Source: a virus
Lineage: Duplodnaviria; Caudoviricetes
Length of the DNA: 64,000 nucleotides
Reading direction: 5' to 3' (one strand)
IMG/VR virus record: IMGVR_UViG_3300035696_000029
Span: 19,819 to 83,818 of that record
Shown: positions 1-64,000 of the stretch, in pieces
Position numbering within the stretch: position 1 is the stretch's first letter
Layout of the letters: each line of letters opens with the position of its first letter
The notes under the pieces: model-generated
Told to the model about the DNA's origin: nothing
Database searches by the model: none
Seen by the model: only the letters and a program-made list of their open reading frames with translations
Position numbers and translations under genes: made by a program

Positions 1-1272
1 TACAACTTGAGATGAAGGAATTAGCGAAGCAACAGGAGGAACATTCATTCCCGATACATACGCGGGAGTGTTAACCGTTGGTCCAGTAGTTTCTTGCTCA
101 GCAACGATAGCCCAATCGGTCGTATCATCAATGGGAGTCTTGCTACCGCGTAGCCAAGTGAAGTTTAACTCGTTGTAAAAACCCGGTATGTTCGTTAATC
201 CTAAGTTGCCTAAGTTAACCGAAGCCAATTGCAATGGATAAGCCGGACCACCCACTTGTCCCGTAAGTAGATCCTCTAACAAATAGGCAACCTTGACACC
301 CTGCGTTTGAGCTAAAGAAAGAGTGCTCTGTACAATCGAGCCGCCCAAAACAGATCCCGGTGTGATATGAAAGAACCATGGATTAGGCGGATTCAAATAG
401 CCTAGCACTAAATTGCCAATGATACCTTCAGGATGATTCAATTGTGTATAGAATGTCTGGCAAACATAGCGATTACCCGCAGCATCAGGCAACACGGTTA
501 AACGATCGTCTGAATAACGACCCGTAAAAGCATAGATCTCTGTAGGCGAGACGTCCCAAATGGAGCTGCCATTTCTGTTAGTGAGGTAAATTGTAAACAG
601 TTGATCCTGAAATGTAATAACTCGTGGATGCTGTTCAAAGTAAAGTTCTACCAGTATACCATCAGGAGAAACGAGAGAAACAGAATTGAATGTAACCAGT
701 GATGATGGATTTGTAGCCGAACGATCAGGAGAATTAAACAACTGTGTTGTAGACAGAATGGCATCATTGTTACTGTCAACATCTAGCTCAAAGACTACCA
801 GACTATGCCCCGGTAGAGACAGAACAGGAGTAACAGGGTCGGTCAGCACAACGGCTACGATCTTGTGCCCATTGCCTAGAACAATAATGTCATAAGCCGA
901 ACGAATGCGCTCTGCTGTAGCTAAAACAACAGGAGCATGCAAAGTGTTAGTTGTGGTATCGAAACGGAATTTAATCAAGTCAAACAAAAGAGGATTAGTT
1001 GCGTTGTTCCGTAATCCTATAATGTGAATGACTTGTCCTGTAGGATCGTAGGCTATAACCGGAGCGAATTCTTGATTAGGAGTAGAAAATGTGTAAGTTG
1101 CTTTGGTTGTAAAACTAGCGCCGATGTAGAAGGAAGTGGACTTTAGAATTACAAAAGTGTTGTCTTGACGAACATTGCTAACAACGTACAGAGCACCACC
1201 CACTTCTATGAACTGAGCGTTTCCTTCCAGGTCAGCTTGTGCCCACGGTTGTGTATCTAAGGTCGTTAACAC
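1..1272 (-). CDS. Truncated virion structural-like protein (beta-rich, >424 aa; runs off the window start)
   Basis: Not in the ORF track. I translated the frame by hand from GTG at 1272 (MLTTLDTQPWAQADLEG...) to position 1 with no stop. It lies directly downstream of the portal and is rich in V/T/S/P with alternating beta-strand patterns. Confidence 0.7.
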   Translation of the reverse strand, partial: MLTTLDTQPWAQADLEGNAQFIEVGGALYVVSNVRQDNTFVILKSTSFYIGASFTTKATYTFSTPNQEFAPVIAYDPTGQVIHIIGLRNNATNPLLFDLIKFRFDTTTNTLHAPVVLATAERIRSAYDIIVLGNGHKIVAVVLTDPVTPVLSLPGHSLVVFELDVDSNNDAILSTTQLFNSPDRSATNPSSLVTFNSVSLVSPDGILVELYFEQHPRVITFQDQLFTIYLTNRNGSSIWDVSPTEIYAFTGRYSDDRLTVLPDAAGNRYVCQTFYTQLNHPEGIIGNLVLGYLNPPNPWFFHITPGSVLGGSIVQSTLSLAQTQGVKVAYLLEDLLTGQVGGPAYPLQLASVNLGNLGLTNIPGFYNELNFTWLRGSKTPIDDTTDWAIVAEQETTGPTVNTPAYVSGMNVPPVASLIPSSQVV

Positions 1273-1277
1273 GAGGA

Positions 1278-3761
1278 CTACATACCTTCTCCGGTACCTT
1301 CCGGACCTTCATCATTGTTGTCAACTTCATTCAGTTGTAGACCTTCAATCACACGCTTGAGCAAATCAGACTTACTTAGAATCAACTCAGACATGCTCTG
1401 ATACAACGAAGAGAGCAATTCGTTAAACTTGGAGTCATTAACCGTGAACAAACTGTCTTCCAATTTGCGCTTGCAATCTTCAGGGTCAATGTTCAGGAAT
1501 TCATAGATAATCTCTACTGGTAAACTACCCTTAGCATAGAGGTTAAACAGCATGTCGTACAAGTCACCCGAATCGCGCAAAGCCATACGGCTAAAGGAAA
1601 TCTTCGGATAGATCCAGCGAGGACGACCCCACTTATCTGTTTCGTAGAAACCCTTCTTCATAGCGATGGGCTTGAAGATCATTTCTTCGACAAGATCGGT
1701 AATCAAATCGCGGAATTGCAAATACGCTGTGTTAAGGATTTCTAATTGAATGCGGTTGCCACTGTAAAGTCCTTCACCAATTAGGATTTCAGGCGAAAGA
1801 CCTAGACCAATGGCAAGGTCAGAGTTTGTGTGTTGATACTCACCGTCTAGCGCCAGCAAGCGAGCTTCAGAACCAATCTCATTCCACTGTGCCTCATAGT
1901 TCACAACGATTGTGAAATCGGGATCGGCCTTAGCTTCATCAATTAATGCGCGCAGGGCAAACACTTCGGACATTGGTACGCCAGGAGCAACAACCATTGT
2001 CTTAGGCGTCATATTGCGAGAAGCAATAGTACTCTGCACCTGACGCAGCTTTTCACGATAGATGCAAGACCGAATTACAGGTTGGATAATCGAACGACCG
2101 TGCAATTCGTAATTTGCTTTCTTACGAGCAAAGTGAACTACATAAGAGCCTTTGAATGGATCCTGATTCAGAGGAATCTTACCTTCCTGCTGAATCTTGT
2201 CCTTAACTTCGTTAGGAACATTCTCAGCTTGCAAGTATTGTTCCTTCTGAGCTTCGGGTGGTTTGTAGTAGATGGTAGGACCGTCGGTTAACGTTCCCTC
2301 GTTACTCATCTCCATTTGTTCAGGTGGAAGAATCTGGATACGGAAGAATCCTCGATACTTCGGATTTGTAATGTGCGAGAAGAGTTCTAGCTCTTCTTTA
2401 CGTTTTTCACGCAACTCCTTCAATTTTTCGAGCAATTGCTTCTTGCGTTCTAAGAGCTTTATGTAATGACGCATCTGCATGAGTTCACGTTGCGTCTGCA
2501 TACTGACACCTAATGCTACAGCATCCTTAGCGGCTCCGCCTAAATCAGCTGGAGTAACAGGCATTCCGCCACCACCACCCCCGCCCATAGGTACAGCCCC
2601 TGCTGCACCACCTTCAGGAACCGTGACATCCGCCATACCCTCCGGTCCTAATGGTGCTCCCTCGCCGCCAGCAGCCGGGTCTGCGCCAGGATCTGCGCCG
2701 GGTTCCCCAGGTGCTCCGCCAGGTGCAGCAGGATCCACAGCAGGAGCAGCGCCAGGGACTGGATCTCCTGGGGCAGCTGTAACCTGAATGGGATACTCAT
2801 CTGCATGATTCACACGACCAACAACCTTAGCAACTTTGCGCTGTTTCTTAAGAAGTTCAGCCTTCTTAGCTTTGATTAGACTGATAACTGAATCTAAAGA
2901 CTCTTCTGGGTCAAACTTGATACCAGCAGTTTTTAATGTGTTAAGAGTATTGGCAGCTTTGGCAATAAGAGATGCTTTGCGAGTAGGCTCAATCCAATCC
3001 ATGATTTGGTCGGCAGTTCCACCCATTGGAGGATTGAATGCAGCTTCGCTTCCAGTTTCGCTATTCTCGCCTGGATCACCCTCTTCCAATTGTTTCTTAG
3101 CAGCGGGACAAGGTTCAACTTTTTCTTTTTCCTCAATGTAATAAAAAGCCTCACCCATCATCCAGTATTCACGAGCACCATCAATCAAAACAGAGAACAA
3201 CTTCTTTTCTCGGCATAATCCTTGATAGAAGTCATAGATGTAGTCTTTGTACTCTTCGCTGGAACACTTAGGTTTATCCAAAGTAACTTTGGACAGAGGA
3301 AGTTCCGTGTGCATGTTGATAGCACGGGAAACAATAGGATCCCGGTCGTAAGCTAGACGATAGAAACGAAGTTCTTCAGCACGAGATTGAGGCAATTCTA
3401 ATGCATCAACAGGAAACTCATAGGAGTAATAACCGATGTTTTGGGAGTCAACAATATCGGCTCCGCCCAGCATACCCTCGCCAAATAGAGCAGCGGTTTT
3501 ACTTTCTCCACCAAATACTAGCGCATTAGCTGCACCACGGATGTTCCGCATCTTGTTGCGATATGCGGTATCATCTACGATTTCACCCTTGGTATTGAGT
3601 GAAGAATAACGACCTGCCGAGGCATACTCGCGTGTTATTCCTGTATTAGGATCAGGACCTGTTGCAACTTTACGAGGCTTACTGTGTCCACCGCCCACAC
3701 GTGTGTTAGTTCCACGTTCGCGAGTACCGACTCTTTTACCTGTTTCTGGAGTTTCTGCCAT
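1278..3761 (-). CDS. Portal protein with a large central insertion
   Basis: Portal-like segments YRLAYDRDPIVSRAINMHTELPLSK and VHFARKKANYELHGRSIIQPVIRSCIYREKLRQVQSTIASRNMTP; 827 aa with a Pro/Ala/Gly-rich and coiled-coil insert. Confidence 0.8.
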   Translation of the reverse strand: MAETPETGKRVGTRERGTNTRVGGGHSKPRKVATGPDPNTGITREYASAGRYSSLNTKGEIVDDTAYRNKMRNIRGAANALVFGGESKTAALFGEGMLGGADIVDSQNIGYYSYEFPVDALELPQSRAEELRFYRLAYDRDPIVSRAINMHTELPLSKVTLDKPKCSSEEYKDYIYDFYQGLCREKKLFSVLIDGAREYWMMGEAFYYIEEKEKVEPCPAAKKQLEEGDPGENSETGSEAAFNPPMGGTADQIMDWIEPTRKASLIAKAANTLNTLKTAGIKFDPEESLDSVISLIKAKKAELLKKQRKVAKVVGRVNHADEYPIQVTAAPGDPVPGAAPAVDPAAPGGAPGEPGADPGADPAAGGEGAPLGPEGMADVTVPEGGAAGAVPMGGGGGGGMPVTPADLGGAAKDAVALGVSMQTQRELMQMRHYIKLLERKKQLLEKLKELREKRKEELELFSHITNPKYRGFFRIQILPPEQMEMSNEGTLTDGPTIYYKPPEAQKEQYLQAENVPNEVKDKIQQEGKIPLNQDPFKGSYVVHFARKKANYELHGRSIIQPVIRSCIYREKLRQVQSTIASRNMTPKTMVVAPGVPMSEVFALRALIDEAKADPDFTIVVNYEAQWNEIGSEARLLALDGEYQHTNSDLAIGLGLSPEILIGEGLYSGNRIQLEILNTAYLQFRDLITDLVEEMIFKPIAMKKGFYETDKWGRPRWIYPKISFSRMALRDSGDLYDMLFNLYAKGSLPVEIIYEFLNIDPEDCKRKLEDSLFTVNDSKFNELLSSLYQSMSELILSKSDLLKRVIEGLQLNEVDNNDEGPEGTGEGM

Positions 3762-3796
3762 GCGTTCCCTCTAAAACTACTTTCGGAATTGACCTT

Positions 3797-4588
3797 TTAT
3801 TCTTCCGGTAGCTCGGAGCCATGCTCTTCTCGGGCAATTTTTTCTTGCCTTGCGACGCTACGGAGCTTGTCCCGATTTCTGATCTCTTCAACTGCTTGTT
3901 CCATCAATTGCTTAGGATCAAGGGCAACCGATGGTGCTACAACACTGTTCACCGGATAAGGTTGATGCTCTTGCTTAACCGGACGAGTCTTATTGCTCTT
4001 CTTTTGCGTTGCAGCACGCTTTTCATTCCAATACTGTAACCGCGACTTACTGAATCGTTCTTCCATAGCTAATGCGGCTGCGACTTTAGTTTGACGAACT
4101 TCACTTAGTCCCTTAACAACAGTTTTCAATTGATCAAAAAGAGGAGTTAGAGCCACTTGATCTTCTGTTGTATGAGCTTCTAACATCTTTCGGTACCAGC
4201 CCATTGAAGACTGAATCTCAGCAAATGCCCGCGAGAGAATAGCTGTTAGCTCGCGTTGCTTAACTTGTTCAAATTTCTGAATCATCAATTCAAGTTCATT
4301 AAGTTGATTGAGAAATTCCTGAATCTTATCACCTAAAGATTCAGCTTGTCTTCGACGAGATACGGCTACATCATCTAAAATAACGGCAACACGATGCAAC
4401 GAGCGACGAGCATCTAAACTAGCTTGTGCTGCCGAACCCATTTGAATGTAACAATGAGTAGAGTCGTAGGGAAGCACTTTTTCTGTAGTACGGATGCCTT
4501 TGACACCTGTTCGGCGTGGCTTAGGTTCAGGCTTAGGAAGTGTGCCAGTATCTTCTACTGGTACTTCTAGTTTGGGATCATCTGGCAT
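3797..4588 (-). CDS. Hypothetical coiled-coil protein (possibly head-associated)
   Basis: 263-aa ORF with heptad-like helical stretches; carries RVA, KVA and KRA motifs; directly upstream of the portal. Confidence 0.6.
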   Translation of the reverse strand: MPDDPKLEVPVEDTGTLPKPEPKPRRTGVKGIRTTEKVLPYDSTHCYIQMGSAAQASLDARRSLHRVAVILDDVAVSRRRQAESLGDKIQEFLNQLNELELMIQKFEQVKQRELTAILSRAFAEIQSSMGWYRKMLEAHTTEDQVALTPLFDQLKTVVKGLSEVRQTKVAAALAMEERFSKSRLQYWNEKRAATQKKSNKTRPVKQEHQPYPVNSVVAPSVALDPKQLMEQAVEEIRNRDKLRSVARQEKIAREEHGSELPEE

Positions 4589-4660
4589 TTAATAATTAAC
4601 CTAACAGCTTGTTAGCAAAATGTCGTTCGAATTCAAATCCTGTACCAAACACTTAGGCTC

Positions 4661-7600
4661 CTAACTTTGCTTCAGGTATTCGTTTGGCACGGAATTAACG
4701 CCGACATCGTTGATATCTAACACTTTACCTTGGTAGCGAACAGTAATTTTATTGCGACCAATTCCTAAAGCTGCTCGAAATCGTTTAATAGTGGTCGGAT
4801 CCATATCGATCAGTTCAGGAACAGCGTTTTTAGGAGCAATCGGAGCAGTTTTCTTTGGTTTCTTGGGTAACGGCACTTCTCCAATCACTTCATCTTCAGA
4901 TTCTGTGGTGGTTATGGGTGTTTCAGGAGTAGAGGACGTCTCTTCGTTGCTCTCTGCCGTAGAGACAGTGGTCTGAGGATCCTCAGGAGGTTCTTCCTTG
5001 CCTAAAATCATTAGAACAGGTCTCTTGACATTGGCAGTCAAAGGTATTGCTCCCAAGAAACCAAATTCAGGAGCGATACCACGATCTTTTACTGTCAATT
5101 CTTGACGAGCTTCATACTGTTCCAGGGTTTCCATCTTATCTTCATCAGCATCGGGAATTTCATCGGTACGCCAGAATTCGTCAAGTTGTAAAGCGGCCAA
5201 TAGAGTACTCTTAATTTCTTTTCGACCGCTTACACTTTCGTGCGCTCCCAACAATCTACTCTTAAAGATAAGATCTGCTGCCGACCATGCTCGTGGATGT
5301 AGATTTTCCTTCAACCAATTGCCTGCTCTATCGACGCGACGAGTGTCTTCGCTAGTTAAAGCTTTGAACAAGTTCTTAACCGTGTCTACGTCAAAATTGG
5401 AAGGTACATAATTCTCCATGCCTGCAATCTTTGTCCAAGCTGCAGGTCTGTGCCCATCATCACCCGTCAAGTGATGCTCAACATCCCAACTCAAGCCGTA
5501 TTCGCAGTCGCACTCAATAGGCACTCGCCAATTCATCTTCTCATGATATTTGCGCAATTTCATCATACGCATAATGCGGGGGATAACAAACGGAACATAC
5601 TCATTCTTTACAGCAAAGTCAATTTCATCGTGAACCGATAGATACAATCGGAAGATGGTTTGAATGGCAGGATCCTTTAAGGTCCAAGCACGGATGCGAT
5701 TCAAACTAATGCGCATGAAATCCCCGGCTAATCCTTGAATCGGGATGTTAACTGCCACACGCTGAATCTTACCCATAAAGCTGTTGTAATCTTTATAATT
5801 GCGAACACCTGAAGTCTGATCCTTCCACAAACGATCGTAAGCAGCTTTACACTTAGCGGCTAACTCTTCGTTGCCATTCTTCTTAGCTTCTTCTTCCTTC
5901 TTGATCAAATTACGATAATCCCAATAAGTATCGGTCTCTTCCTGAGTAGGTTTATGTAGACCCAAGGATTCCATAGCAGATTTGAAATTTATCACCCGGC
6001 CTGTTGCCGTTTGGCAAGTCATGTGCTCTTTAGCTATGGCTTGTTTCTTCTGGCACCAATCGGCAAAGACTGGCACACCTTCCCAGTATTTTGCCACCAT
6101 TCCTTCGCATTCTTCCCAGGTAACATTGGGATCGACTTTCTTCATGCTCTCATAGATGGTGTAAACGGTTCCGCCATACAGCAGAGCGAAATTCATAATC
6201 TTAGCACGATGACGTAAGGCTTTCTTGGTAGCCGCGTCAGTGTTAGGATCATTAAAAGCAGGGAAGACTTTGCTAGCTGTTAGAGCATGAAAGTCACCTT
6301 TACCCTCCAGGAATTCCTTAACGAATTCAGGTTCCCCCGAACAGTTAGCTGCGGCTCGCATTTCAATGTTGGAATAGTCTATGACGAAGAATGTCCAACC
6401 CGGAGGAGCAACCATCAAAGTACGAATGTTGATGACCTGATTAGCATCCATGCGAGTGTTGGGAATCAGAATTTTGAATTTCTCAGCACAAGAAGTACAC
6501 TTAGGAACTAGGCAGATAGCATAGCCCATGTAATTAGCAATGTGGTTATTGACTATGCCCGGAGCCTTTTTGCGAACCTTGTGCTTCTCGATTACAGGTA
6601 GACGGAGAGGAGTGTGCTCGTTTCTTGTAGACTCATCTATGCCGTCTGGGAATTGGTTAGGATAGATAGTTTCGGATTCAACTTCCAATCTATCACTGAG
6701 GCTACCTTCTCTATAATGGGTTTCTTTCCAACCAACTGTGACCTCTTCTTCAACTTCCTTAAAGCAAGACGGATGAAGATCGGCTTCATCGTAGGGAGTA
6801 ATCTCCTCAACAGGAATAAAATCCGGTTCTAAGATATTACCACGGACCCACCAGTTGCCCTCAACTCGTTTAATGCCTTGCGGGTTCAAGCCAAAACCAC
6901 CATCAACATCAAAATCACCACCAGCTGCCGACAGACGACCTCCGGCTACAACATTTTGCTTTAGGTAGATACGAGCACTGTTATCACGCAAGTCGTACCG
7001 TAGTTTCTCAGGGTGAAGAGCAACGTAATCCTTGTACTTTGCAAACAGCTTCAAGAATTCGTCATCCGGATACAGTTTCTTAAGTTCTTCTACCACTTCG
7101 GCATCGCAAGAAGGATTCTTAGCTTCGGTCATGCGAATGATTTTGAACTTCTTTATCTTGAAGAAAAGATTAGCCAGCTGCGGATTGCTATTAGGATTAA
7201 AGCGGTCTTCTTCCTGTACCGTACCGTCTTCTTGTTTCTCTTCCTGGAATCCAGCTTCAAGTGCTAACCGACGCAACTCAGCTTCCATCTCGGCTAAGGT
7301 GTCCTCATGCCACTTGACCGTTCGCTTATGCTTGGGCACATCTACCAAAAAGCGTTGGCGCTCGAGGAAAGTAAGCGACTCAACCATTTCCTGATCGATG
7401 CGATGAATCAAAGCACGACTCTGAGCCTTTTCCCGCATCAATTGCCACAGGAGCCAAGTACAAATAGCGTCACCCGCAGCGTACCAGAGAGCAATCTCCG
7501 TAGGTACCCAAGTGAAAGGTACATATTGAACACGTTGAGTGACTTTCTGTGTCAAAGAATTAAAGAAGTCAGCACGAACCTTCATCAATTCGTCACTCTT

Positions 7601-8320
7601 AATTTGTTCAATGCCTAAAAGTTCTTCGCTTAGAGCCTTTAAGCCTCCGCTGTCTCCTGTGTATTGACCACGTGCTTCATCACCAAAGTCATGCTTAGGA
7701 TCGTTGATGTACTGTAGCACTTGAACATCTTCAAAATACGGATAGCCTCTCAACGTAATGCCCAAGCAGATACGGATAACTTCCCGGTCATACTTAGCGT
7801 GATAAAATACAAGATGACTACGATCAAACAACCATTGTAGAACTTCGGCTACATCTTCACGACTAATGTTATGGCCATCTTCGTGATGGATAGGAACATA
7901 AAGACCTTCAACTCCATCGGCAGACAAACAGATACCCGCTATTTCCATGTTTACTTCGTAACCCAGGGAGAGAGTACCGTCGGGATTTTCTTTTATGATA
8001 GTAAAAATGCGAGTGTCAAGGCCGATGTTCTCAGTGTCAACCGCTATAACAGGCATCTTCTCTTTGGTAAGAAAATGCTCAACATGACGGCTCTCATCCT
8101 CAACAACCCGACGTGCCCAATCCCACAAGGTTGTCTTGTCTGTTACAAGACGGAAAGCTTTCGTAGCCATCCAAGGCTTCTTCAATTTCTCAATGTCAAG
8201 CGTAGCTAAATGCTTACGAAAGACAGTACGAATGTCCCGTTTTTCACGAGGTTTCTTACCAGCAACCTTTTTGGTTTTCTTGAGTTCTTCAGGCTGGATA
8301 TTCTCTTGTTGGACCTTCAT
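4661..8320 (-). CDS. polA: DNA polymerase, family A, with 3'-5' exonuclease
   Basis: ExoI VIAVDTE, ExoII FYHAKYD, ExoIII YAAGDA; polymerase motif A IDYSNIEMR, motif B RHRAKIMNFALLYG, motif C VHDEIDF. Confidence 0.95.
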   Translation of the reverse strand: MKVQQENIQPEELKKTKKVAGKKPREKRDIRTVFRKHLATLDIEKLKKPWMATKAFRLVTDKTTLWDWARRVVEDESRHVEHFLTKEKMPVIAVDTENIGLDTRIFTIIKENPDGTLSLGYEVNMEIAGICLSADGVEGLYVPIHHEDGHNISREDVAEVLQWLFDRSHLVFYHAKYDREVIRICLGITLRGYPYFEDVQVLQYINDPKHDFGDEARGQYTGDSGGLKALSEELLGIEQIKSDELMKVRADFFNSLTQKVTQRVQYVPFTWVPTEIALWYAAGDAICTWLLWQLMREKAQSRALIHRIDQEMVESLTFLERQRFLVDVPKHKRTVKWHEDTLAEMEAELRRLALEAGFQEEKQEDGTVQEEDRFNPNSNPQLANLFFKIKKFKIIRMTEAKNPSCDAEVVEELKKLYPDDEFLKLFAKYKDYVALHPEKLRYDLRDNSARIYLKQNVVAGGRLSAAGGDFDVDGGFGLNPQGIKRVEGNWWVRGNILEPDFIPVEEITPYDEADLHPSCFKEVEEEVTVGWKETHYREGSLSDRLEVESETIYPNQFPDGIDESTRNEHTPLRLPVIEKHKVRKKAPGIVNNHIANYMGYAICLVPKCTSCAEKFKILIPNTRMDANQVINIRTLMVAPPGWTFFVIDYSNIEMRAAANCSGEPEFVKEFLEGKGDFHALTASKVFPAFNDPNTDAATKKALRHRAKIMNFALLYGGTVYTIYESMKKVDPNVTWEECEGMVAKYWEGVPVFADWCQKKQAIAKEHMTCQTATGRVINFKSAMESLGLHKPTQEETDTYWDYRNLIKKEEEAKKNGNEELAAKCKAAYDRLWKDQTSGVRNYKDYNSFMGKIQRVAVNIPIQGLAGDFMRISLNRIRAWTLKDPAIQTIFRLYLSVHDEIDFAVKNEYVPFVIPRIMRMMKLRKYHEKMNWRVPIECDCEYGLSWDVEHHLTGDDGHRPAAWTKIAGMENYVPSNFDVDTVKNLFKALTSEDTRRVDRAGNWLKENLHPRAWSAADLIFKSRLLGAHESVSGRKEIKSTLLAALQLDEFWRTDEIPDADEDKMETLEQYEARQELTVKDRGIAPEFGFLGAIPLTANVKRPVLMILGKEEPPEDPQTTVSTAESNEETSSTPETPITTTESEDEVIGEVPLPKKPKKTAPIAPKNAVPELIDMDPTTIKRFRAALGIGRNKITVRYQGKVLDINDVGVNSVPNEYLKQS

Positions 8321-8331
8321 GCTTGTTTTCT

Positions 8332-8820
8332 CTAAGATGATGACAGGGAAGTTGCAATCTTTTCTACGGAAATAGAGTTAATCTTTTGGAGCAACTCAGT
8401 AAATAATTCATACTCAAAAACACTTCCTGTCCATTCACCTTTTTTAATCATTTCTGTTCGACCACTAGGAATGTCATTGAAAGTTTCATCCTTTTCTGCA
8501 CGATGAACATTCATTTTCTTTTCAACAATGGTAGCTGCTTCTGTCTTAACTGCATCCATGATTCTGATCAACAAAGATTCAGGAATTGCATCCTCATTCG
8601 GAAAACAAACATTGCAACGGAATCGTCCCTTGGAATGTTTGGCCATTGCTTTTTCCATTTCTTTTTGATGCTTTCGAATTTCTCCCATAAGAGACCAAAC
8701 TATTTGACGTTGCTCAGGATACATATGAGGAGTAGGCATCACAGAATGAAGAATCCATTCAGACGCAGCAAGAGAGAATTCTTCTAAATCAAAATCATGA
8801 GAAGGCTTTTTGGTTTTCAT
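8332..8820 (-). CDS. Hypothetical protein
   Basis: 162-aa ORF in an operon with the polymerase; contains one CxxC (CNVC). Confidence 0.6.
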   Translation of the reverse strand: MKTKKPSHDFDLEEFSLAASEWILHSVMPTPHMYPEQRQIVWSLMGEIRKHQKEMEKAMAKHSKGRFRCNVCFPNEDAIPESLLIRIMDAVKTEAATIVEKKMNVHRAEKDETFNDIPSGRTEMIKKGEWTGSVFEYELFTELLQKINSISVEKIATSLSSS

Positions 8821-8831
8821 TTTTATTCCAC

Positions 8832-8882
8832 TGATACCTTAAAAGGTATCATACGCTTGTTTTGATACCTTAAAGGGTATCT
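8832..8882. promoter_or_regulatory. Two tandem palindromic sites (operator or promoter candidates)
   Basis: TGATACCTTAAAAGGTATCA at 8832-8851 and TGATACCTTAAAGGGTATCT at 8863-8882, starts 31 bp apart, upstream of the 162-aa/polA operon. Confidence 0.55.
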
Positions 8883-9570
8883 ATTTGGCTCTCGCGACTT
8901 CATCCACTATTTCTTTTCCCAATACTCGGGCTAGTTTTAAAGCAGCTTTTATCTTCAACCGGGCAGATTCTCGATACCGCTCTTCAGCATCATCTATCTC
9001 TTGACTTTTCAGTACAGCTGTAGATTCGCTGTTAAGATGTTCCGCCTGGAAGTAAATACGCAAGAATTCAGTAGCTTGCTCAATATCTCGGTTGGTTTGT
9101 ATCTCTCGGCGAGCCTTTAGGATGTACGGCTCAGCAAGGTCAGCAAATTCTACAGTGACCGTAACTTCTTGGTCAGGATCTTCTTCTACAATGTTGGGAA
9201 TGTAAGCTAGATGGTATTGCGTCTCAATCCATTTGACAGCTTTGGGGAAAGAATAACCAAGGAGTTCCCGCACAAAACGGACATGATCCCAATATTGTTG
9301 ACCGGGAGGACATCCATAACACCATCCATTGTTGCCCCGCGCCGGAGGATAGATGTTGAAACTGGGAGTAGAATCTGTGCCGTGAAAGGGACAACGGATT
9401 TCACTTCCAGTTTTACCTGTTAGGTCGGCGACTAGATCGGAGAAAAGTACTTCTCGCTCGATTTGTTCTAAACGTTCCGGATTTATTCGGGATTTGGAAT
9501 ATAAGGAATCCAGACTGGATCGTTCAAAATTGACATCTTCAGCATCGGGATAAAAGAGTTCGTCTGGCAC
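8881..9570 (-). CDS. CHC2 zinc-finger protein (DnaG primase zinc-binding-like domain, no TOPRIM seen)
   Basis: CPFHGTDSTPSFNIY...WCYGC followed by WDHVRFVRELLGYSFPKAVKWI, the typical CHC2 pattern. Confidence 0.8.
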   Translation of the reverse strand: MPDELFYPDAEDVNFERSSLDSLYSKSRINPERLEQIEREVLFSDLVADLTGKTGSEIRCPFHGTDSTPSFNIYPPARGNNGWCYGCPPGQQYWDHVRFVRELLGYSFPKAVKWIETQYHLAYIPNIVEEDPDQEVTVTVEFADLAEPYILKARREIQTNRDIEQATEFLRIYFQAEHLNSESTAVLKSQEIDDAEERYRESARLKIKAALKLARVLGKEIVDEVARAK

Positions 9571-9593
9571 ATGTATCTAATACTGTTTTAGAC

Positions 9594-9627
9594 AATAAAG
9601 GGGTGCTAACGTTAGCACCCCTTTATT
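9594..9627. terminator. Perfect 34-bp palindrome; probable intrinsic terminator or attenuator hairpin
   Basis: AATAAAGGGGTGCTAAC followed immediately by its exact reverse complement GTTAGCACCCCTTTATT. Confidence 0.6.
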
Positions 9628-9665
9628 TCAAAAGGAGAACACAAATGAATGAAGTGTTCGACTGT

Positions 9666-9694
9666 ATGATACTAGTAAATTCCAATTGTATCAA
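9666..9694 (-). promoter_or_regulatory. Sigma70-like promoter
   Basis: On the minus strand TTGATA-N17-TATCAT, in the gap upstream of the CHC2 gene. Confidence 0.45.
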
Positions 9695-9696
9695 GA

Positions 9697-10281
9697 TTAA
9701 TCAACGATATTATTTCGCCAATTTAGAAGTTGATCTTGGTCAATTTTAATACGCTTCCGGCCAGGTGTAAGATCTGTTAGTTCTTCATTACTTACAGCTT
9801 TATAAATCCGGTGCCTTGAGACACCAGCAATTTGAGCGGCTCTAGGAACACCAATAGGCCGTTTCTTCCGAACAATAGGAGAAGGGACAGACTCAATCGA
9901 TTTCAATTCTGGAACGAGTTCAGAAGGAGGAGCAGGTTCGGAAGAAGAAGATTCCAACCGACGGAACTCATCATATTTGGCATAATAGCCTAAAATTCGG
10001 TTGGATTCTCCGTTGCCATAAGTTGACTTGTGCCATCTGTCATAAAGTTTGTGGTCTGTCAGTTCAATTCCTTGAAGTTTAGCAGCCGCATTGGCATTTG
10101 GACGTGTAGCTCTTGGATCTAGAAAACAAGCCAATTTTTCAATACGGGGATAAACATCTAATTTCCAATCTTTTCGTTGGGGTTCAAGAATTCCTATCAT
10201 AGCTGCCGCAACATTAAAAACCTTCAATGCTGGATCGGCACTGTAATTCAGACATTTGCGTGGTTGGTTATAGCGTGACAT
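9697..10281 (-). CDS. DNA-binding protein with C-terminal excisionase/MerR-type HTH
   Basis: C-terminal IGVPRAAQIAGVSRHRIYKAVSNEEL...RIKIDQDQLLNW. Confidence 0.65.
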   Translation of the reverse strand: MSRYNQPRKCLNYSADPALKVFNVAAAMIGILEPQRKDWKLDVYPRIEKLACFLDPRATRPNANAAAKLQGIELTDHKLYDRWHKSTYGNGESNRILGYYAKYDEFRRLESSSSEPAPPSELVPELKSIESVPSPIVRKKRPIGVPRAAQIAGVSRHRIYKAVSNEELTDLTPGRKRIKIDQDQLLNWRNNIVD

Positions 10282-10327
10282 ACCAATTGATACCTCAAAA
10301 TTTCACAAAATCAAATTAAAGAAATTT

Positions 10328-11128
10328 TTAGTTGCACCAGCTATTCGACAATCGTCCATCTGGAAACAGTGTCAATTTCTGTCCTGTCTTATAAACTGCT
10401 CTATCTTCACCATACAACAAACGAATCTTAAAAGACAGGTCTAATTTGTTCATCGATTTGCACAACTTCACAATCTTCTTCATCTCCTCTTCAGGAGGAG
10501 CTAACTCTTTATCAATCTCATCTTGCATATCCCGTACAGGCCAAACCGAAACGCTATCGGCACCGTAGAACTTAAGCACGTTTATGGTTTCTTCCAGATC
10601 CCAACAGGTAGCAATCGTATTCTTGCAAAGAACTATGTTAGCTCTTATGGCGAGATCAACAGCATGAATTCTACTGAACATCATCAAGAATGAAGGATAG
10701 CTGTCTACTCCATAAGCTACAGCATTATGTCTCTCGCTAGCATTGTGAACAGTTATGTAGATTGTGGTCAAACCTAGTGCTCTCCACCGAGGCAGCCAAG
10801 TGTTACAGAATTCTTCGTTTCCCAAAAGGATGCCATTCGTATACAAATTCACAGGATTGAATTCCATGCCTCGTTGTTTAAACTCTTGAATGATTTCCAA
10901 AGTTGCTGTCACTGAGAGAGGAGACAATGTAGGTTCACCGCTACTGGTCAAAGAGAGATACCGTGCTCCTTTGTCGTAGCAGTATTCTAGAGTCTTGCTA
11001 ATCAGGTTACGATCGATTACACCGTCTTCTTTAGCTGCAAACTTCCTAATCGGCACACCAGCACAATGAGCGCAACGGGCATTACACTGCCCTGTTCCTA
11101 CAAACAATCCTAGACTATTGAGTTTCAT
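10328..11128 (-). CDS. Radical SAM protein (1 of 3)
   Basis: CxxxCxxC motif CNARCAHC; SLTSSGEPT; TNG motif. Confidence 0.9.
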   Translation of the reverse strand: MKLNSLGLFVGTGQCNARCAHCAGVPIRKFAAKEDGVIDRNLISKTLEYCYDKGARYLSLTSSGEPTLSPLSVTATLEIIQEFKQRGMEFNPVNLYTNGILLGNEEFCNTWLPRWRALGLTTIYITVHNASERHNAVAYGVDSYPSFLMMFSRIHAVDLAIRANIVLCKNTIATCWDLEETINVLKFYGADSVSVWPVRDMQDEIDKELAPPEEEMKKIVKLCKSMNKLDLSFKIRLLYGEDRAVYKTGQKLTLFPDGRLSNSWCN

Positions 11129-11129
11129 T

Positions 11130-11591
11130 TTACAATTTTAATCGTGCAGCTTCTTGAAGAAGCTTATCTTTCACTTGAGCACGTTCGAATTCTCTTTCTG
11201 CACGAGCCTGTTGATGCTTCTTTTGTCGAGCTAATCGAGTTGCAATTCGTTGTTTGTTTGCTATCAAATGTCGCAATTTCTTCTGCCATTCGGGAGAAAA
11301 GTCGGAATATCTTACATTACACTCTTTGATGTCCCACCATTCAACATCAAATACTAAAGAACCTTTGTACCAAATCTTAATGTTATCACCACCAAACATG
11401 GTGTAACCGCTCTCCCTGTAGAAAGTAAAATCGAAGAAATCGCTTAGTTCAGCTTTAGTATGAGTATAGCACGATTCTACCTTTTCATACAGGATAACTC
11501 CACGTTCTCGCACAATTGTGTCGACATAATTTATGATTTTTTCAACTTGTTTCTGTCGCTCCACAATTCGTTTTGCAGTTACTTCATACAT
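11130..11591 (-). CDS. Hypothetical protein
   Basis: Track ORF 11130..11612. The ATG at 11591 (MYEVT...) overlaps the end of the upstream radical SAM gene and is the likelier start. Confidence 0.6.
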   Translation of the reverse strand: MYEVTAKRIVERQKQVEKIINYVDTIVRERGVILYEKVESCYTHTKAELSDFFDFTFYRESGYTMFGGDNIKIWYKGSLVFDVEWWDIKECNVRYSDFSPEWQKKLRHLIANKQRIATRLARQKKHQQARAEREFERAQVKDKLLQEAARLKL

Positions 11592-12481
11592 AGAGCACCT
11601 TCTCGAATCCAACTATAAGCAACCGTACCATCTTGAAATACTACCAACTGCCTTACGAAATCTTTCTTAGGATCATGGCGAGTGACATAATCAGTTATCC
11701 GTAGGATGCTTCCATGATAATCATATACTCCGCCACCCCAAACATGCCCATGACAAAGCACGGCATTCTTAGCGAGCCAGCGTCTAATGGACCACAGTCC
11801 CATTCTTGAAGGAGTATATTCATTCCGAGAACCATCTGGGTTTCCAATAGGCCAAGAAGTGATATTATCTAAACCTAGAATCTGTAAGCAGCGTACAGCA
11901 TGATGATAGCTCTCAGCATCATCCACCCCGCCTTTGCGTAGCAATAAAGTACAGCGAACACCTACGCCATGCTTACGAATGTGGTCGGCTATCAATTGAA
12001 ACGGTGGAAAGGACTTTAATCCGTAAGCTTTGGCTTGCTCATCCAAATCAATAGCATGAACCGAGAAAGCAACATTTGTTAATCCAAGTTTTCTCCAGAG
12101 AGGTAGCCACTTATCGGAATATTCAGCAGAAGCAAATAGGATACCGTTGGTGAACAGATTAACATTAGGAAAGTAGGCTCCTTCTTTTGCACACTTGTCG
12201 TAAACTTGAAGAGCCTTAGTAATGGAGTCAGGTGAGCAAGTGGGTTCTCCGCTGCTCGTTAAAGACAGAGACCAACCGCCGTAACGTGCCGATAACTTGA
12301 TGGCTGATTCGTAGTTCTTCCAAAAAATAGGACTGTCGGGATTGGCTTCAGGTCGAAGATATCTTCCAGCGCAAAATGCACAATTACCATTACAAGCAGC
12401 AGAACCAATTACTGCCGATACACTATAGATTTTTTCGATACAAGCCACTAATACACTCCTAATCCGGTAGTCTTTTGACAA
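11579..12481 (-). CDS. Radical SAM protein (2 of 3), paralogue of 10328..11128
   Basis: CNGNCAFC; SLTSSGEPT, NVNLFTNGIL and WLPLWRKLGLT closely match the first enzyme. Confidence 0.9.
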   Translation of the reverse strand: MSKDYRIRSVLVACIEKIYSVSAVIGSAACNGNCAFCAGRYLRPEANPDSPIFWKNYESAIKLSARYGGWSLSLTSSGEPTCSPDSITKALQVYDKCAKEGAYFPNVNLFTNGILFASAEYSDKWLPLWRKLGLTNVAFSVHAIDLDEQAKAYGLKSFPPFQLIADHIRKHGVGVRCTLLLRKGGVDDAESYHHAVRCLQILGLDNITSWPIGNPDGSRNEYTPSRMGLWSIRRWLAKNAVLCHGHVWGGGVYDYHGSILRITDYVTRHDPKKDFVRQLVVFQDGTVAYSWIREGALCMK

Positions 12482-12791
12482 CTAAAAATGTATCGTGATC
12501 GAAGTCGCAATCCTGAGTATGCCCAGTGGTGTACTGGACTATACAATGCATTCCTACCCAGACAGGCGGAGCACCTTGTAGCCGCATTGGAATTGAAAAT
12601 ACTTCGCCACTTTCTTTTTCAAAGACGACGGTATATTCGCATCCCGCATTGCAACAAGATCCTCCGCCCCAAACGGATCTTACCCATCCTGTTGCTTGAT
12701 TATTGGACGAACTTCTAGTTTCATCCACGTTATCGCAAGAGCAAAAGGTGCCGATTAACACCATAACTGCCAGAATCAGAAATCTACGCAT
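12459..12791 (-). CDS. Putative lipoprotein or exported protein
   Basis: N-terminal MRRFLILAVMVLIGTFCSC: basic residues, hydrophobic core, then Cys; Cys-rich mature part. Confidence 0.55.
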   Translation of the reverse strand: MRRFLILAVMVLIGTFCSCDNVDETRSSSNNQATGWVRSVWGGGSCCNAGCEYTVVFEKESGEVFSIPMRLQGAPPVWVGMHCIVQYTTGHTQDCDFDHDTFLVVKRLPD

Positions 12792-12815
12792 TTCGATTTT
12801 CTCCCTTTCCTATTG

Positions 12816-13637
12816 TTACAACCACTGTTCCTGAATCCTTCCTCCTGGGAAATAGCTCTGTTCGTGTACTTCACCCTTATCGTCGTGTCCTTTGGTAATA
12901 GGGTAAATTAAGCTGATTCTCCCATTAGCATATAGGTTAATACTCTCAACTTCCACATAATGGACATCCCAATAGGTCACCTGCAGCCCCTTCCAACGAT
13001 ACGTGGGCATCCCTAGTGTATGATGATCAAACTTCTCAGCTGGCATCGGGTTGCCTATGTGTGGTTGACCATAAGGCTCACGGATATTTACTCGTATAAT
13101 ATCCATGCCGGACAGAATGTCTAAGGTTTTAAAGATGTCCCCGTTATCGACATTTTCCGGTCCCATCACAATGTTGACTTTGATGGGCATCTTAGGATGA
13201 TTTTTCAGAATACGAGTTATATTTGGAGGCTCGCCCGAACCCATCATCTTACGATAGATTTCCTTATCAAATGAGCAGACAGTAATGCTGGCTTTGTCGT
13301 AATCGCCAAAGATAGCTCGATTGTACAGAATCCCATTGGTACGGATAGCAATAGGTACTACGATTTGGAAACGAATCTCGGACAAAAGTTCAAATGTCTT
13401 AGTGTAAAGTAGGGGATCTGTATTGGTGCCCGTAACACAGATTTCTTTGACTTTGCGCTTGATGCATTCTTCTAGGAATTGGGACAAATTGTCGGGCAAT
13501 TTGTTCAGATTATTCAAGGAATCCAGAGCCATCATGTGCTGTCCTATGCAAAAATAGCATGAACGATTACAAGGTCCGGAGAGATGGATGTTACCGAACC
13601 AATGCTTAAATTGGCCCTCGTCGTTCAAACAGCCCAT
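12816..13637 (-). CDS. Radical SAM protein (3 of 3)
   Basis: CNRSCYFC; ICVTGTNTDPLL; IRTNG; more divergent from the other two. Confidence 0.9.
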   Translation of the reverse strand: MGCLNDEGQFKHWFGNIHLSGPCNRSCYFCIGQHMMALDSLNNLNKLPDNLSQFLEECIKRKVKEICVTGTNTDPLLYTKTFELLSEIRFQIVVPIAIRTNGILYNRAIFGDYDKASITVCSFDKEIYRKMMGSGEPPNITRILKNHPKMPIKVNIVMGPENVDNGDIFKTLDILSGMDIIRVNIREPYGQPHIGNPMPAEKFDHHTLGMPTYRWKGLQVTYWDVHYVEVESINLYANGRISLIYPITKGHDDKGEVHEQSYFPGGRIQEQWL

Positions 13638-13646
13638 GATTCCCTT

Positions 13647-13823
13647 TTATTGATCCCTTGGTATAAGTTTGACGATATCTGTTAATTCGTTATAAAGTTG
13701 TAACGCTGTTTCTTTGATTGCTTTCAACATTTCAGGACTATTATCCTTCTCAGGATCTATCATAGCAAAAGCTGAAGCTATGCCGCAAGCTTTGAGAAGT
13801 CGTTCTCTAACTGGATTAGACAT
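13647..13823 (-). CDS. Small hypothetical protein (58 aa, not in track)
   Basis: Hand-translated MSNPVRERLLKACGIASAFAMIDPEKD...LIPRDQ*; GAGAGG Shine-Dalgarno and a promoter motif lie upstream. Confidence 0.6.
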   Translation of the reverse strand: MSNPVRERLLKACGIASAFAMIDPEKDNSPEMLKAIKETALQLYNELTDIVKLIPRDQ

Positions 13824-13840
13824 TGTTTTCCTCTCAAAAT

Positions 13841-13870
13841 TATACTACGGATGCAGTTGTTCAAATAGCT
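13841..13870 (-). promoter_or_regulatory. Putative promoter, class TTT-N13-CGTAGTAT(A/C)
   Basis: AGCTATTT-N13-CGTAGTATA; same spacing as the sites at 17091, 36311 and 37138. Confidence 0.5.
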
Positions 13871-14319
13871 ACTAACGGCTTCCTGTTGATTGTGCCACGG
13901 CACCTTTTCGATCCGCAATTGCAAGGGACTACAGGAATCTTTTTATTGGGAAGATCATATTTGTAATCGATGGTTAGCTCTTCACCTTTTCGAATTGAAC
14001 GCAAGCTGTAATAGAAAACGCGCTTCCCAAGAAAGCGAACTTCCAAATTTGGATTGCAAGAATGGTTTATAAATTCCGCACCACTTCCACCTGTTGAACC
14101 ATCTAAATTCCAGTAGTCATTAATCTTCCAAGTATAACGAGGAGACCAACCTTGTTTTAATTTCTCTGCATATTGATGACGATTTAGTAATTGCCCTGTA
14201 TGTTCGATTATGGGTTTACCTGCTTTTACATATTGTTGAGCAGTAATACCCCAACGATGTATGGGTGATCTGAAGATCTTCATCTTCACAAAGGTATAAT
14301 CAGGATTGATATTAGGCAT
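13861..14319 (-). CDS. SET-domain protein-lysine methyltransferase with post-SET zinc motif
   Basis: SPIHRWGITA, FINHSCNPN, GEELTIDY and post-SET CNCGSKRCRG. Confidence 0.92.
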   Translation of the reverse strand: MPNINPDYTFVKMKIFRSPIHRWGITAQQYVKAGKPIIEHTGQLLNRHQYAEKLKQGWSPRYTWKINDYWNLDGSTGGSGAEFINHSCNPNLEVRFLGKRVFYYSLRSIRKGEELTIDYKYDLPNKKIPVVPCNCGSKRCRGTINRKPLVAI

Positions 14320-14340
14320 CGATTGTTTAACCTATGCTAT

Positions 14341-14463
14341 CTATAATTTTACCCCGTGAAAAATAAGCCATCCCTTGAATACAAGAACTGCTGCACCTAA
14401 GAGCGCAATGATAATCATGACGATAAAAGAGCCGTCAATTCCTTTTGGACTAAAGTATTTCAC
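14341..14463 (-). CDS. Small single-pass membrane protein (40 aa, not in track)
   Basis: Hand-translated from GTG: MKYFSPKGIDGSFIVMIIIALLGAAVLVFKGWLIFHGVKL*; AGGA upstream. Confidence 0.5.
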   Translation of the reverse strand: MKYFSPKGIDGSFIVMIIIALLGAAVLVFKGWLIFHGVKL

Positions 14464-14668
14464 GATCTTATCCTACTCAGAACTATGAAACCTGCAACCG
14501 TCAGGAACAGAATCTTTCGCAAGATCTGCGCATCCCTGGCAATGTTCTCCCGACTCATGAGTATGATCGTCAAGCGGAACATTGGGAGCTACAGGTTCAA
14601 CGGCTGCTTCTGGCGTAAGGTATCCAGAATCTGCTACTCATTTTGCCCTCTTTTACTAAGAATACTGC

Positions 14669-16006
14669 TTACCCCGCTATGGCTGCCCGTTTCTTATACG
14701 GCTTCCGCTGCTTAGGCACAATTGCACGATTCAAGAAGCAATCTTTCAATTGCTTCAAACGATTTCGCGCTCGATTAAAGTCCTGTTCGGTCATGCCTAA
14801 TTCTCGTTGTGCTTCACCAAAGGTTCCTGTGCTAGCTATGGCTTCGATAACAGCCAACATAGAAGGATCTTCAGACTCGACAAATCGTCTGTATTCGGAC
14901 AAGAACAATTTCTGTTCATGCTGACGACGATCGCGCATAGTAATGTGCATAAGATGTTCGGAATTTGTATGCACATATTCATCATCCACAACTTCGTAGT
15001 TCTCAGGATCCATCTGTGACGAAAGGATGCAATTGCCCGGTCGACAGATAGGATTCTTATTTTGCTTACTCACAATGGTGTTAAAGCGATTGCTCAAACA
15101 CATGTTGATGTAATTGCGGAACCGCTTCTCACTGGCTCCGTATTGAAGGATAGGATTAAAGGTCTCGACAACATCAGTACAACCTGCCACACGACCGTTG
15201 TAACCTACGGTACGAGACTTGGATCGTTCGGGAAGATACTTCATGTGCTGATACAATTCCATTTCCCAATCTTCAACGTCAGCGTCTACAATATTCTTAT
15301 GGAGCCGCTTTTTGACCCAGTTGCGAATGTAATGAGGATACCGCTCCCAAAACTCCTCAAAATTGAGAGGTACACGGAAGCCATCGTCACCAATGAAGTG
15401 CCCGGTAATGGGGTCTCGAGTAAACTTGTCACCTGTATAAGTAGGACTGGTTTCTACGTTTACAGGAGTAGTTTTGACTGCTAAAGTTTCTAAGATACGA
15501 TTGTCTATATCTTCTGCATTGGTGAGAATGGAGACTTCGGGTCGTTCATCATTAAGAAGACGATCTTTATCTTGGCCAGGGAAGATACTGTCAACTTCGT
15601 AAACACCTTGATCAACAGTGCCAGTGAGAGTGCCGACTATGGACAAACCCCATGGCGGTAGTCCAGTAATCCGTAGACCGCCTGTCCATTTGACTACCAA
15701 GGCATCTTTGTAGGTGAACTTACCTTCTTTGACTTCTTCAACCCAAACAGCATATTTGGGTATTGTCCGATTAGCCCAATACTTCTTACTACGACTAATG
15801 GGTAACTCCTGCCAATAGTTAATCTTACGAGCAGGTTCCAACGTATCCGGATGGTCAAGGCGAGAACCAAAGGTTCCTTCGGCTAGCGGATTGTATGCAA
15901 ATTTTAAGAGTACAGCTTCTTCGATAAGAAAATTGTGTAACTTGAGCCTTATATTATACTTGGGGTTTACTACTCTAAAGACGGACGTTGCCAATACGGC
16001 TTTCAT
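14669..16006 (-). CDS. RNA polymerase sigma-factor-like protein with an N-terminal extension
   Basis: Region-2-like HYIRNWVKKRL...DVEDWEMELYQHM and FRNYINMCLSNRFNTI; region-4-like HTH TFGEAQRELGMTEQDFNRARNRLKQL. Confidence 0.55.
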   Translation of the reverse strand: MKAVLATSVFRVVNPKYNIRLKLHNFLIEEAVLLKFAYNPLAEGTFGSRLDHPDTLEPARKINYWQELPISRSKKYWANRTIPKYAVWVEEVKEGKFTYKDALVVKWTGGLRITGLPPWGLSIVGTLTGTVDQGVYEVDSIFPGQDKDRLLNDERPEVSILTNAEDIDNRILETLAVKTTPVNVETSPTYTGDKFTRDPITGHFIGDDGFRVPLNFEEFWERYPHYIRNWVKKRLHKNIVDADVEDWEMELYQHMKYLPERSKSRTVGYNGRVAGCTDVVETFNPILQYGASEKRFRNYINMCLSNRFNTIVSKQNKNPICRPGNCILSSQMDPENYEVVDDEYVHTNSEHLMHITMRDRRQHEQKLFLSEYRRFVESEDPSMLAVIEAIASTGTFGEAQRELGMTEQDFNRARNRLKQLKDCFLNRAIVPKQRKPYKKRAAIAG

Positions 16007-16112
16007 AAGCCTCCCAAAAAGTACAACGAGTATGATTTAGTACCGCATTACAGAGAAGTTCTCACTTATACGCCTAAAAACTTTGAAAGTAAAGGGAAAT
16101 AAGGAAATTCCC

Positions 16113-16340
16113 TCAGTTATTCTTTAGATTCTCTCTTACTGCTGCCATGAAAGTAAGCGCCAACAGGTCTTTTTCGCAGCAGCCATAGCGCCACTTACCT
16201 GTTTCAGGAATGTACTCTTTGATTGGCGCTGCATCTTTCTTCAAGATCCAAACAGTGTGACCACGCATATAAAACAGAGCAGTACTAAGAAAGATTTTCG
16301 CTTTCTTAAATTCTGCTCTGATTATTTCCACGATCACCAT
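16113..16340 (-). CDS. Hypothetical protein
   Basis: 75-aa ORF co-oriented and tightly packed with its neighbours. Confidence 0.5.
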   Translation of the reverse strand: MVIVEIIRAEFKKAKIFLSTALFYMRGHTVWILKKDAAPIKEYIPETGKWRYGCCEKDLLALTFMAAVRENLKNN

Positions 16341-16343
16341 TTC

Positions 16344-16865
16344 TCAGTTTCCCGTACCTTCATTGAAGAACTTGTTCAGTGCTTCGGCAAGTCGCCATGG
16401 GCTGCCCTCGTCATACGGGAATGAATATGGGTATGTCCAGGGAGGTTCAACTTTAGCAGGTCCATAACACGCGGCCATGATGTCGTAAAGTTGCTTTTCA
16501 GTGATGCTCCGTTTTACTTCTTTTTGCATCGTCTCCGCAGAGTGGACAGACTTCTCTGCTGGCTTCCAAGATCTTCGTAGAAAATTCTTGGTATCATGTT
16601 TCCAGAAATTGTACCAGCGACTGAATGGGCAGAAGAAAATGTCTTCATGCATTTGTGAAGGCGGTCGTCCCCAAGGGTAAACTTTGGGTGTTAGAAGTCC
16701 TCCACACTGGCAGCGAAAACATTCACATTGCCAGAAACGAACGGTAGTTTCATCTATAGGCTGATTTTTACAATCGGGGCACCAATGACTGTAGGTTCCC
16801 TCAAGTATTTTCCCATAAAGTTCCGTGCATTCGGTAAACCATTCTTTAGACCAAGGTGCGCTCAT
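16344..16865 (-). CDS. Cys/Trp-rich hypothetical protein (possible zinc binder)
   Basis: HWCPDC and CECFRCQCG motifs. Confidence 0.55.
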   Translation of the reverse strand: MSAPWSKEWFTECTELYGKILEGTYSHWCPDCKNQPIDETTVRFWQCECFRCQCGGLLTPKVYPWGRPPSQMHEDIFFCPFSRWYNFWKHDTKNFLRRSWKPAEKSVHSAETMQKEVKRSITEKQLYDIMAACYGPAKVEPPWTYPYSFPYDEGSPWRLAEALNKFFNEGTGN

Positions 16866-16876
16866 GCATTTATCCT

Positions 16877-17056
16877 TTAGTTGACATAAATTACTTCATC
16901 TACGCAATCAACCTGAAAGACATTTCCATCTTTATCTTGATACTTCTTTCCAGCCCTATAGGAACCAGGCAGTTCCTTGCAAGTTGCATAGATGCGTTTT
17001 GCTTCACTCCAAAAATTAGCAGGACAATAGACTTGAGATGGAAGTAATTCAGACAC
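16877..17056 (-). CDS. Small hypothetical protein (59 aa, not in track)
   Basis: Hand-translated from GTG: MSELLPSQVYCPANFWSEAKRIY...DEVIYVN*; GGGGG upstream; fills the gap after the promoter at 17091. Confidence 0.5.
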   Translation of the reverse strand: MSELLPSQVYCPANFWSEAKRIYATCKELPGSYRAGKKYQDKDGNVFQVDCVDEVIYVN

Positions 17057-17090
17057 AGAACCCCCGAAAATGAACTTCTACCTTCATTTT

Positions 17091-17120
17091 GATACTACGG
17101 AGGAGGAAAACGAAAGGGTT
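17091..17120 (-). promoter_or_regulatory. Putative promoter, class TTT-N13-CGTAGTAT(A/C)
   Basis: AACCCTTT-N13-CGTAGTATC. Confidence 0.55.
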
Positions 17121-17562
17121 AGGATTCTTGCGATTTACCAGTACGATCGACTAAAATAGCTAAACTGGTCTTCATGTCGGCTGCAATTTCTAGGTGTTTG
17201 CCTTGCATTTCAATTAGACGATCCAACTTAACATTTTGCTGCCCGACTCCAGCTTCGATGTGAGAGAGATGATTTGTATCTAAGACGCCGACTTCCCTTA
17301 AAATTTGTTGCGCTTTTTCATCGCCTTCTTTTTTAGCAGTTTCTACTGCTGATAAAGCCAACTTTTTGGCATCTTCAATAGTTTTAAGAGTTGTCTGTGC
17401 CAGTTGACGATCGCTATTTTGATTCGTTAAGAAGTTGTCAAATGCTCCTCTAGCTTTCCAAGCGAGAGCAGAGCAATAAACAGCGCAAGCGCATAAAACG
17501 CTCCAACCAACTGTAGGCATTCGGGCATCTATAGCATTCCACACTGACGGGGCATCTAGCAT
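17119..17562 (-). CDS. Membrane-anchored coiled-coil protein, holin-like
   Basis: One N-terminal hydrophobic segment (VGWSVLCACAVYCSALAW) then a coiled coil; lies downstream of the terminase. The holin role is a guess. Confidence 0.35.
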   Translation of the reverse strand: MLDAPSVWNAIDARMPTVGWSVLCACAVYCSALAWKARGAFDNFLTNQNSDRQLAQTTLKTIEDAKKLALSAVETAKKEGDEKAQQILREVGVLDTNHLSHIEAGVGQQNVKLDRLIEMQGKHLEIAADMKTSLAILVDRTGKSQES

Positions 17563-17646
17563 ATGTTTGTCTTAGCTTTCTAAGTTATTGGAAGTGAATA
17601 CACCTTAAACAAAATCTCCCTGTATATAGTGTAGAAAATCAAAAAT

Positions 17647-19629
17647 TTAACGTCTTTTTCTATGGTAGAACGGACTAACCACTGGAGTACCACCTCCCAG
17701 TCCCTGTTGGGTCATAATCCTACGTTGACGATCCAGGATTTTTAGCTCTTGCAAGCTGACTCCATCTAGCCCTAGAATAGGTGCGGCGGGTTTATTCATT
17801 TGCTCTTGCACAACTAGACTCAAACCTGTGGGATCTAGCATCATGCGTCCTTCTTCCTGTAACCAGTTAAGTGCCAAGAATGCATTACCTTGCGTAGCAT
17901 CGGACATATCGTCATGAGCATCTTTTTCTAGTGGAGCTTCGACCTTGACCATGTACTTGGTTGTGTACTGCGCTTCAACCATTTTCATTTCATGAATGTA
18001 CTTAGGAACATAAGGAAAACTCACCGATCCCTTATCAATATAGCCCTTTAAAGCAAAGGCCATTCGGGAGTTCATAGCAGGTGTAAGGTTTATCAACTCT
18101 ATATTATGAATTTGGTTAATTTCCAGCAATTGAACCAGCATTTGTCCACCAAATTGATCCGTGCCTCCTCGGAAGCAAGGCATTATCTGATTTAGCAATT
18201 TGAGCCAGTGAACTACATCCTCCAACGGGAGTGTTTTATAATTTATATACTTCTTAGTTTCAACATATTCATTCTGAGGCCAACCAGGCCACTCAAAAGC
18301 TTCTTTTACCATCATGCGATCAATGTAGTCAAAGATCAATCTGATGCCCGTTGCACCACCCGATTCCAAGTGAGAAATAGCAACGGCGGTAGCATCATGA
18401 TCAAAAGCCAAATCTATCCACCAGAAGTATTGACGACCAATGTTGAGAGGAGTAAAATGTGTGCAATTTAAACGGGCTGTACTAGGAATAACTTCTCCCT
18501 TTTCATCCCATTTACAATCGACACAAGCTTTCAATTGAGATTCTTTAATGTACGATTCGGACGATTCTAGGAATTCACCACCAAATTCGGCTTTCCATGT
18601 TAAAGAGTTCTTAGAATATTGATCGCGCAATTCCTCTTCAGGAATGCGAGGATTCATCTCTGCGGTAGAAACCCGCATAGTAAAGGTTTTGCTGTCGGCA
18701 CCTTCTTCGATAGCCATTTTGTGCAAATCATACATCTTACCAATCTTTTTCCACGGACTGCTGATGGATAAGATAAGACGATCGATAACAGTAAAGGGAT
18801 CATTTGTCTCAGGATCTATCTCAGTGTGAGAGAAGTTTGTAGTGGCGGGAGTAGCCGCGCTGTAAACTTCATCCGAAGACGAACCTTTAGCCGAACGGAA
18901 ATGAGCAAATTCATCAAATGCTAAGAAGACTGATGAAGGTCCACGAACCGCCGTAGTGGTACAAGGATAGGAGGCCACCTTGATGGTTGGAGTAATGTCA
19001 CGCTTATGACGATCTGCTTCGGATACAAACTTCATTTCCGAGTTGGAATTGACTCGGATATAGGGATTGAAGAAAGGACTACGGTTAACGTCTTCTTGCA
19101 ATTTAGAGAATAAGCGGTTAGCTCCATCGTCATCCTGTGCCAAGAAAGTAAAATCAATAGGTGAGCCGGGAATCAATTTCCAGAATTCCTGTGGCGAACG
19201 GATATTCAACAGACGATAGAGAGCATAACCTCCAGCAGCCGATACACACTGACTTTTCCCACCTCGGCGTCCAGCAAATACACAAGCTTCATGGTATCCA
19301 CCTTCAGGTATATCTCGCCAATCATTAACATTACAGCGACCTTGATCGTTTAGAATATGGATAAATTCGGCTTCAGAAACTTCTCGTTCTAGGACTGTGT
19401 GGAATGGGTCCCACATCTGGACCTTTACAGGCTTGTAATCAAAGGGGACACCATAGATAGCTTTAACGATAACTCTCTGAACAGGATAAAGCGTAATTCC
19501 GAGACCTAGAGGAGACTCAATGAAATCGATAGCATTGAGAATCTCATGGGAATCCTGAATGGTGCTGTGGACAATTTTTCCGAAAACACTACCAGCAGTT
19601 TTTCGGCTAAAACGTTCTTGACGTGGCAT
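17647..19629 (-). CDS. terL: Terminase large subunit
   Basis: Walker A AGRRGGKS, Walker B FLAFDEFAH, RNase H-like nuclease WWIDLAFDHD...HDDMSDA. Confidence 0.93.
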   Translation of the reverse strand: MPRQERFSRKTAGSVFGKIVHSTIQDSHEILNAIDFIESPLGLGITLYPVQRVIVKAIYGVPFDYKPVKVQMWDPFHTVLEREVSEAEFIHILNDQGRCNVNDWRDIPEGGYHEACVFAGRRGGKSQCVSAAGGYALYRLLNIRSPQEFWKLIPGSPIDFTFLAQDDDGANRLFSKLQEDVNRSPFFNPYIRVNSNSEMKFVSEADRHKRDITPTIKVASYPCTTTAVRGPSSVFLAFDEFAHFRSAKGSSSDEVYSAATPATTNFSHTEIDPETNDPFTVIDRLILSISSPWKKIGKMYDLHKMAIEEGADSKTFTMRVSTAEMNPRIPEEELRDQYSKNSLTWKAEFGGEFLESSESYIKESQLKACVDCKWDEKGEVIPSTARLNCTHFTPLNIGRQYFWWIDLAFDHDATAVAISHLESGGATGIRLIFDYIDRMMVKEAFEWPGWPQNEYVETKKYINYKTLPLEDVVHWLKLLNQIMPCFRGGTDQFGGQMLVQLLEINQIHNIELINLTPAMNSRMAFALKGYIDKGSVSFPYVPKYIHEMKMVEAQYTTKYMVKVEAPLEKDAHDDMSDATQGNAFLALNWLQEEGRMMLDPTGLSLVVQEQMNKPAAPILGLDGVSLQELKILDRQRRIMTQQGLGGGTPVVSPFYHRKRR

Positions 19630-19673
19630 TCAAACCCTTCTAAGTGACTGCTGTTAAATGGGTTTGATATTGA

Positions 19674-20201
19674 TCAGAAGATAACAAAGACTCGGAGACG
19701 ATATTCTTCGCACATGGGAGAATACATGTAGTAGACGCCTTCAGCATCATCCCATACAACATAGTAGCTATACTCATCGGCCCAGCATGCTGGCCAAGGA
19801 TCGTAAAATCCCCACCAGAATCCACCAATATAAAAGTGAGATCCGCGCTCTCGCGGCCACCCGTGCCAATGAAAGTCCCGTCCACGATATTCATGTTCAC
19901 GGCCAAAAGAACGGCCATAATGATCATTACGCAAACGTCCATCGCGAATATCTACATGAGGAGTACGATAGGCATTTTGATGTTGAACAGGTTGACTAAA
20001 TCTCGAGGAATTTGAAGATCTTGTAGTGGACCGATAAGTTGATGAAGTATTGGATCTAGGAGCAGAAGCATGTGTGCTGCCCATACTACCACGACTTGCA
20101 CCACCTCCACCTGAATGACTACCTCCACCATTATGCTGTGACAGAGCAACCGGGCTAAGTAGCAACATTGCTGCTACTAGAAAAAGAATCTTCTTTATCA
20201 T
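19674..20201 (-). CDS. Secreted protein with Gly/Ser-rich linker and His/Trp/Tyr-rich C-terminal domain
   Basis: Signal peptide MIKKILFLVAAMLLLSPVALSQ; HFYIGGFWWGFYDPWPACW...YYVVWDDAEGVYYMY. Confidence 0.65.
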   Translation of the reverse strand: MIKKILFLVAAMLLLSPVALSQHNGGGSHSGGGGASRGSMGSTHASAPRSNTSSTYRSTTRSSNSSRFSQPVQHQNAYRTPHVDIRDGRLRNDHYGRSFGREHEYRGRDFHWHGWPRERGSHFYIGGFWWGFYDPWPACWADEYSYYVVWDDAEGVYYMYSPMCEEYRLRVFVIF

Positions 20202-20216
20202 ATAGCCTCCATAAAC

Positions 20217-22070
20217 TTAAGTACTGTACATCTTGTAAGCTGGCCAAGTTTCGAAACGAGTCAAAAAACTGTTGTCAGCGTTTCGATCTGCCATTGCCCA
20301 AGTAAATTGAGCCGAACTCTTATAAGGATCTAAAGCAGGGAATGCTTCTTTGGCAGCTGCAAAATTAGGGAATGATTGAACTCCCCAACCATCCGGGGTT
20401 ATTTGACCATTTTTTACACCTACAACTTGAACAGGATAATCAGGTGAAAATCCTACCCATGCTGCTGTTTTACTAGAAGAACCAAATCGCGGATCTCGCT
20501 TTTTAGGAATATAATCTGAACCTGGTATCGAGCGAGGCACCCAATCTGTAACTGGACGACCCTTAGCTTCATCCCATTTTAAACCGTATTGAGCTAAAAT
20601 TTGTTTAGATTCTTCTACACTGGGACCGCCCATCACACCCAGCATAGGTGCGGGCATCTTTAGATTTTGTATCGCAATCTTTAATTGAGCATACTCAGGA
20701 GTGCCCTTTTCTGGCATTGGCTTTGTAATCTTAGTTGAAGGTGTCCGTCCATGACGACGATCGTATTCTTCTTTACCTTGTTGAACAGCGTTCTGCATTT
20801 CTGGATCAACAGGAGGAGTCAAAGCAGCTTTACTTGTTCGTTTTCCTACAGCATGACTAGCTTTGGTTTGCTGCATCATACGGAAAACAGGTGAGTCTTT
20901 GGGTTCGTTTTCAAAATAAGTCTCCCAATCGCGACGTTTGTTGGGATCGTTCTCGTAGTTACTTTCCCACAATTTGTAGAATTCATCTTCAAATGGAGCA
21001 AATTGCTCTTGAATAGCGTCATAAGCTTGATTGTAAGCTTCTTCACTCATGTTGCCCCAATTTCCAGAACGCTGATCTTGAATATCGCTAACATCGACCC
21101 GAGCAGCTTGTGAGAAGATCTTAGCAATATCTTCTCGGCCCTTATCCTTGAAGAATTTTGCTGTACGATGAATCATGCTAGGCACATTATATTCTTCGCG
21201 GTTACGACCCGAATAATTATCCCACAATTGCATAAAACCACCGTTCAGAACTTGAGCAACAACGATTTCCGCATCTTCTTGATAAGGATGAACTGCTGCT
21301 GCTTTTAGACTTGCTTTCTTAGGAAGAGGATTTTTCTCAGATGCACGTACTTCTTGTACAAGTTCACTGCAATTTATACGGAGGCCACTCTTTACCAATT
21401 CACCAATGATTTGAGGATAGTTTACCGTAACAACATGACCCTTTGATAATCCAATAGGTTCTGCTGATGGACGACCGCCATGAGTTCCCATAGGCTCAAT
21501 AGGAAAAGGAACAGGCATACCTTCTTGATAAACAAAGACTAAAGTCCACTCGCGACCAAACATGTTACCATATTGTTTTACGCAAGAATCAGGCAGTTGT
21601 TCTCCACCTGTCCAATTGGCATATTCTTGCTCAGCTTGTTCTAAGTATTGTGATCCTTTGTATTTAAGGACTAGTCTGTAACCTTGACCTTGTAAAGCGG
21701 AAGCAAATTGTGCCATATCTCCGCTTATTTCAGGAACAACAACAGATTTGGTACTCTTGAGTTTATCTCTAGAAATACTGAACGCTGCGTCAGGATCGCC
21801 AAGAGGACAAACTCTCCAAAGATTTCCTGTGCTTTCCAAAACTTCTACTGGTTCGCCTTTCCACATGTAAGTCTCGGGAGCTACACCTGGTGCAGCAGCG
21901 CCATCGGCGGTTTGTAAGAAAGCAGCAAAACGAGAAGGGAGACCAGTACGATCAAATGCTTTTCCTAATTCTAGGCTAGCTTGATCGCCAGCATTCTTTT
22001 GCACGCTTTCAATAGCATCACTGAAATCATCTGCTGTAATATGAAAATCTTCAAGTCGATTCTGGCTCAC
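20217..22070 (-). CDS. Modular putative head-internal protein with KxA-delimited segments (617 aa)
   Basis: KNA, KKAS, RTA, KAS and KTAA motifs separate distinct segments; co-transcribed with the 2249-aa gene. Confidence 0.6.
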   Translation of the reverse strand: MSQNRLEDFHITADDFSDAIESVQKNAGDQASLELGKAFDRTGLPSRFAAFLQTADGAAAPGVAPETYMWKGEPVEVLESTGNLWRVCPLGDPDAAFSISRDKLKSTKSVVVPEISGDMAQFASALQGQGYRLVLKYKGSQYLEQAEQEYANWTGGEQLPDSCVKQYGNMFGREWTLVFVYQEGMPVPFPIEPMGTHGGRPSAEPIGLSKGHVVTVNYPQIIGELVKSGLRINCSELVQEVRASEKNPLPKKASLKAAAVHPYQEDAEIVVAQVLNGGFMQLWDNYSGRNREEYNVPSMIHRTAKFFKDKGREDIAKIFSQAARVDVSDIQDQRSGNWGNMSEEAYNQAYDAIQEQFAPFEDEFYKLWESNYENDPNKRRDWETYFENEPKDSPVFRMMQQTKASHAVGKRTSKAALTPPVDPEMQNAVQQGKEEYDRRHGRTPSTKITKPMPEKGTPEYAQLKIAIQNLKMPAPMLGVMGGPSVEESKQILAQYGLKWDEAKGRPVTDWVPRSIPGSDYIPKKRDPRFGSSSKTAAWVGFSPDYPVQVVGVKNGQITPDGWGVQSFPNFAAAKEAFPALDPYKSSAQFTWAMADRNADNSFLTRFETWPAYKMYST

Positions 22071-22072
22071 TG

Positions 22073-25000
22073 TTATGCTCCTTGAGCTTCACGAGTTCCT
22101 ACAACGAACTTATACTTCATCACCATAGTGTCCGTATCGATGCTCTCAGCACGGACAAAAACTTCGTACACGAAGCCACCATCTTGTTCTTTATTCCAAA
22201 CAGCCGATTGTGCCCAAGCATCATTAATGGCATTCTGGATTTCTCCATCGTTCAATTTGTCTAACAAATACTTTACACGAGAAGCCGGATCAACAACCGT
22301 GGCATCTACAGGCATAAATCCTGGCTGTGCCTTTTCTACTTGAGCCAGTTGAACTTCACCCATACCGGGAACCTTATCCATCAATGGGCGAGAAGTAACC
22401 TTGAATGCTGAGACTAGAGCGGCTGCAATTTCACCGCAGACTTTCTTTAAGAATTTGGAGAATTGCTTAGGTTCGTCTGATGCTGCTACTTTCTTACTTA
22501 CAATAGCTAGAGCCGAACCATCTGGACCCGGAGTATACTGCTGATGAAATTCATCCGTAAACATCATACCACGGATGTCGTTTTCTTTACGAAGCGGAGC
22601 ACCCTCTAACACTTCGGGCTTACCATCACGACCTATGCCCGCACCAGCTGCAGGAGAAGTACTCACATAACTAAGTTTGGTGGTATCAAGAGATTCATCG
22701 GCTGCCTCGGCGATGTCGCTATCGTAACCCTGAGAAATGTCGATATCCTCAATCATAGGACTGTTGGTGTCGTTTGGATAGTCTACGAGTTCATGCTGAA
22801 GTTCAGGATAGAATTCGCGCAGAGCTTGTCCTGGGAAGAAGAAATTGAATCCTGCTTTCTTTTCAGCTGGGACTTTGTAGTATCCTTTTCCGTTGCACTT
22901 TACACAGTTAGGATTATCTTTTCCATTGCAGTAGGAACACTTTTCCCAAGTTTGACCTTTTTCGTCTTTCCACTGATTGCTTGATTTCTTTTCTTTCTTG
23001 AAAAATGGTTCCATATTACGTTCCTTCCGATCCTTTGCAGTTTTAGCTTCTTTCTTTGCAAATTCAACATCGGCTACTGCTTGAGCATCACTCGTGGTCA
23101 TGCCCTCGGCTTCAAGTTCGCGCACACGCTTGGCATAACCCGGTGGATCGTTTGGAGCATCTTGCTTCTTATCCCAACATTCTTGACAATATCCAAAATA
23201 AGGAACAGGTCTTTCTCTCCTGCATTCCTTACAGTTTCCTATTGTTGTTTGATGCTCGTAACCGTCAGCTTCTTTTTCTTGAATTGCACTAATCATCGGC
23301 GTATGTCCATCTATGTCCGTTCCACCATCAGCTCCAGTAGAACCATCATTTGTAATTGGTATCTTTGATGCTGAAGCAATATTGATAATCACCTGAGTTC
23401 CGGCATTACCTTCAGCTTTCGGGACAGTCACTTCTTCCACTTTACCTACACCAGGAACATGAACATCCGTTTCTACTCCATGATCTTTAGCCGCATTTTG
23501 AACTTGCTCTAATTCGTTTTCCTTTTCACCAATGCTCTTGCCAACTTCCATCTCCTGTTGAGTCTCAAGAGCCTCGCGCATAGCATTTACATTTCCGCTT
23601 TCGGGTGATTCAAGATTGCCCGGCAGAACTAAAGTTCCTGTTGCTGTCTTTTTAGGAATTGTTCCCAACGTGGAACAAGTAGTACACTGTTTCTCATTAC
23701 CACGAATTGCATGCTTAGTTTCACGACGACACTTTGAACAATATGAAGTCTGGAAACCGGAATTCTCATGCTCCTCAGCTGTCTTAGGATGAGTAGAAGC
23801 CCGAGGACATCCGCCATCCTTTGTCAACTCACACTTGCACACAGGGCAGTTGCCACTATCTTTTGCAGTCTTCTTGGAACCCTTCCGTTCGTACCATTCT
23901 GGATTTGTACTCATTAACTTTAGATATTCTACCGCACACTTTCGGCAAGCTGCTCTTAATTGAGCTTTACCGGATTCGGATTCTATATCAATTGGAACTC
24001 GAAGATCCCAAGCGACCGTTCTACCACACAGGGCAGGTGTATCGGCTCCGCCGCCTAACATAACTCCTTTCGGTCCCTTTTCACGAATATGCCAAGGAGA
24101 AGCACCACCAGCTGTTACCGTTTCACAATAGAAGAATTTCGCATTTGCTAATTTATCTTCTGGTAGTTCGGGAGACTTCTTGTTCCAAAAGGCTGCTGTC
24201 TTTGTTGATCCCGAATGAGCATGCATGTCTTGCAAATGTTTCTTAGCTTTATCCTCTGTTGTATGAGAAGAAAGAATCTTACCCGTTTCATGGGAATAGA
24301 CACACCATTCCGCCAGATTACCATCGGAGTTCCGATGTCCAGGACAATGCTTAACGTAAGCAACTTTTTGCATAGAACCAAATTTATCCACTAAACCCAC
24401 ATTTCCGCAATTATTGCACTTTGCTGCTCTTCCACCTTTAGAATTTATCCAAACAGTATTTCTACTCCCACAAACAGGACAATTTCCAGGTCCCCCTCCC
24501 TTCTTATCGCCAGCAACTTTTTCGTCTTCTAATTGTAATTCTTTCACGCATCCATCGCAAAGAGACGTTATCCGCTCAACAGGTACTTTTAATTTATGGC
24601 AACGAGTGCAGCCCTTTAAAAGTGCCGTTTTAATGGATGCTGTTTGTTTAGATTGAGGAACATGCTCAATTTTAAGATTAGAAGAGCTAACTGCTCCGCA
24701 ATTTAAACACTTAACTCCTTCTGGACATGTAGTAAGATCTTGGGCATTACACTCCCGTGCCACTTTTCCTATCTTTTTAGATTCATGACCTGTTCCATCA
24801 CAAGCACGGCAAACTCTACCATTTTGCATTCCTGAACCACCGCAAGCTTCGCAAACTACCCATGCTTTCTTTTCTATTTCAGAACTTGATTTCTCTTGCA
24901 ATTCTTTTTCTTTCAGCCAACCAGGAATGTTCGGCTCGCCTTTCCCAACTTCAGCGGGTTTCTTATAAGGCCGCAATTTATCCATGTATTTCTCAACCAA

Positions 25001-28000
25001 AGCATTTACCGCTCCTGCTGGCTTCTGGATGTTAGCGTAGTCTTTTTGAAACTGCTCGGCATCTGGACCACGTAGGACGTATTCACGTCCGTTCATAATG
25101 ACGAGCATGTGGAAACCCTCTCCATCTTCTCCTTCCTCAACGGTAATTGAGGCATTCTTGATGTAAGAAGCTACTTTTTCACGAGCAGACGATTCTTTGC
25201 GATGATAATGACCACACTTCGGGCAACGTTCTCCGCCAACTCCTTTGTTGCAACCGCATTGGTAACAATCAGCGGTCTTTACTGTTGCCTCTTCTTTCTT
25301 ATCGTCTTCAATTTTCTGCCAGCACTGATGGCAGAGTCCCTCATCATCTAAGCTACGATCCTTACCGCACTCTTTGCACTTTCCCATCTTGCGGGCAGTC
25401 TTTGAAGAAGCATTTTTAGCTAGATCTTCAAAACCAGACATATTAACAAAAGCTTTTTCTGTGAGATAACCATTTTGATCTAAATAATTTTTCTTCTGAA
25501 GTTCATTCAATACGAGAGGATCGGCATTTCCGCCTTCCATTGAATAATCAAAATTACGCCAATCTGTAATTCCATAATCATCAAGATTTATAGCTATATC
25601 GCCAATAAATTGCAATAAATCAGCAGCTTTTGCTGAAAGATCCAGTGCGGATGCAGTCTTAGATTCTTCCTTCTTTCCTTCTCGTTCTTTCTTTTGTTTT
25701 TCCCATTCCTCTTCATTAAAACCTTCTGGTGATCCTCGAGGAGAGCAGAATTTGCATTCACAACCATCTCTGTGGCCGCCAGCAGCTTTAGACTTTTCTT
25801 TTTTGCCTTTTGGGCATGACTTGTTGGCACCCTGAACAGACCATTTTTCTCCACAGTACTCACACTTGCCATCAACAAAAGAGTGAGGAGTAAACTTAGC
25901 AGCGGTCTTAGGTTCTTCCGATTCAGATTTTGATTCTTCAGATTTTGATTCTTCAACTTTCGATTCTTCAGGCTTCGGTTCTTGGGATTCCTGTTGCTTT
26001 GATTCCTGTTGCTTTGGTTCCTCATGCTTGGTAGCCGAATTCTCAAGAGCAGCGGGAACAGCCTGAGCCTGACTATCACTTATGGATCTTTCCTTCTCAG
26101 GAGTATCCGATTTCGCTGATTCAGGCAAAGCGCCAATCCCACCTCCTGGCTTAGGTTGTTTGTTGTTCTCATCATTAGGCACCTCAACCAGAGGTGCTTG
26201 ACCCATGTCCTGTAAGACTTCATTCAAGATGTCATCATTGCTAGGAACATCGTCAGCAAACTTACGACGATCCCCATACTTCTTCTGTAACATTGCTTCA
26301 TGCTTGGCTCGTTTATCCTGACTATGCTGCGAAGCAGCCACAAAACGCTCAATAGTCTCACCTTTCCAAGCAGATGAAGCTTGAATTTGGTACTCTGCAT
26401 TGTCATCAACATCGGCAGTAACTTCTTTGTTGATGATGTCGTTCAGAAGACCTATAGAATCGACATACTGAACAGTTGATTCAGCCATGTTGCGTGGATC
26501 GATAAAACCGTCTTCAATTAGACCAGCAGCATCTTCATCCCAAACATCAAGGACTTCTTTATCACAACATTCGTCCATCAAACGTATATTGAAACGGTCC
26601 CGCTCTTCCCACGTGGTCAAATGAAATTGATGACCTTTGTAGTCGTAGAATTCATTACGATCTTTGGCTTGCTTTATCAAACTGCCCTTGACACTTCTGT
26701 AACCACCGTTGATTACATTTTCTATAGCACGCAAGTCACGCATGAGATCTTGCTTACCATAAGGAGCCGCTTGAAGCTTTTGAACAATTGTAGCACGATC
26801 ATCGCCTGTTGCTTGTTCCAACTTTTGAATTTCTGCTTCTTGCCAACTGGTAAATTGATTTTCTATGGCTTTAAAAGTTGCACCAGGTTTTTCCAGTAGA
26901 CCATCGGTTAAATACTCGGCAGCAGAACTCAAAGTTTGGGATGGAGTTAATTCAGGATATGCTTTACTGAGTTTACCTGTAACAAGCATACGATCCCCAA
27001 CATATTCTACTAGACGGCGGAAACCGTAGCTGCGACGTGGATAGATATTTGTTAAACCCGGTTCTCCTACAATTACATCGGCACCGCAAACTTCCTGCCA
27101 ATGATCTCGTGGACCGCTATTTTCCCACATACCGTCAGAAATCTGACCCTCTAGTTCACAAGTCCACAGCCAAACTTGAGTCTTATTGGCAAAACGGATC
27201 TGCCCATCAGAAACACCAGCAGTCTTAACAGAAATGTCCGACAGATTACTGCTCTCGTGTATGCCGTAACCACCCGGAGCTTTAGGATCAAAGAAAGACT
27301 TTCTTGGACTATCTTTGGTTGCGGTCATTTGATACTCAATGGCTTGTTTCATGCCTTCAACACTATTGAAGCCACTAGGATAAGTATCCTGGATCCAACC
27401 ATAATCAACAGGGTTGCCACCACGTTGTTTAATAGCATCCACCATTGCTGGATTATTTTTGAAGAATTTTGGTCCAGTTGTGTGCCAATGGCAAACTCGC
27501 CCACCCTGAAGATGTCCTTCTATTTGCACATCAATACGACGATCTCCTCCAACTTCTTTTTCATAAGTAAAGGGAGCACTGCGGCTCGTGCGCTTAAAAC
27601 CCAAGGCACGAAGCTCTCTAAAATAATCTGAATCAGCAGTCTTAACAGCAGCACGCTTTGGAGTTCCGTCGGAATTCAATTCAATACCGATTGGTTCTTG
27701 TTCGCTTTCATGAGCTTTGGCTGCTTCTTCATTGAATTTGACTTCACTAACTTCTTTATTCTTCTTAGCATCGGCAGCTTCGGTACCTGGTCCAACGTTG
27801 GTTGTTCCTGCGGGTACACCATGTGGTGCTTCGCAAGCTTCTTTAGAAGATTTCTTTGTCTTTTGGCATTCAGCACAAAGTTTTTCTTTTGTTATTTGAT
27901 GGCATTCATTAGATCCACGATGAGCGGGGCAAGCATGATCAGAGCATTCACAAAAATGATCTTTTTTAGCAGCTAAACGAGGAACTTTCTGACTGCCTTC

Positions 28001-28822
28001 CTCGTGATGTTCTTCTCCGGCTTCTTGAGGAGTCTTAACTCCCAAAGCTTTTTCAACCGCCATACCTAAAGCATCAAAGACACTGATTTCCTCAGGAGCT
28101 AGAGTTTCCTTAGTAACAGCATCGGCAGTTTTAACAGACAAGAAAATCTTCGGCTTATCCGCGCTACCCAATTTATTAAGAACAGGATAAGCTCTCAACG
28201 GATTCTGGGACAATTCAGGGAAAGGCAGCTTAGGAGTAATGTCCGTTACATCCAGTTTATCTGTACTGACGTCGGTCATTAGCGCATCAAATGCACTAGA
28301 CAACCGTGGATCGTAGTAAGCACCAAACACTAGATGACGCAGCTTGGTACGAAGCTTTTCGTCATCCTTGTCAAATTTAAATACAACATATTCCCGCTTG
28401 TTGAACCAGTGAGGAGCAAACAATACAATGGATTCAAACTTGCCATCAGGAGTCTTGAATAGTTTGTCCTTAATGGTTGACATATCGGCTTGACTGTACT
28501 CATCGAATTCATTGTCGCCAATGCGATGAGTAATCAAATCGGATACTTCCTCACCACCAAATTCCTTTACCAGGCAGCCATACAGCAAGGCAATGGGAAA
28601 TCCTTCGAGTTTATCGGCAATCTTGGCAGGGATAATATAGAGACGACCAATAGCAATGTTTTGACGGAATCCCTTGTAAAAAACTTCAAAGGATTGAACA
28701 TCGCCCGTGCTGCGAGCTTCTTTCTCTCCCGCTTTAGTTGCTTCGACCACTTTTGTCAACAAGCCTTCATTGACTTGAAAGCTCTGGAATGATTTGAGTG
28801 CTACTGTTCCGCTTTGACCCAT
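22073..28822 (-). CDS. Giant polyvalent protein or polyprotein (2249 aa) with many zinc-ribbon modules
   Basis: 13 exact KTA tripeptides plus many KVA/KKA/KQA/KFA; about 14-15 small Cys/His clusters; no tape-measure-like helical repeats. Confidence 0.75.
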   Translation of the reverse strand: MGQSGTVALKSFQSFQVNEGLLTKVVEATKAGEKEARSTGDVQSFEVFYKGFRQNIAIGRLYIIPAKIADKLEGFPIALLYGCLVKEFGGEEVSDLITHRIGDNEFDEYSQADMSTIKDKLFKTPDGKFESIVLFAPHWFNKREYVVFKFDKDDEKLRTKLRHLVFGAYYDPRLSSAFDALMTDVSTDKLDVTDITPKLPFPELSQNPLRAYPVLNKLGSADKPKIFLSVKTADAVTKETLAPEEISVFDALGMAVEKALGVKTPQEAGEEHHEEGSQKVPRLAAKKDHFCECSDHACPAHRGSNECHQITKEKLCAECQKTKKSSKEACEAPHGVPAGTTNVGPGTEAADAKKNKEVSEVKFNEEAAKAHESEQEPIGIELNSDGTPKRAAVKTADSDYFRELRALGFKRTSRSAPFTYEKEVGGDRRIDVQIEGHLQGGRVCHWHTTGPKFFKNNPAMVDAIKQRGGNPVDYGWIQDTYPSGFNSVEGMKQAIEYQMTATKDSPRKSFFDPKAPGGYGIHESSNLSDISVKTAGVSDGQIRFANKTQVWLWTCELEGQISDGMWENSGPRDHWQEVCGADVIVGEPGLTNIYPRRSYGFRRLVEYVGDRMLVTGKLSKAYPELTPSQTLSSAAEYLTDGLLEKPGATFKAIENQFTSWQEAEIQKLEQATGDDRATIVQKLQAAPYGKQDLMRDLRAIENVINGGYRSVKGSLIKQAKDRNEFYDYKGHQFHLTTWEERDRFNIRLMDECCDKEVLDVWDEDAAGLIEDGFIDPRNMAESTVQYVDSIGLLNDIINKEVTADVDDNAEYQIQASSAWKGETIERFVAASQHSQDKRAKHEAMLQKKYGDRRKFADDVPSNDDILNEVLQDMGQAPLVEVPNDENNKQPKPGGGIGALPESAKSDTPEKERSISDSQAQAVPAALENSATKHEEPKQQESKQQESQEPKPEESKVEESKSEESKSESEEPKTAAKFTPHSFVDGKCEYCGEKWSVQGANKSCPKGKKEKSKAAGGHRDGCECKFCSPRGSPEGFNEEEWEKQKKEREGKKEESKTASALDLSAKAADLLQFIGDIAINLDDYGITDWRNFDYSMEGGNADPLVLNELQKKNYLDQNGYLTEKAFVNMSGFEDLAKNASSKTARKMGKCKECGKDRSLDDEGLCHQCWQKIEDDKKEEATVKTADCYQCGCNKGVGGERCPKCGHYHRKESSAREKVASYIKNASITVEEGEDGEGFHMLVIMNGREYVLRGPDAEQFQKDYANIQKPAGAVNALVEKYMDKLRPYKKPAEVGKGEPNIPGWLKEKELQEKSSSEIEKKAWVVCEACGGSGMQNGRVCRACDGTGHESKKIGKVARECNAQDLTTCPEGVKCLNCGAVSSSNLKIEHVPQSKQTASIKTALLKGCTRCHKLKVPVERITSLCDGCVKELQLEDEKVAGDKKGGGPGNCPVCGSRNTVWINSKGGRAAKCNNCGNVGLVDKFGSMQKVAYVKHCPGHRNSDGNLAEWCVYSHETGKILSSHTTEDKAKKHLQDMHAHSGSTKTAAFWNKKSPELPEDKLANAKFFYCETVTAGGASPWHIREKGPKGVMLGGGADTPALCGRTVAWDLRVPIDIESESGKAQLRAACRKCAVEYLKLMSTNPEWYERKGSKKTAKDSGNCPVCKCELTKDGGCPRASTHPKTAEEHENSGFQTSYCSKCRRETKHAIRGNEKQCTTCSTLGTIPKKTATGTLVLPGNLESPESGNVNAMREALETQQEMEVGKSIGEKENELEQVQNAAKDHGVETDVHVPGVGKVEEVTVPKAEGNAGTQVIINIASASKIPITNDGSTGADGGTDIDGHTPMISAIQEKEADGYEHQTTIGNCKECRRERPVPYFGYCQECWDKKQDAPNDPPGYAKRVRELEAEGMTTSDAQAVADVEFAKKEAKTAKDRKERNMEPFFKKEKKSSNQWKDEKGQTWEKCSYCNGKDNPNCVKCNGKGYYKVPAEKKAGFNFFFPGQALREFYPELQHELVDYPNDTNSPMIEDIDISQGYDSDIAEAADESLDTTKLSYVSTSPAAGAGIGRDGKPEVLEGAPLRKENDIRGMMFTDEFHQQYTPGPDGSALAIVSKKVAASDEPKQFSKFLKKVCGEIAAALVSAFKVTSRPLMDKVPGMGEVQLAQVEKAQPGFMPVDATVVDPASRVKYLLDKLNDGEIQNAINDAWAQSAVWNKEQDGGFVYEVFVRAESIDTDTMVMKYKFVVGTREAQGA
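25915..26025 (-). repeat. Imperfect 15-nt tandem repeats encoding KQQES/KVEES/KSEES
   Basis: Protein reads KQQES-KQQES-QEPKPEES-KVEES-KSEES-KSES just before a KTA motif. Boundaries are approximate. Confidence 0.6.
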
Positions 28823-28834
28823 GAGATTCCTCTC

Positions 28835-29341
28835 TTATTTAATCCTAATATCGATCTTCTCCGATTCACGTCGGATACTCGGTTCAGCCATCGCCATTGC
28901 ATCGGCAAATTGCAACATGATATTCTTGACCATGGTTCCGTCTAATTCTGCTTCTTCCAGTGTCTTCTTAAACAAGTTGCAAATTTCCGTCAATACAAAC
29001 TTGAAACGCGGTCCATCAAAATTGAGCGCATCTTTCTTGCTCAAGATGTCCGTATCGTTACACTGCTTAGCAAGTGCCGTAAGAACTTTAACTTGCGTCT
29101 CCCAGGCTTTTTGCTTCCAAGCATCACCCGGATCCTTACCCTGTCGCACTGCATCTTTAGCAATCTTCCCTAACTCGATTGTAATCAGACGACTCACTTC
29201 TACAATCGGAGTGTTGGGATCCTCTAACTTCTTAAGGATCTCATCAAACTTGTCGATATTTCCCGTCTCAGCAGGTTTTGGCTGCGCTACACCTTCTAAG
29301 ACTTGAAAATCTACCGTCTCAGTTCGATTTATCGAATCCAT
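28835..29341 (-). CDS. Hypothetical helical protein (terminase small subunit possible but unsupported)
   Basis: 168 aa, amphipathic helices, in the structural operon. Confidence 0.5.
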   Translation of the reverse strand: MDSINRTETVDFQVLEGVAQPKPAETGNIDKFDEILKKLEDPNTPIVEVSRLITIELGKIAKDAVRQGKDPGDAWKQKAWETQVKVLTALAKQCNDTDILSKKDALNFDGPRFKFVLTEICNLFKKTLEEAELDGTMVKNIMLQFADAMAMAEPSIRRESEKIDIRIK

Positions 29342-30834
29342 TACTCCACGTCTCCCAGGCTAAAAGAACTCTTCACCTGGACATCAAGACGTGCTGGTTC
29401 TTTGATATCGATATCTCCCGCATCAATCGGGAAATTTCCTACCAAGTCATATTCAGCCAGTATTGAGCGTCCATCCGTGGGAGCGCCTTCAGCTATCTTG
29501 TGATTGTTGCTTTGCTTTTCCATACCAGGGAAGCTGAGCAACGTACCACCAGTCAATCCACAATGCATTCCTTGACGATACACGCAAGAAGCGCATTTCT
29601 CAGCACCAACAATTGCATTCTGTACGCCTAACTTCTGTTTCAAGAATGTGCAATCTATCTGAGATAGAGCAATCTTAGTTCCATTCCGCTTTAATCCAGC
29701 AATGAATGCTTTTACAGCTGCCCCGGCTTGAACCGATCCAATCTTACGAGCAGCCGCAGTATAGATCTTCTCAATTGAATGACCTTTCTTGTGTAGAGCT
29801 TCAACCGTGTTAGCATCAAATTGGAAAGAAGATGCTTTCTTTTGATGACCCAAACGAGCGATTTCAGGACTGCGTTCGGTTACTTGTTCACTGACGCGAA
29901 CAATCATGTCACTCTTAGTTGCTTCTCTAAAATGATTGTGTTCCTTGTTTGCAATCTTAACCAAGGTAGCTTTCTTATGACCGTCGGGAACTCCTGCTGT
30001 AAGTTTGTTCACAATGGCTTTGGCTTCGGCTGCTGTAGTGATAATAGGCAGGTGATACAGATTACAAGTCTTTTGACCTGACTGCTTATTAAAATACTGG
30101 CATCCTGCACAAGCTTTGATCTGCTTTACCGATTTAGCTTGTACTTTACCCATGCGAACCTTAACCCGTTCATAACTCTTGGGGCAAGAATCCATGTAAT
30201 GATTTGGTTCTAGATAAGCTAGACCCAAAAGTCCAGCATTCTGATTCAGATACTCTTCGGACATTTGACGATTAAAGAAAGGTTGATTTTCGGCTAGTTT
30301 CTGCAAACGAGCAGCAATCTTAGAAGGTGATTCCCCTTGATTGAGTAGATCTCTAACATACTTCTTGATTTCTGCATCACTAACGGTCTTGCCTTCCAGT
30401 TCAGCATTAGCAGGTGCCTTCTTAATGTTGTAAGTCTTCTCCAACATTACACTGGCATCATCTGCCATCTCGTTTACAAAATCTTCTGCTCCAGCATAAC
30501 GACTACCTGTTACAGGACCCTCGCTAGCACGCTCACGAGCTTCTTTGGCTTGTTGTTTTTCAGCGGCTGCGGCGCGAGCTTGTGCTAAACGAGCTTCCCG
30601 ATTTTGTTTCTCCCGTGCAGGAGCATTTGCGCTATGAGGACCCCAAATAGGTGTGTGATGAGACTCTGCGCTTTCGGCAATTTCGTCTTCAAATTCTGTG
30701 TCCACAAACTTGTGAGTACGGTCCTGTTGCACTTCACCGGAGTCCTTCTCGGCTTCGAGATCTAGTTCTTCCCAATTAGGTTCACGATCGTCAAGGAAAG
30801 CATCTATGATTGATGAGTACGCTTTTTCTGCCAT
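29341..30834 (-). CDS. Putative virion protein with two Cys-cluster repeats
   Basis: HYMDSC...CAGCQYF...CNLY and IDC...CASCVYRQGMHCGLT, each preceded by an LxxxGxSxxKI helix; several KxA motifs. Confidence 0.6.
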   Translation of the reverse strand: MAEKAYSSIIDAFLDDREPNWEELDLEAEKDSGEVQQDRTHKFVDTEFEDEIAESAESHHTPIWGPHSANAPAREKQNREARLAQARAAAAEKQQAKEARERASEGPVTGSRYAGAEDFVNEMADDASVMLEKTYNIKKAPANAELEGKTVSDAEIKKYVRDLLNQGESPSKIAARLQKLAENQPFFNRQMSEEYLNQNAGLLGLAYLEPNHYMDSCPKSYERVKVRMGKVQAKSVKQIKACAGCQYFNKQSGQKTCNLYHLPIITTAAEAKAIVNKLTAGVPDGHKKATLVKIANKEHNHFREATKSDMIVRVSEQVTERSPEIARLGHQKKASSFQFDANTVEALHKKGHSIEKIYTAAARKIGSVQAGAAVKAFIAGLKRNGTKIALSQIDCTFLKQKLGVQNAIVGAEKCASCVYRQGMHCGLTGGTLLSFPGMEKQSNNHKIAEGAPTDGRSILAEYDLVGNFPIDAGDIDIKEPARLDVQVKSSFSLGDVE

Positions 30835-30845
30835 AATTAGTATCC

Positions 30846-31475
30846 TTAGAGAGTCAGATCATCAAGTACCGATGTCAAGAACTCCATTGGTCGATTCTTT
30901 GGTGCTGCTGGAATTGAACTGCCATCGTCAACTGCTTCATCCGCAACTAGCTTGACGATTTTATTGCCTCGTACTGCCCAAAAATCACGAGTCGATGGGC
31001 ATTCGTAAACATTTCCTGCCACACGATTTAGACCCATGCTAGCAACTTTCTTCTGCGCTTCGGGAGAAATGGAAGCAAAATGATTACCGTTCTTGTACTT
31101 CTCTTCCATTAAACCGTTGGGATAATAGTACATGCCCTCGTTGTCTTCGTAGATCCCAGCTTCGCCTAGTGTGATGGGAGCACTGAATAATTTCATGTCC
31201 GGAAGGCTCATCAGTTGAACCATGCGGTTATCTAGAACCTTGAATCCCATCTTTTTTCCAGCTACACGCATGTGCATACAAACTTCAGAATAAGGCATTA
31301 CAGCTTCGCCAACATCTCCGACATTGACACGAACCATTTTTTGTGCACTAATAACACGATTTTCCAGACGAGGCTCTACAACAGCATGAGCAGTGTAATT
31401 TGCAAACTTTCGCATTAGAGGCACCTCACTTGAGGTTGCGAAATTCGGTTTTCCCATAAACAACCGTTTTTTCAA
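30846..31475 (-). CDS. Hypothetical virion-associated protein
   Basis: 209 aa with KFA, RVA and KVA motifs; first gene of the leftward structural operon. Confidence 0.55.
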   Translation of the reverse strand: MKKRLFMGKPNFATSSEVPLMRKFANYTAHAVVEPRLENRVISAQKMVRVNVGDVGEAVMPYSEVCMHMRVAGKKMGFKVLDNRMVQLMSLPDMKLFSAPITLGEAGIYEDNEGMYYYPNGLMEEKYKNGNHFASISPEAQKKVASMGLNRVAGNVYECPSTRDFWAVRGNKIVKLVADEAVDDGSSIPAAPKNRPMEFLTSVLDDLTL

Positions 31476-31476
31476 C

Positions 31477-31525
31477 CCTCTATAAGAAGCGCAAAGTTAT
31501 CGAACTTCCGACTGCTTTATTGAGG
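31477..31525. promoter_or_regulatory. Back-to-back divergent putative late promoters
   Basis: Minus strand AACTT-N13-GAGG (31477-31498) and plus strand AACTT-N14-GAGG (31503-31525), centred on AAGTT-ATCG-AACTT. Confidence 0.45.
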
Positions 31526-31530
31526 AACAT

Positions 31531-32340
31531 ATGCAAATAGTCAATAATCTAATCTTCAGTTCCACCAATGCTGCCGATGGCGCATGGCAAGATGTAAGCA
31601 ACATGGTGATGTTTTCAATTTATGTCAAAGGAATTGAAGCAAAAGTTTGGGTAGAAGTTTCAAACGATCCCAACGTGAAATATGATGGGCCTAATGGACA
31701 ATTACTGGCTCCCGGAGCACCCGTTCTTTCTCAATTTACTTATGGTTCTCTACCTGCTCAATCGGTCAACGTAGAACTTACTTATACAACTCGCAATCAG
31801 CCTATCGTAACACCTACTCCGCTTTATAGCATGGCAGTAGGGGAGACTCTACCGGGTGCTTCGGCTTCCTTGGCGGTACTAGCTGGAAATACGCTGCAAA
31901 TTGCTTCTCCTCCTGCTGATGCCGCAGGAATAGCCACTGGATACAATGTCTACATCCAGAATACTGCTGGAGTTTATGTTCTACAAAATACACGCGGCGG
32001 TCCCAATGCTTCAAACGATTCTTCGGTTTATGATGGACCAATTCCACTAGGAACACCCTTTATTATGCGAATGGGTTATTTTGATTCTAGCATTCCTGCT
32101 CCCGTTACGGATACAAGTGGTGGACCAGCAGTTGGAATCAACATTCAAGGAACAGGTGGAACACTTTCTTCTGTTGTAGCACTAACAAATGAATATCCAG
32201 TTGCGCTCATCGGAGACACCAACGCAGATGCAGTAACAGTGGCTCCTTCATCTATGACATGGAAGTGGGTTCGAGTTCGTAAAGATAGCACGACACAAGG
32301 TAAAGCAACAAAGGCTTGGATCTGTGGTGGCATGGGTTAA
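31531..32340 (+). CDS. Beta-rich virion surface or appendage-like protein
   Basis: 269 aa rich in T/S/G/P/V; similar N- and C-terminal segments (WVEVSNDP and WVRVRKD). Confidence 0.5.
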   Translation: MQIVNNLIFSSTNAADGAWQDVSNMVMFSIYVKGIEAKVWVEVSNDPNVKYDGPNGQLLAPGAPVLSQFTYGSLPAQSVNVELTYTTRNQPIVTPTPLYSMAVGETLPGASASLAVLAGNTLQIASPPADAAGIATGYNVYIQNTAGVYVLQNTRGGPNASNDSSVYDGPIPLGTPFIMRMGYFDSSIPAPVTDTSGGPAVGINIQGTGGTLSSVVALTNEYPVALIGDTNADAVTVAPSSMTWKWVRVRKDSTTQGKATKAWICGGMG

Positions 32341-32398
32341 TTGCGTATTCACAGAAAAACACAAACTTCGGAAGTTATTTTAGAGGAGCTATAAACAT

Positions 32399-33394
32399 AT
32401 GGCAACACCAACTTTAGTGCAGGTAACACATAATCAGATCAATTCCCTTGCAGCAACAGGACTCAGTGTCACTCTCCCGGCTGCAACTACTCTTGGGAAT
32501 GCATTGGTCGCTGTTGTTTTCGGTCAAAAAGGCATAGATCCATTTGGCCAGCGCACAGATACAAATCCCTATCAAAGTACACAGAACGCAACCCCGGCTC
32601 CTGTCCTTAATGATAACGAAAACAATACTTGGGCTTCGTTAGTCAGCATTACAAATGTGGATATGATTTCTGCTACCCCAGTGTATCCTTCCACTTCGGA
32701 ATCAGACCCAGATCTTTTTGCTCAGTATCCCAGTGTTTATGTCTTTGATGCTTTAAACGTGGCAGTCTCGACTCAAACCGTTAATGTACGTGCCAGCTAC
32801 TTGGGTCAAAACGTTCCTTGGAATTCTAAAGTTAGCTATCTAATTGGTGACGCAGTTAATGTTAGCGGAGTTGTCTACGTTGCTACGGCTCCTAGCCTTA
32901 ACGTAACACCTCCAAACGGTGGTTATTGGGCAGTTGTTGCCACTCCTTCTTCAGATTCACGTTTTGCAGGTGGCCCAGGCAAACCTGTATACGGTGGAAT
33001 TGATGTAGTCTTGCTGGATTTTTCCGGTATTGCTACTTCTAGCGCAACAGACGGAACACCAGTTGCTGGTACTTCTGTTGCCAACCCGGCCACTGCTGGT
33101 TCTCCGGGTACAATCACAACCACGTCAAGTGGCGATCTAATTCTTGCTGTTGGTCTACAAAAGGACAGCAATGAATTTTCGGCTCCTACTGGTTGGACAG
33201 TTGCTTGGTCTGGAAAGTTGATTGGTTCCGAAGAACATTATGTTATCATGTATCAGATACAGGCAGCGTCAGGTGCAATTACTCCGGGCTTTACGAACCC
33301 AGTCGGTCGTACAGCTGCAGGATCTGATATTGGTCCTACTACATCAGCTGGATACGAGACAATCGTTCTTGCAGCAGCTTTAAAACATAGTTAA
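32399..33394 (+). CDS. Virion appendage-like protein with a CBM5/12 (chitin-binding-type) module
   Basis: PWNSKVSYLIGDAVNVSGVVYVATAPSLNVTPPNGGYW (about 32813-32938) matches the W-x5-Y-x2-GD-x-V-x3-G-x2-Y...P...W pattern. Confidence 0.6.
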   Translation: MATPTLVQVTHNQINSLAATGLSVTLPAATTLGNALVAVVFGQKGIDPFGQRTDTNPYQSTQNATPAPVLNDNENNTWASLVSITNVDMISATPVYPSTSESDPDLFAQYPSVYVFDALNVAVSTQTVNVRASYLGQNVPWNSKVSYLIGDAVNVSGVVYVATAPSLNVTPPNGGYWAVVATPSSDSRFAGGPGKPVYGGIDVVLLDFSGIATSSATDGTPVAGTSVANPATAGSPGTITTTSSGDLILAVGLQKDSNEFSAPTGWTVAWSGKLIGSEEHYVIMYQIQAASGAITPGFTNPVGRTAAGSDIGPTTSAGYETIVLAAALKHS

Positions 33395-33441
33395 TCGAAG
33401 AATGACTCAAAGTTTCTCTTAGAAGCTGGATATGCCATTCG

Positions 33442-33473
33442 ATCCGGAGGCCTAAAACCTCCGGATTTTTATT
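33442..33473 (+). terminator. Rho-independent terminator
   Basis: ATCCGGAGG-cctaaaa-CCTCCGGAT followed by TTTTATT. Confidence 0.8.
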
Positions 33474-33622
33474 GTCCAAAATGCGGAACTTCTCTAAAAT
33501 GAGTATTATAGCTTTTAGAGGATGGAAATTAGACAACACTCCTCCTAATACAATCTACTGTAAAAATTCGAGAAACAGGTATTTTCTCAATTTTTCAGGA
33601 AAAATTCTGATGGGAAGGTAAC

Positions 33623-34360
33623 ATGGCTGAAAATTCTGCTTATTTTGAATCGGTAGTCGCAAACCGTTCAATGCTTTTGACTGATGAAGAATCGCTAGAA
33701 GGACAGATAACAATATCGCAGGAAACCTGTGGAGATCTGCAAGAAGAAAATATCCTCACTTACATTCAAGACAACTTCAGCACTTTCCTCAAGACACTTC
33801 GTTTCCTAAAGAAAGAAGATCAAGAAATGCTGCTCAGCTATTATCTGTTGAGCAAGACTCAAAACACACTAGCTCTAATTCACAAGTCTACCCAGACAGT
33901 TTGTTCATTCCGTATACGCATGGCGGTAAAAACTCTAGGAACATTCTTGATGATGGGGGAACCAACGGTTGAGAAAATGCATGAAGTTCTAACCACTGCT
34001 GGATTAGAAAACTCGATTCCGAAAGTTGAACTAAGCAAGATTGTAGACCTGTATGTGAAGACACGAAACTTTCAGAAAATTTCAGACATCTACAAATTGC
34101 ATCGTCCTGATATTCGGCGAGCTATGAGTCGTGCCAGTAAGCAAATGATGGAGTCAAAAGATCCGCAAGAACATGCTCTGGGAGCATACATTCATAGTTT
34201 AATCGATAAGGCTAACCCGGCTGGACAAGGATTCAGCAAACGCAAGATTGCAAAACAGTGCCACGTATTTCGTTCAGATCCAGAGATCCTTGGAGCATTT
34301 CGTATACGAGTGGACGATCCAGACTTTGACCAAATGTTCGTATCCCGCGCAAATCGATAG
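33623..34360 (+). CDS. Sigma-70 region-4-like HTH protein (two HTH-like segments)
   Basis: LRFLKKEDQEMLLSYYLLSKTQNTLALIHKSTQTVCSFRIRMAVKTL and FQKISDIYKLHRPDIRRAMSRA. Confidence 0.55.
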   Translation: MAENSAYFESVVANRSMLLTDEESLEGQITISQETCGDLQEENILTYIQDNFSTFLKTLRFLKKEDQEMLLSYYLLSKTQNTLALIHKSTQTVCSFRIRMAVKTLGTFLMMGEPTVEKMHEVLTTAGLENSIPKVELSKIVDLYVKTRNFQKISDIYKLHRPDIRRAMSRASKQMMESKDPQEHALGAYIHSLIDKANPAGQGFSKRKIAKQCHVFRSDPEILGAFRIRVDDPDFDQMFVSRANR

Positions 34361-34805
34361 CAACTTTATTGCCTTTGTTTTCGTTGCAAGTGGAGCACAT
34401 GGTTTGAAGATTGCTTAGTGTATCTTCGCCGTTCTTCGATTTGGGAATGATATGGTCTTTGGTCATTAAGACTTCTTTATAGGTCCCATTATCCCTTCTA
34501 CGGAGAGCGTACAGATTTAAGTGCCAATGGCTTCCATTCATAAGGCGAAATTCATAACGATGTTTCCCAGTCCCCTTAATTTGAATAGCTATTCGCTTGG
34601 CACTGCGTTCTTTTGCAAAATACAATCCTTCAATTCCACAATTTACACAGAACACTGAGCGTTGGAACACGAGATATCGTTTTGAAACTAGATTGATACC
34701 ATCCCCATTGAAATTTACACCAAAGCGGCCCAGATTGTTGAAGACATACTCACGACTGAAGACACCACGACGTTGGTAGCCAGAATGGTATCCATAGAAG
34801 AGCAC
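34233..34805 (-). CDS. HNH endonuclease
   Basis: CVNCG...MTKDHIIPKSKNGEDTLSNLQTMCSTCNENKG. The likely start is the GTG at 34805 overlapping the upstream TAG (track starts at 34844). The 3' end overlaps the convergent gene. Confidence 0.85.
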   Translation of the reverse strand: MLFYGYHSGYQRRGVFSREYVFNNLGRFGVNFNGDGINLVSKRYLVFQRSVFCVNCGIEGLYFAKERSAKRIAIQIKGTGKHRYEFRLMNGSHWHLNLYALRRRDNGTYKEVLMTKDHIIPKSKNGEDTLSNLQTMCSTCNENKGNKVAIDLRGIRTFGQSLDRPLVYEMLQGSLDLNEIRGTVLQSCVC

Positions 34806-35032
34806 TACTTGGTCACCACCAAGCGTAGATTGGAAGGTGCCCAACTGGAGCGTTCACTTTTGGATGATTTCGAAGCTGATAATTTTTCCGAAGCTGGCAT
34901 TGACGATACTTCGCTGCACATATTGGTGAGGCGCAAAGTACTCAGGCTCACGGACAAATTACCTATCAGCGTTAATGCTTCCACTTCACTCATTGAAACG
35001 ATAACAACATTTGGTTCTTTTTGAATTATCAC
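34805..35032 (-). CDS. Small hypothetical protein
   Basis: 75-aa ORF filling the gap in a tightly packed operon. Confidence 0.45.
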   Translation of the reverse strand: MIIQKEPNVVIVSMSEVEALTLIGNLSVSLSTLRLTNMCSEVSSMPASEKLSASKSSKSERSSWAPSNLRLVVTK

Positions 35033-35046
35033 CTAAAAACTCCTTC

Positions 35047-35469
35047 TTATGCTGATTTGTCCACAAAATACTTAGGAGCCAGCAACTTAACCAACTCCAC
35101 GGAGAAAACATACTCTTTCCCATTCTCAGTACGGCACAGAACAGGATTCTTACTGCGACGAGGAAGAAGTCCAACAATCTTGAAAACTCGGCTTTCAGAA
35201 GAAAAGGTTTGGTCAAGCCATTCTGGCTTCAAACCGTATGTATCAGCATACGCGATGTAATTTTGGCGTTCTTGTGTAATCGCTTCTCCACTGGAAGTTT
35301 TCAGGCAAACTTGCAGTTTGAAAGTCGCAGTTGTCTCGGAGAAAGCGGCATTGCCCGCCTTTAAACTAAGGCCATGCTTTGCACCCAGTGGAGCTAGAGC
35401 GGCGTCGATGTCGTCACGAAGTTCCTTGAGAAATTGTTTATCCAGTTTAGCAATCATGCTCGTCTCCAA
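35047..35469 (-). CDS. Hypothetical protein
   Basis: 140-aa ORF; C-terminal part looks SH3-like (FKIVGLLPRRSKNPVLC...GKEY). Confidence 0.6.
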   Translation of the reverse strand: METSMIAKLDKQFLKELRDDIDAALAPLGAKHGLSLKAGNAAFSETTATFKLQVCLKTSSGEAITQERQNYIAYADTYGLKPEWLDQTFSSESRVFKIVGLLPRRSKNPVLCRTENGKEYVFSVELVKLLAPKYFVDKSA

Positions 35470-35879
35470 TCTCGCATGTTGAGAATTTTCTTGACCCGGT
35501 GCACGAATTCGTCTACATCGTCCTGATGAATTTTGATGTTGTAATCATTGCGCTCGCCCACAATGCGGAGACCCGAACCAACGTATCGGGTAGAGGCTTT
35601 GCAAGCAAAGTATGAAACTTCTGCCGGAGGTAATCCTAAACGATCGCGGCAAATTCGACTCAAGCGAACAAAGTGACCATCGTCCTCGTTGTCATCTTGA
35701 AAAGTACCCATTGGAATCATATGAGTACGGACAGTCTCAACAAAATCCTTCACTTTATCGGTTGGGATGCTGCCATTTTGGATTTGAAACAAAATCTTTT
35801 GTTCTTGAACAACCGCTGCAGCTACCTTTGGATCGAGTTCTTGTTTCTTTACGATGTAGTCTATTGTGAGATACATCAA
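35454..35879 (-). CDS. Hypothetical protein
   Basis: 141-aa ORF co-oriented with its neighbours. Confidence 0.55.
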   Translation of the reverse strand: MMYLTIDYIVKKQELDPKVAAAVVQEQKILFQIQNGSIPTDKVKDFVETVRTHMIPMGTFQDDNEDDGHFVRLSRICRDRLGLPPAEVSYFACKASTRYVGSGLRIVGERNDYNIKIHQDDVDEFVHRVKKILNMRDWRRA

Positions 35880-35894
35880 TCGAACTCCTTTGAA

Positions 35895-36296
35895 TTAGTT
35901 ACAGAGATAATTGCCATAATGCCGTTTGTTCATGTACACAGGTTGGTCCCAAGGATACAGATTGAAATCGACGTTGCCCAATTCGACTTTAAGAGATCGT
36001 TCGGAATTCCAACCGTCTTTACCTGCGCCCCAAACGCTTCCCCAATAGACGGCAGGAGTATAAGGTTCCAACTCATTTAGAAGTGCGGCTCCAGCAACGG
36101 TGATAATCCAAGGGGCAGTTTGTTTCTGTCCAGCTTTGGCGATGAGATCCTTGCGGCGCATGTAGGTCAATGTGGAGTTACCTTCCAGGCTGGGAAAAAC
36201 ATTCGTAATTTCAGAGGTACGAGCACCATTAATGCTACAAAGTGCCAGCATCTTCAAAATTCCGTGGGTAAGACCACCGTTCAACCGTTTACTCAT
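35895..36296 (-). CDS. Putative winged-helix protein
   Basis: ARTSEITNVF...LTYMRRKDLI...WIITVAGAALL resembles a wHTH; GGAGG and a promoter motif lie upstream. Confidence 0.5.
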   Translation of the reverse strand: MSKRLNGGLTHGILKMLALCSINGARTSEITNVFPSLEGNSTLTYMRRKDLIAKAGQKQTAPWIITVAGAALLNELEPYTPAVYWGSVWGAGKDGWNSERSLKVELGNVDFNLYPWDQPVYMNKRHYGNYLCN

Positions 36297-36310
36297 ATCG
36301 CCTCCACTTG

Positions 36311-36340
36311 TATACTACGAGGGGTGTAGATGAAACGGGT
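36311..36340 (-). promoter_or_regulatory. Putative promoter, class TTT-N13-CGTAGTAT(A/C)
   Basis: ACCCGTTT-N13-CGTAGTATA. Confidence 0.6.
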
Positions 36341-36351
36341 AAGCAGGTACA

Positions 36352-36861
36352 CTATAGCCCTTTTATGGAAGTGGTTGGTTTCTGATGTACTTGCCAAACT
36401 CGACTCACACGACTACGGCGTCGAGGCGACTTAGACAGGAAAACAGGAACCTTAGTATGACTGTCGCAAAAACGACGACCATAGAGTGCTACATAGTGAC
36501 CCGTAACATTTACAATTACAGCATGCTCGGCGAATTCCTTTTGATGTTTACGGGCATATTGAGCCAGAGTAGGCTTGCTATCCGACGTGTAGTAACCATA
36601 AACTGTGTACTGTCCAATTTTGCGGCTTTGATGAATGTACTCTTTGTAATAGGTGTGAATGGTGTATAGTCGATAGCCTAATGCGTCGGCAACTCGTTCC
36701 ATAAGCCAATTGGACATACCAGAAATTTGTTCCCGGCCACTGAGTTGTTTAGCTACCTCTATAATCTTTGAAACAGGAACTCCTGTGGTAGCCGATAATG
36801 CAGCCGGACCGCACCAGAGTGTGGATTTGATATCATTCTTCACAGGCAAAAGCTTGTCCAT
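36352..36861 (-). CDS. Papain-like (C39-type) cysteine protease-like protein
   Basis: WCGPAAL, VTGHYVAL and FCDS give a Cys-His-Asp order. The likely start is the ATG at 36861 (MDKLL); the track start at 37071 overlaps the upstream gene. Confidence 0.55.
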   Translation of the reverse strand: MDKLLPVKNDIKSTLWCGPAALSATTGVPVSKIIEVAKQLSGREQISGMSNWLMERVADALGYRLYTIHTYYKEYIHQSRKIGQYTVYGYYTSDSKPTLAQYARKHQKEFAEHAVIVNVTGHYVALYGRRFCDSHTKVPVFLSKSPRRRSRVSRVWQVHQKPTTSIKGL

Positions 36862-36875
36862 GAATTTGATTCTCC

Positions 36876-37118
36876 TCAAATGTTGCGACAGACTATTTGA
36901 AATGACACAGAATAGGAAGGCCGATACTCTGCATCTTCTACCGAACTGCTCAACTGAACACCTGTTTCTTTTTGAAAATGTTCTGCAAATTTTGCCAAAC
37001 GAGACGCTCGTTCTTCGTCTGTTGTTCCTTGCCAATCGCCCAGGCCGCATCCAATTGCATACAGCTTGCACAATTTATCTAAAAGATGCATCTCTTTGTC
37101 AGATAGAGATTCGCTCAC
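36876..37118 (-). CDS. Small hypothetical protein
   Basis: 80-aa ORF with an AGGAGG Shine-Dalgarno, right after a promoter motif. Confidence 0.6.
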   Translation of the reverse strand: MSESLSDKEMHLLDKLCKLYAIGCGLGDWQGTTDEERASRLAKFAEHFQKETGVQLSSSVEDAEYRPSYSVSFQIVCRNI

Positions 37119-37137
37119 GCTAAATTTCCTCCTCTCT

Positions 37138-37167
37138 TATACTACGGAAGACATTGATAAAACGGGT
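37138..37167 (-). promoter_or_regulatory. Putative promoter, class TTT-N13-CGTAGTAT(A/C)
   Basis: ACCCGTTT-N13-CGTAGTATA; both boxes identical to the 36311 site. Confidence 0.6.
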
Positions 37168-37177
37168 AGTTAGGTGT

Positions 37178-37218
37178 AAAACAAAACGGATCTGCACTGG
37201 TTAAATGCAGACCCGTTT
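37178..37218 (-). terminator. Rho-independent terminator after the 1136-aa gene
   Basis: Minus-strand AAACGGGTCTGCA-loop-TGCAGATCCGTTT followed by TGTTTT; the G-U pair forms only on the minus strand. Confidence 0.75.
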
Positions 37219-37232
37219 AGTGGGAAAATGAT

Positions 37233-40200
37233 TTATGCAGCAGTTGGAGGTTCAGTACCTTGCGCCACAGGAATAGTAGCCTTGGTTGGCATCTTGGGCT
37301 TACCGCTTTCATCGCGGTCGTTTACCCAACCTTGACCACCGGGGCCAGCATTGGCTTCCTTGGGTTCTTCTTCGACTTCTGTTTCGTCGACCTTGGGTTC
37401 TTCTTCGACTTCTGTTTCGTCGACCTTGGGTTCTTCCTTTTCAACTTCAGGAATATTACCTTCTAATTCTTCTTTGCCTTCATCAATGAAAGCTTCTTCC
37501 GCTGGAGTTGTAGTCAATTCAATGCCCATATTCTCAGCAAAAGCTTCTAGACCAGCAGCAACGTCATCCAAATTGTGGAATAGATCATTCACTGCTTCGG
37601 CCAATAGCTCGGGATTCTCTGTTGCGATTTGACGGAACTTTGGTCCTAGAGCACGACGTGCAGCAATACGAGTCTTCAAGGAAGCTGTCCGAGGAGCGTC
37701 GACCAAATCCAGATTCTCACGGAAAGCATTTATACGATCAGCCATTTCACCAAAGGCTTGCGTTAATTGATCAAGAGCTTCGGCTGCTTCAGGAGCTTGC
37801 TTCTCAGCAACAAAACGTAGCCGCGCAAACTTTGTGCTCGATGCCTTGCGAGCCTTGATTTTCTCCACTATAGATGCACGCTTGCTCGCGACGGTGTCTG
37901 GGGTCTTTGCTTCTGACATAACTTCCTCCTGTTGAGTGGGTTCCGTAGCGGCGGGAGCTTCCGTGGTAGCGGGAGCAGCCTCAGCAGGAACCTTGAATCG
38001 AACTTCAAACCATGAATCTTTTGGCCATGGATGATAGTTGTCATCAGATCTTGTAATTATAGCATTAGGAACAAGCTTCTTTATGGCAGCCGCTAATCTT
38101 TCAGCTGTCATACCATGACGATAAAAATACCCACGTTTTACAATATACTCTTGATATTTACCCGACCAACCGATGCTATCAGCAAGAGCAGCATCTTCAA
38201 GCTTTTTGATAATCTCACGGTTCGCACCAGCGAGATGTAATGAAGCACTCTTTAAACTTTGAATGTGCAAACGCTGAAATGGCAAATCAGGCGGAACAGT
38301 CTTCTTCATTGAAAAATCCTCTTTTCCAGAACTAGGTACGTTTTCCTCTCCCGTACCGGGTATAATAGGACCTACTCCCTTTTCTGGTTCGTTTTCTTCG
38401 GCTTGATCTGAAGGCACTCCACGATTGTTAACATTTATTTGAGGATTCTGTTGATCCTGCAAACCTTGTGTACCGCCCAAACCTGGTGTAGCAGCTTCTT
38501 GCTCAAACCCGCGTTCCTTATCGGAAGTTGGAGTATTTTCATGTGGAAGCCGTCCTGTGTCATTCTCGGAAGTTTGTGGACGAATGCCGTCATAGAATTC
38601 ATGACCTATTCCAGCAGTTTTCTGATCTGAACTGACATGGCTAGGAGAGTCGCTATAAGAGCAACCTCGTGCGTGACCTTCTTCACAAGCAGAACAGATT
38701 GATTGACCGCATTCAGGACAATTAAATTGAGGCGCATTACAGCAAGATGAATTAGGGAGCGAAGCAGTTTTCTTTTCTTTCATTTCAGGATCGCATTTTT
38801 CACAGTAACCTGTGGGACCAACCATAGTTTCTTTACCACATTTAACACACTTACCTGTATGACGGCGGTCCCAAATAGCAACTTTGTTCAATAATTCAGC
38901 TTCCATACGACATTGAATAACAGAAGCAAATTTAGATGCTTCTTTCCCATAAAATTCTTCAGCAATTACATCTGCATTGCAACAATTCGATCCGCCGTAT
39001 GAATATTCACCTTCAGTCACTGTACGGCCACAATTGCTGCATACTGCGCCAGGATGTTTCTTCATTTCTTCTTCATGTGTGCCAGGTTTTGCAGTTGTTA
39101 TTGCTTTTTTCTTTACAGGATGAAACTTAACATCTGATTTAGCTTTACTTACTGCGCCAGTTCCACCACAATGATGACAGTTTGCAGCTTCTTCATCAGA
39201 CCAATCTTCGCAAACAGGGCAGGGATATTCATCTTTAGCTTGCTTTTCTATAGGTTCGGTTGGTTGTTGAATATTTTTGTCAACAGTGTCGGGAGATACA
39301 ACTTCAGCTTTAGCTTGAGAAATATCTTCACTGATATCATCAGCTGTTTTGGAAAGTTGCTTCTCTAATTCTTTAATCTTACGTTCTGCTTTTTCTCGTT
39401 GACTAGGACGCTTGGCTGTATCACGTTCTTTCTTCCAAGAATCCAATTGACGCTGAATATCTTCATTTGCAATTTTAGAAATTGCCAAATTTTTTCCCTC
39501 ATCCGTTTTAGCTACTTTTAATGAAGATGCTTTTGCTGGCGCAGCTTTAGCCGGGGTTGCAGCGTCGGGCAGGTTATCTACAACAGCCGCTAGTGGGCTG
39601 CCCTCAAGCTTATCTGCATTTTCTTCTACATATTGCTTCACGAGCGGAGCAAATTTCTGATAGTAGGACTTCATTGAGTCAAAACCAAGACCTTTAGGAT
39701 GCTTATCATCTTTAGTCTGTTTTGCCCAATCGGGATAGATGTCTGAAATTTTAGGAATCGAATGATCGTTTACAATCCAATCCACAATAATATCCCAAAT
39801 CTTCAAGAAATTTTGAGCAGTCTCAGAACGCTGACTCTTATCTAGCCACTCAGCAAATCCTCTACGAAATGCCTCCATATCGGCTTTAAATTCGGCTAGT
39901 TCCTGACCAGTTGGAGCTACAGCATGTTCTTCTGTATCAAGAACATTGTACTCTTCATGCTCTTTATCTCCTACGTTCGGGCCACCTTCTGCAGGTTGAT
40001 ACATAGGATCTGTTAAGGGATCTTGCATCTTATCGATGAATTGATTAGCTTCCTGTTTGCGACCCAAGAAAGTAGACAGCAAGAATTGTGTGACTTGTTT
40101 TTCTAAAGGCAATTGTTGCACAGCAGGAGGGAATCGTTTGATTGCTTCAGCAAAGCCGCCCTTACCTTTATTGGGATCTAAGACGCGACGATCACCTAGA

Positions 40201-40643
40201 TTAGTGATAATAATTTGATGAATGGCTTCGTCTTTGATTTCGTCGTCACCCTTCAAACTAGGATAGAATTTCTTCTGGAACCACTTTGCCCAGTTCCAAC
40301 TTTCATCCACAGGAAGACCTGCTGCCCGGATGTAGGATTTGACATATTCATCCCAATCCTCATTGTAAGCCAACACGTTGCGTAACCATGCGGCTATCTT
40401 TGCAGCATAGCGATTCACGGGATAAAAGTTAGCGGGAGTCTGAACGGGCTTCCCCTGAAGATCTGCCAACTTAAAGACATATCCGTCAGGATCGACGACC
40501 TTGGCCCGAACACGGAATTGTGTACCGTCAACATTGGTAACAATGGATCCGGTCTCGAGCAAGTGAGCAACCCGGCTGAGATCCGCTGTATGCTTTTGAG
40601 GCTCTGTTTTTACAGTGCCCAAAAGTGAGGCGGTCAACTTCAT
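37233..40643 (-). CDS. Large modular head-associated protein (1136 aa) with zinc-ribbon modules and KxA motifs
   Basis: 3 KTA plus KVA, KQA, KEA, KFA, KRA and RTA; four Cys clusters (CPVC..CHHCGGTG, CSNC..CC, CVKC..CEKC, CC..CPEC..CSAC); acidic C-terminus. Confidence 0.7.
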   Translation of the reverse strand: MKLTASLLGTVKTEPQKHTADLSRVAHLLETGSIVTNVDGTQFRVRAKVVDPDGYVFKLADLQGKPVQTPANFYPVNRYAAKIAAWLRNVLAYNEDWDEYVKSYIRAAGLPVDESWNWAKWFQKKFYPSLKGDDEIKDEAIHQIIITNLGDRRVLDPNKGKGGFAEAIKRFPPAVQQLPLEKQVTQFLLSTFLGRKQEANQFIDKMQDPLTDPMYQPAEGGPNVGDKEHEEYNVLDTEEHAVAPTGQELAEFKADMEAFRRGFAEWLDKSQRSETAQNFLKIWDIIVDWIVNDHSIPKISDIYPDWAKQTKDDKHPKGLGFDSMKSYYQKFAPLVKQYVEENADKLEGSPLAAVVDNLPDAATPAKAAPAKASSLKVAKTDEGKNLAISKIANEDIQRQLDSWKKERDTAKRPSQREKAERKIKELEKQLSKTADDISEDISQAKAEVVSPDTVDKNIQQPTEPIEKQAKDEYPCPVCEDWSDEEAANCHHCGGTGAVSKAKSDVKFHPVKKKAITTAKPGTHEEEMKKHPGAVCSNCGRTVTEGEYSYGGSNCCNADVIAEEFYGKEASKFASVIQCRMEAELLNKVAIWDRRHTGKCVKCGKETMVGPTGYCEKCDPEMKEKKTASLPNSSCCNAPQFNCPECGQSICSACEEGHARGCSYSDSPSHVSSDQKTAGIGHEFYDGIRPQTSENDTGRLPHENTPTSDKERGFEQEAATPGLGGTQGLQDQQNPQINVNNRGVPSDQAEENEPEKGVGPIIPGTGEENVPSSGKEDFSMKKTVPPDLPFQRLHIQSLKSASLHLAGANREIIKKLEDAALADSIGWSGKYQEYIVKRGYFYRHGMTAERLAAAIKKLVPNAIITRSDDNYHPWPKDSWFEVRFKVPAEAAPATTEAPAATEPTQQEEVMSEAKTPDTVASKRASIVEKIKARKASSTKFARLRFVAEKQAPEAAEALDQLTQAFGEMADRINAFRENLDLVDAPRTASLKTRIAARRALGPKFRQIATENPELLAEAVNDLFHNLDDVAAGLEAFAENMGIELTTTPAEEAFIDEGKEELEGNIPEVEKEEPKVDETEVEEEPKVDETEVEEEPKEANAGPGGQGWVNDRDESGKPKMPTKATIPVAQGTEPPTAA
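37358..37436. repeat. 33-bp tandem repeat (about 2.4 copies) encoding EEEPKVDETEV
   Basis: CCTTGGGTTCTTCTTCGACTTCTGTTTCGTCGA at 37358 and 37391, with a partial copy at 37424. Confidence 0.9.
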
Positions 40644-40652
40644 AGTTACTCC

Positions 40653-40895
40653 TTAGTCGAGCACTTCGTCGTTCGGGTTCCAATCTTGCTTCTTGTCATC
40701 CTTGAGTACATTTTCAAGTAAATCGATATACTCAGAATGATCTTTGAAGGCTTGCGCATCTGCCGGAGTGGGTCCTTCGGTCTTTGTATCGACCTCTCCT
40801 GCAACTTTAGCAGTCATACGCTTTACTTCCGATGCATACAGTTCGTTCATCGAACCAGCATCTACTGATGCAATTTTCTTTCCCTCATTGGCCAT
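40653..40895 (-). CDS. Small acidic hypothetical protein with KIA/KVA motifs
   Basis: 80-aa ORF, AGGAG Shine-Dalgarno, directly upstream of the 1136-aa gene. Confidence 0.65.
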   Translation of the reverse strand: MANEGKKIASVDAGSMNELYASEVKRMTAKVAGEVDTKTEGPTPADAQAFKDHSEYIDLLENVLKDDKKQDWNPNDEVLD

Positions 40896-40990
40896 GATGG
40901 TAAGCTCCTAAATGAACACAGAAAAACCGTGCTCTATGAAATAGCTACATAGTTGGGATTTTGGTATTTCACCGGGTAATTCCTACTCTC

Positions 40991-42940
40991 TTAAGTGATT
41001 GTCAAAATTGTTTGCGCTTTCAAAGGCACAGCACTGACAATAATCGGATTGAACAGAGCATCGTAAGCTCCAATTGTAAGCGTGGTGGTTGATGTAAAAC
41101 CGCTAGGTACAACATAGACTCCATTTCCTACTGTGCTCAAGAATCCCGAATTCAATCCACCTAAAGAATCATTCAAGATTAAATCAACCGGAGAAACATA
41201 AGTGCCGTTGTTTAGACCTACATTGGCCTGAATTTCATATGCTGCAAAGTATTGACTGCTCTGTCCACTCACTCCTCCAATTGTGACATTCAGGGAACCT
41301 CCAGGGATTCCTTGCGTAATGAAGATGTCAAGTTGCGGCTCAGTAGGACCAGCTGTAACGTGCACAATATGCTGATAGATGTTAAATTGAGTATCACTAA
41401 CAGAGACAGATGGACTTCCAACTGTTGGTGCAATTAAAACTGCTACCAAAAGTGTATTTCCTGGCGCGGTTGGAGCTAATCCAAAAGGACCACCACCAGA
41501 ACCTCCTGATTGTTGCACGATAGTAACAGAGTTCCCAGTCAATCTAAAAGTGAAAAGAGAAGCAGCCCAATCGGCGCTTATGCTTCCTGTTGCAGAACCA
41601 GAAATAGGAGTTACTGAATTCAAAATCTTATAGTAGGCTGCTCCAATACCTCCGCCTGGAGGTTGATTTCCAAAATGAGACCAACCAACATCTGGTGTAA
41701 AGAAATCTCCATAGGCAGAAACCATAAAAAATAGCGCGACTTCAGGACTGACAGCAGGTGTTAGAAGCGGAGTAGTTACTGCTGTGCCTGTGCCTGTTGA
41801 AGGTTCTTCTGTATCGAAAGTTGTAATTCCATTTATCATTTCGGCATCAAAAGCCGTGGTTCCTGTTACTTCGGTTAAATGCCAAAAAGAAGTAGGACTA
41901 TCAGCAGCAACCGCTGTTTCGTAAGCAGCTTGACCAGTGTTAATGAAAGCATTGTAATGAGTAGTAATCTGCAACGCGGTTAAAACAACTGTATCCCAGA
42001 CAGAAACATGAGAAATAAAAGAATGCATATAGGAAGAAATTGCAGGCCAGCCACCACCAACTGCACCAGGACCATTTGCAATTCGCCACCAGCCATTTTG
42101 GGAACCTACATTAGAAGTCACAGGTGTGGAAAGTATAAGTGCCCCATCGATATAAATATCCAGGTAAGCACCATTTACTGTTACAGCACAATGATGCAAC
42201 GATCCATCATTATAAGCGAGAGGAGTTAGAGTAGAAAGTTGATTGCTAACGCCATTGTAGAATCCGGCTCCAATCTTACCTGCCGTGTTCATGAAAACAC
42301 CAAACAGGAGTGAGGCATCTGGCGGAAGTTGATTTGGACATGCAGTTACAAAAAATCCGCCAGCAGTAGTTGTTGTTTGAAACCAGAACTCTGCGCTAAC
42401 ATTAGGATTGTAATTCCATGTAAAATAGTTGGCCGTATGGGTATAACCAGTACTTCCACCAAATTCCACTCCAATTAATCCGGGTGAAGTGATCTTTACA
42501 TTTTGTACATTTACACTAGCCCATAAAAGATCGACCGATGTATCATGAACTGCCGGATTAGGAACAGCTGCAAGACTAATGGCAGGAGTTATACTTTGAT
42601 CTCCCGAAGACGAATAAGTTCCCATTAAAGCCAATCCCGGTATAGTAGCTGGACTTCCTGCGGAATCTTTAAAAGGAGGATTCGGCATGTGGCAAGCAAC
42701 TTGAATCACACCCTGAAGATCAAATTGATCCTGTATGTACATTAGGTAACGATTACCATTTGTATCAAAAGACCAAGTCTTAACCGGGGTAAGCACGCCG
42801 TCGATGTAAATCTCTAAATCTCTAATAGGATTGAACGCGCCCAATGGACCAGCTGAAGAAAAAGGACCAGTAAAGGGACCACAATTGAGCACAATTCGAT
42901 TCGGAAAGGGACCGTTAGTTTGTATGCTGATAACCGACAT
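40991..42940 (-). CDS. Virion fibre or appendage protein with a LamG/concanavalin-A-like domain
   Basis: SAEFWFQT...YNDGSLHHCAVTVNGAYLDIYIDGAL...ISHVSVW pattern; T/S/G-rich beta domains. Confidence 0.7.
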   Translation of the reverse strand: MSVISIQTNGPFPNRIVLNCGPFTGPFSSAGPLGAFNPIRDLEIYIDGVLTPVKTWSFDTNGNRYLMYIQDQFDLQGVIQVACHMPNPPFKDSAGSPATIPGLALMGTYSSSGDQSITPAISLAAVPNPAVHDTSVDLLWASVNVQNVKITSPGLIGVEFGGSTGYTHTANYFTWNYNPNVSAEFWFQTTTTAGGFFVTACPNQLPPDASLLFGVFMNTAGKIGAGFYNGVSNQLSTLTPLAYNDGSLHHCAVTVNGAYLDIYIDGALILSTPVTSNVGSQNGWWRIANGPGAVGGGWPAISSYMHSFISHVSVWDTVVLTALQITTHYNAFINTGQAAYETAVAADSPTSFWHLTEVTGTTAFDAEMINGITTFDTEEPSTGTGTAVTTPLLTPAVSPEVALFFMVSAYGDFFTPDVGWSHFGNQPPGGGIGAAYYKILNSVTPISGSATGSISADWAASLFTFRLTGNSVTIVQQSGGSGGGPFGLAPTAPGNTLLVAVLIAPTVGSPSVSVSDTQFNIYQHIVHVTAGPTEPQLDIFITQGIPGGSLNVTIGGVSGQSSQYFAAYEIQANVGLNNGTYVSPVDLILNDSLGGLNSGFLSTVGNGVYVVPSGFTSTTTLTIGAYDALFNPIIVSAVPLKAQTILTIT

Positions 42941-43917
42941 TACTTTTCCTCATACTTACGGTATTTATTCAGTTCTTCTTCCATCAGATCTTCAAATGCC
43001 TTTTCTTCCTCTGGTGTTCGCTTTTGATATTCCAACGGAGGCGGCATCTTTTCCGGTTTGCGCCACTTCTGCATTCTCTCACGGATTTTATCCATGAGTT
43101 TCTTGCGCCAATCAAGTGGTCGTTGTATCCAAGCTGGCAACTTAGCAGGTGCCTTTTGTTCTTCTAAGGTTGCAGGTTGCTCGCGCTCTACCTCATGAGG
43201 TTCGGATTTTTGAGCTTCCTCTTCGAGATCCTTAAGATGCTGTAAATTCTCTTCTTCCTTCTTACTCAATTCATCAAGCATCCTCTTCTGAGTTTTCTCG
43301 TCTCTAATTGTACGAATCTTATCGACTAACTTCTTCCGCTTATCCAAATCTTGATCCTGATGCTTCTGCTCTTCTTGTTGTTTCAACAATTCCTTGTTAC
43401 GCTGTACTCGTACCTTGCGCAAAATGTTAGAAATGTTGTGCTGAACTGAAGGCAGAATACGATCCATTACAGCTTTACAATGCTTACAGATAACAAAATG
43501 AGTACGAAGATCTAATCGCTCGGTAGGAGCCGTTAGCAAAGGACGAGGTTCCCCTTCTAACCCATCCCGTTGATGCAGGTTCCACTGTGCTCCCCAATAC
43601 AAAAATGCAGGACAGGAACACGATACCCGTACATCTAAGTCTTGTGCACGAGTAGTCTCTTGAATCTTGCTAACATCAAAATGTACACGAACATCGTGTC
43701 CTGCTGGATCACTATCGGGCAAATTACAAGTAACTTTATATCGTAGATAAAGATCAGGAGGATTACTATCTTGTAAAACTGGAACGCAACCGGGTCGATT
43801 TTTAACAGAGAAAGCATTAGTCTGTTGAACTAGTTCGGGAAGGGAAATGGCAACCTTATGAGTCTTGGGGTTCAGCAATTGACCAAGTTTGACTTTGATG
43901 TACACCCGTTCGTCCAT
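42940..43917 (-). CDS. SWIM zinc-finger protein with charged coiled-coil tail
   Basis: VRVSCSCPAFLYWG...ICKHCKAV (CxC...CxH). Confidence 0.7.
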   Translation of the reverse strand: MDERVYIKVKLGQLLNPKTHKVAISLPELVQQTNAFSVKNRPGCVPVLQDSNPPDLYLRYKVTCNLPDSDPAGHDVRVHFDVSKIQETTRAQDLDVRVSCSCPAFLYWGAQWNLHQRDGLEGEPRPLLTAPTERLDLRTHFVICKHCKAVMDRILPSVQHNISNILRKVRVQRNKELLKQQEEQKHQDQDLDKRKKLVDKIRTIRDEKTQKRMLDELSKKEEENLQHLKDLEEEAQKSEPHEVEREQPATLEEQKAPAKLPAWIQRPLDWRKKLMDKIRERMQKWRKPEKMPPPLEYQKRTPEEEKAFEDLMEEELNKYRKYEEK

Positions 43918-43951
43918 TTGAGAAACCTACCCTCAAATTGGTAACGGGTAG

Positions 43952-44323
43952 TTAAATTGTTGGTTCTGAGGTTACTGGAGTCGGGGTTGTTTCTTCTTCT
44001 GTAATGACTGTTTTGGGCTTTTTTGTTGATCTATTGGATTTGCTAGGGGCAGAAGTTTCGTTTGCCGTAGCAGGAGCTGGAGGAGCAGGAACCACCACAG
44101 GGGATTTGGCAGGAGTCTGATTTGTAGTCTCTTCGAAAATACCAGCTTTTACCATTCCAGCCATACTTAATGGTGTCTGATGTAGCACCTTCACAATGTT
44201 AGCATTACGATAGACGGTTAAACGTTGAGCAGCTGTATCATAGAGTAGAACATCTCCGGTTCGGAGGTAAAATTGGCAATCTTCAACGCACAAAGTGGCT
44301 TTGACAATGTAACTTTTCTGCAT
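43952..44323 (-). CDS. Hypothetical protein with Pro/Thr-rich tail
   Basis: 123-aa ORF downstream of the capsid terminator. Confidence 0.6.
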   Translation of the reverse strand: MQKSYIVKATLCVEDCQFYLRTGDVLLYDTAAQRLTVYRNANIVKVLHQTPLSMAGMVKAGIFEETTNQTPAKSPVVVPAPPAPATANETSAPSKSNRSTKKPKTVITEEETTPTPVTSEPTI

Positions 44324-44394
44324 TCAGGAGGCTCCAAAGATAAATACTAGGAATTTGTGTACAATTAAGGATTTGATAGCGAAAATCTGACCCT

Positions 44395-44427
44395 AAAATG
44401 AAAATGGGCTGGATTTCTCCAGCCCAT
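44395..44427 (-). terminator. Rho-independent terminator after the major capsid gene
   Basis: ATGGGCTGGA-GAAA-TCCAGCCCAT followed by TTTCATTTT on the minus strand. Confidence 0.85.
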
Positions 44428-44454
44428 CTCACTAAATCTAAACGACGCCAAAGT

Positions 44455-45414
44455 TTACAGTTCACCAACGTTGCTGGTCGAGTTGTAGCGACCGTTAACA
44501 GTGAGACGCTGTACACCGCTTGGGTTGAAGACCAAGAAGCCAAGGTTCTCAAAAATCGAGAAACCAATCTGGCGTAGGTCAGGACGATCGGCGGACATAA
44601 CCGTGAGAGGAATACGCTCAGGGATAACACCAAGGAACTCAGCATCAGCCAGAATGTAGATAGAGCCGTAGCCCACACGACGAGACTGGAGAAGCGTTGC
44701 GCCCCAGAGGTAGCCCATAACGCCCGTCTTCAACAGCTTGCGCTGTGTTTCACGGTCGATATTCTGTTGCGTCCACTTCAACAAGTCGGTATAATCACGA
44801 GGATTGAAGAAGATGAAGTTCACAGAGATATCATGGCGTTGGACCTGACCGAAACCATCGGCCATGGAGTTGATGTCCACGGGTGCGTTGATTGCGATAT
44901 CAGGGTTGTAAATTGGATCAAAGGTGCTCTTACCAACAGCGGTTGTTGCGATGTTATCGAACAACGTGAAGATATAAGCGTCTTCCTGTGCACCAACTTC
45001 GGCTTTCGCCAAGTTGAGTGAACGGGCAACCAAATCAAATCTACGTTCTTTGATTTGGGTGATCGGAATCATTGGATTGGACGCGATTTCAAAGGTTGGC
45101 ACGGTGACGCGCTTTGGCTTTGTCACACGGACCACATCGCCACCTTCTTCACCAATGACAAAGGCTTCTACGAAGCTTCCACCAGGGGTTGTGCCCACGG
45201 TTTCGGCTTGGGTATCAAATTCCTTATCATAGATGGGCAATGCGCCATCCGGAAGCGTTTCTACCATCAATGCCTTGCGAGCGATTGACATGTAGTCACG
45301 GCGACGACGGAGGGATGGACCCAACGAGGCCGCTAACTTTTGACGACCACCTGCAGTCTTGAGTAATTGACCGAGCATAGCCGTCTGTTGCTGAGTACGA
45401 GATAGATTAGGCAT
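44455..45414 (-). CDS. Major capsid protein (HK97-like fold)
   Basis: 319 aa; RRRRDYMSIARKALMVETLPDGALPIYDK, VTVPTFEIASNPMIPITQIKERRFDLVAR, GVMGYLWGATL; canonical position after protease, scaffold and decoration genes, followed by a terminator. Confidence 0.85.
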   Translation of the reverse strand: MPNLSRTQQQTAMLGQLLKTAGGRQKLAASLGPSLRRRRDYMSIARKALMVETLPDGALPIYDKEFDTQAETVGTTPGGSFVEAFVIGEEGGDVVRVTKPKRVTVPTFEIASNPMIPITQIKERRFDLVARSLNLAKAEVGAQEDAYIFTLFDNIATTAVGKSTFDPIYNPDIAINAPVDINSMADGFGQVQRHDISVNFIFFNPRDYTDLLKWTQQNIDRETQRKLLKTGVMGYLWGATLLQSRRVGYGSIYILADAEFLGVIPERIPLTVMSADRPDLRQIGFSIFENLGFLVFNPSGVQRLTVNGRYNSTSNVGEL

Positions 45415-45439
45415 ATATTCTCCTTAATGTCCTTTTCTC

Positions 45440-45967
45440 TTAGAGCAGAGACGCTACACCGAGCCAAGGCTCGGACGCAGACGGTACGTGGAAGCAAATT
45501 CCAACTGCTGGAGAGGCTGACCCCTTCAGTGCACTGGAAGTATACTTTCCAACGTTGCTGTTTGTGTGTCCGCCGCAATATACATAACCACCCTGTAGGA
45601 AGTTTGCGTTTGCGTCGTATGCTTCGTTGTTAACATTGCCGCGCCAAAGAGCACGAACAACTGGTGCCTTGCGGGATCCTGCTGGTCCAATTGCGCCAGC
45701 GAATTCGCCAGGTCCATTTAGCAACGTTGCGTAAGGAATGCCGGAATTATAGGTTGAATCTGTAAGATCGGCATCACATGGGGCAATAACGGGGGAGCCA
45801 GCCACTTGTGGCTGATTTTGAGCAAGAGTCACGATGCACATAATACGTCCACCGAGAAAACCTGCAGCAGTCAAAACTGCCTGGTCCGTGCCGGGATCGC
45901 CAGTGAGCGAAACATCTGGAACTGTCGTTCCGTCGTTCTGCCCATAGTAATCAAGCTTAAGAGCCAT
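45440..45967 (-). CDS. Head decoration or cement protein
   Basis: 175-aa Gly-rich beta protein immediately upstream of the capsid gene. Confidence 0.55.
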   Translation of the reverse strand: MALKLDYYGQNDGTTVPDVSLTGDPGTDQAVLTAAGFLGGRIMCIVTLAQNQPQVAGSPVIAPCDADLTDSTYNSGIPYATLLNGPGEFAGAIGPAGSRKAPVVRALWRGNVNNEAYDANANFLQGGYVYCGGHTNSNVGKYTSSALKGSASPAVGICFHVPSASEPWLGVASLL

Positions 45968-46171
45968 ATGGATCTCCTTGTAAGATCTGTTGCGTTTTTA
46001 ATGCAAGTTCTGCTTCCTTCACCAATCCAGCCACTCAATGAAGAGTAGCAAGGACTATAGATCAAGAGCAGTGTGGTGTAAACCACGTTTCATTGAAGGG
46101 AATGTTAAGCGAAAAATTTCATTAATTAGCGAATGAAGATGGGAAATTCTCAGTAAAAACCGCTAAATCAC

Positions 46172-47713
46172 CTATTCCATACGACCTCTTATCATGATGC
46201 TTAATTTGTGGGGAGAAGCAGACGTTTGAAGAGAAGCAGTAGAAGAAGGAGAAGCTAGAGGAGATGAAGCGGAAGTACTTCGTCTTTCACCAATATGACG
46301 AACATAGCCTTCCGGCAGAATAGCAGCGTAAAAACCCAACTGTTTGTGTAATTCGCTTAAAGCAGATTCGCTCGCTAGTTCAATTTTGTTGCTAGTGTAC
46401 TTACTGTAGTTTCCAATGGCTTTGTAATCACTAAGACGTCTAAGACCTGGATTGAAACTAAAGCCGTGCCAAATCTTATCAAAATCGTAGCCCATGACTT
46501 CAAAAGGAAATTGTTCTAGTTTTACAATAGGATGATAATTAGTATCACTATGCGCTCGAATCCAAACTTGAATAATTTTTGGATAATTTTCTAAAATTTT
46601 CATGCTCTGTTCTATAAATCCAGAACGATAGAATTCCCAATCTTCTTCACAATGAAAAATGTAAGGAGTAGCGACTTCTTTGTATGCTCGGTCGATAGAA
46701 GCGACTTGACCTAAGTTATTTACATTCTTAAGATACAATGTATTAGGAGGCAAATTTGAAGGAGCCTGACCCAATCCATCTTCAACAATTATGTACCGTT
46801 CAATAGGATAGGTATTGAATTTAGCAAAGCTATCCAAAGTACGTTCTAGCAAATCTGTTCGATTACAAGCCGTTATAACAACTGTAACTGCAAGTGAAGG
46901 ATCAGCTATCGTCTTTTTTGCTCTAACTTCTTTTGGATTATGCATCCGTCCACGAATCATAATTTCTTGATGTTGACGAATTTGCACTCCCTTAGCAACA
47001 CCTTCTTGAATTTCTTTAGGCAACGCATAAAGTTGTTCCATTTGAGCCACTGTACAAGCATGCATAGAGACATAATCGTGAAATTCAGGAAGTGCTTCTA
47101 CGGTGATGTAATGATTGTTCAAATGAGACACTAAGAATCTGGGATCTTTATTCATCCTGATATTATTGGCTGACATCACTTGACCTGTTCGATAATCTTC
47201 AGCCCAATAATTAGGATCTGTAGAATCAGGAGCACCAGCTGCCACAACTAATTTAGCCGCTTTTGAACTCAACCAATAACCCGAGCCGCCACTGATGTAT
47301 TGCCCTTTATAATCTTTTTCGTCACCAAATCCAAAGTAATCGTATCTTTCAAATCCACTCTTTAGCATACGATCCACATAAACAAATGTATCATCATCAC
47401 ATTTATAAATGAAATCGAATTTGTTTTCTACTCCCCAATTCCAAATAGCACGCATTTTATGAGGAAGATTAGTATAGTCATCAGCTACATCCAAAAGAAC
47501 TTCATCTGCTAAAGGAAGACGTTGCAAGCCTTGTCCATAAAACAATTTGTGTACGACTTCAAAAGGGGTTTTCAGGTCCTGAAAATCTTTCCACCAAGTA
47601 CCGCGAATACCTTCGATACGATTCTCGCTTACTCTAGGAACACCCATGGCATACTTACCATAATCATATTTCGAACAAGCGGGAACAGCGATGAGAACAC
47701 GAATCGAAGCCAT
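46172..47713 (-). CDS. Two-domain glycosyltransferase (GT31/Fringe-like plus GT2-like)
   Basis: N-domain FDFIYKCDDDTFV...ISGGSGYWLS; C-domain VVITACNRTDLLERTLDSF...FHCEEDWEF. Confidence 0.85.
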   Translation of the reverse strand: MASIRVLIAVPACSKYDYGKYAMGVPRVSENRIEGIRGTWWKDFQDLKTPFEVVHKLFYGQGLQRLPLADEVLLDVADDYTNLPHKMRAIWNWGVENKFDFIYKCDDDTFVYVDRMLKSGFERYDYFGFGDEKDYKGQYISGGSGYWLSSKAAKLVVAAGAPDSTDPNYWAEDYRTGQVMSANNIRMNKDPRFLVSHLNNHYITVEALPEFHDYVSMHACTVAQMEQLYALPKEIQEGVAKGVQIRQHQEIMIRGRMHNPKEVRAKKTIADPSLAVTVVITACNRTDLLERTLDSFAKFNTYPIERYIIVEDGLGQAPSNLPPNTLYLKNVNNLGQVASIDRAYKEVATPYIFHCEEDWEFYRSGFIEQSMKILENYPKIIQVWIRAHSDTNYHPIVKLEQFPFEVMGYDFDKIWHGFSFNPGLRRLSDYKAIGNYSKYTSNKIELASESALSELHKQLGFYAAILPEGYVRHIGERRSTSASSPLASPSSTASLQTSASPHKLSIMIRGRME

Positions 47714-48405
47714 TAGATATCCTTATCCGTGAATATAACATCACCATATTCTGTGTTGAAATTCAATCGTGATTTTCCGTCTGAATTGTAAGCATTTTTG
47801 TACAGATTCCCTACTTTAGTGATTGTAGCATACTCCATCTTCCCATTTGAACCGCCTTCTTTCCACCAACGTAGGTGAGTACTCAGCATCAAATCAGGTT
47901 TACGTTCGGCAAAGAATTTCCAATCCTCTAAGATTTGCACTTCGGCACCTTCTGTATCCATTTTAATAAACAACGGATCAGGAATGTCTTTGCAAAATTC
48001 TCGGAGTGTAATACAAGGCACAGTAACTGAATTCTCTTTGCAAGTCTGTCGTGTGCAAGAACAACCTAATAAAGCGCCACCCATAGAAGTAACTCCTATG
48101 TGACCCATTAAAGCAATGTTATAGAGAGAAATATTTGACAAGCTGTTAACATTGATGTTCTTGTTCAAGATTTCCCAAGCTACTGGATCAGGTTCAATGC
48201 CATAGACACATTTGTATAGCTTAGAAGCAAACAATGTATCAGCACCAATCCAAGCACCAATGTCGATGCAAACGACATTAGGTGAAGCAAAATGTTTAAT
48301 TGTAGAAAAATCGGATTTGTAAACTCCATCTTCAATCCATTGCCAATAATCAGCAGGATCCTGTTCTACCAGAAAAGTGAAACCATGAATATTCACATTT
48401 CTCAT
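47713..48405 (-). CDS. FkbM-family SAM-dependent methyltransferase
   Basis: CIDIGAWIGADT, YGIEPDP, FIKMDTEGAE. Confidence 0.9.
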   Translation of the reverse strand: MRNVNIHGFTFLVEQDPADYWQWIEDGVYKSDFSTIKHFASPNVVCIDIGAWIGADTLFASKLYKCVYGIEPDPVAWEILNKNINVNSLSNISLYNIALMGHIGVTSMGGALLGCSCTRQTCKENSVTVPCITLREFCKDIPDPLFIKMDTEGAEVQILEDWKFFAERKPDLMLSTHLRWWKEGGSNGKMEYATITKVGNLYKNAYNSDGKSRLNFNTEYGDVIFTDKDI

Positions 48406-48407
48406 TT

Positions 48408-49538
48408 TTATACTCCTCTACAATAAGTGCAAGAACAAATATCTGGACGACGTTGTCCATAATTCCAATTATGAGGTACTTCCCATAATTGAGATACAGG
48501 CGGAACAGTAATTGCACTCACTTCAGGAAACTTTGCTTTCATTTCGTATAGTACACTAGCAGGGCAAGGATGCACAGCAATATACGGATGGTCGCTAGGC
48601 AACTCATTAGGATAGATGTTTCCATGATGAGTCTTAAAACTTTGTGCACCATCTAAGAATCTTGTATCACGATAACAATGAATACCATGACGCCAAAGAA
48701 TTTCTCCTGTCCATATATCACCCCAAAATTTTCCATCTGAGCAAAGGGATGGTGGCGTATCGCTGACTATTTTCATTGCTTTGCGACTTAAAAAGAAACC
48801 TGCTCCGCCATGGGCAGTTCGTAAGCCGCGATCTATTTCTAAATGTTTTGGATAATCCAAGCACCAACCCATATAATCATGTTGTTCAAATCCGCAAGCC
48901 AATAACCGATTCATCCAAACATAGGTGTCCGTATCGCAACGGAAGAGAAAATCATAATTATTGTCATAAGCATATTTGCTCATCATTCTAGTACGATTAG
49001 TACGAATAGGATCGTGAGCATTGTCATATTGACTCTTTTCTACAAGACCTAAATCAGCATCAGAAAAACATTTGTAATCGCAAGCACAATCTTTCAACCA
49101 TGTATTTGCGCAAGCTATGGCTCTATCTCGATAACGTTGCTCAGTTTTCATTGGAATGGCTATAAGCAGATGCTTACTTTTGCCTATTTGTTCAATTGCT
49201 GAAGCACCACTAGCTTGAGGTATAAATTGATCTTCTTGAAGAGGAGGAATCTTGATTTGTGCAACTGTAGTTTTCCAATCAATGAATTTTATTGCTTTAT
49301 CATCTATGTAGTAGTCAGCTTGAGGTTTACGTGGAAGTATTTCATCATAAGGAACTGCATTTTGATTTAAAAGTTTTTCCATTTGGCTACGTTCAACATC
49401 AGTCAAACGGGCACTGTAGATAGCTATCAAGTAGTCTTTACGAAGTAGAGATAGAATTTCAATACAATCAGGAAGTATATTTGCGCCGTCATAGATTACT
49501 GCATCAAAATCTACACAGATTCTATTTTTGCTCGCCAT
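48408..49538 (-). CDS. HAD-like phosphatase domain fused to a GT31/Fringe-like glycosyltransferase
   Basis: ICVDFDAVI...KPQADYYIDDKAI, then YDFLFRCDTDTYV...AHGGAGFFLSRKAM...WGDIWTG. Confidence 0.8.
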   Translation of the reverse strand: MASKNRICVDFDAVIYDGANILPDCIEILSLLRKDYLIAIYSARLTDVERSQMEKLLNQNAVPYDEILPRKPQADYYIDDKAIKFIDWKTTVAQIKIPPLQEDQFIPQASGASAIEQIGKSKHLLIAIPMKTEQRYRDRAIACANTWLKDCACDYKCFSDADLGLVEKSQYDNAHDPIRTNRTRMMSKYAYDNNYDFLFRCDTDTYVWMNRLLACGFEQHDYMGWCLDYPKHLEIDRGLRTAHGGAGFFLSRKAMKIVSDTPPSLCSDGKFWGDIWTGEILWRHGIHCYRDTRFLDGAQSFKTHHGNIYPNELPSDHPYIAVHPCPASVLYEMKAKFPEVSAITVPPVSQLWEVPHNWNYGQRRPDICSCTYCRGV

Positions 49539-49554
49539 TCAAACCCCTCACTAT

Positions 49555-49591
49555 AAAACACAAAAGGCTGGAAATTTGCTTTCCAGCCTTT
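49555..49591 (-). terminator. Rho-independent terminator after the scaffold gene
   Basis: 12-bp stem AAAGGCTGGAAA / TTTCCAGCCTTT (49563-49591) with a T-rich tail on the minus strand. Confidence 0.75.
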
Positions 49592-49655
49592 GTACGCCCG
49601 TATGCCTGGGTCCAGGACTCGATCTAGGTTTATCTAGACGGAACAACTTCTACGT

Positions 49656-51701
49656 TTACTCGTCTCCAATGAATGAACCCATCAATGCTTCGCCAACATT
49701 GATGTCGGTAGCAGTCTTGGGAGCAGCAGCCTTGATTGGTCCAGTGTAAGCAGCCTTCTTGGCTTCTGGAGCCTTCTCAAGAACGTTGGTCTCATCTTGC
49801 TTGGTACGAACGGCACCCTGCTCTTCAACTTTCAAACTCTCAAGAGCTTCGGCCCAGATATCGCTTTCGTGATCGGAAGCAGCATCGCGGTCGTCACCCT
49901 TAGCTGTATCAGATTCGAAATGCTTTGCGGTTTCACTGGTAAAGGAAGGTAGAACATCTATGCCAGCAACATCTCCGGCTTCCTTTGAACCAAGTAGAAC
50001 TGCGATTGGATCGGCATCAGAACCTTCCAATGAGAACATGTCAACAATTGAAGCGGTTTGAGGTTCCAATGTTGCTTCCAAATCTTGAGAAGCTGAAGGA
50101 CCAAAGAATGAATCCATTCCATCGGCTGCCTCAACACCTTCTCCTTCATTAGCAAGAGCAGATTGTTTCTCTTCCATGTCATCCTGGTTGAAGATGTTCT
50201 CAATATTGAGTTCTTCTTCACCACCAGCGGGAGCACCTTCCGGTCCACCTGCAGGTAGCTCTGCCATTTCGGAAATTCCTTCCTCAGCAGCAGTTTCTTC
50301 GCCTTCGATATCGGCCAAAAGACCCTTGATGGCTTCCTCAGCCTGATCGATCTTTTCGGTCATATCCATTTTCTTTTCTTCTGTCAAAACAGTGGCACTT
50401 TCTGCCGCTGCGCCAGGTTCTCCTAATTCAGGAGCAGGTGCTTCACCTTCCGGTCCTGCGGGTGGCATAGGTTCTACGCCTTCTGGTCCTGCGGCTGGAG
50501 GTGCGGCTTCTTCTGCTGGGGGAGCGGGAGGTTCATCGGCTTTCTTTGAGGTAGCTGCTTTTGGTTGGCACTCAGGGCATCCCTTGCAACCATCATGTCC
50601 TGCTTGCTTTGCAGCTTTAAGAGTCTTGTCGGATTCTTCGGACTTGTTAACGGTACTTGCAGGACGTTCGCCAGCCTTGCCAGCATCAGTCTCTGCGGGT
50701 TCCGTATGCTTTCCACCACCGCAACCGCGACCGTCATTATAGGTCTCAGTCTGTGGACCAGCATCCTTGCGATCATCAGCGACTTTAACATCGCCCTTGA
50801 CTTCGGACTTAACAGCGTTGTGCTCCTTGGTCAATACGGATGGATCTTCTAGAAGGTCATTGAGTTCGACCTTGTGAACTTCCTTGAAAGATTCGGCAAG
50901 TTTGGTATTATAGGCATTCACTGCTGTCTGCCGTAGAGCCGCCGTCAAAACTTTCGTGGAATTCAAAAGCAAATTAGCTGCGAAATGCTTCTGAATTGCT
51001 GGCGGAGCATCGGGTAGCATTGTCTTAGCAATAGTCCAAGCCGAGGCCACGCGGGTCTGGGCATCTTTGGTAATATCGCGCTTGGTTTTTGCTGCTGCCA
51101 ATTCCGTCTTAAGTGCGGGTTTGGTTGCTGTCTGAGTCATGGTGCCATCCTTCGTCAAGGTAGAAGGGGAAGTTTTGCCCTTCTTTACTTGTACTTCGTA
51201 GTTGTTTTCTTTCTTTGTTGAAGATGATTTGCTTGCTACAGGTGCCGGAAGCGGCTCTTCTACAGGTGCTGCGGGTTCTTCTACTGGTACTTCGGGACTT
51301 ACTGGAGCGGCTGCAGTGGGTGGAGCAGGTGCTCCGGGAGCTACTGGAGGAACAGCAGCGGGTGGTGCGGCTAGAGGATCTTGCATTGGTAATGCTGCTC
51401 CCGTTGCCCCATCTGCTATTTCAGCGATGTTGAGATCAAGATCTTTTAGAAGTGATTTCACTTCCTCAGACCAATCGCCATTCTTTAGTTGATCCCATGC
51501 ACTAATAAGTTCAATCCGCTCGCGCATCTTGCGAATGTTAGTTTCTAACTCTTCTCGCTTTTGCGCAAGCATATCAAAATCGTTAGTCATTTCTTCTGGG
51601 GGAAGAACAGCGTCCATCTCAAGAAGTTGATTATCCATTCCATCTAAATCAGCTTCTTTTTGTGCTAATGCCGCCAGCACTGCTTTGTAAACTTTAGACA
51701 T
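49656..51701 (-). CDS. Probable capsid scaffolding (prohead core) protein
   Basis: Between the protease and capsid genes; acidic, Pro/Ala-rich, N-terminal coiled coil; several KxA motifs. The likely start is the ATG at 51701 (MSKVYK); the track starts at 51728. Confidence 0.65.
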   Translation of the reverse strand: MSKVYKAVLAALAQKEADLDGMDNQLLEMDAVLPPEEMTNDFDMLAQKREELETNIRKMRERIELISAWDQLKNGDWSEEVKSLLKDLDLNIAEIADGATGAALPMQDPLAAPPAAVPPVAPGAPAPPTAAAPVSPEVPVEEPAAPVEEPLPAPVASKSSSTKKENNYEVQVKKGKTSPSTLTKDGTMTQTATKPALKTELAAAKTKRDITKDAQTRVASAWTIAKTMLPDAPPAIQKHFAANLLLNSTKVLTAALRQTAVNAYNTKLAESFKEVHKVELNDLLEDPSVLTKEHNAVKSEVKGDVKVADDRKDAGPQTETYNDGRGCGGGKHTEPAETDAGKAGERPASTVNKSEESDKTLKAAKQAGHDGCKGCPECQPKAATSKKADEPPAPPAEEAAPPAAGPEGVEPMPPAGPEGEAPAPELGEPGAAAESATVLTEEKKMDMTEKIDQAEEAIKGLLADIEGEETAAEEGISEMAELPAGGPEGAPAGGEEELNIENIFNQDDMEEKQSALANEGEGVEAADGMDSFFGPSASQDLEATLEPQTASIVDMFSLEGSDADPIAVLLGSKEAGDVAGIDVLPSFTSETAKHFESDTAKGDDRDAASDHESDIWAEALESLKVEEQGAVRTKQDETNVLEKAPEAKKAAYTGPIKAAAPKTATDINVGEALMGSFIGDE

Positions 51702-52596
51702 TATGTAGTCTCCGTCGCAGATCCGCATTCAAAACAGCTGTATCTGTATCCAATTCAAGGTCTTGATAGTCAATATGTTGCGAAGCCGTCTTGGCGAATG
51801 CTAACTCATTGGCAGCTTTTGTAAATCTTGTCTTAGGTCCAACCCATTCTTCGGCCACTACACTACGCTTGGCCGCGCCGGGGAAGGCTGGCGTGGCTAC
51901 CCAACTGGCTTCAACAAACTTTACACCACCGTTGGGCATTGATTTGTGACCACAAAGTTCTGCTATACGACGAGGAACGCCATCTTCATCAGCCAAGAAC
52001 ATACCTTTTTGAAAAGCGAGATGGTTGCAGTAAGTATTGGCGTCTATTACACGTGTGCCACAATACGAACAAATGACTAGATCCGTTACACAACCCATGC
52101 TGAGGTAGCGAACCTTTTCGTTACGAATATCTGTGACTAATTGCGTGTGAGAGAGATCGGTTGCTACTAGAATATCACAAAAATAAACCCAACAGGCAGG
52201 TGGTGCTATGTTTATCTTGCGCAATTGAGCGTCTAGAATATGCCCCTTAGCATGAGCAGAATTCTGGTAGTGTTCAACGAAGTTAAACGCACCAACAAAG
52301 GATTTGTGAGATAGCTTTAGAACTTCATTTGTCCAGGCGTCATCATTATTGTTGACTAAGTGAGAGCATTCCGGCTTGATCAAATAATCATAAGGATCTT
52401 CTTCAACCATAACGGACGACATGATGGTACAGTGGGAGAGAAGATATTTACTGGATTCAGCTGCAATCTTTTTTGTGGAAGCAGTTTTCTGCCCAAACGT
52501 ATTGCGACCATAAATGCTAGCCCAATCCTGTAGAGACAGAATAGGATCTTCTATTCTAGCATTTGCGTATTTCTTGAATGTGCCCTTTATTTCCAT
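51694..52596 (-). CDS. Prohead maturation serine protease (HK97-type) with a zinc-ribbon insert
   Basis: NFVEH (His), YLSMG (Ser) and EASWVATPAFPGA motifs; CSYC...CNH insert. The likely start is the ATG at 52596 (MEIKG). Confidence 0.85.
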   Translation of the reverse strand: MEIKGTFKKYANARIEDPILSLQDWASIYGRNTFGQKTASTKKIAAESSKYLLSHCTIMSSVMVEEDPYDYLIKPECSHLVNNNDDAWTNEVLKLSHKSFVGAFNFVEHYQNSAHAKGHILDAQLRKINIAPPACWVYFCDILVATDLSHTQLVTDIRNEKVRYLSMGCVTDLVICSYCGTRVIDANTYCNHLAFQKGMFLADEDGVPRRIAELCGHKSMPNGGVKFVEASWVATPAFPGAAKRSVVAEEWVGPKTRFTKAANELAFAKTASQHIDYQDLELDTDTAVLNADLRRRLHNV

Positions 52597-52616
52597 GGTC
52601 TCTATTAAATAGTCTC

Positions 52617-55600
52617 TTAGGCTGTAAAAAATGTTCCACACTTCACGCATTCGACCAAATCAGGAGCCGAAGCTGTCTTAGTTTCTCCGTCAGTTACACG
52701 TAAAGTACTGGAAGATTTACAGTTAGGACAATTTGGTGCCGTACTTAACTCTTCTGTCTCTTCACTGCGAGTATTCCAATATTCGTTAGCGTATTGAGTA
52801 CCGACTTCTTGCCATAACTGCTGCATAGTCCAGCCGTTATCTAAAGCTTCCTGTAGCATAAATTTATCTGTTAGGAATGCTGTATAGGCTTTATCTTCTT
52901 TTTCTTGAATTTCTTCAACTTGTGAATCTTGATCATTATCTGCTGCTGCAATATTAAATCCTTCTCGTTTTTGTAGATCCAATACAATAGCCGGAACATT
53001 TTGATGACCTAAAGCATGCCACGCGGCCAATCTATTTTGACCATCCTCTAAATGATAACTTTTCCAATCCTTAGTCGTTACAACTATTAGAGGAAATCTT
53101 TGACCTTTTTCCATCTTTTGTTTATAAGTCCGAGCAAGATCAGCTTGCATTAGATCTTGATAATCTTTAGCAGATAGATCAATTTTACTTAAAGGAATTA
53201 AAGATATGCGAGCACTGCCTTCGTCAATGTATTGCTTGTAGCTTTTGGGATTAATCTTCCACAAATAGTATTCTTTCGGCGCTCCAATTTTAACACCTTC
53301 TAAAGGTTCCTTGCCGATGATATCTTTGATTTCTTTCTTTACGTCCTCGTCCAAATGACCACGCATGTCGTCTCGTTGCGGAAGCAAAGTAGGAGTATCC
53401 TTCTGCTCTACGGCTCCCAGCTTGATCGGCTCATCTTTAACCAAAGCTTTTGATAAATCAGTTGTGAGAGGTGTGACGGCAAGAACCTGTTCAGAAGGAA
53501 CTCGACCAAAATGTTTCATCCATGGTCCTTCGCTTGATGCTTGTCCCATAGGATCGTTTTCGTCAACTTCCCACTTCTCATTACCCGTATCAAGAGTAAC
53601 GATGGAAATCTTTCCGGTACCTATACCCTGATTGAAACTCCAATCCATTTTTGCTCCCCAACGAACGGCATCCTTGGGTGAAACGAAAGCAAAAATTTCT
53701 CCCTGCCCGTAACGATCTCCACCTTCTCCCTGTATCCAATTGGAAGGCTGCAGAGGCAATAATCCTTTTTTCTTAATCTGTGGAACCTTTGAGGTGTGAG
53801 TAACATGATAAAGTTTTCCTGCAGCAGTTTTCTCAAAAGAATTTACTGAAGAAATTTTCTTCAAGTAATCCTTCAATGGATACAAAGTATCGTTGCCCCA
53901 TTGATTAGTTTCCGAATTAGCATGTCTCCACTCAGGCTTATTTGTATCGTTGTAAGACAGAACTATTTCATCGTTTCCTCTTACAAATTTGTGCTCTTCT
54001 CCAAATTGGATATTGGTGGATTTGTAACTAAATCCATTTTTTACTAGTAATTTGGCAAGAGGATGAGATAGAGCTGATTTCTCCAGAGCAGCCGTTCCTG
54101 AATCAGCTTGTTTGAGATTTTCTCCATAATCAGGACGACGACGAAGCGGTTCACTCTCTTTAAAGATTTTGTTTTCAGGATTCAAATCGAGATTAGCTCG
54201 CTTGCTATAACGACTTTCTATCTTTTGGGCACCTTTTTTATCAATGTCCACTGTTACACTATAGAGACCCCACCCTGCGCCATACACATAAACAACAGGA
54301 TGATTGCCATCCCAAATAGAACTGGATGTGATTACTTGTTTAGAAACTGGATCAAATTGATACATAGTCCAATCGGTCACACTGCCGAATTGCTGATACC
54401 AATCCGAAGTTTCAAAAGCTCCGGCTAAATCTTCGCCAACATCCTCCATATTTTGTTTTACGACACTAGACAACTTCAGATTCACAAATCCTTGTTCTGT
54501 TTCTGCTACAGGATCCCAGATTAGACCGCTGTCAGGAACAACGGGTATAGTCAGTTGCGTAAGATCTACTCCTAAACGTGCGGCTTCTGACTGCCAAGGA
54601 GCAAAAATGTCTTTATTTGGTTTAGTCTTAAGATTAAAGTGTGAAGGAGCACTGAATCGCTTTCCTTTTTTGTTAACTCCAAATTTTTGAAGGCCAGCAA
54701 TAAATGCTGCTCGCTCTAATTGCAGTTTAGAAAGACCAGCAGTTTTTTCTTTTTCTTCTCCCTCTTGTTCTGCGCAACAAGCTGTAGGCACAATATGCAT
54801 TCCCCAGAATGAACACCAAGATTCGCGACCTTGTGAATCAGGCTGTTTAGCTTTGCTACCATATTCGCAACGGTGACAACCAAAACCACCTTGATTGGTT
54901 TCCGCGTATTTTGCTTCTTCCTTAGTGAATTTCTTCTTCATCGGAGGCTTATTCTCAGGCTCTCCAAGATGGAACAAACGGCAACTGCCTTTCTCAAAAC
55001 TGATTGGTCCTTCTACACGCATACATTCGTCTGTACCCATGCGCATATCGCACGAGCCACAAAGATAATTGCCCAAGGAATCATAAGCTATGCCATCTTC
55101 GGCATATTGCGCCCATTCGCCAGCTTCATTACGCACATGATCTTCGGCTTCTTCATCATATTTGCCGGGATCAGGAACATTGCCGTGTTCTTCATGTGCT
55201 TTCTTTGCTTTGCGATATGCAGCACGAGCTATAATGCCTTGAGGTTCTCCCGACAATCTTGTAGTAATGGGAACTTCTGCGGAAGCAAATTGGGGTTGTA
55301 ATAGTTCTTTTTCTCGATAATCCAACGTCTTCATTACCATTCGTGCACGCATGCCGTATTTTCCAGCATCGGATCTATCTGTAGGTTCGTACACACCATC
55401 TATAAGCCATCCGCCATCTTCAACTTGATTAGGAGGAATTCCTATGCGATTGATAAAATTTACATGGGTATCATGCTGCCAATTAGGATCGGCAAATATC
55501 TGACCATCACTGGTACGAACGGCAGCATACTGTCCTTCATCTGGATGGAATGTAGAACGAGGAATCTCACCACCAAGATTAGGAAAACGCTGCAAAACAG

Positions 55601-56501
55601 CTATTGGAAAAGCAGAAGAAGACTTTTGTAAAGCAAGGGGTTTCATAGGGAAGAAACCATCACACCAATCCATTATCTTAGTGCCACCTACATGACCAAT
55701 TTCTTCGTATTCTTCTAACAATTCCTTTACCATCTCATCTTGAACTTCTAAGAGATAATCATAGACGTCGTCAGCATACTTGAAATTTTGTAGGAGAAAG
55801 GCTTTTCCACCAGCAGCAGAGATGAGTTCATTAAGTTTAATTTCAGTGTAATATTTCTTAGGTTTGCTGCGTTTGAAAATCTTACCTTCTGGATTTAATT
55901 CAGGATCTACAGGATCTGTTTTTTGAGTGGGTAATGGAGCTTCAGCTTCTTTATCAGGTTTTTCAGAACTCTCTTTCACTTCTGTAGCACCTTTGCAACC
56001 GCATTCCTTTTCATACGGACAGCCGAAATCAGGTGGATGTGTATGGATTTCGAAAGGATGACCACAAGTGCACATTGATGCAGTCTTTTTGGCGTATTGA
56101 TTCCTGGCCCAATTTATAATTTCTGTGGGATTTACTGGAATCGCATTTGGAAAGTTAGCTCGTACTTTTACGAGATATTTTTCTTGAATGTCACTTAACA
56201 GAGCAACAACTTCTTCGGGAGTTTTGCACTGATTCTTGATACGAAGAGGACCGCCAGCAGCTTGTACTAAATCCCAGAGCTTGACTTTTGCAGCCGTAGG
56301 AGTAGAGCCGTGTTTCTCATTCTCAGGCTCAGTACCTTTGTAAACAAAAGGATCGTTATAGTCAGGATCAGCATGCCAATCGCCTGTTTCTGTAGCACGA
56401 GCAGGATCGGCATACATTTCAAGTAGCGCATCCAAGGCGACTTTTCTTTGCAGGAGTGGATTGAGGCTCTTCATGCGCAACCTTTGAGTTGGCCAAGGCA
56501 A
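52617..56501 (-). CDS. Polyvalent protein or polyprotein (1294 aa): zinc ribbons, two HiPIP-like Cys modules, ART-like domain, ParB-like domain
   Basis: KTA/KVA/KRA-delimited modules; LYHVTH...IKKKGLLP (ART-like); PLIVV...LEDGQNRLAAWHALGHQNVPAIV (ParB/Srx-like). May start at the ATG at 56474. Confidence 0.75.
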   Translation of the reverse strand: MPWPTQRLRMKSLNPLLQRKVALDALLEMYADPARATETGDWHADPDYNDPFVYKGTEPENEKHGSTPTAAKVKLWDLVQAAGGPLRIKNQCKTPEEVVALLSDIQEKYLVKVRANFPNAIPVNPTEIINWARNQYAKKTASMCTCGHPFEIHTHPPDFGCPYEKECGCKGATEVKESSEKPDKEAEAPLPTQKTDPVDPELNPEGKIFKRSKPKKYYTEIKLNELISAAGGKAFLLQNFKYADDVYDYLLEVQDEMVKELLEEYEEIGHVGGTKIMDWCDGFFPMKPLALQKSSSAFPIAVLQRFPNLGGEIPRSTFHPDEGQYAAVRTSDGQIFADPNWQHDTHVNFINRIGIPPNQVEDGGWLIDGVYEPTDRSDAGKYGMRARMVMKTLDYREKELLQPQFASAEVPITTRLSGEPQGIIARAAYRKAKKAHEEHGNVPDPGKYDEEAEDHVRNEAGEWAQYAEDGIAYDSLGNYLCGSCDMRMGTDECMRVEGPISFEKGSCRLFHLGEPENKPPMKKKFTKEEAKYAETNQGGFGCHRCEYGSKAKQPDSQGRESWCSFWGMHIVPTACCAEQEGEEKEKTAGLSKLQLERAAFIAGLQKFGVNKKGKRFSAPSHFNLKTKPNKDIFAPWQSEAARLGVDLTQLTIPVVPDSGLIWDPVAETEQGFVNLKLSSVVKQNMEDVGEDLAGAFETSDWYQQFGSVTDWTMYQFDPVSKQVITSSSIWDGNHPVVYVYGAGWGLYSVTVDIDKKGAQKIESRYSKRANLDLNPENKIFKESEPLRRRPDYGENLKQADSGTAALEKSALSHPLAKLLVKNGFSYKSTNIQFGEEHKFVRGNDEIVLSYNDTNKPEWRHANSETNQWGNDTLYPLKDYLKKISSVNSFEKTAAGKLYHVTHTSKVPQIKKKGLLPLQPSNWIQGEGGDRYGQGEIFAFVSPKDAVRWGAKMDWSFNQGIGTGKISIVTLDTGNEKWEVDENDPMGQASSEGPWMKHFGRVPSEQVLAVTPLTTDLSKALVKDEPIKLGAVEQKDTPTLLPQRDDMRGHLDEDVKKEIKDIIGKEPLEGVKIGAPKEYYLWKINPKSYKQYIDEGSARISLIPLSKIDLSAKDYQDLMQADLARTYKQKMEKGQRFPLIVVTTKDWKSYHLEDGQNRLAAWHALGHQNVPAIVLDLQKREGFNIAAADNDQDSQVEEIQEKEDKAYTAFLTDKFMLQEALDNGWTMQQLWQEVGTQYANEYWNTRSEETEELSTAPNCPNCKSSSTLRVTDGETKTASAPDLVECVKCGTFFTA

Positions 56502-56526
56502 CTAAACTCTAGTTGTCCTGCCTAAA

Positions 56527-57192
56527 TTAAACGCTGAAGAGAAGTGAACGTCCGGTCTTATCTCCCGAGTTGAGGCCAGCATCCAGGAATTCTCCATAGA
56601 CTGAACCAGCAACATCAAAGATATCCGTGCATACGATAGAACAATCTTCAGCTACAGCTGCCTGTTCAATTTGATATCCTGTATTGTAGTTCTCCATCCA
56701 ACAGCCTTCATACACGGTTGCTACAGCGTACAAGCCGGAGTTGCCTAAGTTATTCAAGCCGCCTTCATTTGGAATGTCAGCTGCGGTAGCTTGACCACGA
56801 TTTGGATCTTCTGAGGCTAGCTGAGAGAAAACGATTTCTGTCTTAATATCAAACGGCCACTTGTGATGTTTGAGCGAACGGACAGCACCAGATACACCAG
56901 CTTTATAGCCAAGCATCTGCATAAGATTTGCAAGGTAGAGAGCCGTGCGGGTAATTGCCAAAGTTGTTGGCTGTGTTACACCAGGAACTAGTTCGGCAAC
57001 CTGGTCACCATAACCTAGACCACGAACTGCATCAACGGTCTTCGATTCTGTGATGGTGAATGAAGAAGTAACACCCAACTTAACGAACTTGCCGACATCA
57101 ACGGCATGAGTAAAAATCTTGAATCGAGATGAAATGACGGATTCGGTTTGAGCCGATGTTCCCTGTCTGTATATATAGCCGCCTTGTGGCAT
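56527..57192 (-). CDS. Tail tube protein (contractile tail)
   Basis: 221 aa; DAVRGLGYGDQVAELVPG, PFDI, TVYEGCWMENYN patterns; lies near the sheath gene. Confidence 0.75.
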   Translation of the reverse strand: MPQGGYIYRQGTSAQTESVISSRFKIFTHAVDVGKFVKLGVTSSFTITESKTVDAVRGLGYGDQVAELVPGVTQPTTLAITRTALYLANLMQMLGYKAGVSGAVRSLKHHKWPFDIKTEIVFSQLASEDPNRGQATAADIPNEGGLNNLGNSGLYAVATVYEGCWMENYNTGYQIEQAAVAEDCSIVCTDIFDVAGSVYGEFLDAGLNSGDKTGRSLLFSV

Positions 57193-57264
57193 GATCTGTT
57201 CTCCCTTACGGTCTTGCTATTAAGAGTAAAAATAATGTTGTTATCGTTTTTAATTAGCGATCTT

Positions 57265-58878
57265 TTATGCTGCTGCAGCTGTACGAAGTCCCAATAATGA
57301 GGACTTTTTAGCCTTTTCTTTCACCTTAGCAGCTTCTTCCTCGGCAGCCTCTTGCATCTCTTGCTTGTTAAGAACCTTCACAGCATCATCACAGAGAGAA
57401 TAGGCTTTGTAGATCGTTTCCACAAATTCTCGCACTCCACGAGTGTTATTAACTTGACAAAGAGGCTTGGCATCAAGATAGAGAGCCTTCAACTTTTCAC
57501 CAAGGGACTCGGCATCCTTTACGGCTGAAGCGAGTTTCATCATATCGGTAACAGCAGGACGCTCCAATTTTGCAGGTGCTTCGTCTTTCATACCACGAGC
57601 TTGAGCAACTTCCGGTGTACGACCGCCATCTTCAACAATGTCACCCAATTTACCATCATTGGTCCACTTAGTTGAGCCAGCACCGAATTTCTTCATGACA
57701 TACTGAGCACCAAAGACACGAAGAATTCGTGATCCCTTATGTGGCGTGTAGCCCTTGTTCTTCATAGACCACGCCAATGCCCAAGGATTGTCAATGCCCG
57801 GTTCATCCTTCATTTCTTTAACAGTGCCTTCCCATCCTGGAGGAGCAACAGCGGTCTTAGATTCTTCAGCAGTCTTACTATCCTGCGCCTTCTCACCACT
57901 GGAACCTTCCATCACATTTGGAGTTGGGGCAACTGGAACATCGTCATGACGTTTGCCTTCTTCAGCAGCTAGCTTTGGAGGTTCGGCACCTTGTGCCTGA
58001 GGAATATCTTTTTGGAAAGCAGCAGCGGGAGCACCTTGCTCGCCAGCTTCTTTACTGTCCTTCTCTTCCTTCTTCTTAAAAGGAGGAGCCTGTTTACCAC
58101 CAAAAGGTTCTTTCTTAGCAGCAGTTACAGGAGCAGCGGGAGCCGTGGCTGCGCCTTCCTCGGGTTTGGCTGGAGCTACGGGACGATTCTTCAAGATATT
58201 TGTCATCTCGATCAAAGCATCTTGCATGCCTTTGTTCTGGGCAAAACCTTCTTGCTTAGGTAGATCCTCAACTATCTTGAGAATCATTTCAGTAGGAACA
58301 AAATCTAACGGAGATCCTGTCTTTGCAGTTGCACCAGGAGCCATTGGTGTGGCAGCGGGAGCCGGAGCAGCAGCAGGTTCAGCTTCTTTCTTTTTCTTTG
58401 CAGCATAACGAGGAACTTCAACTTGCTCGGGAGCTTTAGGTTGACCGTTAGAATCTCGATCCGTCACCCAAGCATCTGCTCCGCCGCCAGCACCACTTTC
58501 TTTTTCAGCGGCCTGTTCGGGAAGAGCACTAGCGCCGGGAGCACCTTCAATACGCTCAGGACGTGTTCCTGCTCGTACTTGAGAGATAAATTCTACATCA
58601 GTTTTGACTTCCTGTGCAAATTCTGGCATCTTAGTGTCGTCTAAATAGTCTTCTATGCTGCTTGTTCCATCAGCAGCCATTTCAGCTGGAGTCAAATTCA
58701 AGACACCTTGTAGGCGAGCAACAGCTTCTTCAAGTTGGTCTAGTTTTGGATCATGAGGATTTTGATTGAGTAATTTCTCGGCCAAAATTTCGCCTTCACT
58801 AATGGCCTTCTTAAGAGTCTCAACAGAAACCAATACTGTTGCTTTTCTCATGTGACGGTTTAGCATCTGTGACTTCAT
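57265..58878 (-). CDS. Acidic Pro/Ala-rich modular protein with KxA motifs
   Basis: 537 aa; KAT, KEA, two KTA, KLA, terminal RTAAA; contains PPGWEGTVKEMK..NPWALAWSMKNKG and WVTDRDSNGQPKAP segments. Confidence 0.65.
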   Translation of the reverse strand: MKSQMLNRHMRKATVLVSVETLKKAISEGEILAEKLLNQNPHDPKLDQLEEAVARLQGVLNLTPAEMAADGTSSIEDYLDDTKMPEFAQEVKTDVEFISQVRAGTRPERIEGAPGASALPEQAAEKESGAGGGADAWVTDRDSNGQPKAPEQVEVPRYAAKKKKEAEPAAAPAPAATPMAPGATAKTGSPLDFVPTEMILKIVEDLPKQEGFAQNKGMQDALIEMTNILKNRPVAPAKPEEGAATAPAAPVTAAKKEPFGGKQAPPFKKKEEKDSKEAGEQGAPAAAFQKDIPQAQGAEPPKLAAEEGKRHDDVPVAPTPNVMEGSSGEKAQDSKTAEESKTAVAPPGWEGTVKEMKDEPGIDNPWALAWSMKNKGYTPHKGSRILRVFGAQYVMKKFGAGSTKWTNDGKLGDIVEDGGRTPEVAQARGMKDEAPAKLERPAVTDMMKLASAVKDAESLGEKLKALYLDAKPLCQVNNTRGVREFVETIYKAYSLCDDAVKVLNKQEMQEAAEEEAAKVKEKAKKSSLLGLRTAAAA

Positions 58879-58893
58879 ATTTTCTCGTCTCCG

Positions 58894-59334
58894 TTAAACA
58901 ATGGTATCAGGAATTACTGGCAACAACATTTGTAGCCGCAAAGCAGCCATTGCCTGCGATATACGACTAGTTATCACACTAACCCAAGCTTGTGCTGCTT
59001 CAGATGGATTTGGTGTAATGCAATCCAATGGACCTTGAGTTGGAGGAGCCTGACCTGCAGGAGCATTTGGTAATGCTGTATAGAAACGAGCAGTTTGGCT
59101 AGACAACTCAGTTGTTATTCCAACATAAAGTTCAGTAGTTGGAAATTGAAATACGAATTGGTTGTTATTCGGATCAGTAAAATTACCTGCAATATTTACT
59201 TTCGGATCACCAAAAGCACCAATCTTTGCTTTGTCAATGCTATCTTGTTGAGCAGAAGGTTGTGAATTGAATATAGCTTGGATTACTACGCTGATGATAC
59301 CCGAGTTCTGACCAATTACTGTATGAACAAGCAT
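58894..59334 (-). CDS. Hypothetical virion protein
   Basis: 146-aa ORF directly downstream of the sheath gene. Confidence 0.55.
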   Translation of the reverse strand: MLVHTVIGQNSGIISVVIQAIFNSQPSAQQDSIDKAKIGAFGDPKVNIAGNFTDPNNNQFVFQFPTTELYVGITTELSSQTARFYTALPNAPAGQAPPTQGPLDCITPNPSEAAQAWVSVITSRISQAMAALRLQMLLPVIPDTIV

Positions 59335-59351
59335 CTATCAAACTCCTAAGA

Positions 59352-62300
59352 TTACAAAGTTGTAGTAACCGAGAATGTAACATTAATGTACAGTAAGCTG
59401 AACATCGGCTTGATGTCTACACTAACGTTTACCGTTGTTGGATCAGTTGCATCAGGCACTACGGACAGATTCTTGTAGCCTGACAAAATTTGCTGATTAA
59501 CCAAACTTACCAAACGAGCATTGCAAACTACAGTAATGTCAGCAACAAGACTGTCTACCAACTTACGACCAATGAATTGCTCATTATCAGCACGGAACAA
59601 TTGACGAGTATAATCAACAGCAGTTGTGCAAGTTGGTTCGCTGTAGATTGGATTCTCCGGACGAGTGGTCTTATAGTGACGAACCTTAAGAGCACCCGCA
59701 TTGTCAACCAACAGAGTAAGACCATCGGCTGCCATAAGATCCATAGTTGGGTCATCGTAACGAATCTTCAACTGTGTGAATCCAACTACATTCTGGAAGG
59801 TTAGAGTCGTAGCCACATCATTGGCTGGGTTGCAATTCAAACCTGCCAAAGCGCAAGCCATGAATTCACCAGAAACTGGATATTCGATTGAGACACCAGT
59901 CAGTGGATCAGTGATAAGAACACCTGCTACAGGATTGCCAATTGCAATCATGCGTTCGCTGTCGAGTGCGATAGCATTTTGGCGTGCCTGGTTGGAACTT
60001 GTGAATTGGTCGTAACCTACGAAACCAATTGCTTCAGCTTCAACACGAGGAGCAGCTTGTGTGGTCAAGAAACGGCTCAGAACTTGATGAACCGTTGTGC
60101 TAGTGCTCAAAGGAGCTACAACATCAACATGACGATCTTCACTGCCAGGCAAAGCTAATGCCAGACTCTGAATTGCGTTGATGAAATCCTCATCAGAAGC
60201 TTGGTTAGTGCCTGGAATCACAGGGACCTGAATTGCAGCAAAGGTCTGAGTGCCATTAAGAGTTAAGAACTGAATACCCAAGCTGAGACGATTAACCGTG
60301 TTAGGTGTACCGTAAGCAGCATAAGCATCTGATGGATTAGTATAGATCTTTAGGCCATAATCTGCAGTAGTCTTGTTTACTGTGAAAGTTACATAGTAGA
60401 ATTGACCAATGCTAGGATCATTTCCAGTACCACGGAACGTGCTGATGATAACTGTATCTCCAGCAGTTGACTGATAGTTAGAAATCACAGTTGTATGCAA
60501 TCCAGGAATCGCGATTAGGTTGTTAGCCTGAGCACCGGACACTCCTGGTGTACCGCAATTGCGAAGTGCAGGTTGTGCACCACCAACAGCATCAGCCTTA
60601 ACAACAAATTGAAGTGTATCGGCTGCGCCTGTAGCTGTTCCCGTATCTGCTGCTGCTGGGTAATCAGCATGTGTAAAGGGTGCTGTAAATAGGCTTCCCG
60701 TGGAAGTTGCAATTACAACAGTCTGTCCATTTAAGAAAGTAGCTGTTGTCAAACCTGAAAGAGTAACGCGCTGTCCAGGAACAAAACCATTAGTGGCATC
60801 AATTGTTAAGACGTTTAGAGACACAGATACATTGGTAATTGTTGCAGTGCTGCCTGGTGTAAACGAATAGGAACCAGGAATTGAAGGCACACCATAAGAT
60901 GCATGGTCCGCTGGATTCACAATTGTTACACGGAAGCCTGTCTTTACATCAATGTAGGTCTGATCCAAGTAGCCTACGCCACTAGATCCATTTGCACCGA
61001 TGCTGCTGGATACTGTATAACTGTGAGTAGTAGGAGTCAAGACAGCATTTGAACCGCTAGCCAAATTGGTTGCAGCTGTAGTTACGATTGTTGGTGTGCT
61101 GGAAACGCTAGCAGTAATTGCTCCACCATCAAGTGTAAGAGCAGATGGGAAGTGAGCAGCAACCTGAGCACCTGTTTCAAGTGTTCCAGTCCAATTTGCA
61201 AAAATGGTGACAGCATTACCATTCACAACCACAGGAACTGTATTTAGAGTTGTAGCATCAATTGCGATGGTAACATTGTTGCCTAGGACACCAGGAGTTG
61301 AAGCCGTGAAAGTCAAAGATCCACCAGTGAAGGTTATTGTCTTTGTAGCTTGAACAGCGGGAACAGTTACACTGGCTCCGTCATTGTTGAATGACAAAGT
61401 GATAGTTTCATCAACGGCTGCTCCGGCTGTTGCCTGAGCATCCGGGAAACCATAAGGATACACAATTCCAGTAGTCGCAAAGTTGGCAGCTGCAACTGAG
61501 TTTGAACCAGCAATCACAAGAGGAGCAATGCGATTTAGCTCATCTGTGATGGTGAAAGTACCAGCAGTTCCATATCCTGGAGTTACAACTTGTACTGTGT
61601 ATTCATGCGTTGCCAATGTGTTGCGATAGTAGCTAGCATACACACTATTACCAATTGTAGGAGGATTCTTCAAAGTAATGGTTTGAGCCGCACCTGAAAG
61701 ACGAATTACAGGAACTGCTCCGTTTAGAAATGCTTCGAGAGGGTCCGATCCAACATACACCTGAATCAAAGCTGGATTGTCAGTTGAAATACCTGCTCCA
61801 GTGGTTGGTGTATCTTGAAGAGTGAAAACTGCATTCTTGCTGTTTACTGAACCAATAACAGGACGGAGGAAAACTTGCTCAGCAACCAGAGAAGCAAGAA
61901 CTTCTGCAGGAGTAAAGTTTGCCAATTCGCCAGCAGCCGAGACACCAATTGCTTCAGAAACTGAAGGTCCCCAATTAATTGTTCCACTACCATTGGCATC
62001 TACACCCAATGTGTAATCTGTATCTTCAACAAAGTCGCTACGATTTGGTCCGTAGCCAACTTCTACAATGCTTGCAACATTGGCAGCGGGGAGCAAATCA
62101 AATGTATTCTGCCATGTGTTGTAAAAATAAGTAGCTGTCAACGTGCTGCCATAAGGTACAGGATTTGCCACAGTGATAAGACCATGAGTACCATCAACCG
62201 CTACGACAGGGTTAGGCGAGCCTCCAGCCAAGACAGAAACATTAGCAGGATTGGTTGTAGTAACACCACCGTTAGTTCCATCAGTGATAGGTGTATTCTT

Positions 62301-63146
62301 AACCTTGAAAACTGTATTTGTAGACTGACCAATACCGCCAGAGAACGCCATTGCTGCACCAGCAACCAGAGCGGTAGAACCTACTCCTGTGATTACGCCA
62401 GTGGTTGTAATGTCTCCACCATCCAAGGTTGCGATTCCAGCCGAAATCAAACTCACCAAATTTGTCAAAGTACGAGTGCCCGAAGATGTTGTGATATTGA
62501 TAACGATTGCATCCGTACCAATTCCCGAAACTGCAAGAGCATCAGGAACAGCCACGCCAGCCACAAATTGCAATGTGACTAAGTTGCCCAATTCGCCTGG
62601 ATTCTGCAAACTCAAAGGAAGAGAATTGCCACCAGAAGGAGTAACTGTCAAAGTTGCATACTGCGGAATCTGAGCAGACAAATCTTCATTGAAAACTTGA
62701 GTGTCGCCACGCTTGAAGAAATAAGATACATAGAGTTCAGTACCAGCTGGCGGAATAACCTGAGTCACAAACTGGCCAGTTGTTCCATTGACTGAAATCA
62801 CTGTAACCGGAATCTGATTGCCATTAACATCGATAGAGGTGACTTGTACCTTGCTGGGATCAGTTGTTACGATACCCTTTCCTGTTCCATCTACGATCGG
62901 GTAATATGTTACTTGGAAAGTGTTCGTGAGACCAGTAACCTGGTTAGAGATATTCTCATTTACAGCCTGGTCGTCCTGGTTGCTGGACGATCCACGGAAC
63001 AATTCGACGTTGTTCCTTGTGGTAAATTGCGTTCCTTCACCAATCACGACAGGAATGCGTGCGTTTCCGAATAGTGGCTGACCCGCTGTTTCAACTACAA
63101 CCTGTGTGTAGACGCCGGGTTTGACATATGAACCAAATAGTGCCAT
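59352..63146 (-). CDS. Tail sheath protein (large, with inserted beta domains)
   Basis: N-terminal YVKPGVYTQV; C-terminal sheath core EAIGFVG...MACALAGL..NPANDVATTLT...DPTTVNVSVDIKPMFSLLYINVTF. Confidence 0.9.
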   Translation of the reverse strand: MALFGSYVKPGVYTQVVVETAGQPLFGNARIPVVIGEGTQFTTRNNVELFRGSSSNQDDQAVNENISNQVTGLTNTFQVTYYPIVDGTGKGIVTTDPSKVQVTSIDVNGNQIPVTVISVNGTTGQFVTQVIPPAGTELYVSYFFKRGDTQVFNEDLSAQIPQYATLTVTPSGGNSLPLSLQNPGELGNLVTLQFVAGVAVPDALAVSGIGTDAIVINITTSSGTRTLTNLVSLISAGIATLDGGDITTTGVITGVGSTALVAGAAMAFSGGIGQSTNTVFKVKNTPITDGTNGGVTTTNPANVSVLAGGSPNPVVAVDGTHGLITVANPVPYGSTLTATYFYNTWQNTFDLLPAANVASIVEVGYGPNRSDFVEDTDYTLGVDANGSGTINWGPSVSEAIGVSAAGELANFTPAEVLASLVAEQVFLRPVIGSVNSKNAVFTLQDTPTTGAGISTDNPALIQVYVGSDPLEAFLNGAVPVIRLSGAAQTITLKNPPTIGNSVYASYYRNTLATHEYTVQVVTPGYGTAGTFTITDELNRIAPLVIAGSNSVAAANFATTGIVYPYGFPDAQATAGAAVDETITLSFNNDGASVTVPAVQATKTITFTGGSLTFTASTPGVLGNNVTIAIDATTLNTVPVVVNGNAVTIFANWTGTLETGAQVAAHFPSALTLDGGAITASVSSTPTIVTTAATNLASGSNAVLTPTTHSYTVSSSIGANGSSGVGYLDQTYIDVKTGFRVTIVNPADHASYGVPSIPGSYSFTPGSTATITNVSVSLNVLTIDATNGFVPGQRVTLSGLTTATFLNGQTVVIATSTGSLFTAPFTHADYPAAADTGTATGAADTLQFVVKADAVGGAQPALRNCGTPGVSGAQANNLIAIPGLHTTVISNYQSTAGDTVIISTFRGTGNDPSIGQFYYVTFTVNKTTADYGLKIYTNPSDAYAAYGTPNTVNRLSLGIQFLTLNGTQTFAAIQVPVIPGTNQASDEDFINAIQSLALALPGSEDRHVDVVAPLSTSTTVHQVLSRFLTTQAAPRVEAEAIGFVGYDQFTSSNQARQNAIALDSERMIAIGNPVAGVLITDPLTGVSIEYPVSGEFMACALAGLNCNPANDVATTLTFQNVVGFTQLKIRYDDPTMDLMAADGLTLLVDNAGALKVRHYKTTRPENPIYSEPTCTTAVDYTRQLFRADNEQFIGRKLVDSLVADITVVCNARLVSLVNQQILSGYKNLSVVPDATDPTTVNVSVDIKPMFSLLYINVTFSVTTTL

Positions 63147-63209
63147 TGTGGGTACTCCTCTTGAAAAATGGACCTCTCAAGTGTAGAAGAAAGTCCTAAA
63201 ATTTCATAA

Positions 63210-63614
63210 CTACTTACGTTTAATGAGTGGAACGCCTGTGGGAGCTTCGTCTTTCCCACCATTGGCAACTTCCACTATTTCTAGCTTTCCATCTTTTATC
63301 GGCTGGAATTCATTTCTTCCAGTCATTGTTAGACCTTGTGCGCCGCTCTCTCGACGAACCTTGTCACGAAGTTGTTGACGATGTTTTATATCGGCCCAAC
63401 GTGCTTCGGCATCCCGTCCTACTGCAACATCAAATGGAACTTCATTTGCAGCTGCCTTATCGGAATGAATCATTGCCGGACCATGAATGAAAGCTTCGTT
63501 GGCTCGGCTTCCGCAATTAATACATTTCTTCCATTTTGGATGTTCTTGAGACCAAGGCTGAATAAGTTCCTGCACAAGACCGCAAGAGTCGCATTTATAT
63601 TCGTAAATGGGCAT
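63210..63614 (-). CDS. FmdB-family zinc-ribbon protein
   Basis: MPIYEYKCDSCG...CINCG. Confidence 0.8.
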   Translation of the reverse strand: MPIYEYKCDSCGLVQELIQPWSQEHPKWKKCINCGSRANEAFIHGPAMIHSDKAAANEVPFDVAVGRDAEARWADIKHRQQLRDKVRRESGAQGLTMTGRNEFQPIKDGKLEIVEVANGGKDEAPTGVPLIKRK

Positions 63615-63632
63615 ACAATAGTTCCTTAATTC

Positions 63633-64000
63633 TTAAGCATAGCTGCTCAGAAACATCGTTGCACCAAGTGCTTTAATCCGTTGGGGCAGCTGTACTTTAC
63701 CTAGAAAGTCCCCAGAATAAACAGTATCATTCAATTCAAACGCGGCCATACGTGTTACCAAGGGCATAAAGACTTTCCAATCGGCTAAACCAGAAAAGGT
63801 TTGTGTTGAAGAAAAAGTAGGATTAACGCCGCTAATATCTCGTTGAGCACTGGAAAATTCTCGTGGAGCTTCTAAGATCGTTACTCCATCTCGTTCCATA
63901 TTCTCACGTTTAAAAATGAGCAACTCTCGTTTAATCACTTCGGCTAAATCCGAAGCTGTTTGAAGATCGTTAGCTTTACATTCCAGAGTAAAACTGATGT
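63633..64000 (-). CDS. Truncated protein (5' end outside window), possibly tail completion or neck
   Basis: The frame of track ORF 63633..63938 stays open to the window edge (...ISFTLECKANDLQTASDLAEVIKRE...), so the GTG start in the track is internal. Confidence 0.55.
   Translation of the reverse strand, partial: ISFTLECKANDLQTASDLAEVIKRELLIFKRENMERDGVTILEAPREFSSAQRDISGVNPTFSSTQTFSGLADWKVFMPLVTRMAAFELNDTVYSGDFLGKVQLPQRIKALGATMFLSSYA

Follow-up and report, generated by a model that had tools for sequence, protein, structure and literature searches.

The prohead proteases of T4, phiKZ/SPN3US and herpesviruses cut at the N-terminus of the capsid protein, at the flanks of the protease itself and at the scaffold tail. 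In T4 the protease is gp21, which cleaves at L/I-x-E, and the internal proteins IPI-III and Alt have a capsid-targeting sequence; this cargo is brought into the head by a segment that is subsequently removed, and it accompanies the DNA on delivery. Giant proteins are also packaged in the head of phage P1, namely the Dar anti-restriction proteins DarB and DdrB. The maturational and release sites of herpesvirus assemblin have the form (V/L/I)-x-A|S (cited in PMC5512222). The prohead proteases gp175 of phiKZ and gp245 of SPN3US cleave at S/A/G-x-E (PMC10052503, PMC7411985). Polyvalent proteins of phages and conjugative elements carry recognisable enzymatic effector domains (Iyer, Burroughs, Anand, de Souza, Aravind 2017, PMC5512222), and their processing is predicted to occur mainly via in-cis zincin-like peptidases (PMC5512222).

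The window, the whole stretch of 64,000 nucleotides analysed here, is best explained as the head and tail region of a phage G-type jumbo myophage from peat. Its head genes run in the order 1294-aa gene, protease, putative scaffold, glycosylation cassette, decoration-like gene and capsid gene, and Tunturi_5 has the same order. Five proteins in the region (hereafter the giants) are candidate cargo:

20217..22070, minus strand: 617-aa protein; K-x-A at aa 251 and 256, KTA at aa 534
22073..28822, minus strand: 2249-aa candidate cargo polyprotein with conserved ends and a variable middle array; KTA at aa 231, 394, 533, 972, 1055, 1141, 1182, 1398, 1541, 1651, 1680, 1725 and 1927
37233..40643, minus strand: 1136-aa candidate polyprotein; KTA at aa 432, 625 and 675
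52617..56501, minus strand: 1294-aa candidate polyprotein, immediately upstream of the protease gene; KTA at aa 139, 586, 891 and 1275
57265..58878, minus strand: 537-aa protein; KTA at aa 335 and 341, six residues apart

The 13 copies of KTA in the 2249-aa protein compare with 0.95 expected from its composition, a number reached in 0/2000 shuffles, and when all tripeptides of this protein are scanned without bias, KTA comes out first (p 3e-11). The original prediction had put the chance expectation at about one, in line with the computed value, and its counts were exact: 13 in the 2249-aa protein, 4 in the 1294-aa and 3 in the 1136-aa protein, 2 each in the 537-aa protein, the portal and the protease, and 1 each in the putative scaffold, the 617-aa protein and the capsid protein (LLKTA-GG). 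Across the nine head proteins KTA occurs 29 times versus 3.6 expected (p 3.5e-17) and again tops the unbiased scan. The window outside them holds 2 versus 2.9 expected, so that the enrichment over shuffled sequences and its restriction to head proteins are as had been predicted; the other 19.8 kb of the contig holds 1 KTA in ~5400 aa. It had also been claimed that KTA is absent from the sheath, the tube, the LamG protein, the glycosyltransferases and the radical-SAM genes and occurs once each in the polymerase and TerL (residue 10). The counts hold, but the zeros in the sheath, tube and LamG protein are uninformative because Lys makes up only 0.9-2.1% of these proteins; the informative controls are Lys-rich non-head proteins.

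An enrichment of this kind could be artefactual, arising from composition, from internal repeats, from a signal in the DNA or by chance, the more so as the giants are rich in Lys and Ala and some of their linkers are of low complexity. However, neither global nor local shuffles approach the observed count, shuffling inside 9-30-aa windows giving a mean of 1.0-1.4 KTA and a maximum of 7 compared with 13. The other five orders of K, T and A occur 2-8 times versus 29 for KTA, the flanks differ between sites, and the codons vary (the 31 KTA sites are encoded by 14 different 9-mers), so the signal is not a DNA motif. It moreover recurs in non-homologous parts of 100 other proteins, and an artefact is therefore highly improbable. 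The data support KTA as a protein-level signal specific to head-associated proteins.

Those 100 proteins, homologues of the giant's N-terminal domain from other metagenomes, contain 402 KTA versus 60.7 expected and 242 KQA versus 43. Most of 15 homologous giants, with which only 11-18% of the query is shared, likewise have KTA as their top tripeptide. The original prediction had also counted variants of the motif as part of the code, which is true of K-Q/K/E/V-A, enriched 2.4-5.6x in the giant family, but not of R-x-A, which shows no enrichment and is flat in the 100 homologues; the excess of KEA and KKA may in part reflect Lys/Glu/Ala-rich helices. Before TA, K is the one residue enriched, and after KT it is A; in relatives the Thr is freely swapped for Gln, Val, Lys, Glu, Ser, Ile or Ala. 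Ala and the next Ser form the near-invariant pair, Lys being replaceable by Met, Val or Ile at the C-terminal protease site and the scaffold site, and the code is therefore better written K-x-A|S/A/D/G. A near-invariant Ala-Ser with variable Lys agrees with a scissile bond between Ala and Ser, the arrangement in herpesvirus assemblin sites.

The signature is found across the clade. Among gapped dipeptides, K.A ranks first in the head regions of Tunturi_5 (observed/expected 126/76.9), phage G (70/40.6) and LR745208 (105/68.2), and stands at 67/72.4 in the replication region of Tunturi_5, which served as control. The excess in Tunturi_5 is located in gp328, gp332, gp348 and gp350, and in this genome with a control the enrichment is confined to head-internal proteins. 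The Tunturi_5 orthologues of the giants bear the automatic labels 'virion structural protein' and 'DNA ejection protein', the latter being the annotation of gp328.

The motif also marks the genes of the capsid machinery, at the following positions:

51694..52596, minus strand: head maturation protease; ORF open to 52650, probable start Met19 at 52596
52480..52488, minus strand: KTA N-terminal to the protease core, aa 55-57 of the 318-aa ORF
51784..51792, minus strand: KTA C-terminal to the protease core, aa 287-289 of the 318-aa ORF
49656..51728, minus strand: putative scaffold protein, 690 aa, between the protease and capsid genes; 15.5% Ala
49710..49718, minus strand: scaffold KTA, residue 671/690, 17 residues before the C-terminus
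44455..45414, minus strand: major capsid protein, related to phage G gp27 (PDB 6WKK)
45352..45360, minus strand: capsid KTA, residues 19-21, LLKTA-GG
1278..3761, minus strand: portal protein, 827 aa; portal profile match at aa 465-707, KTA at aa 88 and 277

The protease, which most likely starts at Met19 (52596) in agreement with the coordinates originally given, matches phrog_18299 'head maturation protease' over aa 105-262 (E 1.8e-13). Its homologues gp19 of phage G and gp331 of Tunturi_5 carry the same annotation. The 1263-position profile phrog_2774 also matches the protease, hinting at fused forms elsewhere. His127 (NFVEH) and Ser184 (YLSMGC), in the 318-aa numbering, are invariant in 30 orthologues of 57-75% identity and are the likely catalytic pair, His first; a Cys-rich, zinc-ribbon-like insert follows Ser184. 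The AF2 model has a mean pLDDT of 65.6 with a confident core at 65-245. A VIA-align wide search of 48,161 chains with this model ranked T4 gp21 (5jbl_A) first, as the only match at Z>=5 (Z 6.2, rmsd 3.5, 121 aligned), and the VZV protease (assemblin, 1vzv_A) third at Z 4.4, where a Z below 8 can reflect a common arrangement, and Foldseek returned nothing at E<=0.001. The model thus weakly suggests T4 gp21 as the closest fold. The label 'HK97-type' given to the protease in the original prediction is not borne out by these searches, the nearest solved fold being T4 gp21/assemblin and Pfam peptidase families giving no match.

Both KTA sites of the protease lie in indel-rich segments with pLDDT below 50, and both are conserved in orthologues. 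At the N-terminal site K55 and A57 are kept in 31/31 each and the next residue is S/A in 30/30; at the C-terminal site A289 is kept in 32/32, S290 in 31/32 and K in 25/32 (Met in 7). The putative scaffold has no family match. Its site aligns in orthologues as [V/I/T]-[V/T/I]-A-S (A 34/38, S 32/38); the tail after it, D-I-x-x-A-L-F-G, is conserved. The capsid site, at which the motif is conserved over 76 loci, aligns with LLKSA-AG in Tunturi_5, YIKTA-AG in LR745208 and ALETE-EG in phage G; a capsid N-terminal K-x-A is not universal, because the phage G capsid protein is without it. In the portal, KTA at aa 88 precedes the first conserved block and that at aa 277 lies in an insertion relative to LR745208. 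The portal gene itself lies outside the range 20217-58878 over which the original prediction was drawn.

K-T-A / K-x-A-S is thus common to the cargo candidates, capsid protein, scaffold and protease. The presence of the motif on either side of the protease, at the scaffold tail and at the capsid N-terminus makes it probable that the protease cuts the giants, inside the head, into many small proteins. Cleavage predicted in this way resembles that in T4, whose protease, possibly of the same fold class, likewise acts on a three-residue motif and has as its substrates itself, the scaffold core, the N-terminus of the capsid protein and packaged internal proteins. The two codes differ: T4 has Glu as the P1 residue, whereas here P1 is apparently Ala and P3 is Lys. 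Assemblin is closer in this respect, with Ala at P1 and Ser at P1'. It cuts itself and clips the C-terminal capsid-binding tail of the scaffold, and the scaffold site of the relatives, V/I-V/T/I-A-S, matches its consensus. However, most sites here have Lys at P3, the enzyme is from a bacteriophage and has the zinc-ribbon-like insert, and it would have many more substrates.

Alternatively, K-T-A might be an uncleaved inter-module linker or a docking or modification signal, the giants staying intact as does the virion RNA polymerase of phage N4. It would then be read by a Lys-directed modifying enzyme, by the glycosylation cassette of the head operon (on Thr) or through binding to the capsid interior. 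A glycosyltransferase/methyltransferase cassette does lie between the scaffold and capsid genes, and the strict Lys (never Arg) at the first position would suit a Lys-specific modifying enzyme. Free replacement of Thr next to a near-invariant Ala and Ser argues against Thr glycosylation, however, and Lys, invariant at the N-terminal protease site, is too often replaced at the C-terminal protease site and the scaffold site to be the likely key residue there. Nor does a pure linker readily account for copies of the motif at the capsid N-terminus, flanking the protease core on either side and just ahead of the scaffold tail. The site at aa 231 of the 2249-aa protein is more in keeping with an uncleaved motif: it lies within a generally conserved, partly helical stretch, at the start of a predicted helix, and could for that reason be structural and not a cut site. 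Overall we consider it quite unlikely that the giants remain uncleaved.

The architecture of the giants is consistent with cleavage at K-T-A. The 2249-aa protein has a conserved N-terminal unit (aa 1-396) and a conserved C-terminal unit (aa ~1985-2249) that begins EKKA-GFNFFFP; the middle arrays of the giants are composed of small, freely shuffled modules that are often basic and Cys4 zinc-ribbon-like. Homologues share no more than the ends plus scattered middle modules in altered order, as the original prediction of constant termini and varying intervening modules had foreseen. The 1136-aa protein has only its N- and C-terminal parts in common with Tunturi_5 gp345; some relatives have the two parts as separate neighbouring genes. 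BLAST blocks of the 2249-aa protein are bounded at KTA (1-396, 542-, -1543, 1728- and 972-), as are block ends in the 1294-aa and 537-aa proteins, the C-terminal homology of the latter to relatives, including part of Tunturi_5 gp328, beginning at aa 337-346. Overall, 99/665 internal homology-block ends lie <=8 aa from a KTA junction versus 39.3 +/- 8.0 for random sites, which, together with the occurrence of modules as stand-alone proteins, bears out the proposed position of KTA at module junctions. K-x-A is missing at some module boundaries, and some homologous giants have one KTA only. Two module families and two recognisable domains could be delimited:

24188..24391, minus strand: module family 1, HCPGH...HLQDMHAHSGS; aa ~1478-1545 of the 2249-aa protein, ending directly at KTA 1541-1543
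23912..24163, minus strand: module family 2, FCET...SPWHIR...GGGxDTPALCG; aa ~1554-1637 of the same protein, between KTA 1541 and KTA 1651
20967-21263, minus strand: DMP19-like (DNA-mimic family) domain; aa 270-368 of the 617-aa protein, E 1.4e-6, above the Pfam cut-off
52902-53270, minus strand: weak ParB-like region; aa ~1078-1200 of the 1294-aa protein

These two module families, at least, occur elsewhere as separate phage proteins of about 64-170 aa, and the copies read are without KTA. Family 1 is found in stand-alone proteins of 64-160 aa as well as inside other giants, and family 2 in stand-alone proteins of 80-125 aa. Where module 1 is followed by >60 aa, a K-x-A lies within 14 aa in 15/23 copies (background 0.12, p 3e-9); where it stands at the C-terminus, this is so in 3/11. 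The ParB-like region scores below the cut-off with ParB_N (E 0.004) and matches a PHROG ParB-like profile (E 5e-4). Searching ten KTA-delimited segments for conflict-related effector domains gave nothing beyond the DMP19-like domain and this region, and an effector role of the modules is almost unsupported.

Like polyvalent proteins, which are thought to travel with the DNA and be processed into domains, the giants are very large, rapidly shuffled multi-module phage proteins, with many unrelated domains in one polypeptide shuffled between relatives, and the weakly detectable ParB-like domain recalls P1 DdrB. They differ in that their modules are mostly tiny orphan Cys-rich units, in that no in-cis peptidase, whether a zincin-like MPTase or a C-terminal assemblin-like domain, was found and the protease is a separate gene, and in that a specific in-trans site code would be shared with the capsid machinery. 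A relation to the P1 Dar proteins is suggested by size, with packaging predicted here, and by orthology of the 2249-aa protein, in position and end domains, to Tunturi_5 gp350, whose label 'DarB-like' is a structure-based automatic annotation. However, similarity to gp350 is limited to aa 3-253 and 1985-2244, so that only the N- and C-terminal ~250 residues are shared. Nor does the 2249-aa protein have any match in Pfam or PHROG to the methyltransferase and helicase domains expected of a P1 DarB-like anti-restriction protein.

The T4 comparison also has limits on the cargo side. T4 cargo is single-domain, with a targeting peptide of ~10 residues and one cut, whereas a single chain here, the 2249-aa protein, carries as many as 13 copies of the motif and has large conserved end domains in place of a short leader. 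In none of the giants does the motif close a short N-terminal capsid-targeting peptide. They start with conserved domains of ~140-400 aa, and their first KTA is at aa 231 (2249-aa), 139 (1294-aa), 432 (1136-aa), 534 (617-aa) and 335 (537-aa). The jumbo myophages phiKZ and SPN3US are similar in that one short motif serves for cutting many head-internal proteins as well as portal, capsid protein and protease, with several copies in one propeptide. Their motif ends in Glu, however, and mostly N-terminal propeptides are removed rather than strings of unrelated modules separated; their clade is Chimalliviridae and that of the present phage is phage G-type.

It might also be that K-T-A is a cleavage site of which few copies are used, or that processing of the giants falls to a different enzyme or awaits ejection into the host, in which case the capsid would be without dozens of free mini-proteins. 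Of the sites in SPN3US that fit the motif, many lack confirmation of cutting, and the majority of its head proteins are not cleaved (PMC10052503). Polyvalent proteins have been proposed to be processed post-injection or by their own peptidase domains (PMC5512222). Pfam and PHROG searches found no peptidase family in the giants, however, and the internal sites share the order-specific motif and the flank preferences of the terminal sites. They are also kept across the 100 homologues at ~6.6x expectation, which is hard to explain if they are unused, and we regard restricted or later cutting as rather unlikely.

We propose instead, as the probable reading of these sequences, that a prohead-protease K-x-A cleavage code dices cargo polyproteins inside the head. 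The giants' conserved end domains would presumably bring them into the procapsid. There the protease would recognise K-x-A, mostly K-T-A, and cut after the Ala and before Ser, Ala, Asp or Gly, removing its own N- and C-terminal tails, clipping the last ~17 residues of the scaffold (its presumed capsid-binding tail), taking ~21 residues off the capsid protein and trimming the portal. The same enzyme would dice the 2249-, 1294-, 1136-, 617- and 537-aa proteins at the K-T-A joints between modules, and the modules so released may serve in DNA binding or condensation, or be delivered into the host.

The window covers 64 kb of an 83.8-kb contig from a peat metagenome, and nearly all of its genes are on the minus strand. 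Two DNA sequencing runs of peat metagenomes contain it, either of which may be the source, and no RNA run is listed for it. Profile searches of the window identified a family-A DNA polymerase, TerL, a tail sheath, a LamG-type protein, a glycosyltransferase and an FkbM-type methyltransferase, together with the following genes:

1278-3761, minus strand, portal
44455-45414, minus strand, major capsid protein
51694-52650 (whole ORF), minus strand, head maturation protease

The capsid protein shares 70% identity with that of Tunturiibacter phage Tunturi_5 (a cultivated jumbo myophage), 49% with that of LR745208 (an uncultured phage of 485 kb) and 35% with gp27 of Bacillus phage G. At least 137 capsid relatives are present in IMG/VR, from which 80 comparison loci with 84-95% capsid identity were fetched, and the head/tail region of Tunturi_5 has the same gene order as the window. 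Between the putative scaffold gene (49656-51728, minus strand) and the decoration-like and capsid genes lies a cassette (46172-49538, minus strand) that encodes a glycosyltransferase family 2/galactosyltransferase, an FkbM-type methyltransferase and a 376-aa protein that matches no family. Matches to this cassette were found in only two of the fetched loci, and virion proteins might be its glycosylation targets. The sheath (59352-63146, minus strand) is unusually long at 1,264 aa, with 13.4% Thr and 1.5% Lys, and both its sheath-family matches and its conservation with Tunturi_5 gp326 are confined to the last ∼350 residues.

The tripeptide Lys-Thr-Ala (KTA) is enriched in the head proteins of the window. 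The counts reported for individual proteins in the original prediction all proved exact on recount. The 2,249-aa protein (22073-28822, minus strand), which together with proteins of 1,294, 1,136, 617 and 537 aa makes up the candidate polyproteins (the giants), contains 13 KTA against 0.95 expected, a number reached in none of 2,000 shuffles. In an unbiased scan of all tripeptides KTA outranks every other by many orders of magnitude (p=3e-11 in the 2,249-aa protein; 29 versus 3.6 expected in nine head proteins, p=3.5e-17). No enrichment was found in the other 38 window proteins, which together contain 2 KTA versus 2.9 expected; the 19.8 kb of the contig outside the window contain one in ∼5,400 residues. 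The zero counts previously offered as controls were likewise correct, but those for the sheath, the tube and the LamG protein say little because these proteins contain only 0.9-2.1% Lys. Local composition does not explain the signal, since the five alternative orders of K, T and A occur 2-8 times compared with 29 for KTA, and in shuffles confined to windows of 9, 15 or 30 residues the count averages 1.0-1.4 and does not exceed 7. The 31 KTA sites are encoded by 14 different nine-base strings, in line with general codon usage, which places the signal at the protein rather than the DNA level, and their flanks are unlike one another, so that the sites are not duplicates of a single repeat. We regard an artefactual origin of the enrichment as extremely improbable.

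TerL contains a KTA at residue 10 (SRKTAGS, residues 8-13; 19600-19629, minus strand; expected count 0.13). No contact between a terminase and the prohead protease is expected, and this occurrence may be due to chance or to a mis-called start. Directly upstream of the gene for the 2,249-aa protein, a 497-aa protein (29341-30834, minus strand) contains no KTA and 15 [K/R]-x-A versus 8.7 expected; its Tunturi_5 orthologue gp348 (43927-45519 of the fetched locus L001) contains 4 KTA, and 18 Lys-any-Ala (K-x-A) versus 7.3 expected. The 497-aa protein probably belongs to the same processed set as the giants.

The enrichment is replicated in homologues of the giants. Fifteen homologues from other metagenomes have only 11-18% of the 2,249-aa protein in common with it, and in most of these KTA again ranks first among tripeptides. 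Over all 16 proteins KTA occurs 97 times versus 10.4 expected; Lys is the sole residue enriched before TA and Ala the sole residue enriched after KT, with a preference for Ser/Ala two residues upstream of Lys and for Asp/Ala/Ser after Ala. A search with the N-terminal 396 residues as query retrieved 97 further giants of 711-1,971 aa. Over 100 such giants (133,590 residues) KTA was found 402 times versus 60.7 expected, KQA 242 versus 43, KKA 290 versus 93, KEA 264 versus 110 and KVA 161 versus 65, with individual giants differing mildly in dialect between KTA-rich and KQA-rich. R-x-A of any kind showed no excess over the same residues, and the R-x-A variants first included in the motif, none of which is raised in this wider family, are not supported as part of it. 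In unbiased gapped-dipeptide scans of head regions, K-x-A came first in Tunturi_5 (126 versus 76.9 expected), phage G (70 versus 40.6) and LR745208 (105 versus 68.2), compared with 67 versus 72.4 in the replication/early region of Tunturi_5 (49 kb) used as control. The excess in the Tunturi_5 head region is located in gp328, gp332, gp348 and gp350 and not in sheath or fibre proteins.

The motif lies at the joints between modules. Homologues of the 2,249-aa protein have in common an N-terminal unit (residues 1 to ∼260 or ∼396) and a C-terminal unit (∼1987-2245), while its middle blocks are scattered and reordered among them. KTA bounds a homology block that spans 1-396/397, blocks that begin at 542, 972 and 1728/1729, and one that ends at 1543/1544. 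Of the 665 distinct internal block ends in the 16 proteins, 99 fall no further than 8 residues from a KTA junction, compared with 39.3±8.0 (maximum 73 in 2,000 trials) for random site positions, a figure to be read as an indication and not a probability because block ends are mutually dependent. Blocks of the 1,294-aa protein end at about 583-614 and start at 883-893, with KTA at 586 and 891; the C-terminal block of the 537-aa protein starts at 337-346, with KTA at 335 and 341. The conserved C-terminal unit opens with E-K-[E/K]-A and then GFNFFFP in every homologue. An exhaustive HMMER search with residues 960-1960 of the 2,249-aa protein retrieved 648 proteins at E≤0.001, and showed that module 1 (residues ∼1478-1545) and module 2 (∼1554-1637) are present both within other giants and on their own, as 64-170-residue proteins encoded in phage-like small-ORF arrays. 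In the two stand-alone copies of module 1 that were read, homology ends at HSGS with no KTA after it. Where more than 60 residues follow module 1, a K-x-A occurs within 14 residues in 15 of 23 copies (background 0.12; p=3e-9), typically as SGS-x-K-x-A-D/E/A, compared with 3 of 11 copies near a C-terminus.

Modules 1 and 2 are adjacent (23912-24391, minus strand) and widespread, with the signatures HCPGH...MHAHSGS and FCET...SPWHIR...GGGxDTPALCG. They may be distant paralogues, since MAFFT repeatedly merged them and both have a PW-x-I core. The stand-alone copies (loci L084-L087) occur on phage-like contigs, next to genes for ankyrin-repeat proteins and nucleotidyltransferases or within small-ORF arrays. 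Several relatives (loci L061/L063/L064, L072/L073, L033, L074 and L081) encode the conserved N- and C-terminal parts of the 1,136-aa protein as two adjacent genes about 5-10 kb downstream of the capsid gene. A head protein has thus undergone fusion or fission, and at that place the 1,136-aa protein of the window has its KTA-bounded middle modules.

By its end domains the 2,249-aa protein is an orthologue of Tunturi_5 gp350, automatically annotated as 'DarB-like'. The counterpart of the 1,136-aa protein is gp345, and part of gp328 matches the C-terminal part of the 537-aa protein. The segments delimited by KTA range from 29 to 447 residues, and several have precisely four Cys, arranged as CxxC pairs, and a Lys+Arg content of 15-24%; BLAST at 1e-3 found no similarity between these Cys modules and the stand-alone zinc-ribbon genes of phage G. 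The giants contain only two recognisable domains, a DMP19-like DNA-mimic (617-aa protein) and a weak ParB-like region (1,294-aa protein), and a Pfam search of ten KTA-delimited segments at E≤1 returned a weak ParB_N match alone. An ART/Tpt1-like assignment of residues ∼890-1011 of the 1,294-aa protein found no support in Pfam. AF2 predicts a folded core (16-170) in the N-terminal 400 residues of the 2,249-aa protein, with no significant match in BFVD and a best PDB match to YkuJ, a protein of unknown function (Z 7.2), which gives no functional clue. ESM Atlas gave no usable match to either conserved end.

The protease matches PHROG 18299 (head maturation protease; E=1.8e-13). Pfam searches of the protein and 29 orthologues returned weak zinc-ribbon matches only, a profile of 30 proteases matched no PDB sequence, and Foldseek found nothing in the PDB at E≤0.001 with the protease model. 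VIA-align against 48,161 chains placed T4 gp21 at the top (Z 6.2, rmsd 3.5, 121 residues), the sole match at Z≥5, with Varicella-zoster assemblin third (Z 4.4), and the likeness of the modelled protease to gp21 and assemblin appears modest but coherent. His127 and Ser184 (numbering of the 318-aa ORF open to 52650) are invariant among orthologues. A Cys-rich insert (residues 187-210) directly after the putative catalytic Ser has invariant C187, C194, C197, C208 and H210, gives weak Pfam zinc-ribbon matches for 10 of the 30 orthologues and has a counterpart in phage G gp19; to our knowledge such an insert has not been described for known prohead proteases. Translation likely starts at Met19 (52596): with this start the ORF no longer overlaps the upstream gene, and its N-terminus agrees with those of orthologues.

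The motif is conserved in the protease itself and in its predicted head substrates. We aligned 31 protease orthologues (56-75% identical) and 37 putative-scaffold orthologues (37-58%). N-terminal to the protease core, all 31 of 31 sequences have Lys55 and Ala57, with Ser/Ala next in 30/30, in an indel-rich stretch that often contains a second K-x-A-A further on. C-terminal to the core, Ala289 is found in 32/32, Ser290 in 31/32 and Lys287 in 25/32 (Met in 7). Both sites have pLDDT <50 in the AF2 model, outside the confident core (65-245). The scaffold site, 17 residues before the C-terminus and followed by a conserved tail, has Ala in 34/38 and Ser in 32/38, with V/I/T then V/T/I preceding Ala. 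At the capsid N-terminus, 76 loci have LLKTA-GG, Tunturi_5 has LLKSA-AG and LR745208 has YIKTA-AG. Phage G has KTAA (43), KVAS (248) and KIAS (274) in its protease gp19, and KQAA (18) and KIAS (625) in its portal gp14; its gp7 contains eight K-x-A-[SAGD] sites. At the aligned place in its capsid (L002 20001-20849; window 45352-45360) it has ALETE-EG, that is E-T-E and no K-T/S-A; either the phage G capsid is untrimmed there or that place is not a cut site.

Because Ala and the following Ser are near-invariant and Lys is replaceable, the scissile bond is most likely Ala-Ser. Herpesvirus assemblin cuts Ala-Ser in (V/L/I)-x-A-S, and the scaffold site of most relatives conforms to this consensus. 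The position between Lys and Ala is permissive at the protease and scaffold sites. K-x-A could instead be an uncleaved linker or a modification signal, which we consider quite unlikely given this permissive Thr position and the occurrence of the motif at classical maturation sites. It is also unlikely that cleavage is partial, or is carried out by another agent or at another time.

We therefore favour, as the probable reading, that K-x-A before S/A/D/G is the site code of the prohead protease, used both for maturation trimming and for dicing cargo polyproteins. The protease would trim its own ends at code sites, release the scaffold tail, trim the capsid N-terminus and dice the giants, for which an effector or injection role is plausible though speculative. 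The system would work like T4 gp21 with the IP/Alt proteins and like that of phiKZ/SPN3US (PMC10052503), and the giants resemble polyvalent proteins (PMC5512222). It differs in its motif (predicted Ala at P1, Lys at P3), in the number of sites per chain, and in having no in-cis peptidase and no short targeting leader. Our literature search for a K-x-A prohead code found no paper describing one.

More tentatively, a clade-wide code of this kind, with an assemblin-like Ala at P1, could be a general device for packaging exchangeable accessory mini-proteins in phage G-type jumbo phages, by which we mean peat, tundra and other soil phages together with cultivated phage G and Tunturi_5. A small accessory protein, including members of families found in other phages as separate small genes of early type, would be loaded by in-frame insertion between conserved head-targeted end domains and freed by the capsid protease, giving a virion with dozens of rapidly exchangeable mini-proteins. 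Such cargo might comprise DNA-binding zinc ribbons, DNA mimics and ParB-like proteins, which would either work on the DNA in the capsid or travel into the host with it. Since phage G and Tunturi_5 can be grown and show the same K-x-A enrichment, the head content of jumbo phages is directly testable.

If the code is real, mature ends and head-internal proteins could be predicted from it throughout a large clade of soil/peat jumbo phages, most of them uncultivated, for which IMG/VR gave at least 137 capsid relatives and some 100 homologous giants are known. The code would widen phage prohead-protease specificity from the known Glu-ending motifs to an assemblin-like Ala-Ser bond, with a bearing on the common ancestry of the phage and herpesvirus enzymes, and would mean that a tailed phage uses a polyprotein strategy, a single gene supplying the capsid with a dozen or more small proteins.

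Follow-up and report, generated by a model that had tools for sequence, protein, structure and literature searches.

An uncultured giant (jumbo) phage, a relative of Tunturiibacter phage Tunturi_5, carries one gene for a 2249-residue protein in which about 20 small protein modules are strung between two conserved end domains. Since the joints between the modules share a Lys-x-Ala (K-x-A) motif with the expected cut sites of the capsid, portal and protease proteins, loading of the polyprotein into the capsid and its cleavage into numerous small proteins are probable. With moderate confidence, we regard the product of the gene as a cargo polyprotein that a jumbo myophage of the Tunturi_5/phage G head lineage makes late, targets to the virion and cuts with its prohead protease.

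The gene and its genomic context

The analysed stretch (hereafter, the window) comprises 64,000 nucleotides of the phage genome fragment, and the features described are listed in Table 1. The sequence-only reading had claimed one protein of 2249 residues, and a minus-strand ORF of this length with an ATG start is indeed present. The gene lies within the head and packaging region and adjoins the large terminase gene, with portal, protease and capsid genes on the same contig. When the full-length protein was compared by tblastn with 50,697 phage records, only Tunturi_5 and phage G gave matches. A Pfam search (E up to 1) gave nothing beyond a chance match to COX5B, and a PHROGs search matched one family, of unassigned function; none of the modules received a functional assignment.

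Table 1. Features of the 2249-residue protein and of the head genes, with positions in the window
Feature	Position	Strand	Description
Whole ORF (P0001)	22073..28822	-	Fused form; two adjacent genes in most relatives
N-terminal conserved domain, 1-233	28124..28822	-	Nearly invariant K-T-A (231-233) at its end
Residues 234-396	27635..28123	-	Low-complexity Cys-bearing linker region; K-T-A at end; partly conserved in relatives
Module 397-535	27218..27634	-	K-T-A on both sides; missing or swapped for another cassette in relatives
Module 536-719 (QISDGxWEN family)	26666..27217	-	Between KTA and KQA; stand-alone homologues
Module 720-830 (KDRNEF block)	26333..26665	-	Elsewhere seen only within larger proteins
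Residues 831-974	25901..26332	-	Conserved element (~825-935), then acidic E/K/S/P-rich low-complexity stretch to K-T-A
Residues 975-1218	25169..25900	-	Short K-T-A-bounded units, 34-86 aa
Module 1219-1320	24863..25168	-	50-60% identity to relatives' C-end genes, position variable
Residues 1321-1488	24359..24862	-	More short CxxC-rich units between K-x-A sites
Module 1489-1543 (YVKHCPGH family)	24194..24358	-	Followed by SGS-x-KTA
Module 1544-1653	23864..24193	-	Core ~1558-1635 with stand-alone homologues of 75-93 aa
Residues 1654-1727	23642..23863	-	Two K-T-A-bounded zinc-ribbon-like peptides, 29 and 45 aa
Residues 1728-1852	23267..23641	-	Element ~1728-1817 conserved in compared relatives' C-end genes
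Residues 1853-1929	23036..23266	-	Zinc ribbon and DPPGY...SDAQ motif (1888-1926); ends KEA-KTA
Residues 1930-1990	22853..23035	-	Basic linker and zinc ribbon; K-K-A just ahead of conserved C-region
C-region part 1, 1991-2113	22484..22852	-	Strongly conserved, predicted disordered; conserved K-V/T-A at end
C-region part 2, 2114-2249	22076..22483	-	Predicted alpha/beta domain, pLDDT 62-86
Head maturation protease, 318 aa	51694..52650	-	K-x-A near both ends, position conserved in relatives
Major capsid protein, 319 aa	44455..45414	-	Conserved K-T/S-A at residues 19-21
Portal protein, 827 aa	1278..3761	-	Conserved K-T-A at ~88-90

Two conserved ends

An N-terminal domain of about 230 residues, proposed in the earlier reading, is borne out as residues 1–233, which are 50–68% identical across 14 relatives; the K-T-A at its end is kept in 14 of 15 N-domains. 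The domain is proposed to be a prohead-loading domain or propeptide. AF2 modelled both ends with low confidence (pLDDT 53–55). Comparison of the N-domain model (pLDDT 55) using VIA-align returned YkuJ (2ffg_B; Z 7.9 with 2.4 Å rmsd over 78 residues), a score within the range of that program for chance best matches; we know of no function for YkuJ. At the other end, the C-terminal domain of about 130 residues suggested earlier corresponds to the last 136 residues, which are predicted to be folded, but the conserved region is larger, at about 265 residues (1985–2249). The conserved K-V/T-A at 2111–2113 coincides exactly with the boundary between its disordered and folded parts. Fold comparison of the predicted model of residues 2114–2249 gave no clear match, and searches of both end domains against known folds and families gave none. 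Neither end resembles known capsid-targeting or scaffold-binding elements, and no paralogues of the end domains were found on the other K-x-A proteins of the contig. The term 'anchor', as applied to these domains, is a name only and carries no functional claim.

Enrichment and placement of the K-x-A motif

KTA is the commonest tripeptide of the protein, with 13 occurrences against a mean of 0.95 in 2000 composition-keeping shuffles (Poisson P about 3e-11; maximum of 6 in any shuffle), and K-[TVQKS]-A is found 22 times against 5.9 expected. Leaving out the window protein, 35,020 residues from relatives contain 82 KTA where 15.4 would be expected, the pooled relatives not being independent of one another. 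Setting aside tripeptides that come from the conserved ends, KTA is the only one strongly enriched in that set; the enrichment of KKA, KQA, KEA and KVA is 2.4–3.7 fold. The C-end genes of most relatives hold few exact K-T-A sites (0–1). At the 13 KTA sites the codons differ silently from one another and the neighbouring DNA shows no conservation, so that selection is on the peptide.

Most blocks had been thought to start right after such a site, and this is true of four of the five that were quoted, namely those starting at residues 397 (KTA 394–396), 536 (KTA 533–535), 720 (KQA 717–719) and 1489 (KVA 1486–1488). The fifth, at about residue 1903, has no direct K-x-A start but lies inside a unit that extends from KEA 1850–1852 to KTA 1927–1929. 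Some K-x-A sites may belong to a fold and not mark a joint, for example KVA 1486–1488, which aligns to the conserved N-terminus of the stand-alone YVKHCPGH family.

Modules with stand-alone homologues

Module 536–719 aligns from first to last residue (Met to C-terminus) with stand-alone proteins of 160–190 residues. Its family includes gp666 of Bacillus phage G and is encoded in IMG/VR by ORFs of ≤230 residues in 54 of 68 loci. Module 1489–1543 is found as ORFs of 58–160 residues and elsewhere is stand-alone, N-terminal or embedded, being followed in other proteins by SGS-x-KTA or KQA. The core at 1558–1635 is likewise found as separate ORFs, the motif at 1888–1926 occurs in ORFs of 50–102 residues at 75–90% identity, and module 397–535 is matched by one 167-residue ORF (P0171; 72% identical). 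The sequence-only reading had likened its quoted blocks to stand-alone small phage proteins. This likeness holds for four of the five and for the further module 1544–1653, but not for the KDRNEF block, for which a stand-alone form was sought and not found; the concern that the modules might lack such homologues is answered by the families above. Several modules have no homologue beyond this phage group, and among isolated phages in GenBank a relative was found for one module only. None of the stand-alone homologues is annotated as a virion protein. The units of residues 975–1218 are mostly single zinc-ribbon-like CxxC...CxxC peptides, together with one Cys-free unit of 86 residues and low GC3.

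Mosaicism of the locus in relatives

The N-domain and the C-region (~1985–2249) are conserved in more than 20 relatives, among which the middle region varies in content, order and length, with total lengths from 1080 to about 3600 residues. In most relatives the locus is composed of two adjacent genes with one conserved end each; fused forms include Tunturi_5 gp350 and L035. The element at ~825–935 is present in every N-end gene of the relatives, and the element at ~1728–1817 is unmatched in these two fused forms. The limits of cassettes gained or lost among the relatives fall exactly at K-T-A. In P0006, module 536–719 directly follows K-T-A, at a point where the window protein has an additional K-T-A-bounded cassette, and in P0005 and L004A a different cassette occupies the position of the cassette at 397–535. 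The close relative P0005 is collinear with the window protein over residues 1–932. A protein collinear and full-length throughout the relatives had been named as evidence against a hotspot; instead, module order and span vary and cassettes swap at K-T-A. The shuffling of modules and the gain and loss of cassettes support the hotspot reading, in which cargo modules accrete between the ends.

The head protease and its expected substrates

The head gene cluster of the phage encodes a prohead protease, identified by its match to phrog_18299 (head maturation protease; 1.8e-13); the protease annotated in Tunturi_5 shares 61% identity with it. The K-x-A sites of the protease occupy the same position in all compared sequences, with T, S, I or V as the middle residue. 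The capsid protein (PHROG match 2.7e-42) has LLK(T/S)A in four of four sequences, Tunturi_5 included, and in the portal protein (PHROG match 1e-17) K-T-A stands immediately ahead of the conserved core, again in four of four. K-x-A is thus common to the polyprotein and to the capsid, portal and protease proteins at conserved positions. The protease and capsid proteins are related to those of Bacillus phage G and of the cluster C mycobacteriophages rather than to those of phiKZ, and the K-x-A chain is a variant within the phage G/Tunturi head lineage. A search of the literature yielded neither a cleavage specificity for proteases of this clade nor virion mass spectrometry or an in vitro protease assay for this lineage. 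A candidate scaffold gene (690 aa), separate from the 2249-residue gene, is situated between the protease and capsid genes.

A model for loading, cleavage and delivery

The following course is inferred with regard to cleavage and the bond that is cut, to packaging and ejection, and to what the end domains and each module do. The precursor would be made alongside the head proteins and taken up into the prohead via the N-domain (1–233), the C-region (1985–2249) or both. The prohead protease would then cut after the Ala of K-x-A, where x is mostly T and also V, Q, K or S, and about 15–23 pieces of 29–255 residues would be released, roughly half of them single zinc-ribbon peptides and the rest small globular domains. 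These would be retained in the head and reach the host together with the DNA; some would probably then act in anti-defence or early takeover. Because all joints are the same short peptide, small free genes could be gained, lost or moved at K-x-A without harm, and the stretch between the ends would act as a hotspot.

Comparison with known systems

In giant phages, many head and ejection proteins, portal and protease included, are substrates of the prohead protease, which cleaves at a three-residue motif (PMC10052503). Systems such as phiKZ gp175, 201phi2-1 and SPN3US gp245 resemble the present one in having a short three-residue motif in the portal, capsid and protease proteins; N-terminal propeptides of 111–254 residues are removed, some precursors are multiply cut, and the processed proteins are packaged with DNA and ejected (PMC10052503, PMC5694885). 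The phiKZ-type motif is, however, A/S/G-x-E with cleavage after Glu, whereas here it is K-x-A with cleavage presumably after Ala. That known giant-phage prohead proteases cut after Glu and not Ala (PMC10052503) stands against the cargo polyprotein. Substrates of the phiKZ type are moreover one mature protein with a propeptide, in contrast to the approximately 20 unrelated modules with stand-alone homologues seen here.

Polyvalent proteins are very large mosaics encoded beside virion genes and predicted to be packaged and delivered with DNA (Iyer et al. 2017, PMC5512222), and an analogy with viral polyproteins was drawn by their authors (Iyer, Burroughs, Anand, de Souza, Aravind 2017; PMC5512222). 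The 2249-residue protein shares with them many unrelated domains, solo versions elsewhere and fast-changing architectures. For polyvalent proteins, release via an embedded peptidase (MPTase) and packaging via MuF or portal-linked domains have been proposed (PMC5512222), whereas here a head protease acting in trans is proposed to cut at the joints, and most modules are tiny, many of them zinc ribbons. Pfam and PHROGs searches of the protein detected none of the polyvalent catalogue domains (MuF, DarB-type helicase/methylase, ParB/DdrB, ART, MPTase and others).

In phage T4, IPI–III and Alt go to the prohead core, where the gp21 prohead protease trims them; they stay in the head and are injected. 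They carry an N-terminal tag of 10–19 residues ending in hydrophobic-x-Glu, with one cargo per gene, as compared with a 233-residue N-domain, a 265-residue C-region and many cargos per gene here. A T4-type capsid-targeting leader with such an end was sought and is absent, the N-terminus being the 233-residue domain that ends in K-T-A. In likeness to our proposal, some of these T4 proteins act against host defence or in takeover (PMC5512222). The Dar proteins of P1 (DarA, Hdf, DarB, DdrB) are also head-internal, some being proteolytically processed, and protect the injected DNA (PMC11924767, PMC12810830). The Tunturi_5 homologue gp350 has been labelled 'DarB-like antirestriction' by Phold (PMC11924767). 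DarB is an N6-methyltransferase and helicase, and the P1 proteins have no sequence similarity to the 2249-residue protein; for this protein the DarB-like label is unsupported, with no P1-type tblastn match in 50,697 phage records and no Pfam methyltransferase or helicase domain.

Alternative explanations

An uncleaved giant multidomain protein of the polyvalent kind, packaged and injected whole with K-x-A merely as a favoured flexible linker, is rather unlikely. Phages commonly have polyvalent proteins of 2–15 domains, of which some, such as the N4 virion RNA polymerase, are packaged unprocessed (PMC5512222), and cleavage at K-x-A is here deduced from the motif and its context; yet a plain linker accounts neither for the same motif at the capsid and portal N-termini and at both protease ends, nor for units of 29–45 residues each bounded by K-T-A, and neither an embedded peptidase nor a catalogue domain was detected. 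We give a low probability to a prohead core or filler protein, of which the K-x-A fragments leave the head at maturation and the modules have no host function. Such a role would recall T4 gp22 and the long propeptides of phiKZ-like phages; in SPN3US, cutting of long propeptides at several sites and their clearance from the head are documented (PMC10052503). The middle region is indeed poorly conserved and much of it is low-complexity or tiny zinc-ribbon units, but several modules are conserved families that form independent genes in many other phage contigs, among them a 35-residue motif kept at 75–90% identity, and the separate candidate scaffold gene also speaks against a filler.

The products might instead act inside the cell, unpackaged, after a co-expression polyprotein is cut in the cytoplasm by a phage or host protease. 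Packaging is deduced here, and stand-alone homologues need not be virion proteins; none carries an annotation as such. The gene nevertheless sits amid head and packaging genes, and its motif also occurs in proteins of the kinds that other phages process within the prohead. Prohead proteases, such as those of T4 and HK97, are normally active only once assembled into the prohead, and we consider cytoplasmic processing very unlikely. Finally, K-x-A as a by-product of composition or of shared linker ancestry, without a role in a fast-evolving large protein, is disfavoured and appears highly improbable: K (9.9%) and A (8.4%) are abundant in the protein and the pooled counts over relatives are not independent, but composition-keeping shuffles reach 6 KTA at most against 13 observed, the sites are fixed in position in unrelated proteins though the middle residue varies, and the motif coincides with cassette boundaries.

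For the cargo polyprotein, three further observations are possible hints as to the cargo. The polyprotein of one relative has an Xre/MbcA/ParS antitoxin C-domain above the Pfam cut-off. The gene next to the 2249-residue ORF encodes a K-T-A-bearing neighbour protein with a DMP19-like domain, and a 1294-residue K-T-A-bearing protein, encoded adjoining the protease gene, has a ParB-like domain.

Genomic setting of the 2249-aa protein

The 2249-aa protein is encoded by a single unbroken ORF on a virus contig of 83.8 kb, the source of the window, which also encodes a portal, a family A DNA polymerase and a tail sheath. The capsid protein is 89–90% identical to its counterparts on IMG/VR contigs of 155–186 kb, about half complete by CheckV, and shares 70–72% identity with the capsid protein of Tunturiibacter phage Tunturi_5, an isolated myophage of 309 kb (PMC11924767). 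Bacillus phage G and the cluster C mycobacteriophages are remoter relatives of both the capsid protein and the protease. Because of these relatives the contig is taken to be a piece of a jumbo phage from the Tunturi_5 / phage G head lineage.

A scaffold role for the 2249-aa gene is unlikely, since the usual scaffold slot, between the protease and capsid genes, is occupied by a 690-aa ORF. The interval from the candidate scaffold gene to the capsid gene carries glycosyltransferase (GT2, galactosyltransferase, Fringe-like) and FkbM methyltransferase genes.

Coordinates of the features discussed, on the contig, in the window or in IMG/VR loci of relatives (L003, L011)
Feature	Position	Strand	Remark
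Large terminase	window 17647-19629		same contig
617-aa gene	window 20217-22070	-	
ORF of the 2249-aa protein	window 22073-28822	-	
Module 1058-1143	window 25394-25651	-	
1136-aa protein	window 37233-40643	-	
Major capsid protein	window 44455-45414		same contig
Glycosyltransferase and methyltransferase genes	window 46172-49538	-	
Head maturation protease	window 51694-52650		same contig
1294-aa protein	window 52617-56501	-	
Tandem 17-aa peptide	L003:13540-13700	+	N-end gene, residues about 1180-1235
Antitoxin domain	L011:12812-12958	+	N-end gene, residues 938-986

Stand-alone homologues of the modules

The sequence-only reading had taken the protein for a chain of captured small phage genes, and this is supported by the recovery of stand-alone homologues, with residues 536–719 matched end to end. 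A phmmer search with residues 397–1596 against 1.84 billion representatives returned 1079 matches at E ≤ 1e-3. For the stand-alone proteins of metagenomic origin, gene surroundings were read from IMG/VR loci. Module 536–719 starts just past a KTA and ends at a KQA. Among the matches listed for it, 75 of 89 are at most 1.6 times the module length, and 25 of those 75 short proteins match the whole module over their full length, Met to C-terminus. The family occupies ORFs of ≤230 aa at 54 of 68 IMG/VR loci and is embedded in ORFs of >900 aa at two; gp666 of phage G is a shorter member.

Of 48 IMG/VR loci with module 1489–1543, about 10 have it as a stand-alone ORF, 16 at the N-terminus of a protein and 20 embedded, and SGS-x-KTA or KQA often comes right after it. 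Free-standing ORFs of 75–93 aa correspond to residues about 1558–1635, and others of 50–102 aa (75–90% identity) to about 1888–1926; for module 397–535 there is a single 167-aa ORF (72% identity). In these searches module 720–830 was seen solely within larger proteins, with no stand-alone form, and relatives of module 1058–1143 and of several zinc-ribbon units were not detected. No match to modules 1885–1930 and 1478–1546 was returned by tblastn against GenBank phages. Since stand-alone forms occur widely and embedded ones only within the phage group, the simpler evolutionary direction is from free genes into the polyprotein, and we infer that such capture took place.

Conserved ends and a mosaic middle

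An orthologue set was assembled by IMG/VR scans with either end of the protein, later with one module, giving >20 distinct loci; the contigs that carry them reach 463 kb in length. The N-domain (residues 1–233) is 50–68% identical among relatives, with an almost invariant terminal K-T-A at 231–233. The C-region (about 1985–2249) is 57–65% identical, is preceded by K-K/E-A and contains a conserved K-V/T-A at 2111–2113. From end to end, relatives span anything between 1080 and about 3600 aa. The fused homologue in Tunturi_5, gp350 (1080 aa), matches only residues 3–253 and 1985–2244, each at 47% identity, and its middle is unrelated. Its 'DarB-like' label is without sequence support (Pfam, tblastn).

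At 11 distinct loci the ends lie in two adjacent genes, the upstream one beginning with the N-domain and the downstream one ending with the C-region; among the loci compared, a single fused gene occurs only in the window, Tunturi_5 and L035. The split is no artefact, as a proper second ATG lies at, or overlaps, the first stop at all 11 loci.

No confident family or fold match was obtained for either end domain by sequence and structure searches. A PDB sequence search likewise gave nothing relevant. With low-confidence AF2 models compared against 48,161 chains by VIA-align, the best match of the N-domain was YkuJ (Z 7.9) and the C-region gave nothing above Z 4.3; the model of the latter shows disorder upstream of the K-V/T-A at 2111–2113 and an alpha/beta domain downstream. 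No paralogue of either end domain was found in the rest of the contig, and no internal repeats were found. We propose that the two ends may serve as loading devices, because they are conserved, terminally placed and comparable with the targeting sequences of T4 and with the long propeptides known from phiKZ-like phages.

The comparison of module content among related genomes, a check suggested with the sequence-only reading, gave conserved ends around a mosaic middle, and the proposed accretion hotspot between two end domains holds, as modules differ in both presence and order. An element at about 825–935 is present in all N-end genes of relatives and one at about 1728–1817 in the C-end genes compared; the rest of the middle is mosaic. 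Module 1483–1541 is carried by the N-end gene in some relatives and by the C-end gene in others, the order of modules 1221–1298 and 1728–1816 is reversed in L003 and L005, and further blocks are common to one relative each. Stretches of collinearity persist in close relatives, as in protein P0005 across residues 1–932. The clearest example of cassette behaviour is the K-T-A cassette at 397–535. In the relative P0006 a shared K-T-A leads directly into module 536–719; after the same K-T-A the window has the extra K-T-A-bounded module 397–535 inserted, and P0005 and L004A have a different, weakly WGR-like module instead. The design is almost certainly one of conserved ends with a variable middle that accretes modules.

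Several smaller features touch on this variability. Residues 1058–1143 form a Cys-free module with GC 0.34 and GC3 0.19, against about 0.43–0.47 and up to 0.43 for the remainder of the gene; it may be a recent acquisition. In the L003 N-end gene a 17-aa peptide is triplicated in tandem, each copy beginning immediately after K-T-A (KTA-DYAEGDLETYFDEG), and a linker of about 30 aa ending in K-x-A is repeated in L003 and L011. The fused gene of L035 is short (1277 aa), and on the same 300-kb contig, about 7 kb away, a 536–719-type module lies in a separate 1364-aa ORF (L039), which indicates that modules move among polyproteins of one phage.

K-x-A as a putative head protease site

The most frequent tripeptide of the 2249-aa protein is K-T-A, with 13 occurrences versus 0.95 expected (Poisson P 3e-11; maximum of 6 per shuffle in 2000 shuffles), and K-[TVQKS]-A occurs 22 times versus 5.9 expected. 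In homologues on other contigs (35,020 aa) KTA is found 82 times versus 15.4 expected, with KKA, KQA, KEA and KVA likewise enriched. A recombination joint acting at the level of DNA is ruled out by the 13 K-T-A sites themselves, at which synonymous codons vary and the DNA flanks are unrelated; selection thus keeps the peptide and not the DNA sequence.

Capsid protein, protease and portal are classic substrates of prohead proteases. Beyond the 2249-aa protein, K-T-A is concentrated in large proteins from elsewhere in the head region. Residues 19–21 of the capsid protein read K-T-A in three sequences, with K-S-A instead in Tunturi_5; the protease has K-x-A at both ends, at the same position in all sequences (x = T, S, I or V); and the portal has K-T-A immediately ahead of its conserved core in four of four. 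Mass spectrometry has established the same pattern of sites for A-x-E, the motif of the giant phage SPN3US (PMC10052503). These positions make K-x-A quite probably the site recognised by the head protease of this phage, with the scissile bond presumably after the Ala. A literature search found no published K-x-A protease specificity.

A possible cargo polyprotein

On balance we favour a complete scenario in which the 2249-aa polyprotein is packaged, cut and delivered. As a class, prohead-protease processing of head proteins is already known, as is the delivery of polyvalent or internal proteins together with the DNA. The present case differs in its joint, K-x-A rather than x-x-Glu, in its head lineage and in its number of pieces, about 20; it differs further in the clear-cut evidence for whole-gene capture and for cassettes gained and lost at the joint, and in two conserved ends with split and fused forms. 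We found no paper on K-x-A cargo polyproteins or phage polyproteins of such a kind.

A broader reading, which we advance tentatively and consider rather doubtful, joins a universal K-x-A cassette joint, a two-part loader and a re-assortable injected anti-defence kit. Under it, the joint would be general to the phage G / Tunturi jumbo-phage lineage, and a small free gene landing in frame between two joints would become capsid-delivered cargo. N-domain and C-region would load the chain whether encoded in one gene (window, Tunturi_5, L035) or two (most relatives), and each locus would supply a quickly re-assortable kit of 15–25 injected mini-proteins, zinc-ribbon peptides in many cases.

If true, giant phages would make ordinary small genes into DNA-co-delivered proteins without a separate targeting signal for each, and a single locus could evolve by swapping cassettes at a peptide joint. 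K-x-A would be the cleavage rule of the prohead protease lineage of phage G, Tunturi_5 and many uncultured 300–460-kb soil phages, and would let sequence predict mature virion proteins. The conserved, unannotated QISDGxWEN (536–719), YVKHCPGH (1489–1543) and DPPGY...SDAQ (about 1888–1926) families would be candidate early-acting or anti-defence factors. Tunturi_5 is a cultured relative carrying a homologue, gp350.

Module content and neighbouring proteins

Pfam gave one chance match for the whole protein at E ≤ 1, and PHROGs a single unannotated family over residues 536–587. For the 536–719 family, a Pfam search with 26 members gave nothing and the ESM Atlas no match at ≥0.9. From the 22 CxxC motifs of the protein, single zinc-ribbon-like peptides make up about half of the pieces. 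Domains in neighbours and relatives hint that K-x-A chains carry counter-defence cargo, namely an antitoxin domain in L011, a DMP19-like domain encoded by the gene that follows and a ParB-like domain in the 1294-aa protein. The first is an Xre/MbcA/ParS antitoxin C-terminal toxin-binding domain forming one embedded module (Pfam 5.9e-7; 29.8 bits versus a cut-off of 24.5).

The 617-aa gene lies immediately downstream of the 2249-aa gene, after a 2-nt gap, and its product has one K-T-A and the DMP19-like domain (Pfam 1.4e-6, above cut-off). Relatives such as L011 are without it, so the variable zone reaches past the polyprotein; there the next large ORF past the C-end gene is of 1059 aa, and its start, by first residues only, resembles the window's terminase. 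The 1294-aa protein, beside the protease gene, has four K-T-A and the ParB-like domain at about 1078–1200 (PHROG E about 5e-4), and is probably a further cargo polyprotein of the same system. The 1136-aa protein carries three K-T-A and 19 K-x-A sites, and a zinc-ribbon unit weakly like residues 1144–1205 of the 2249-aa protein (E 0.007).
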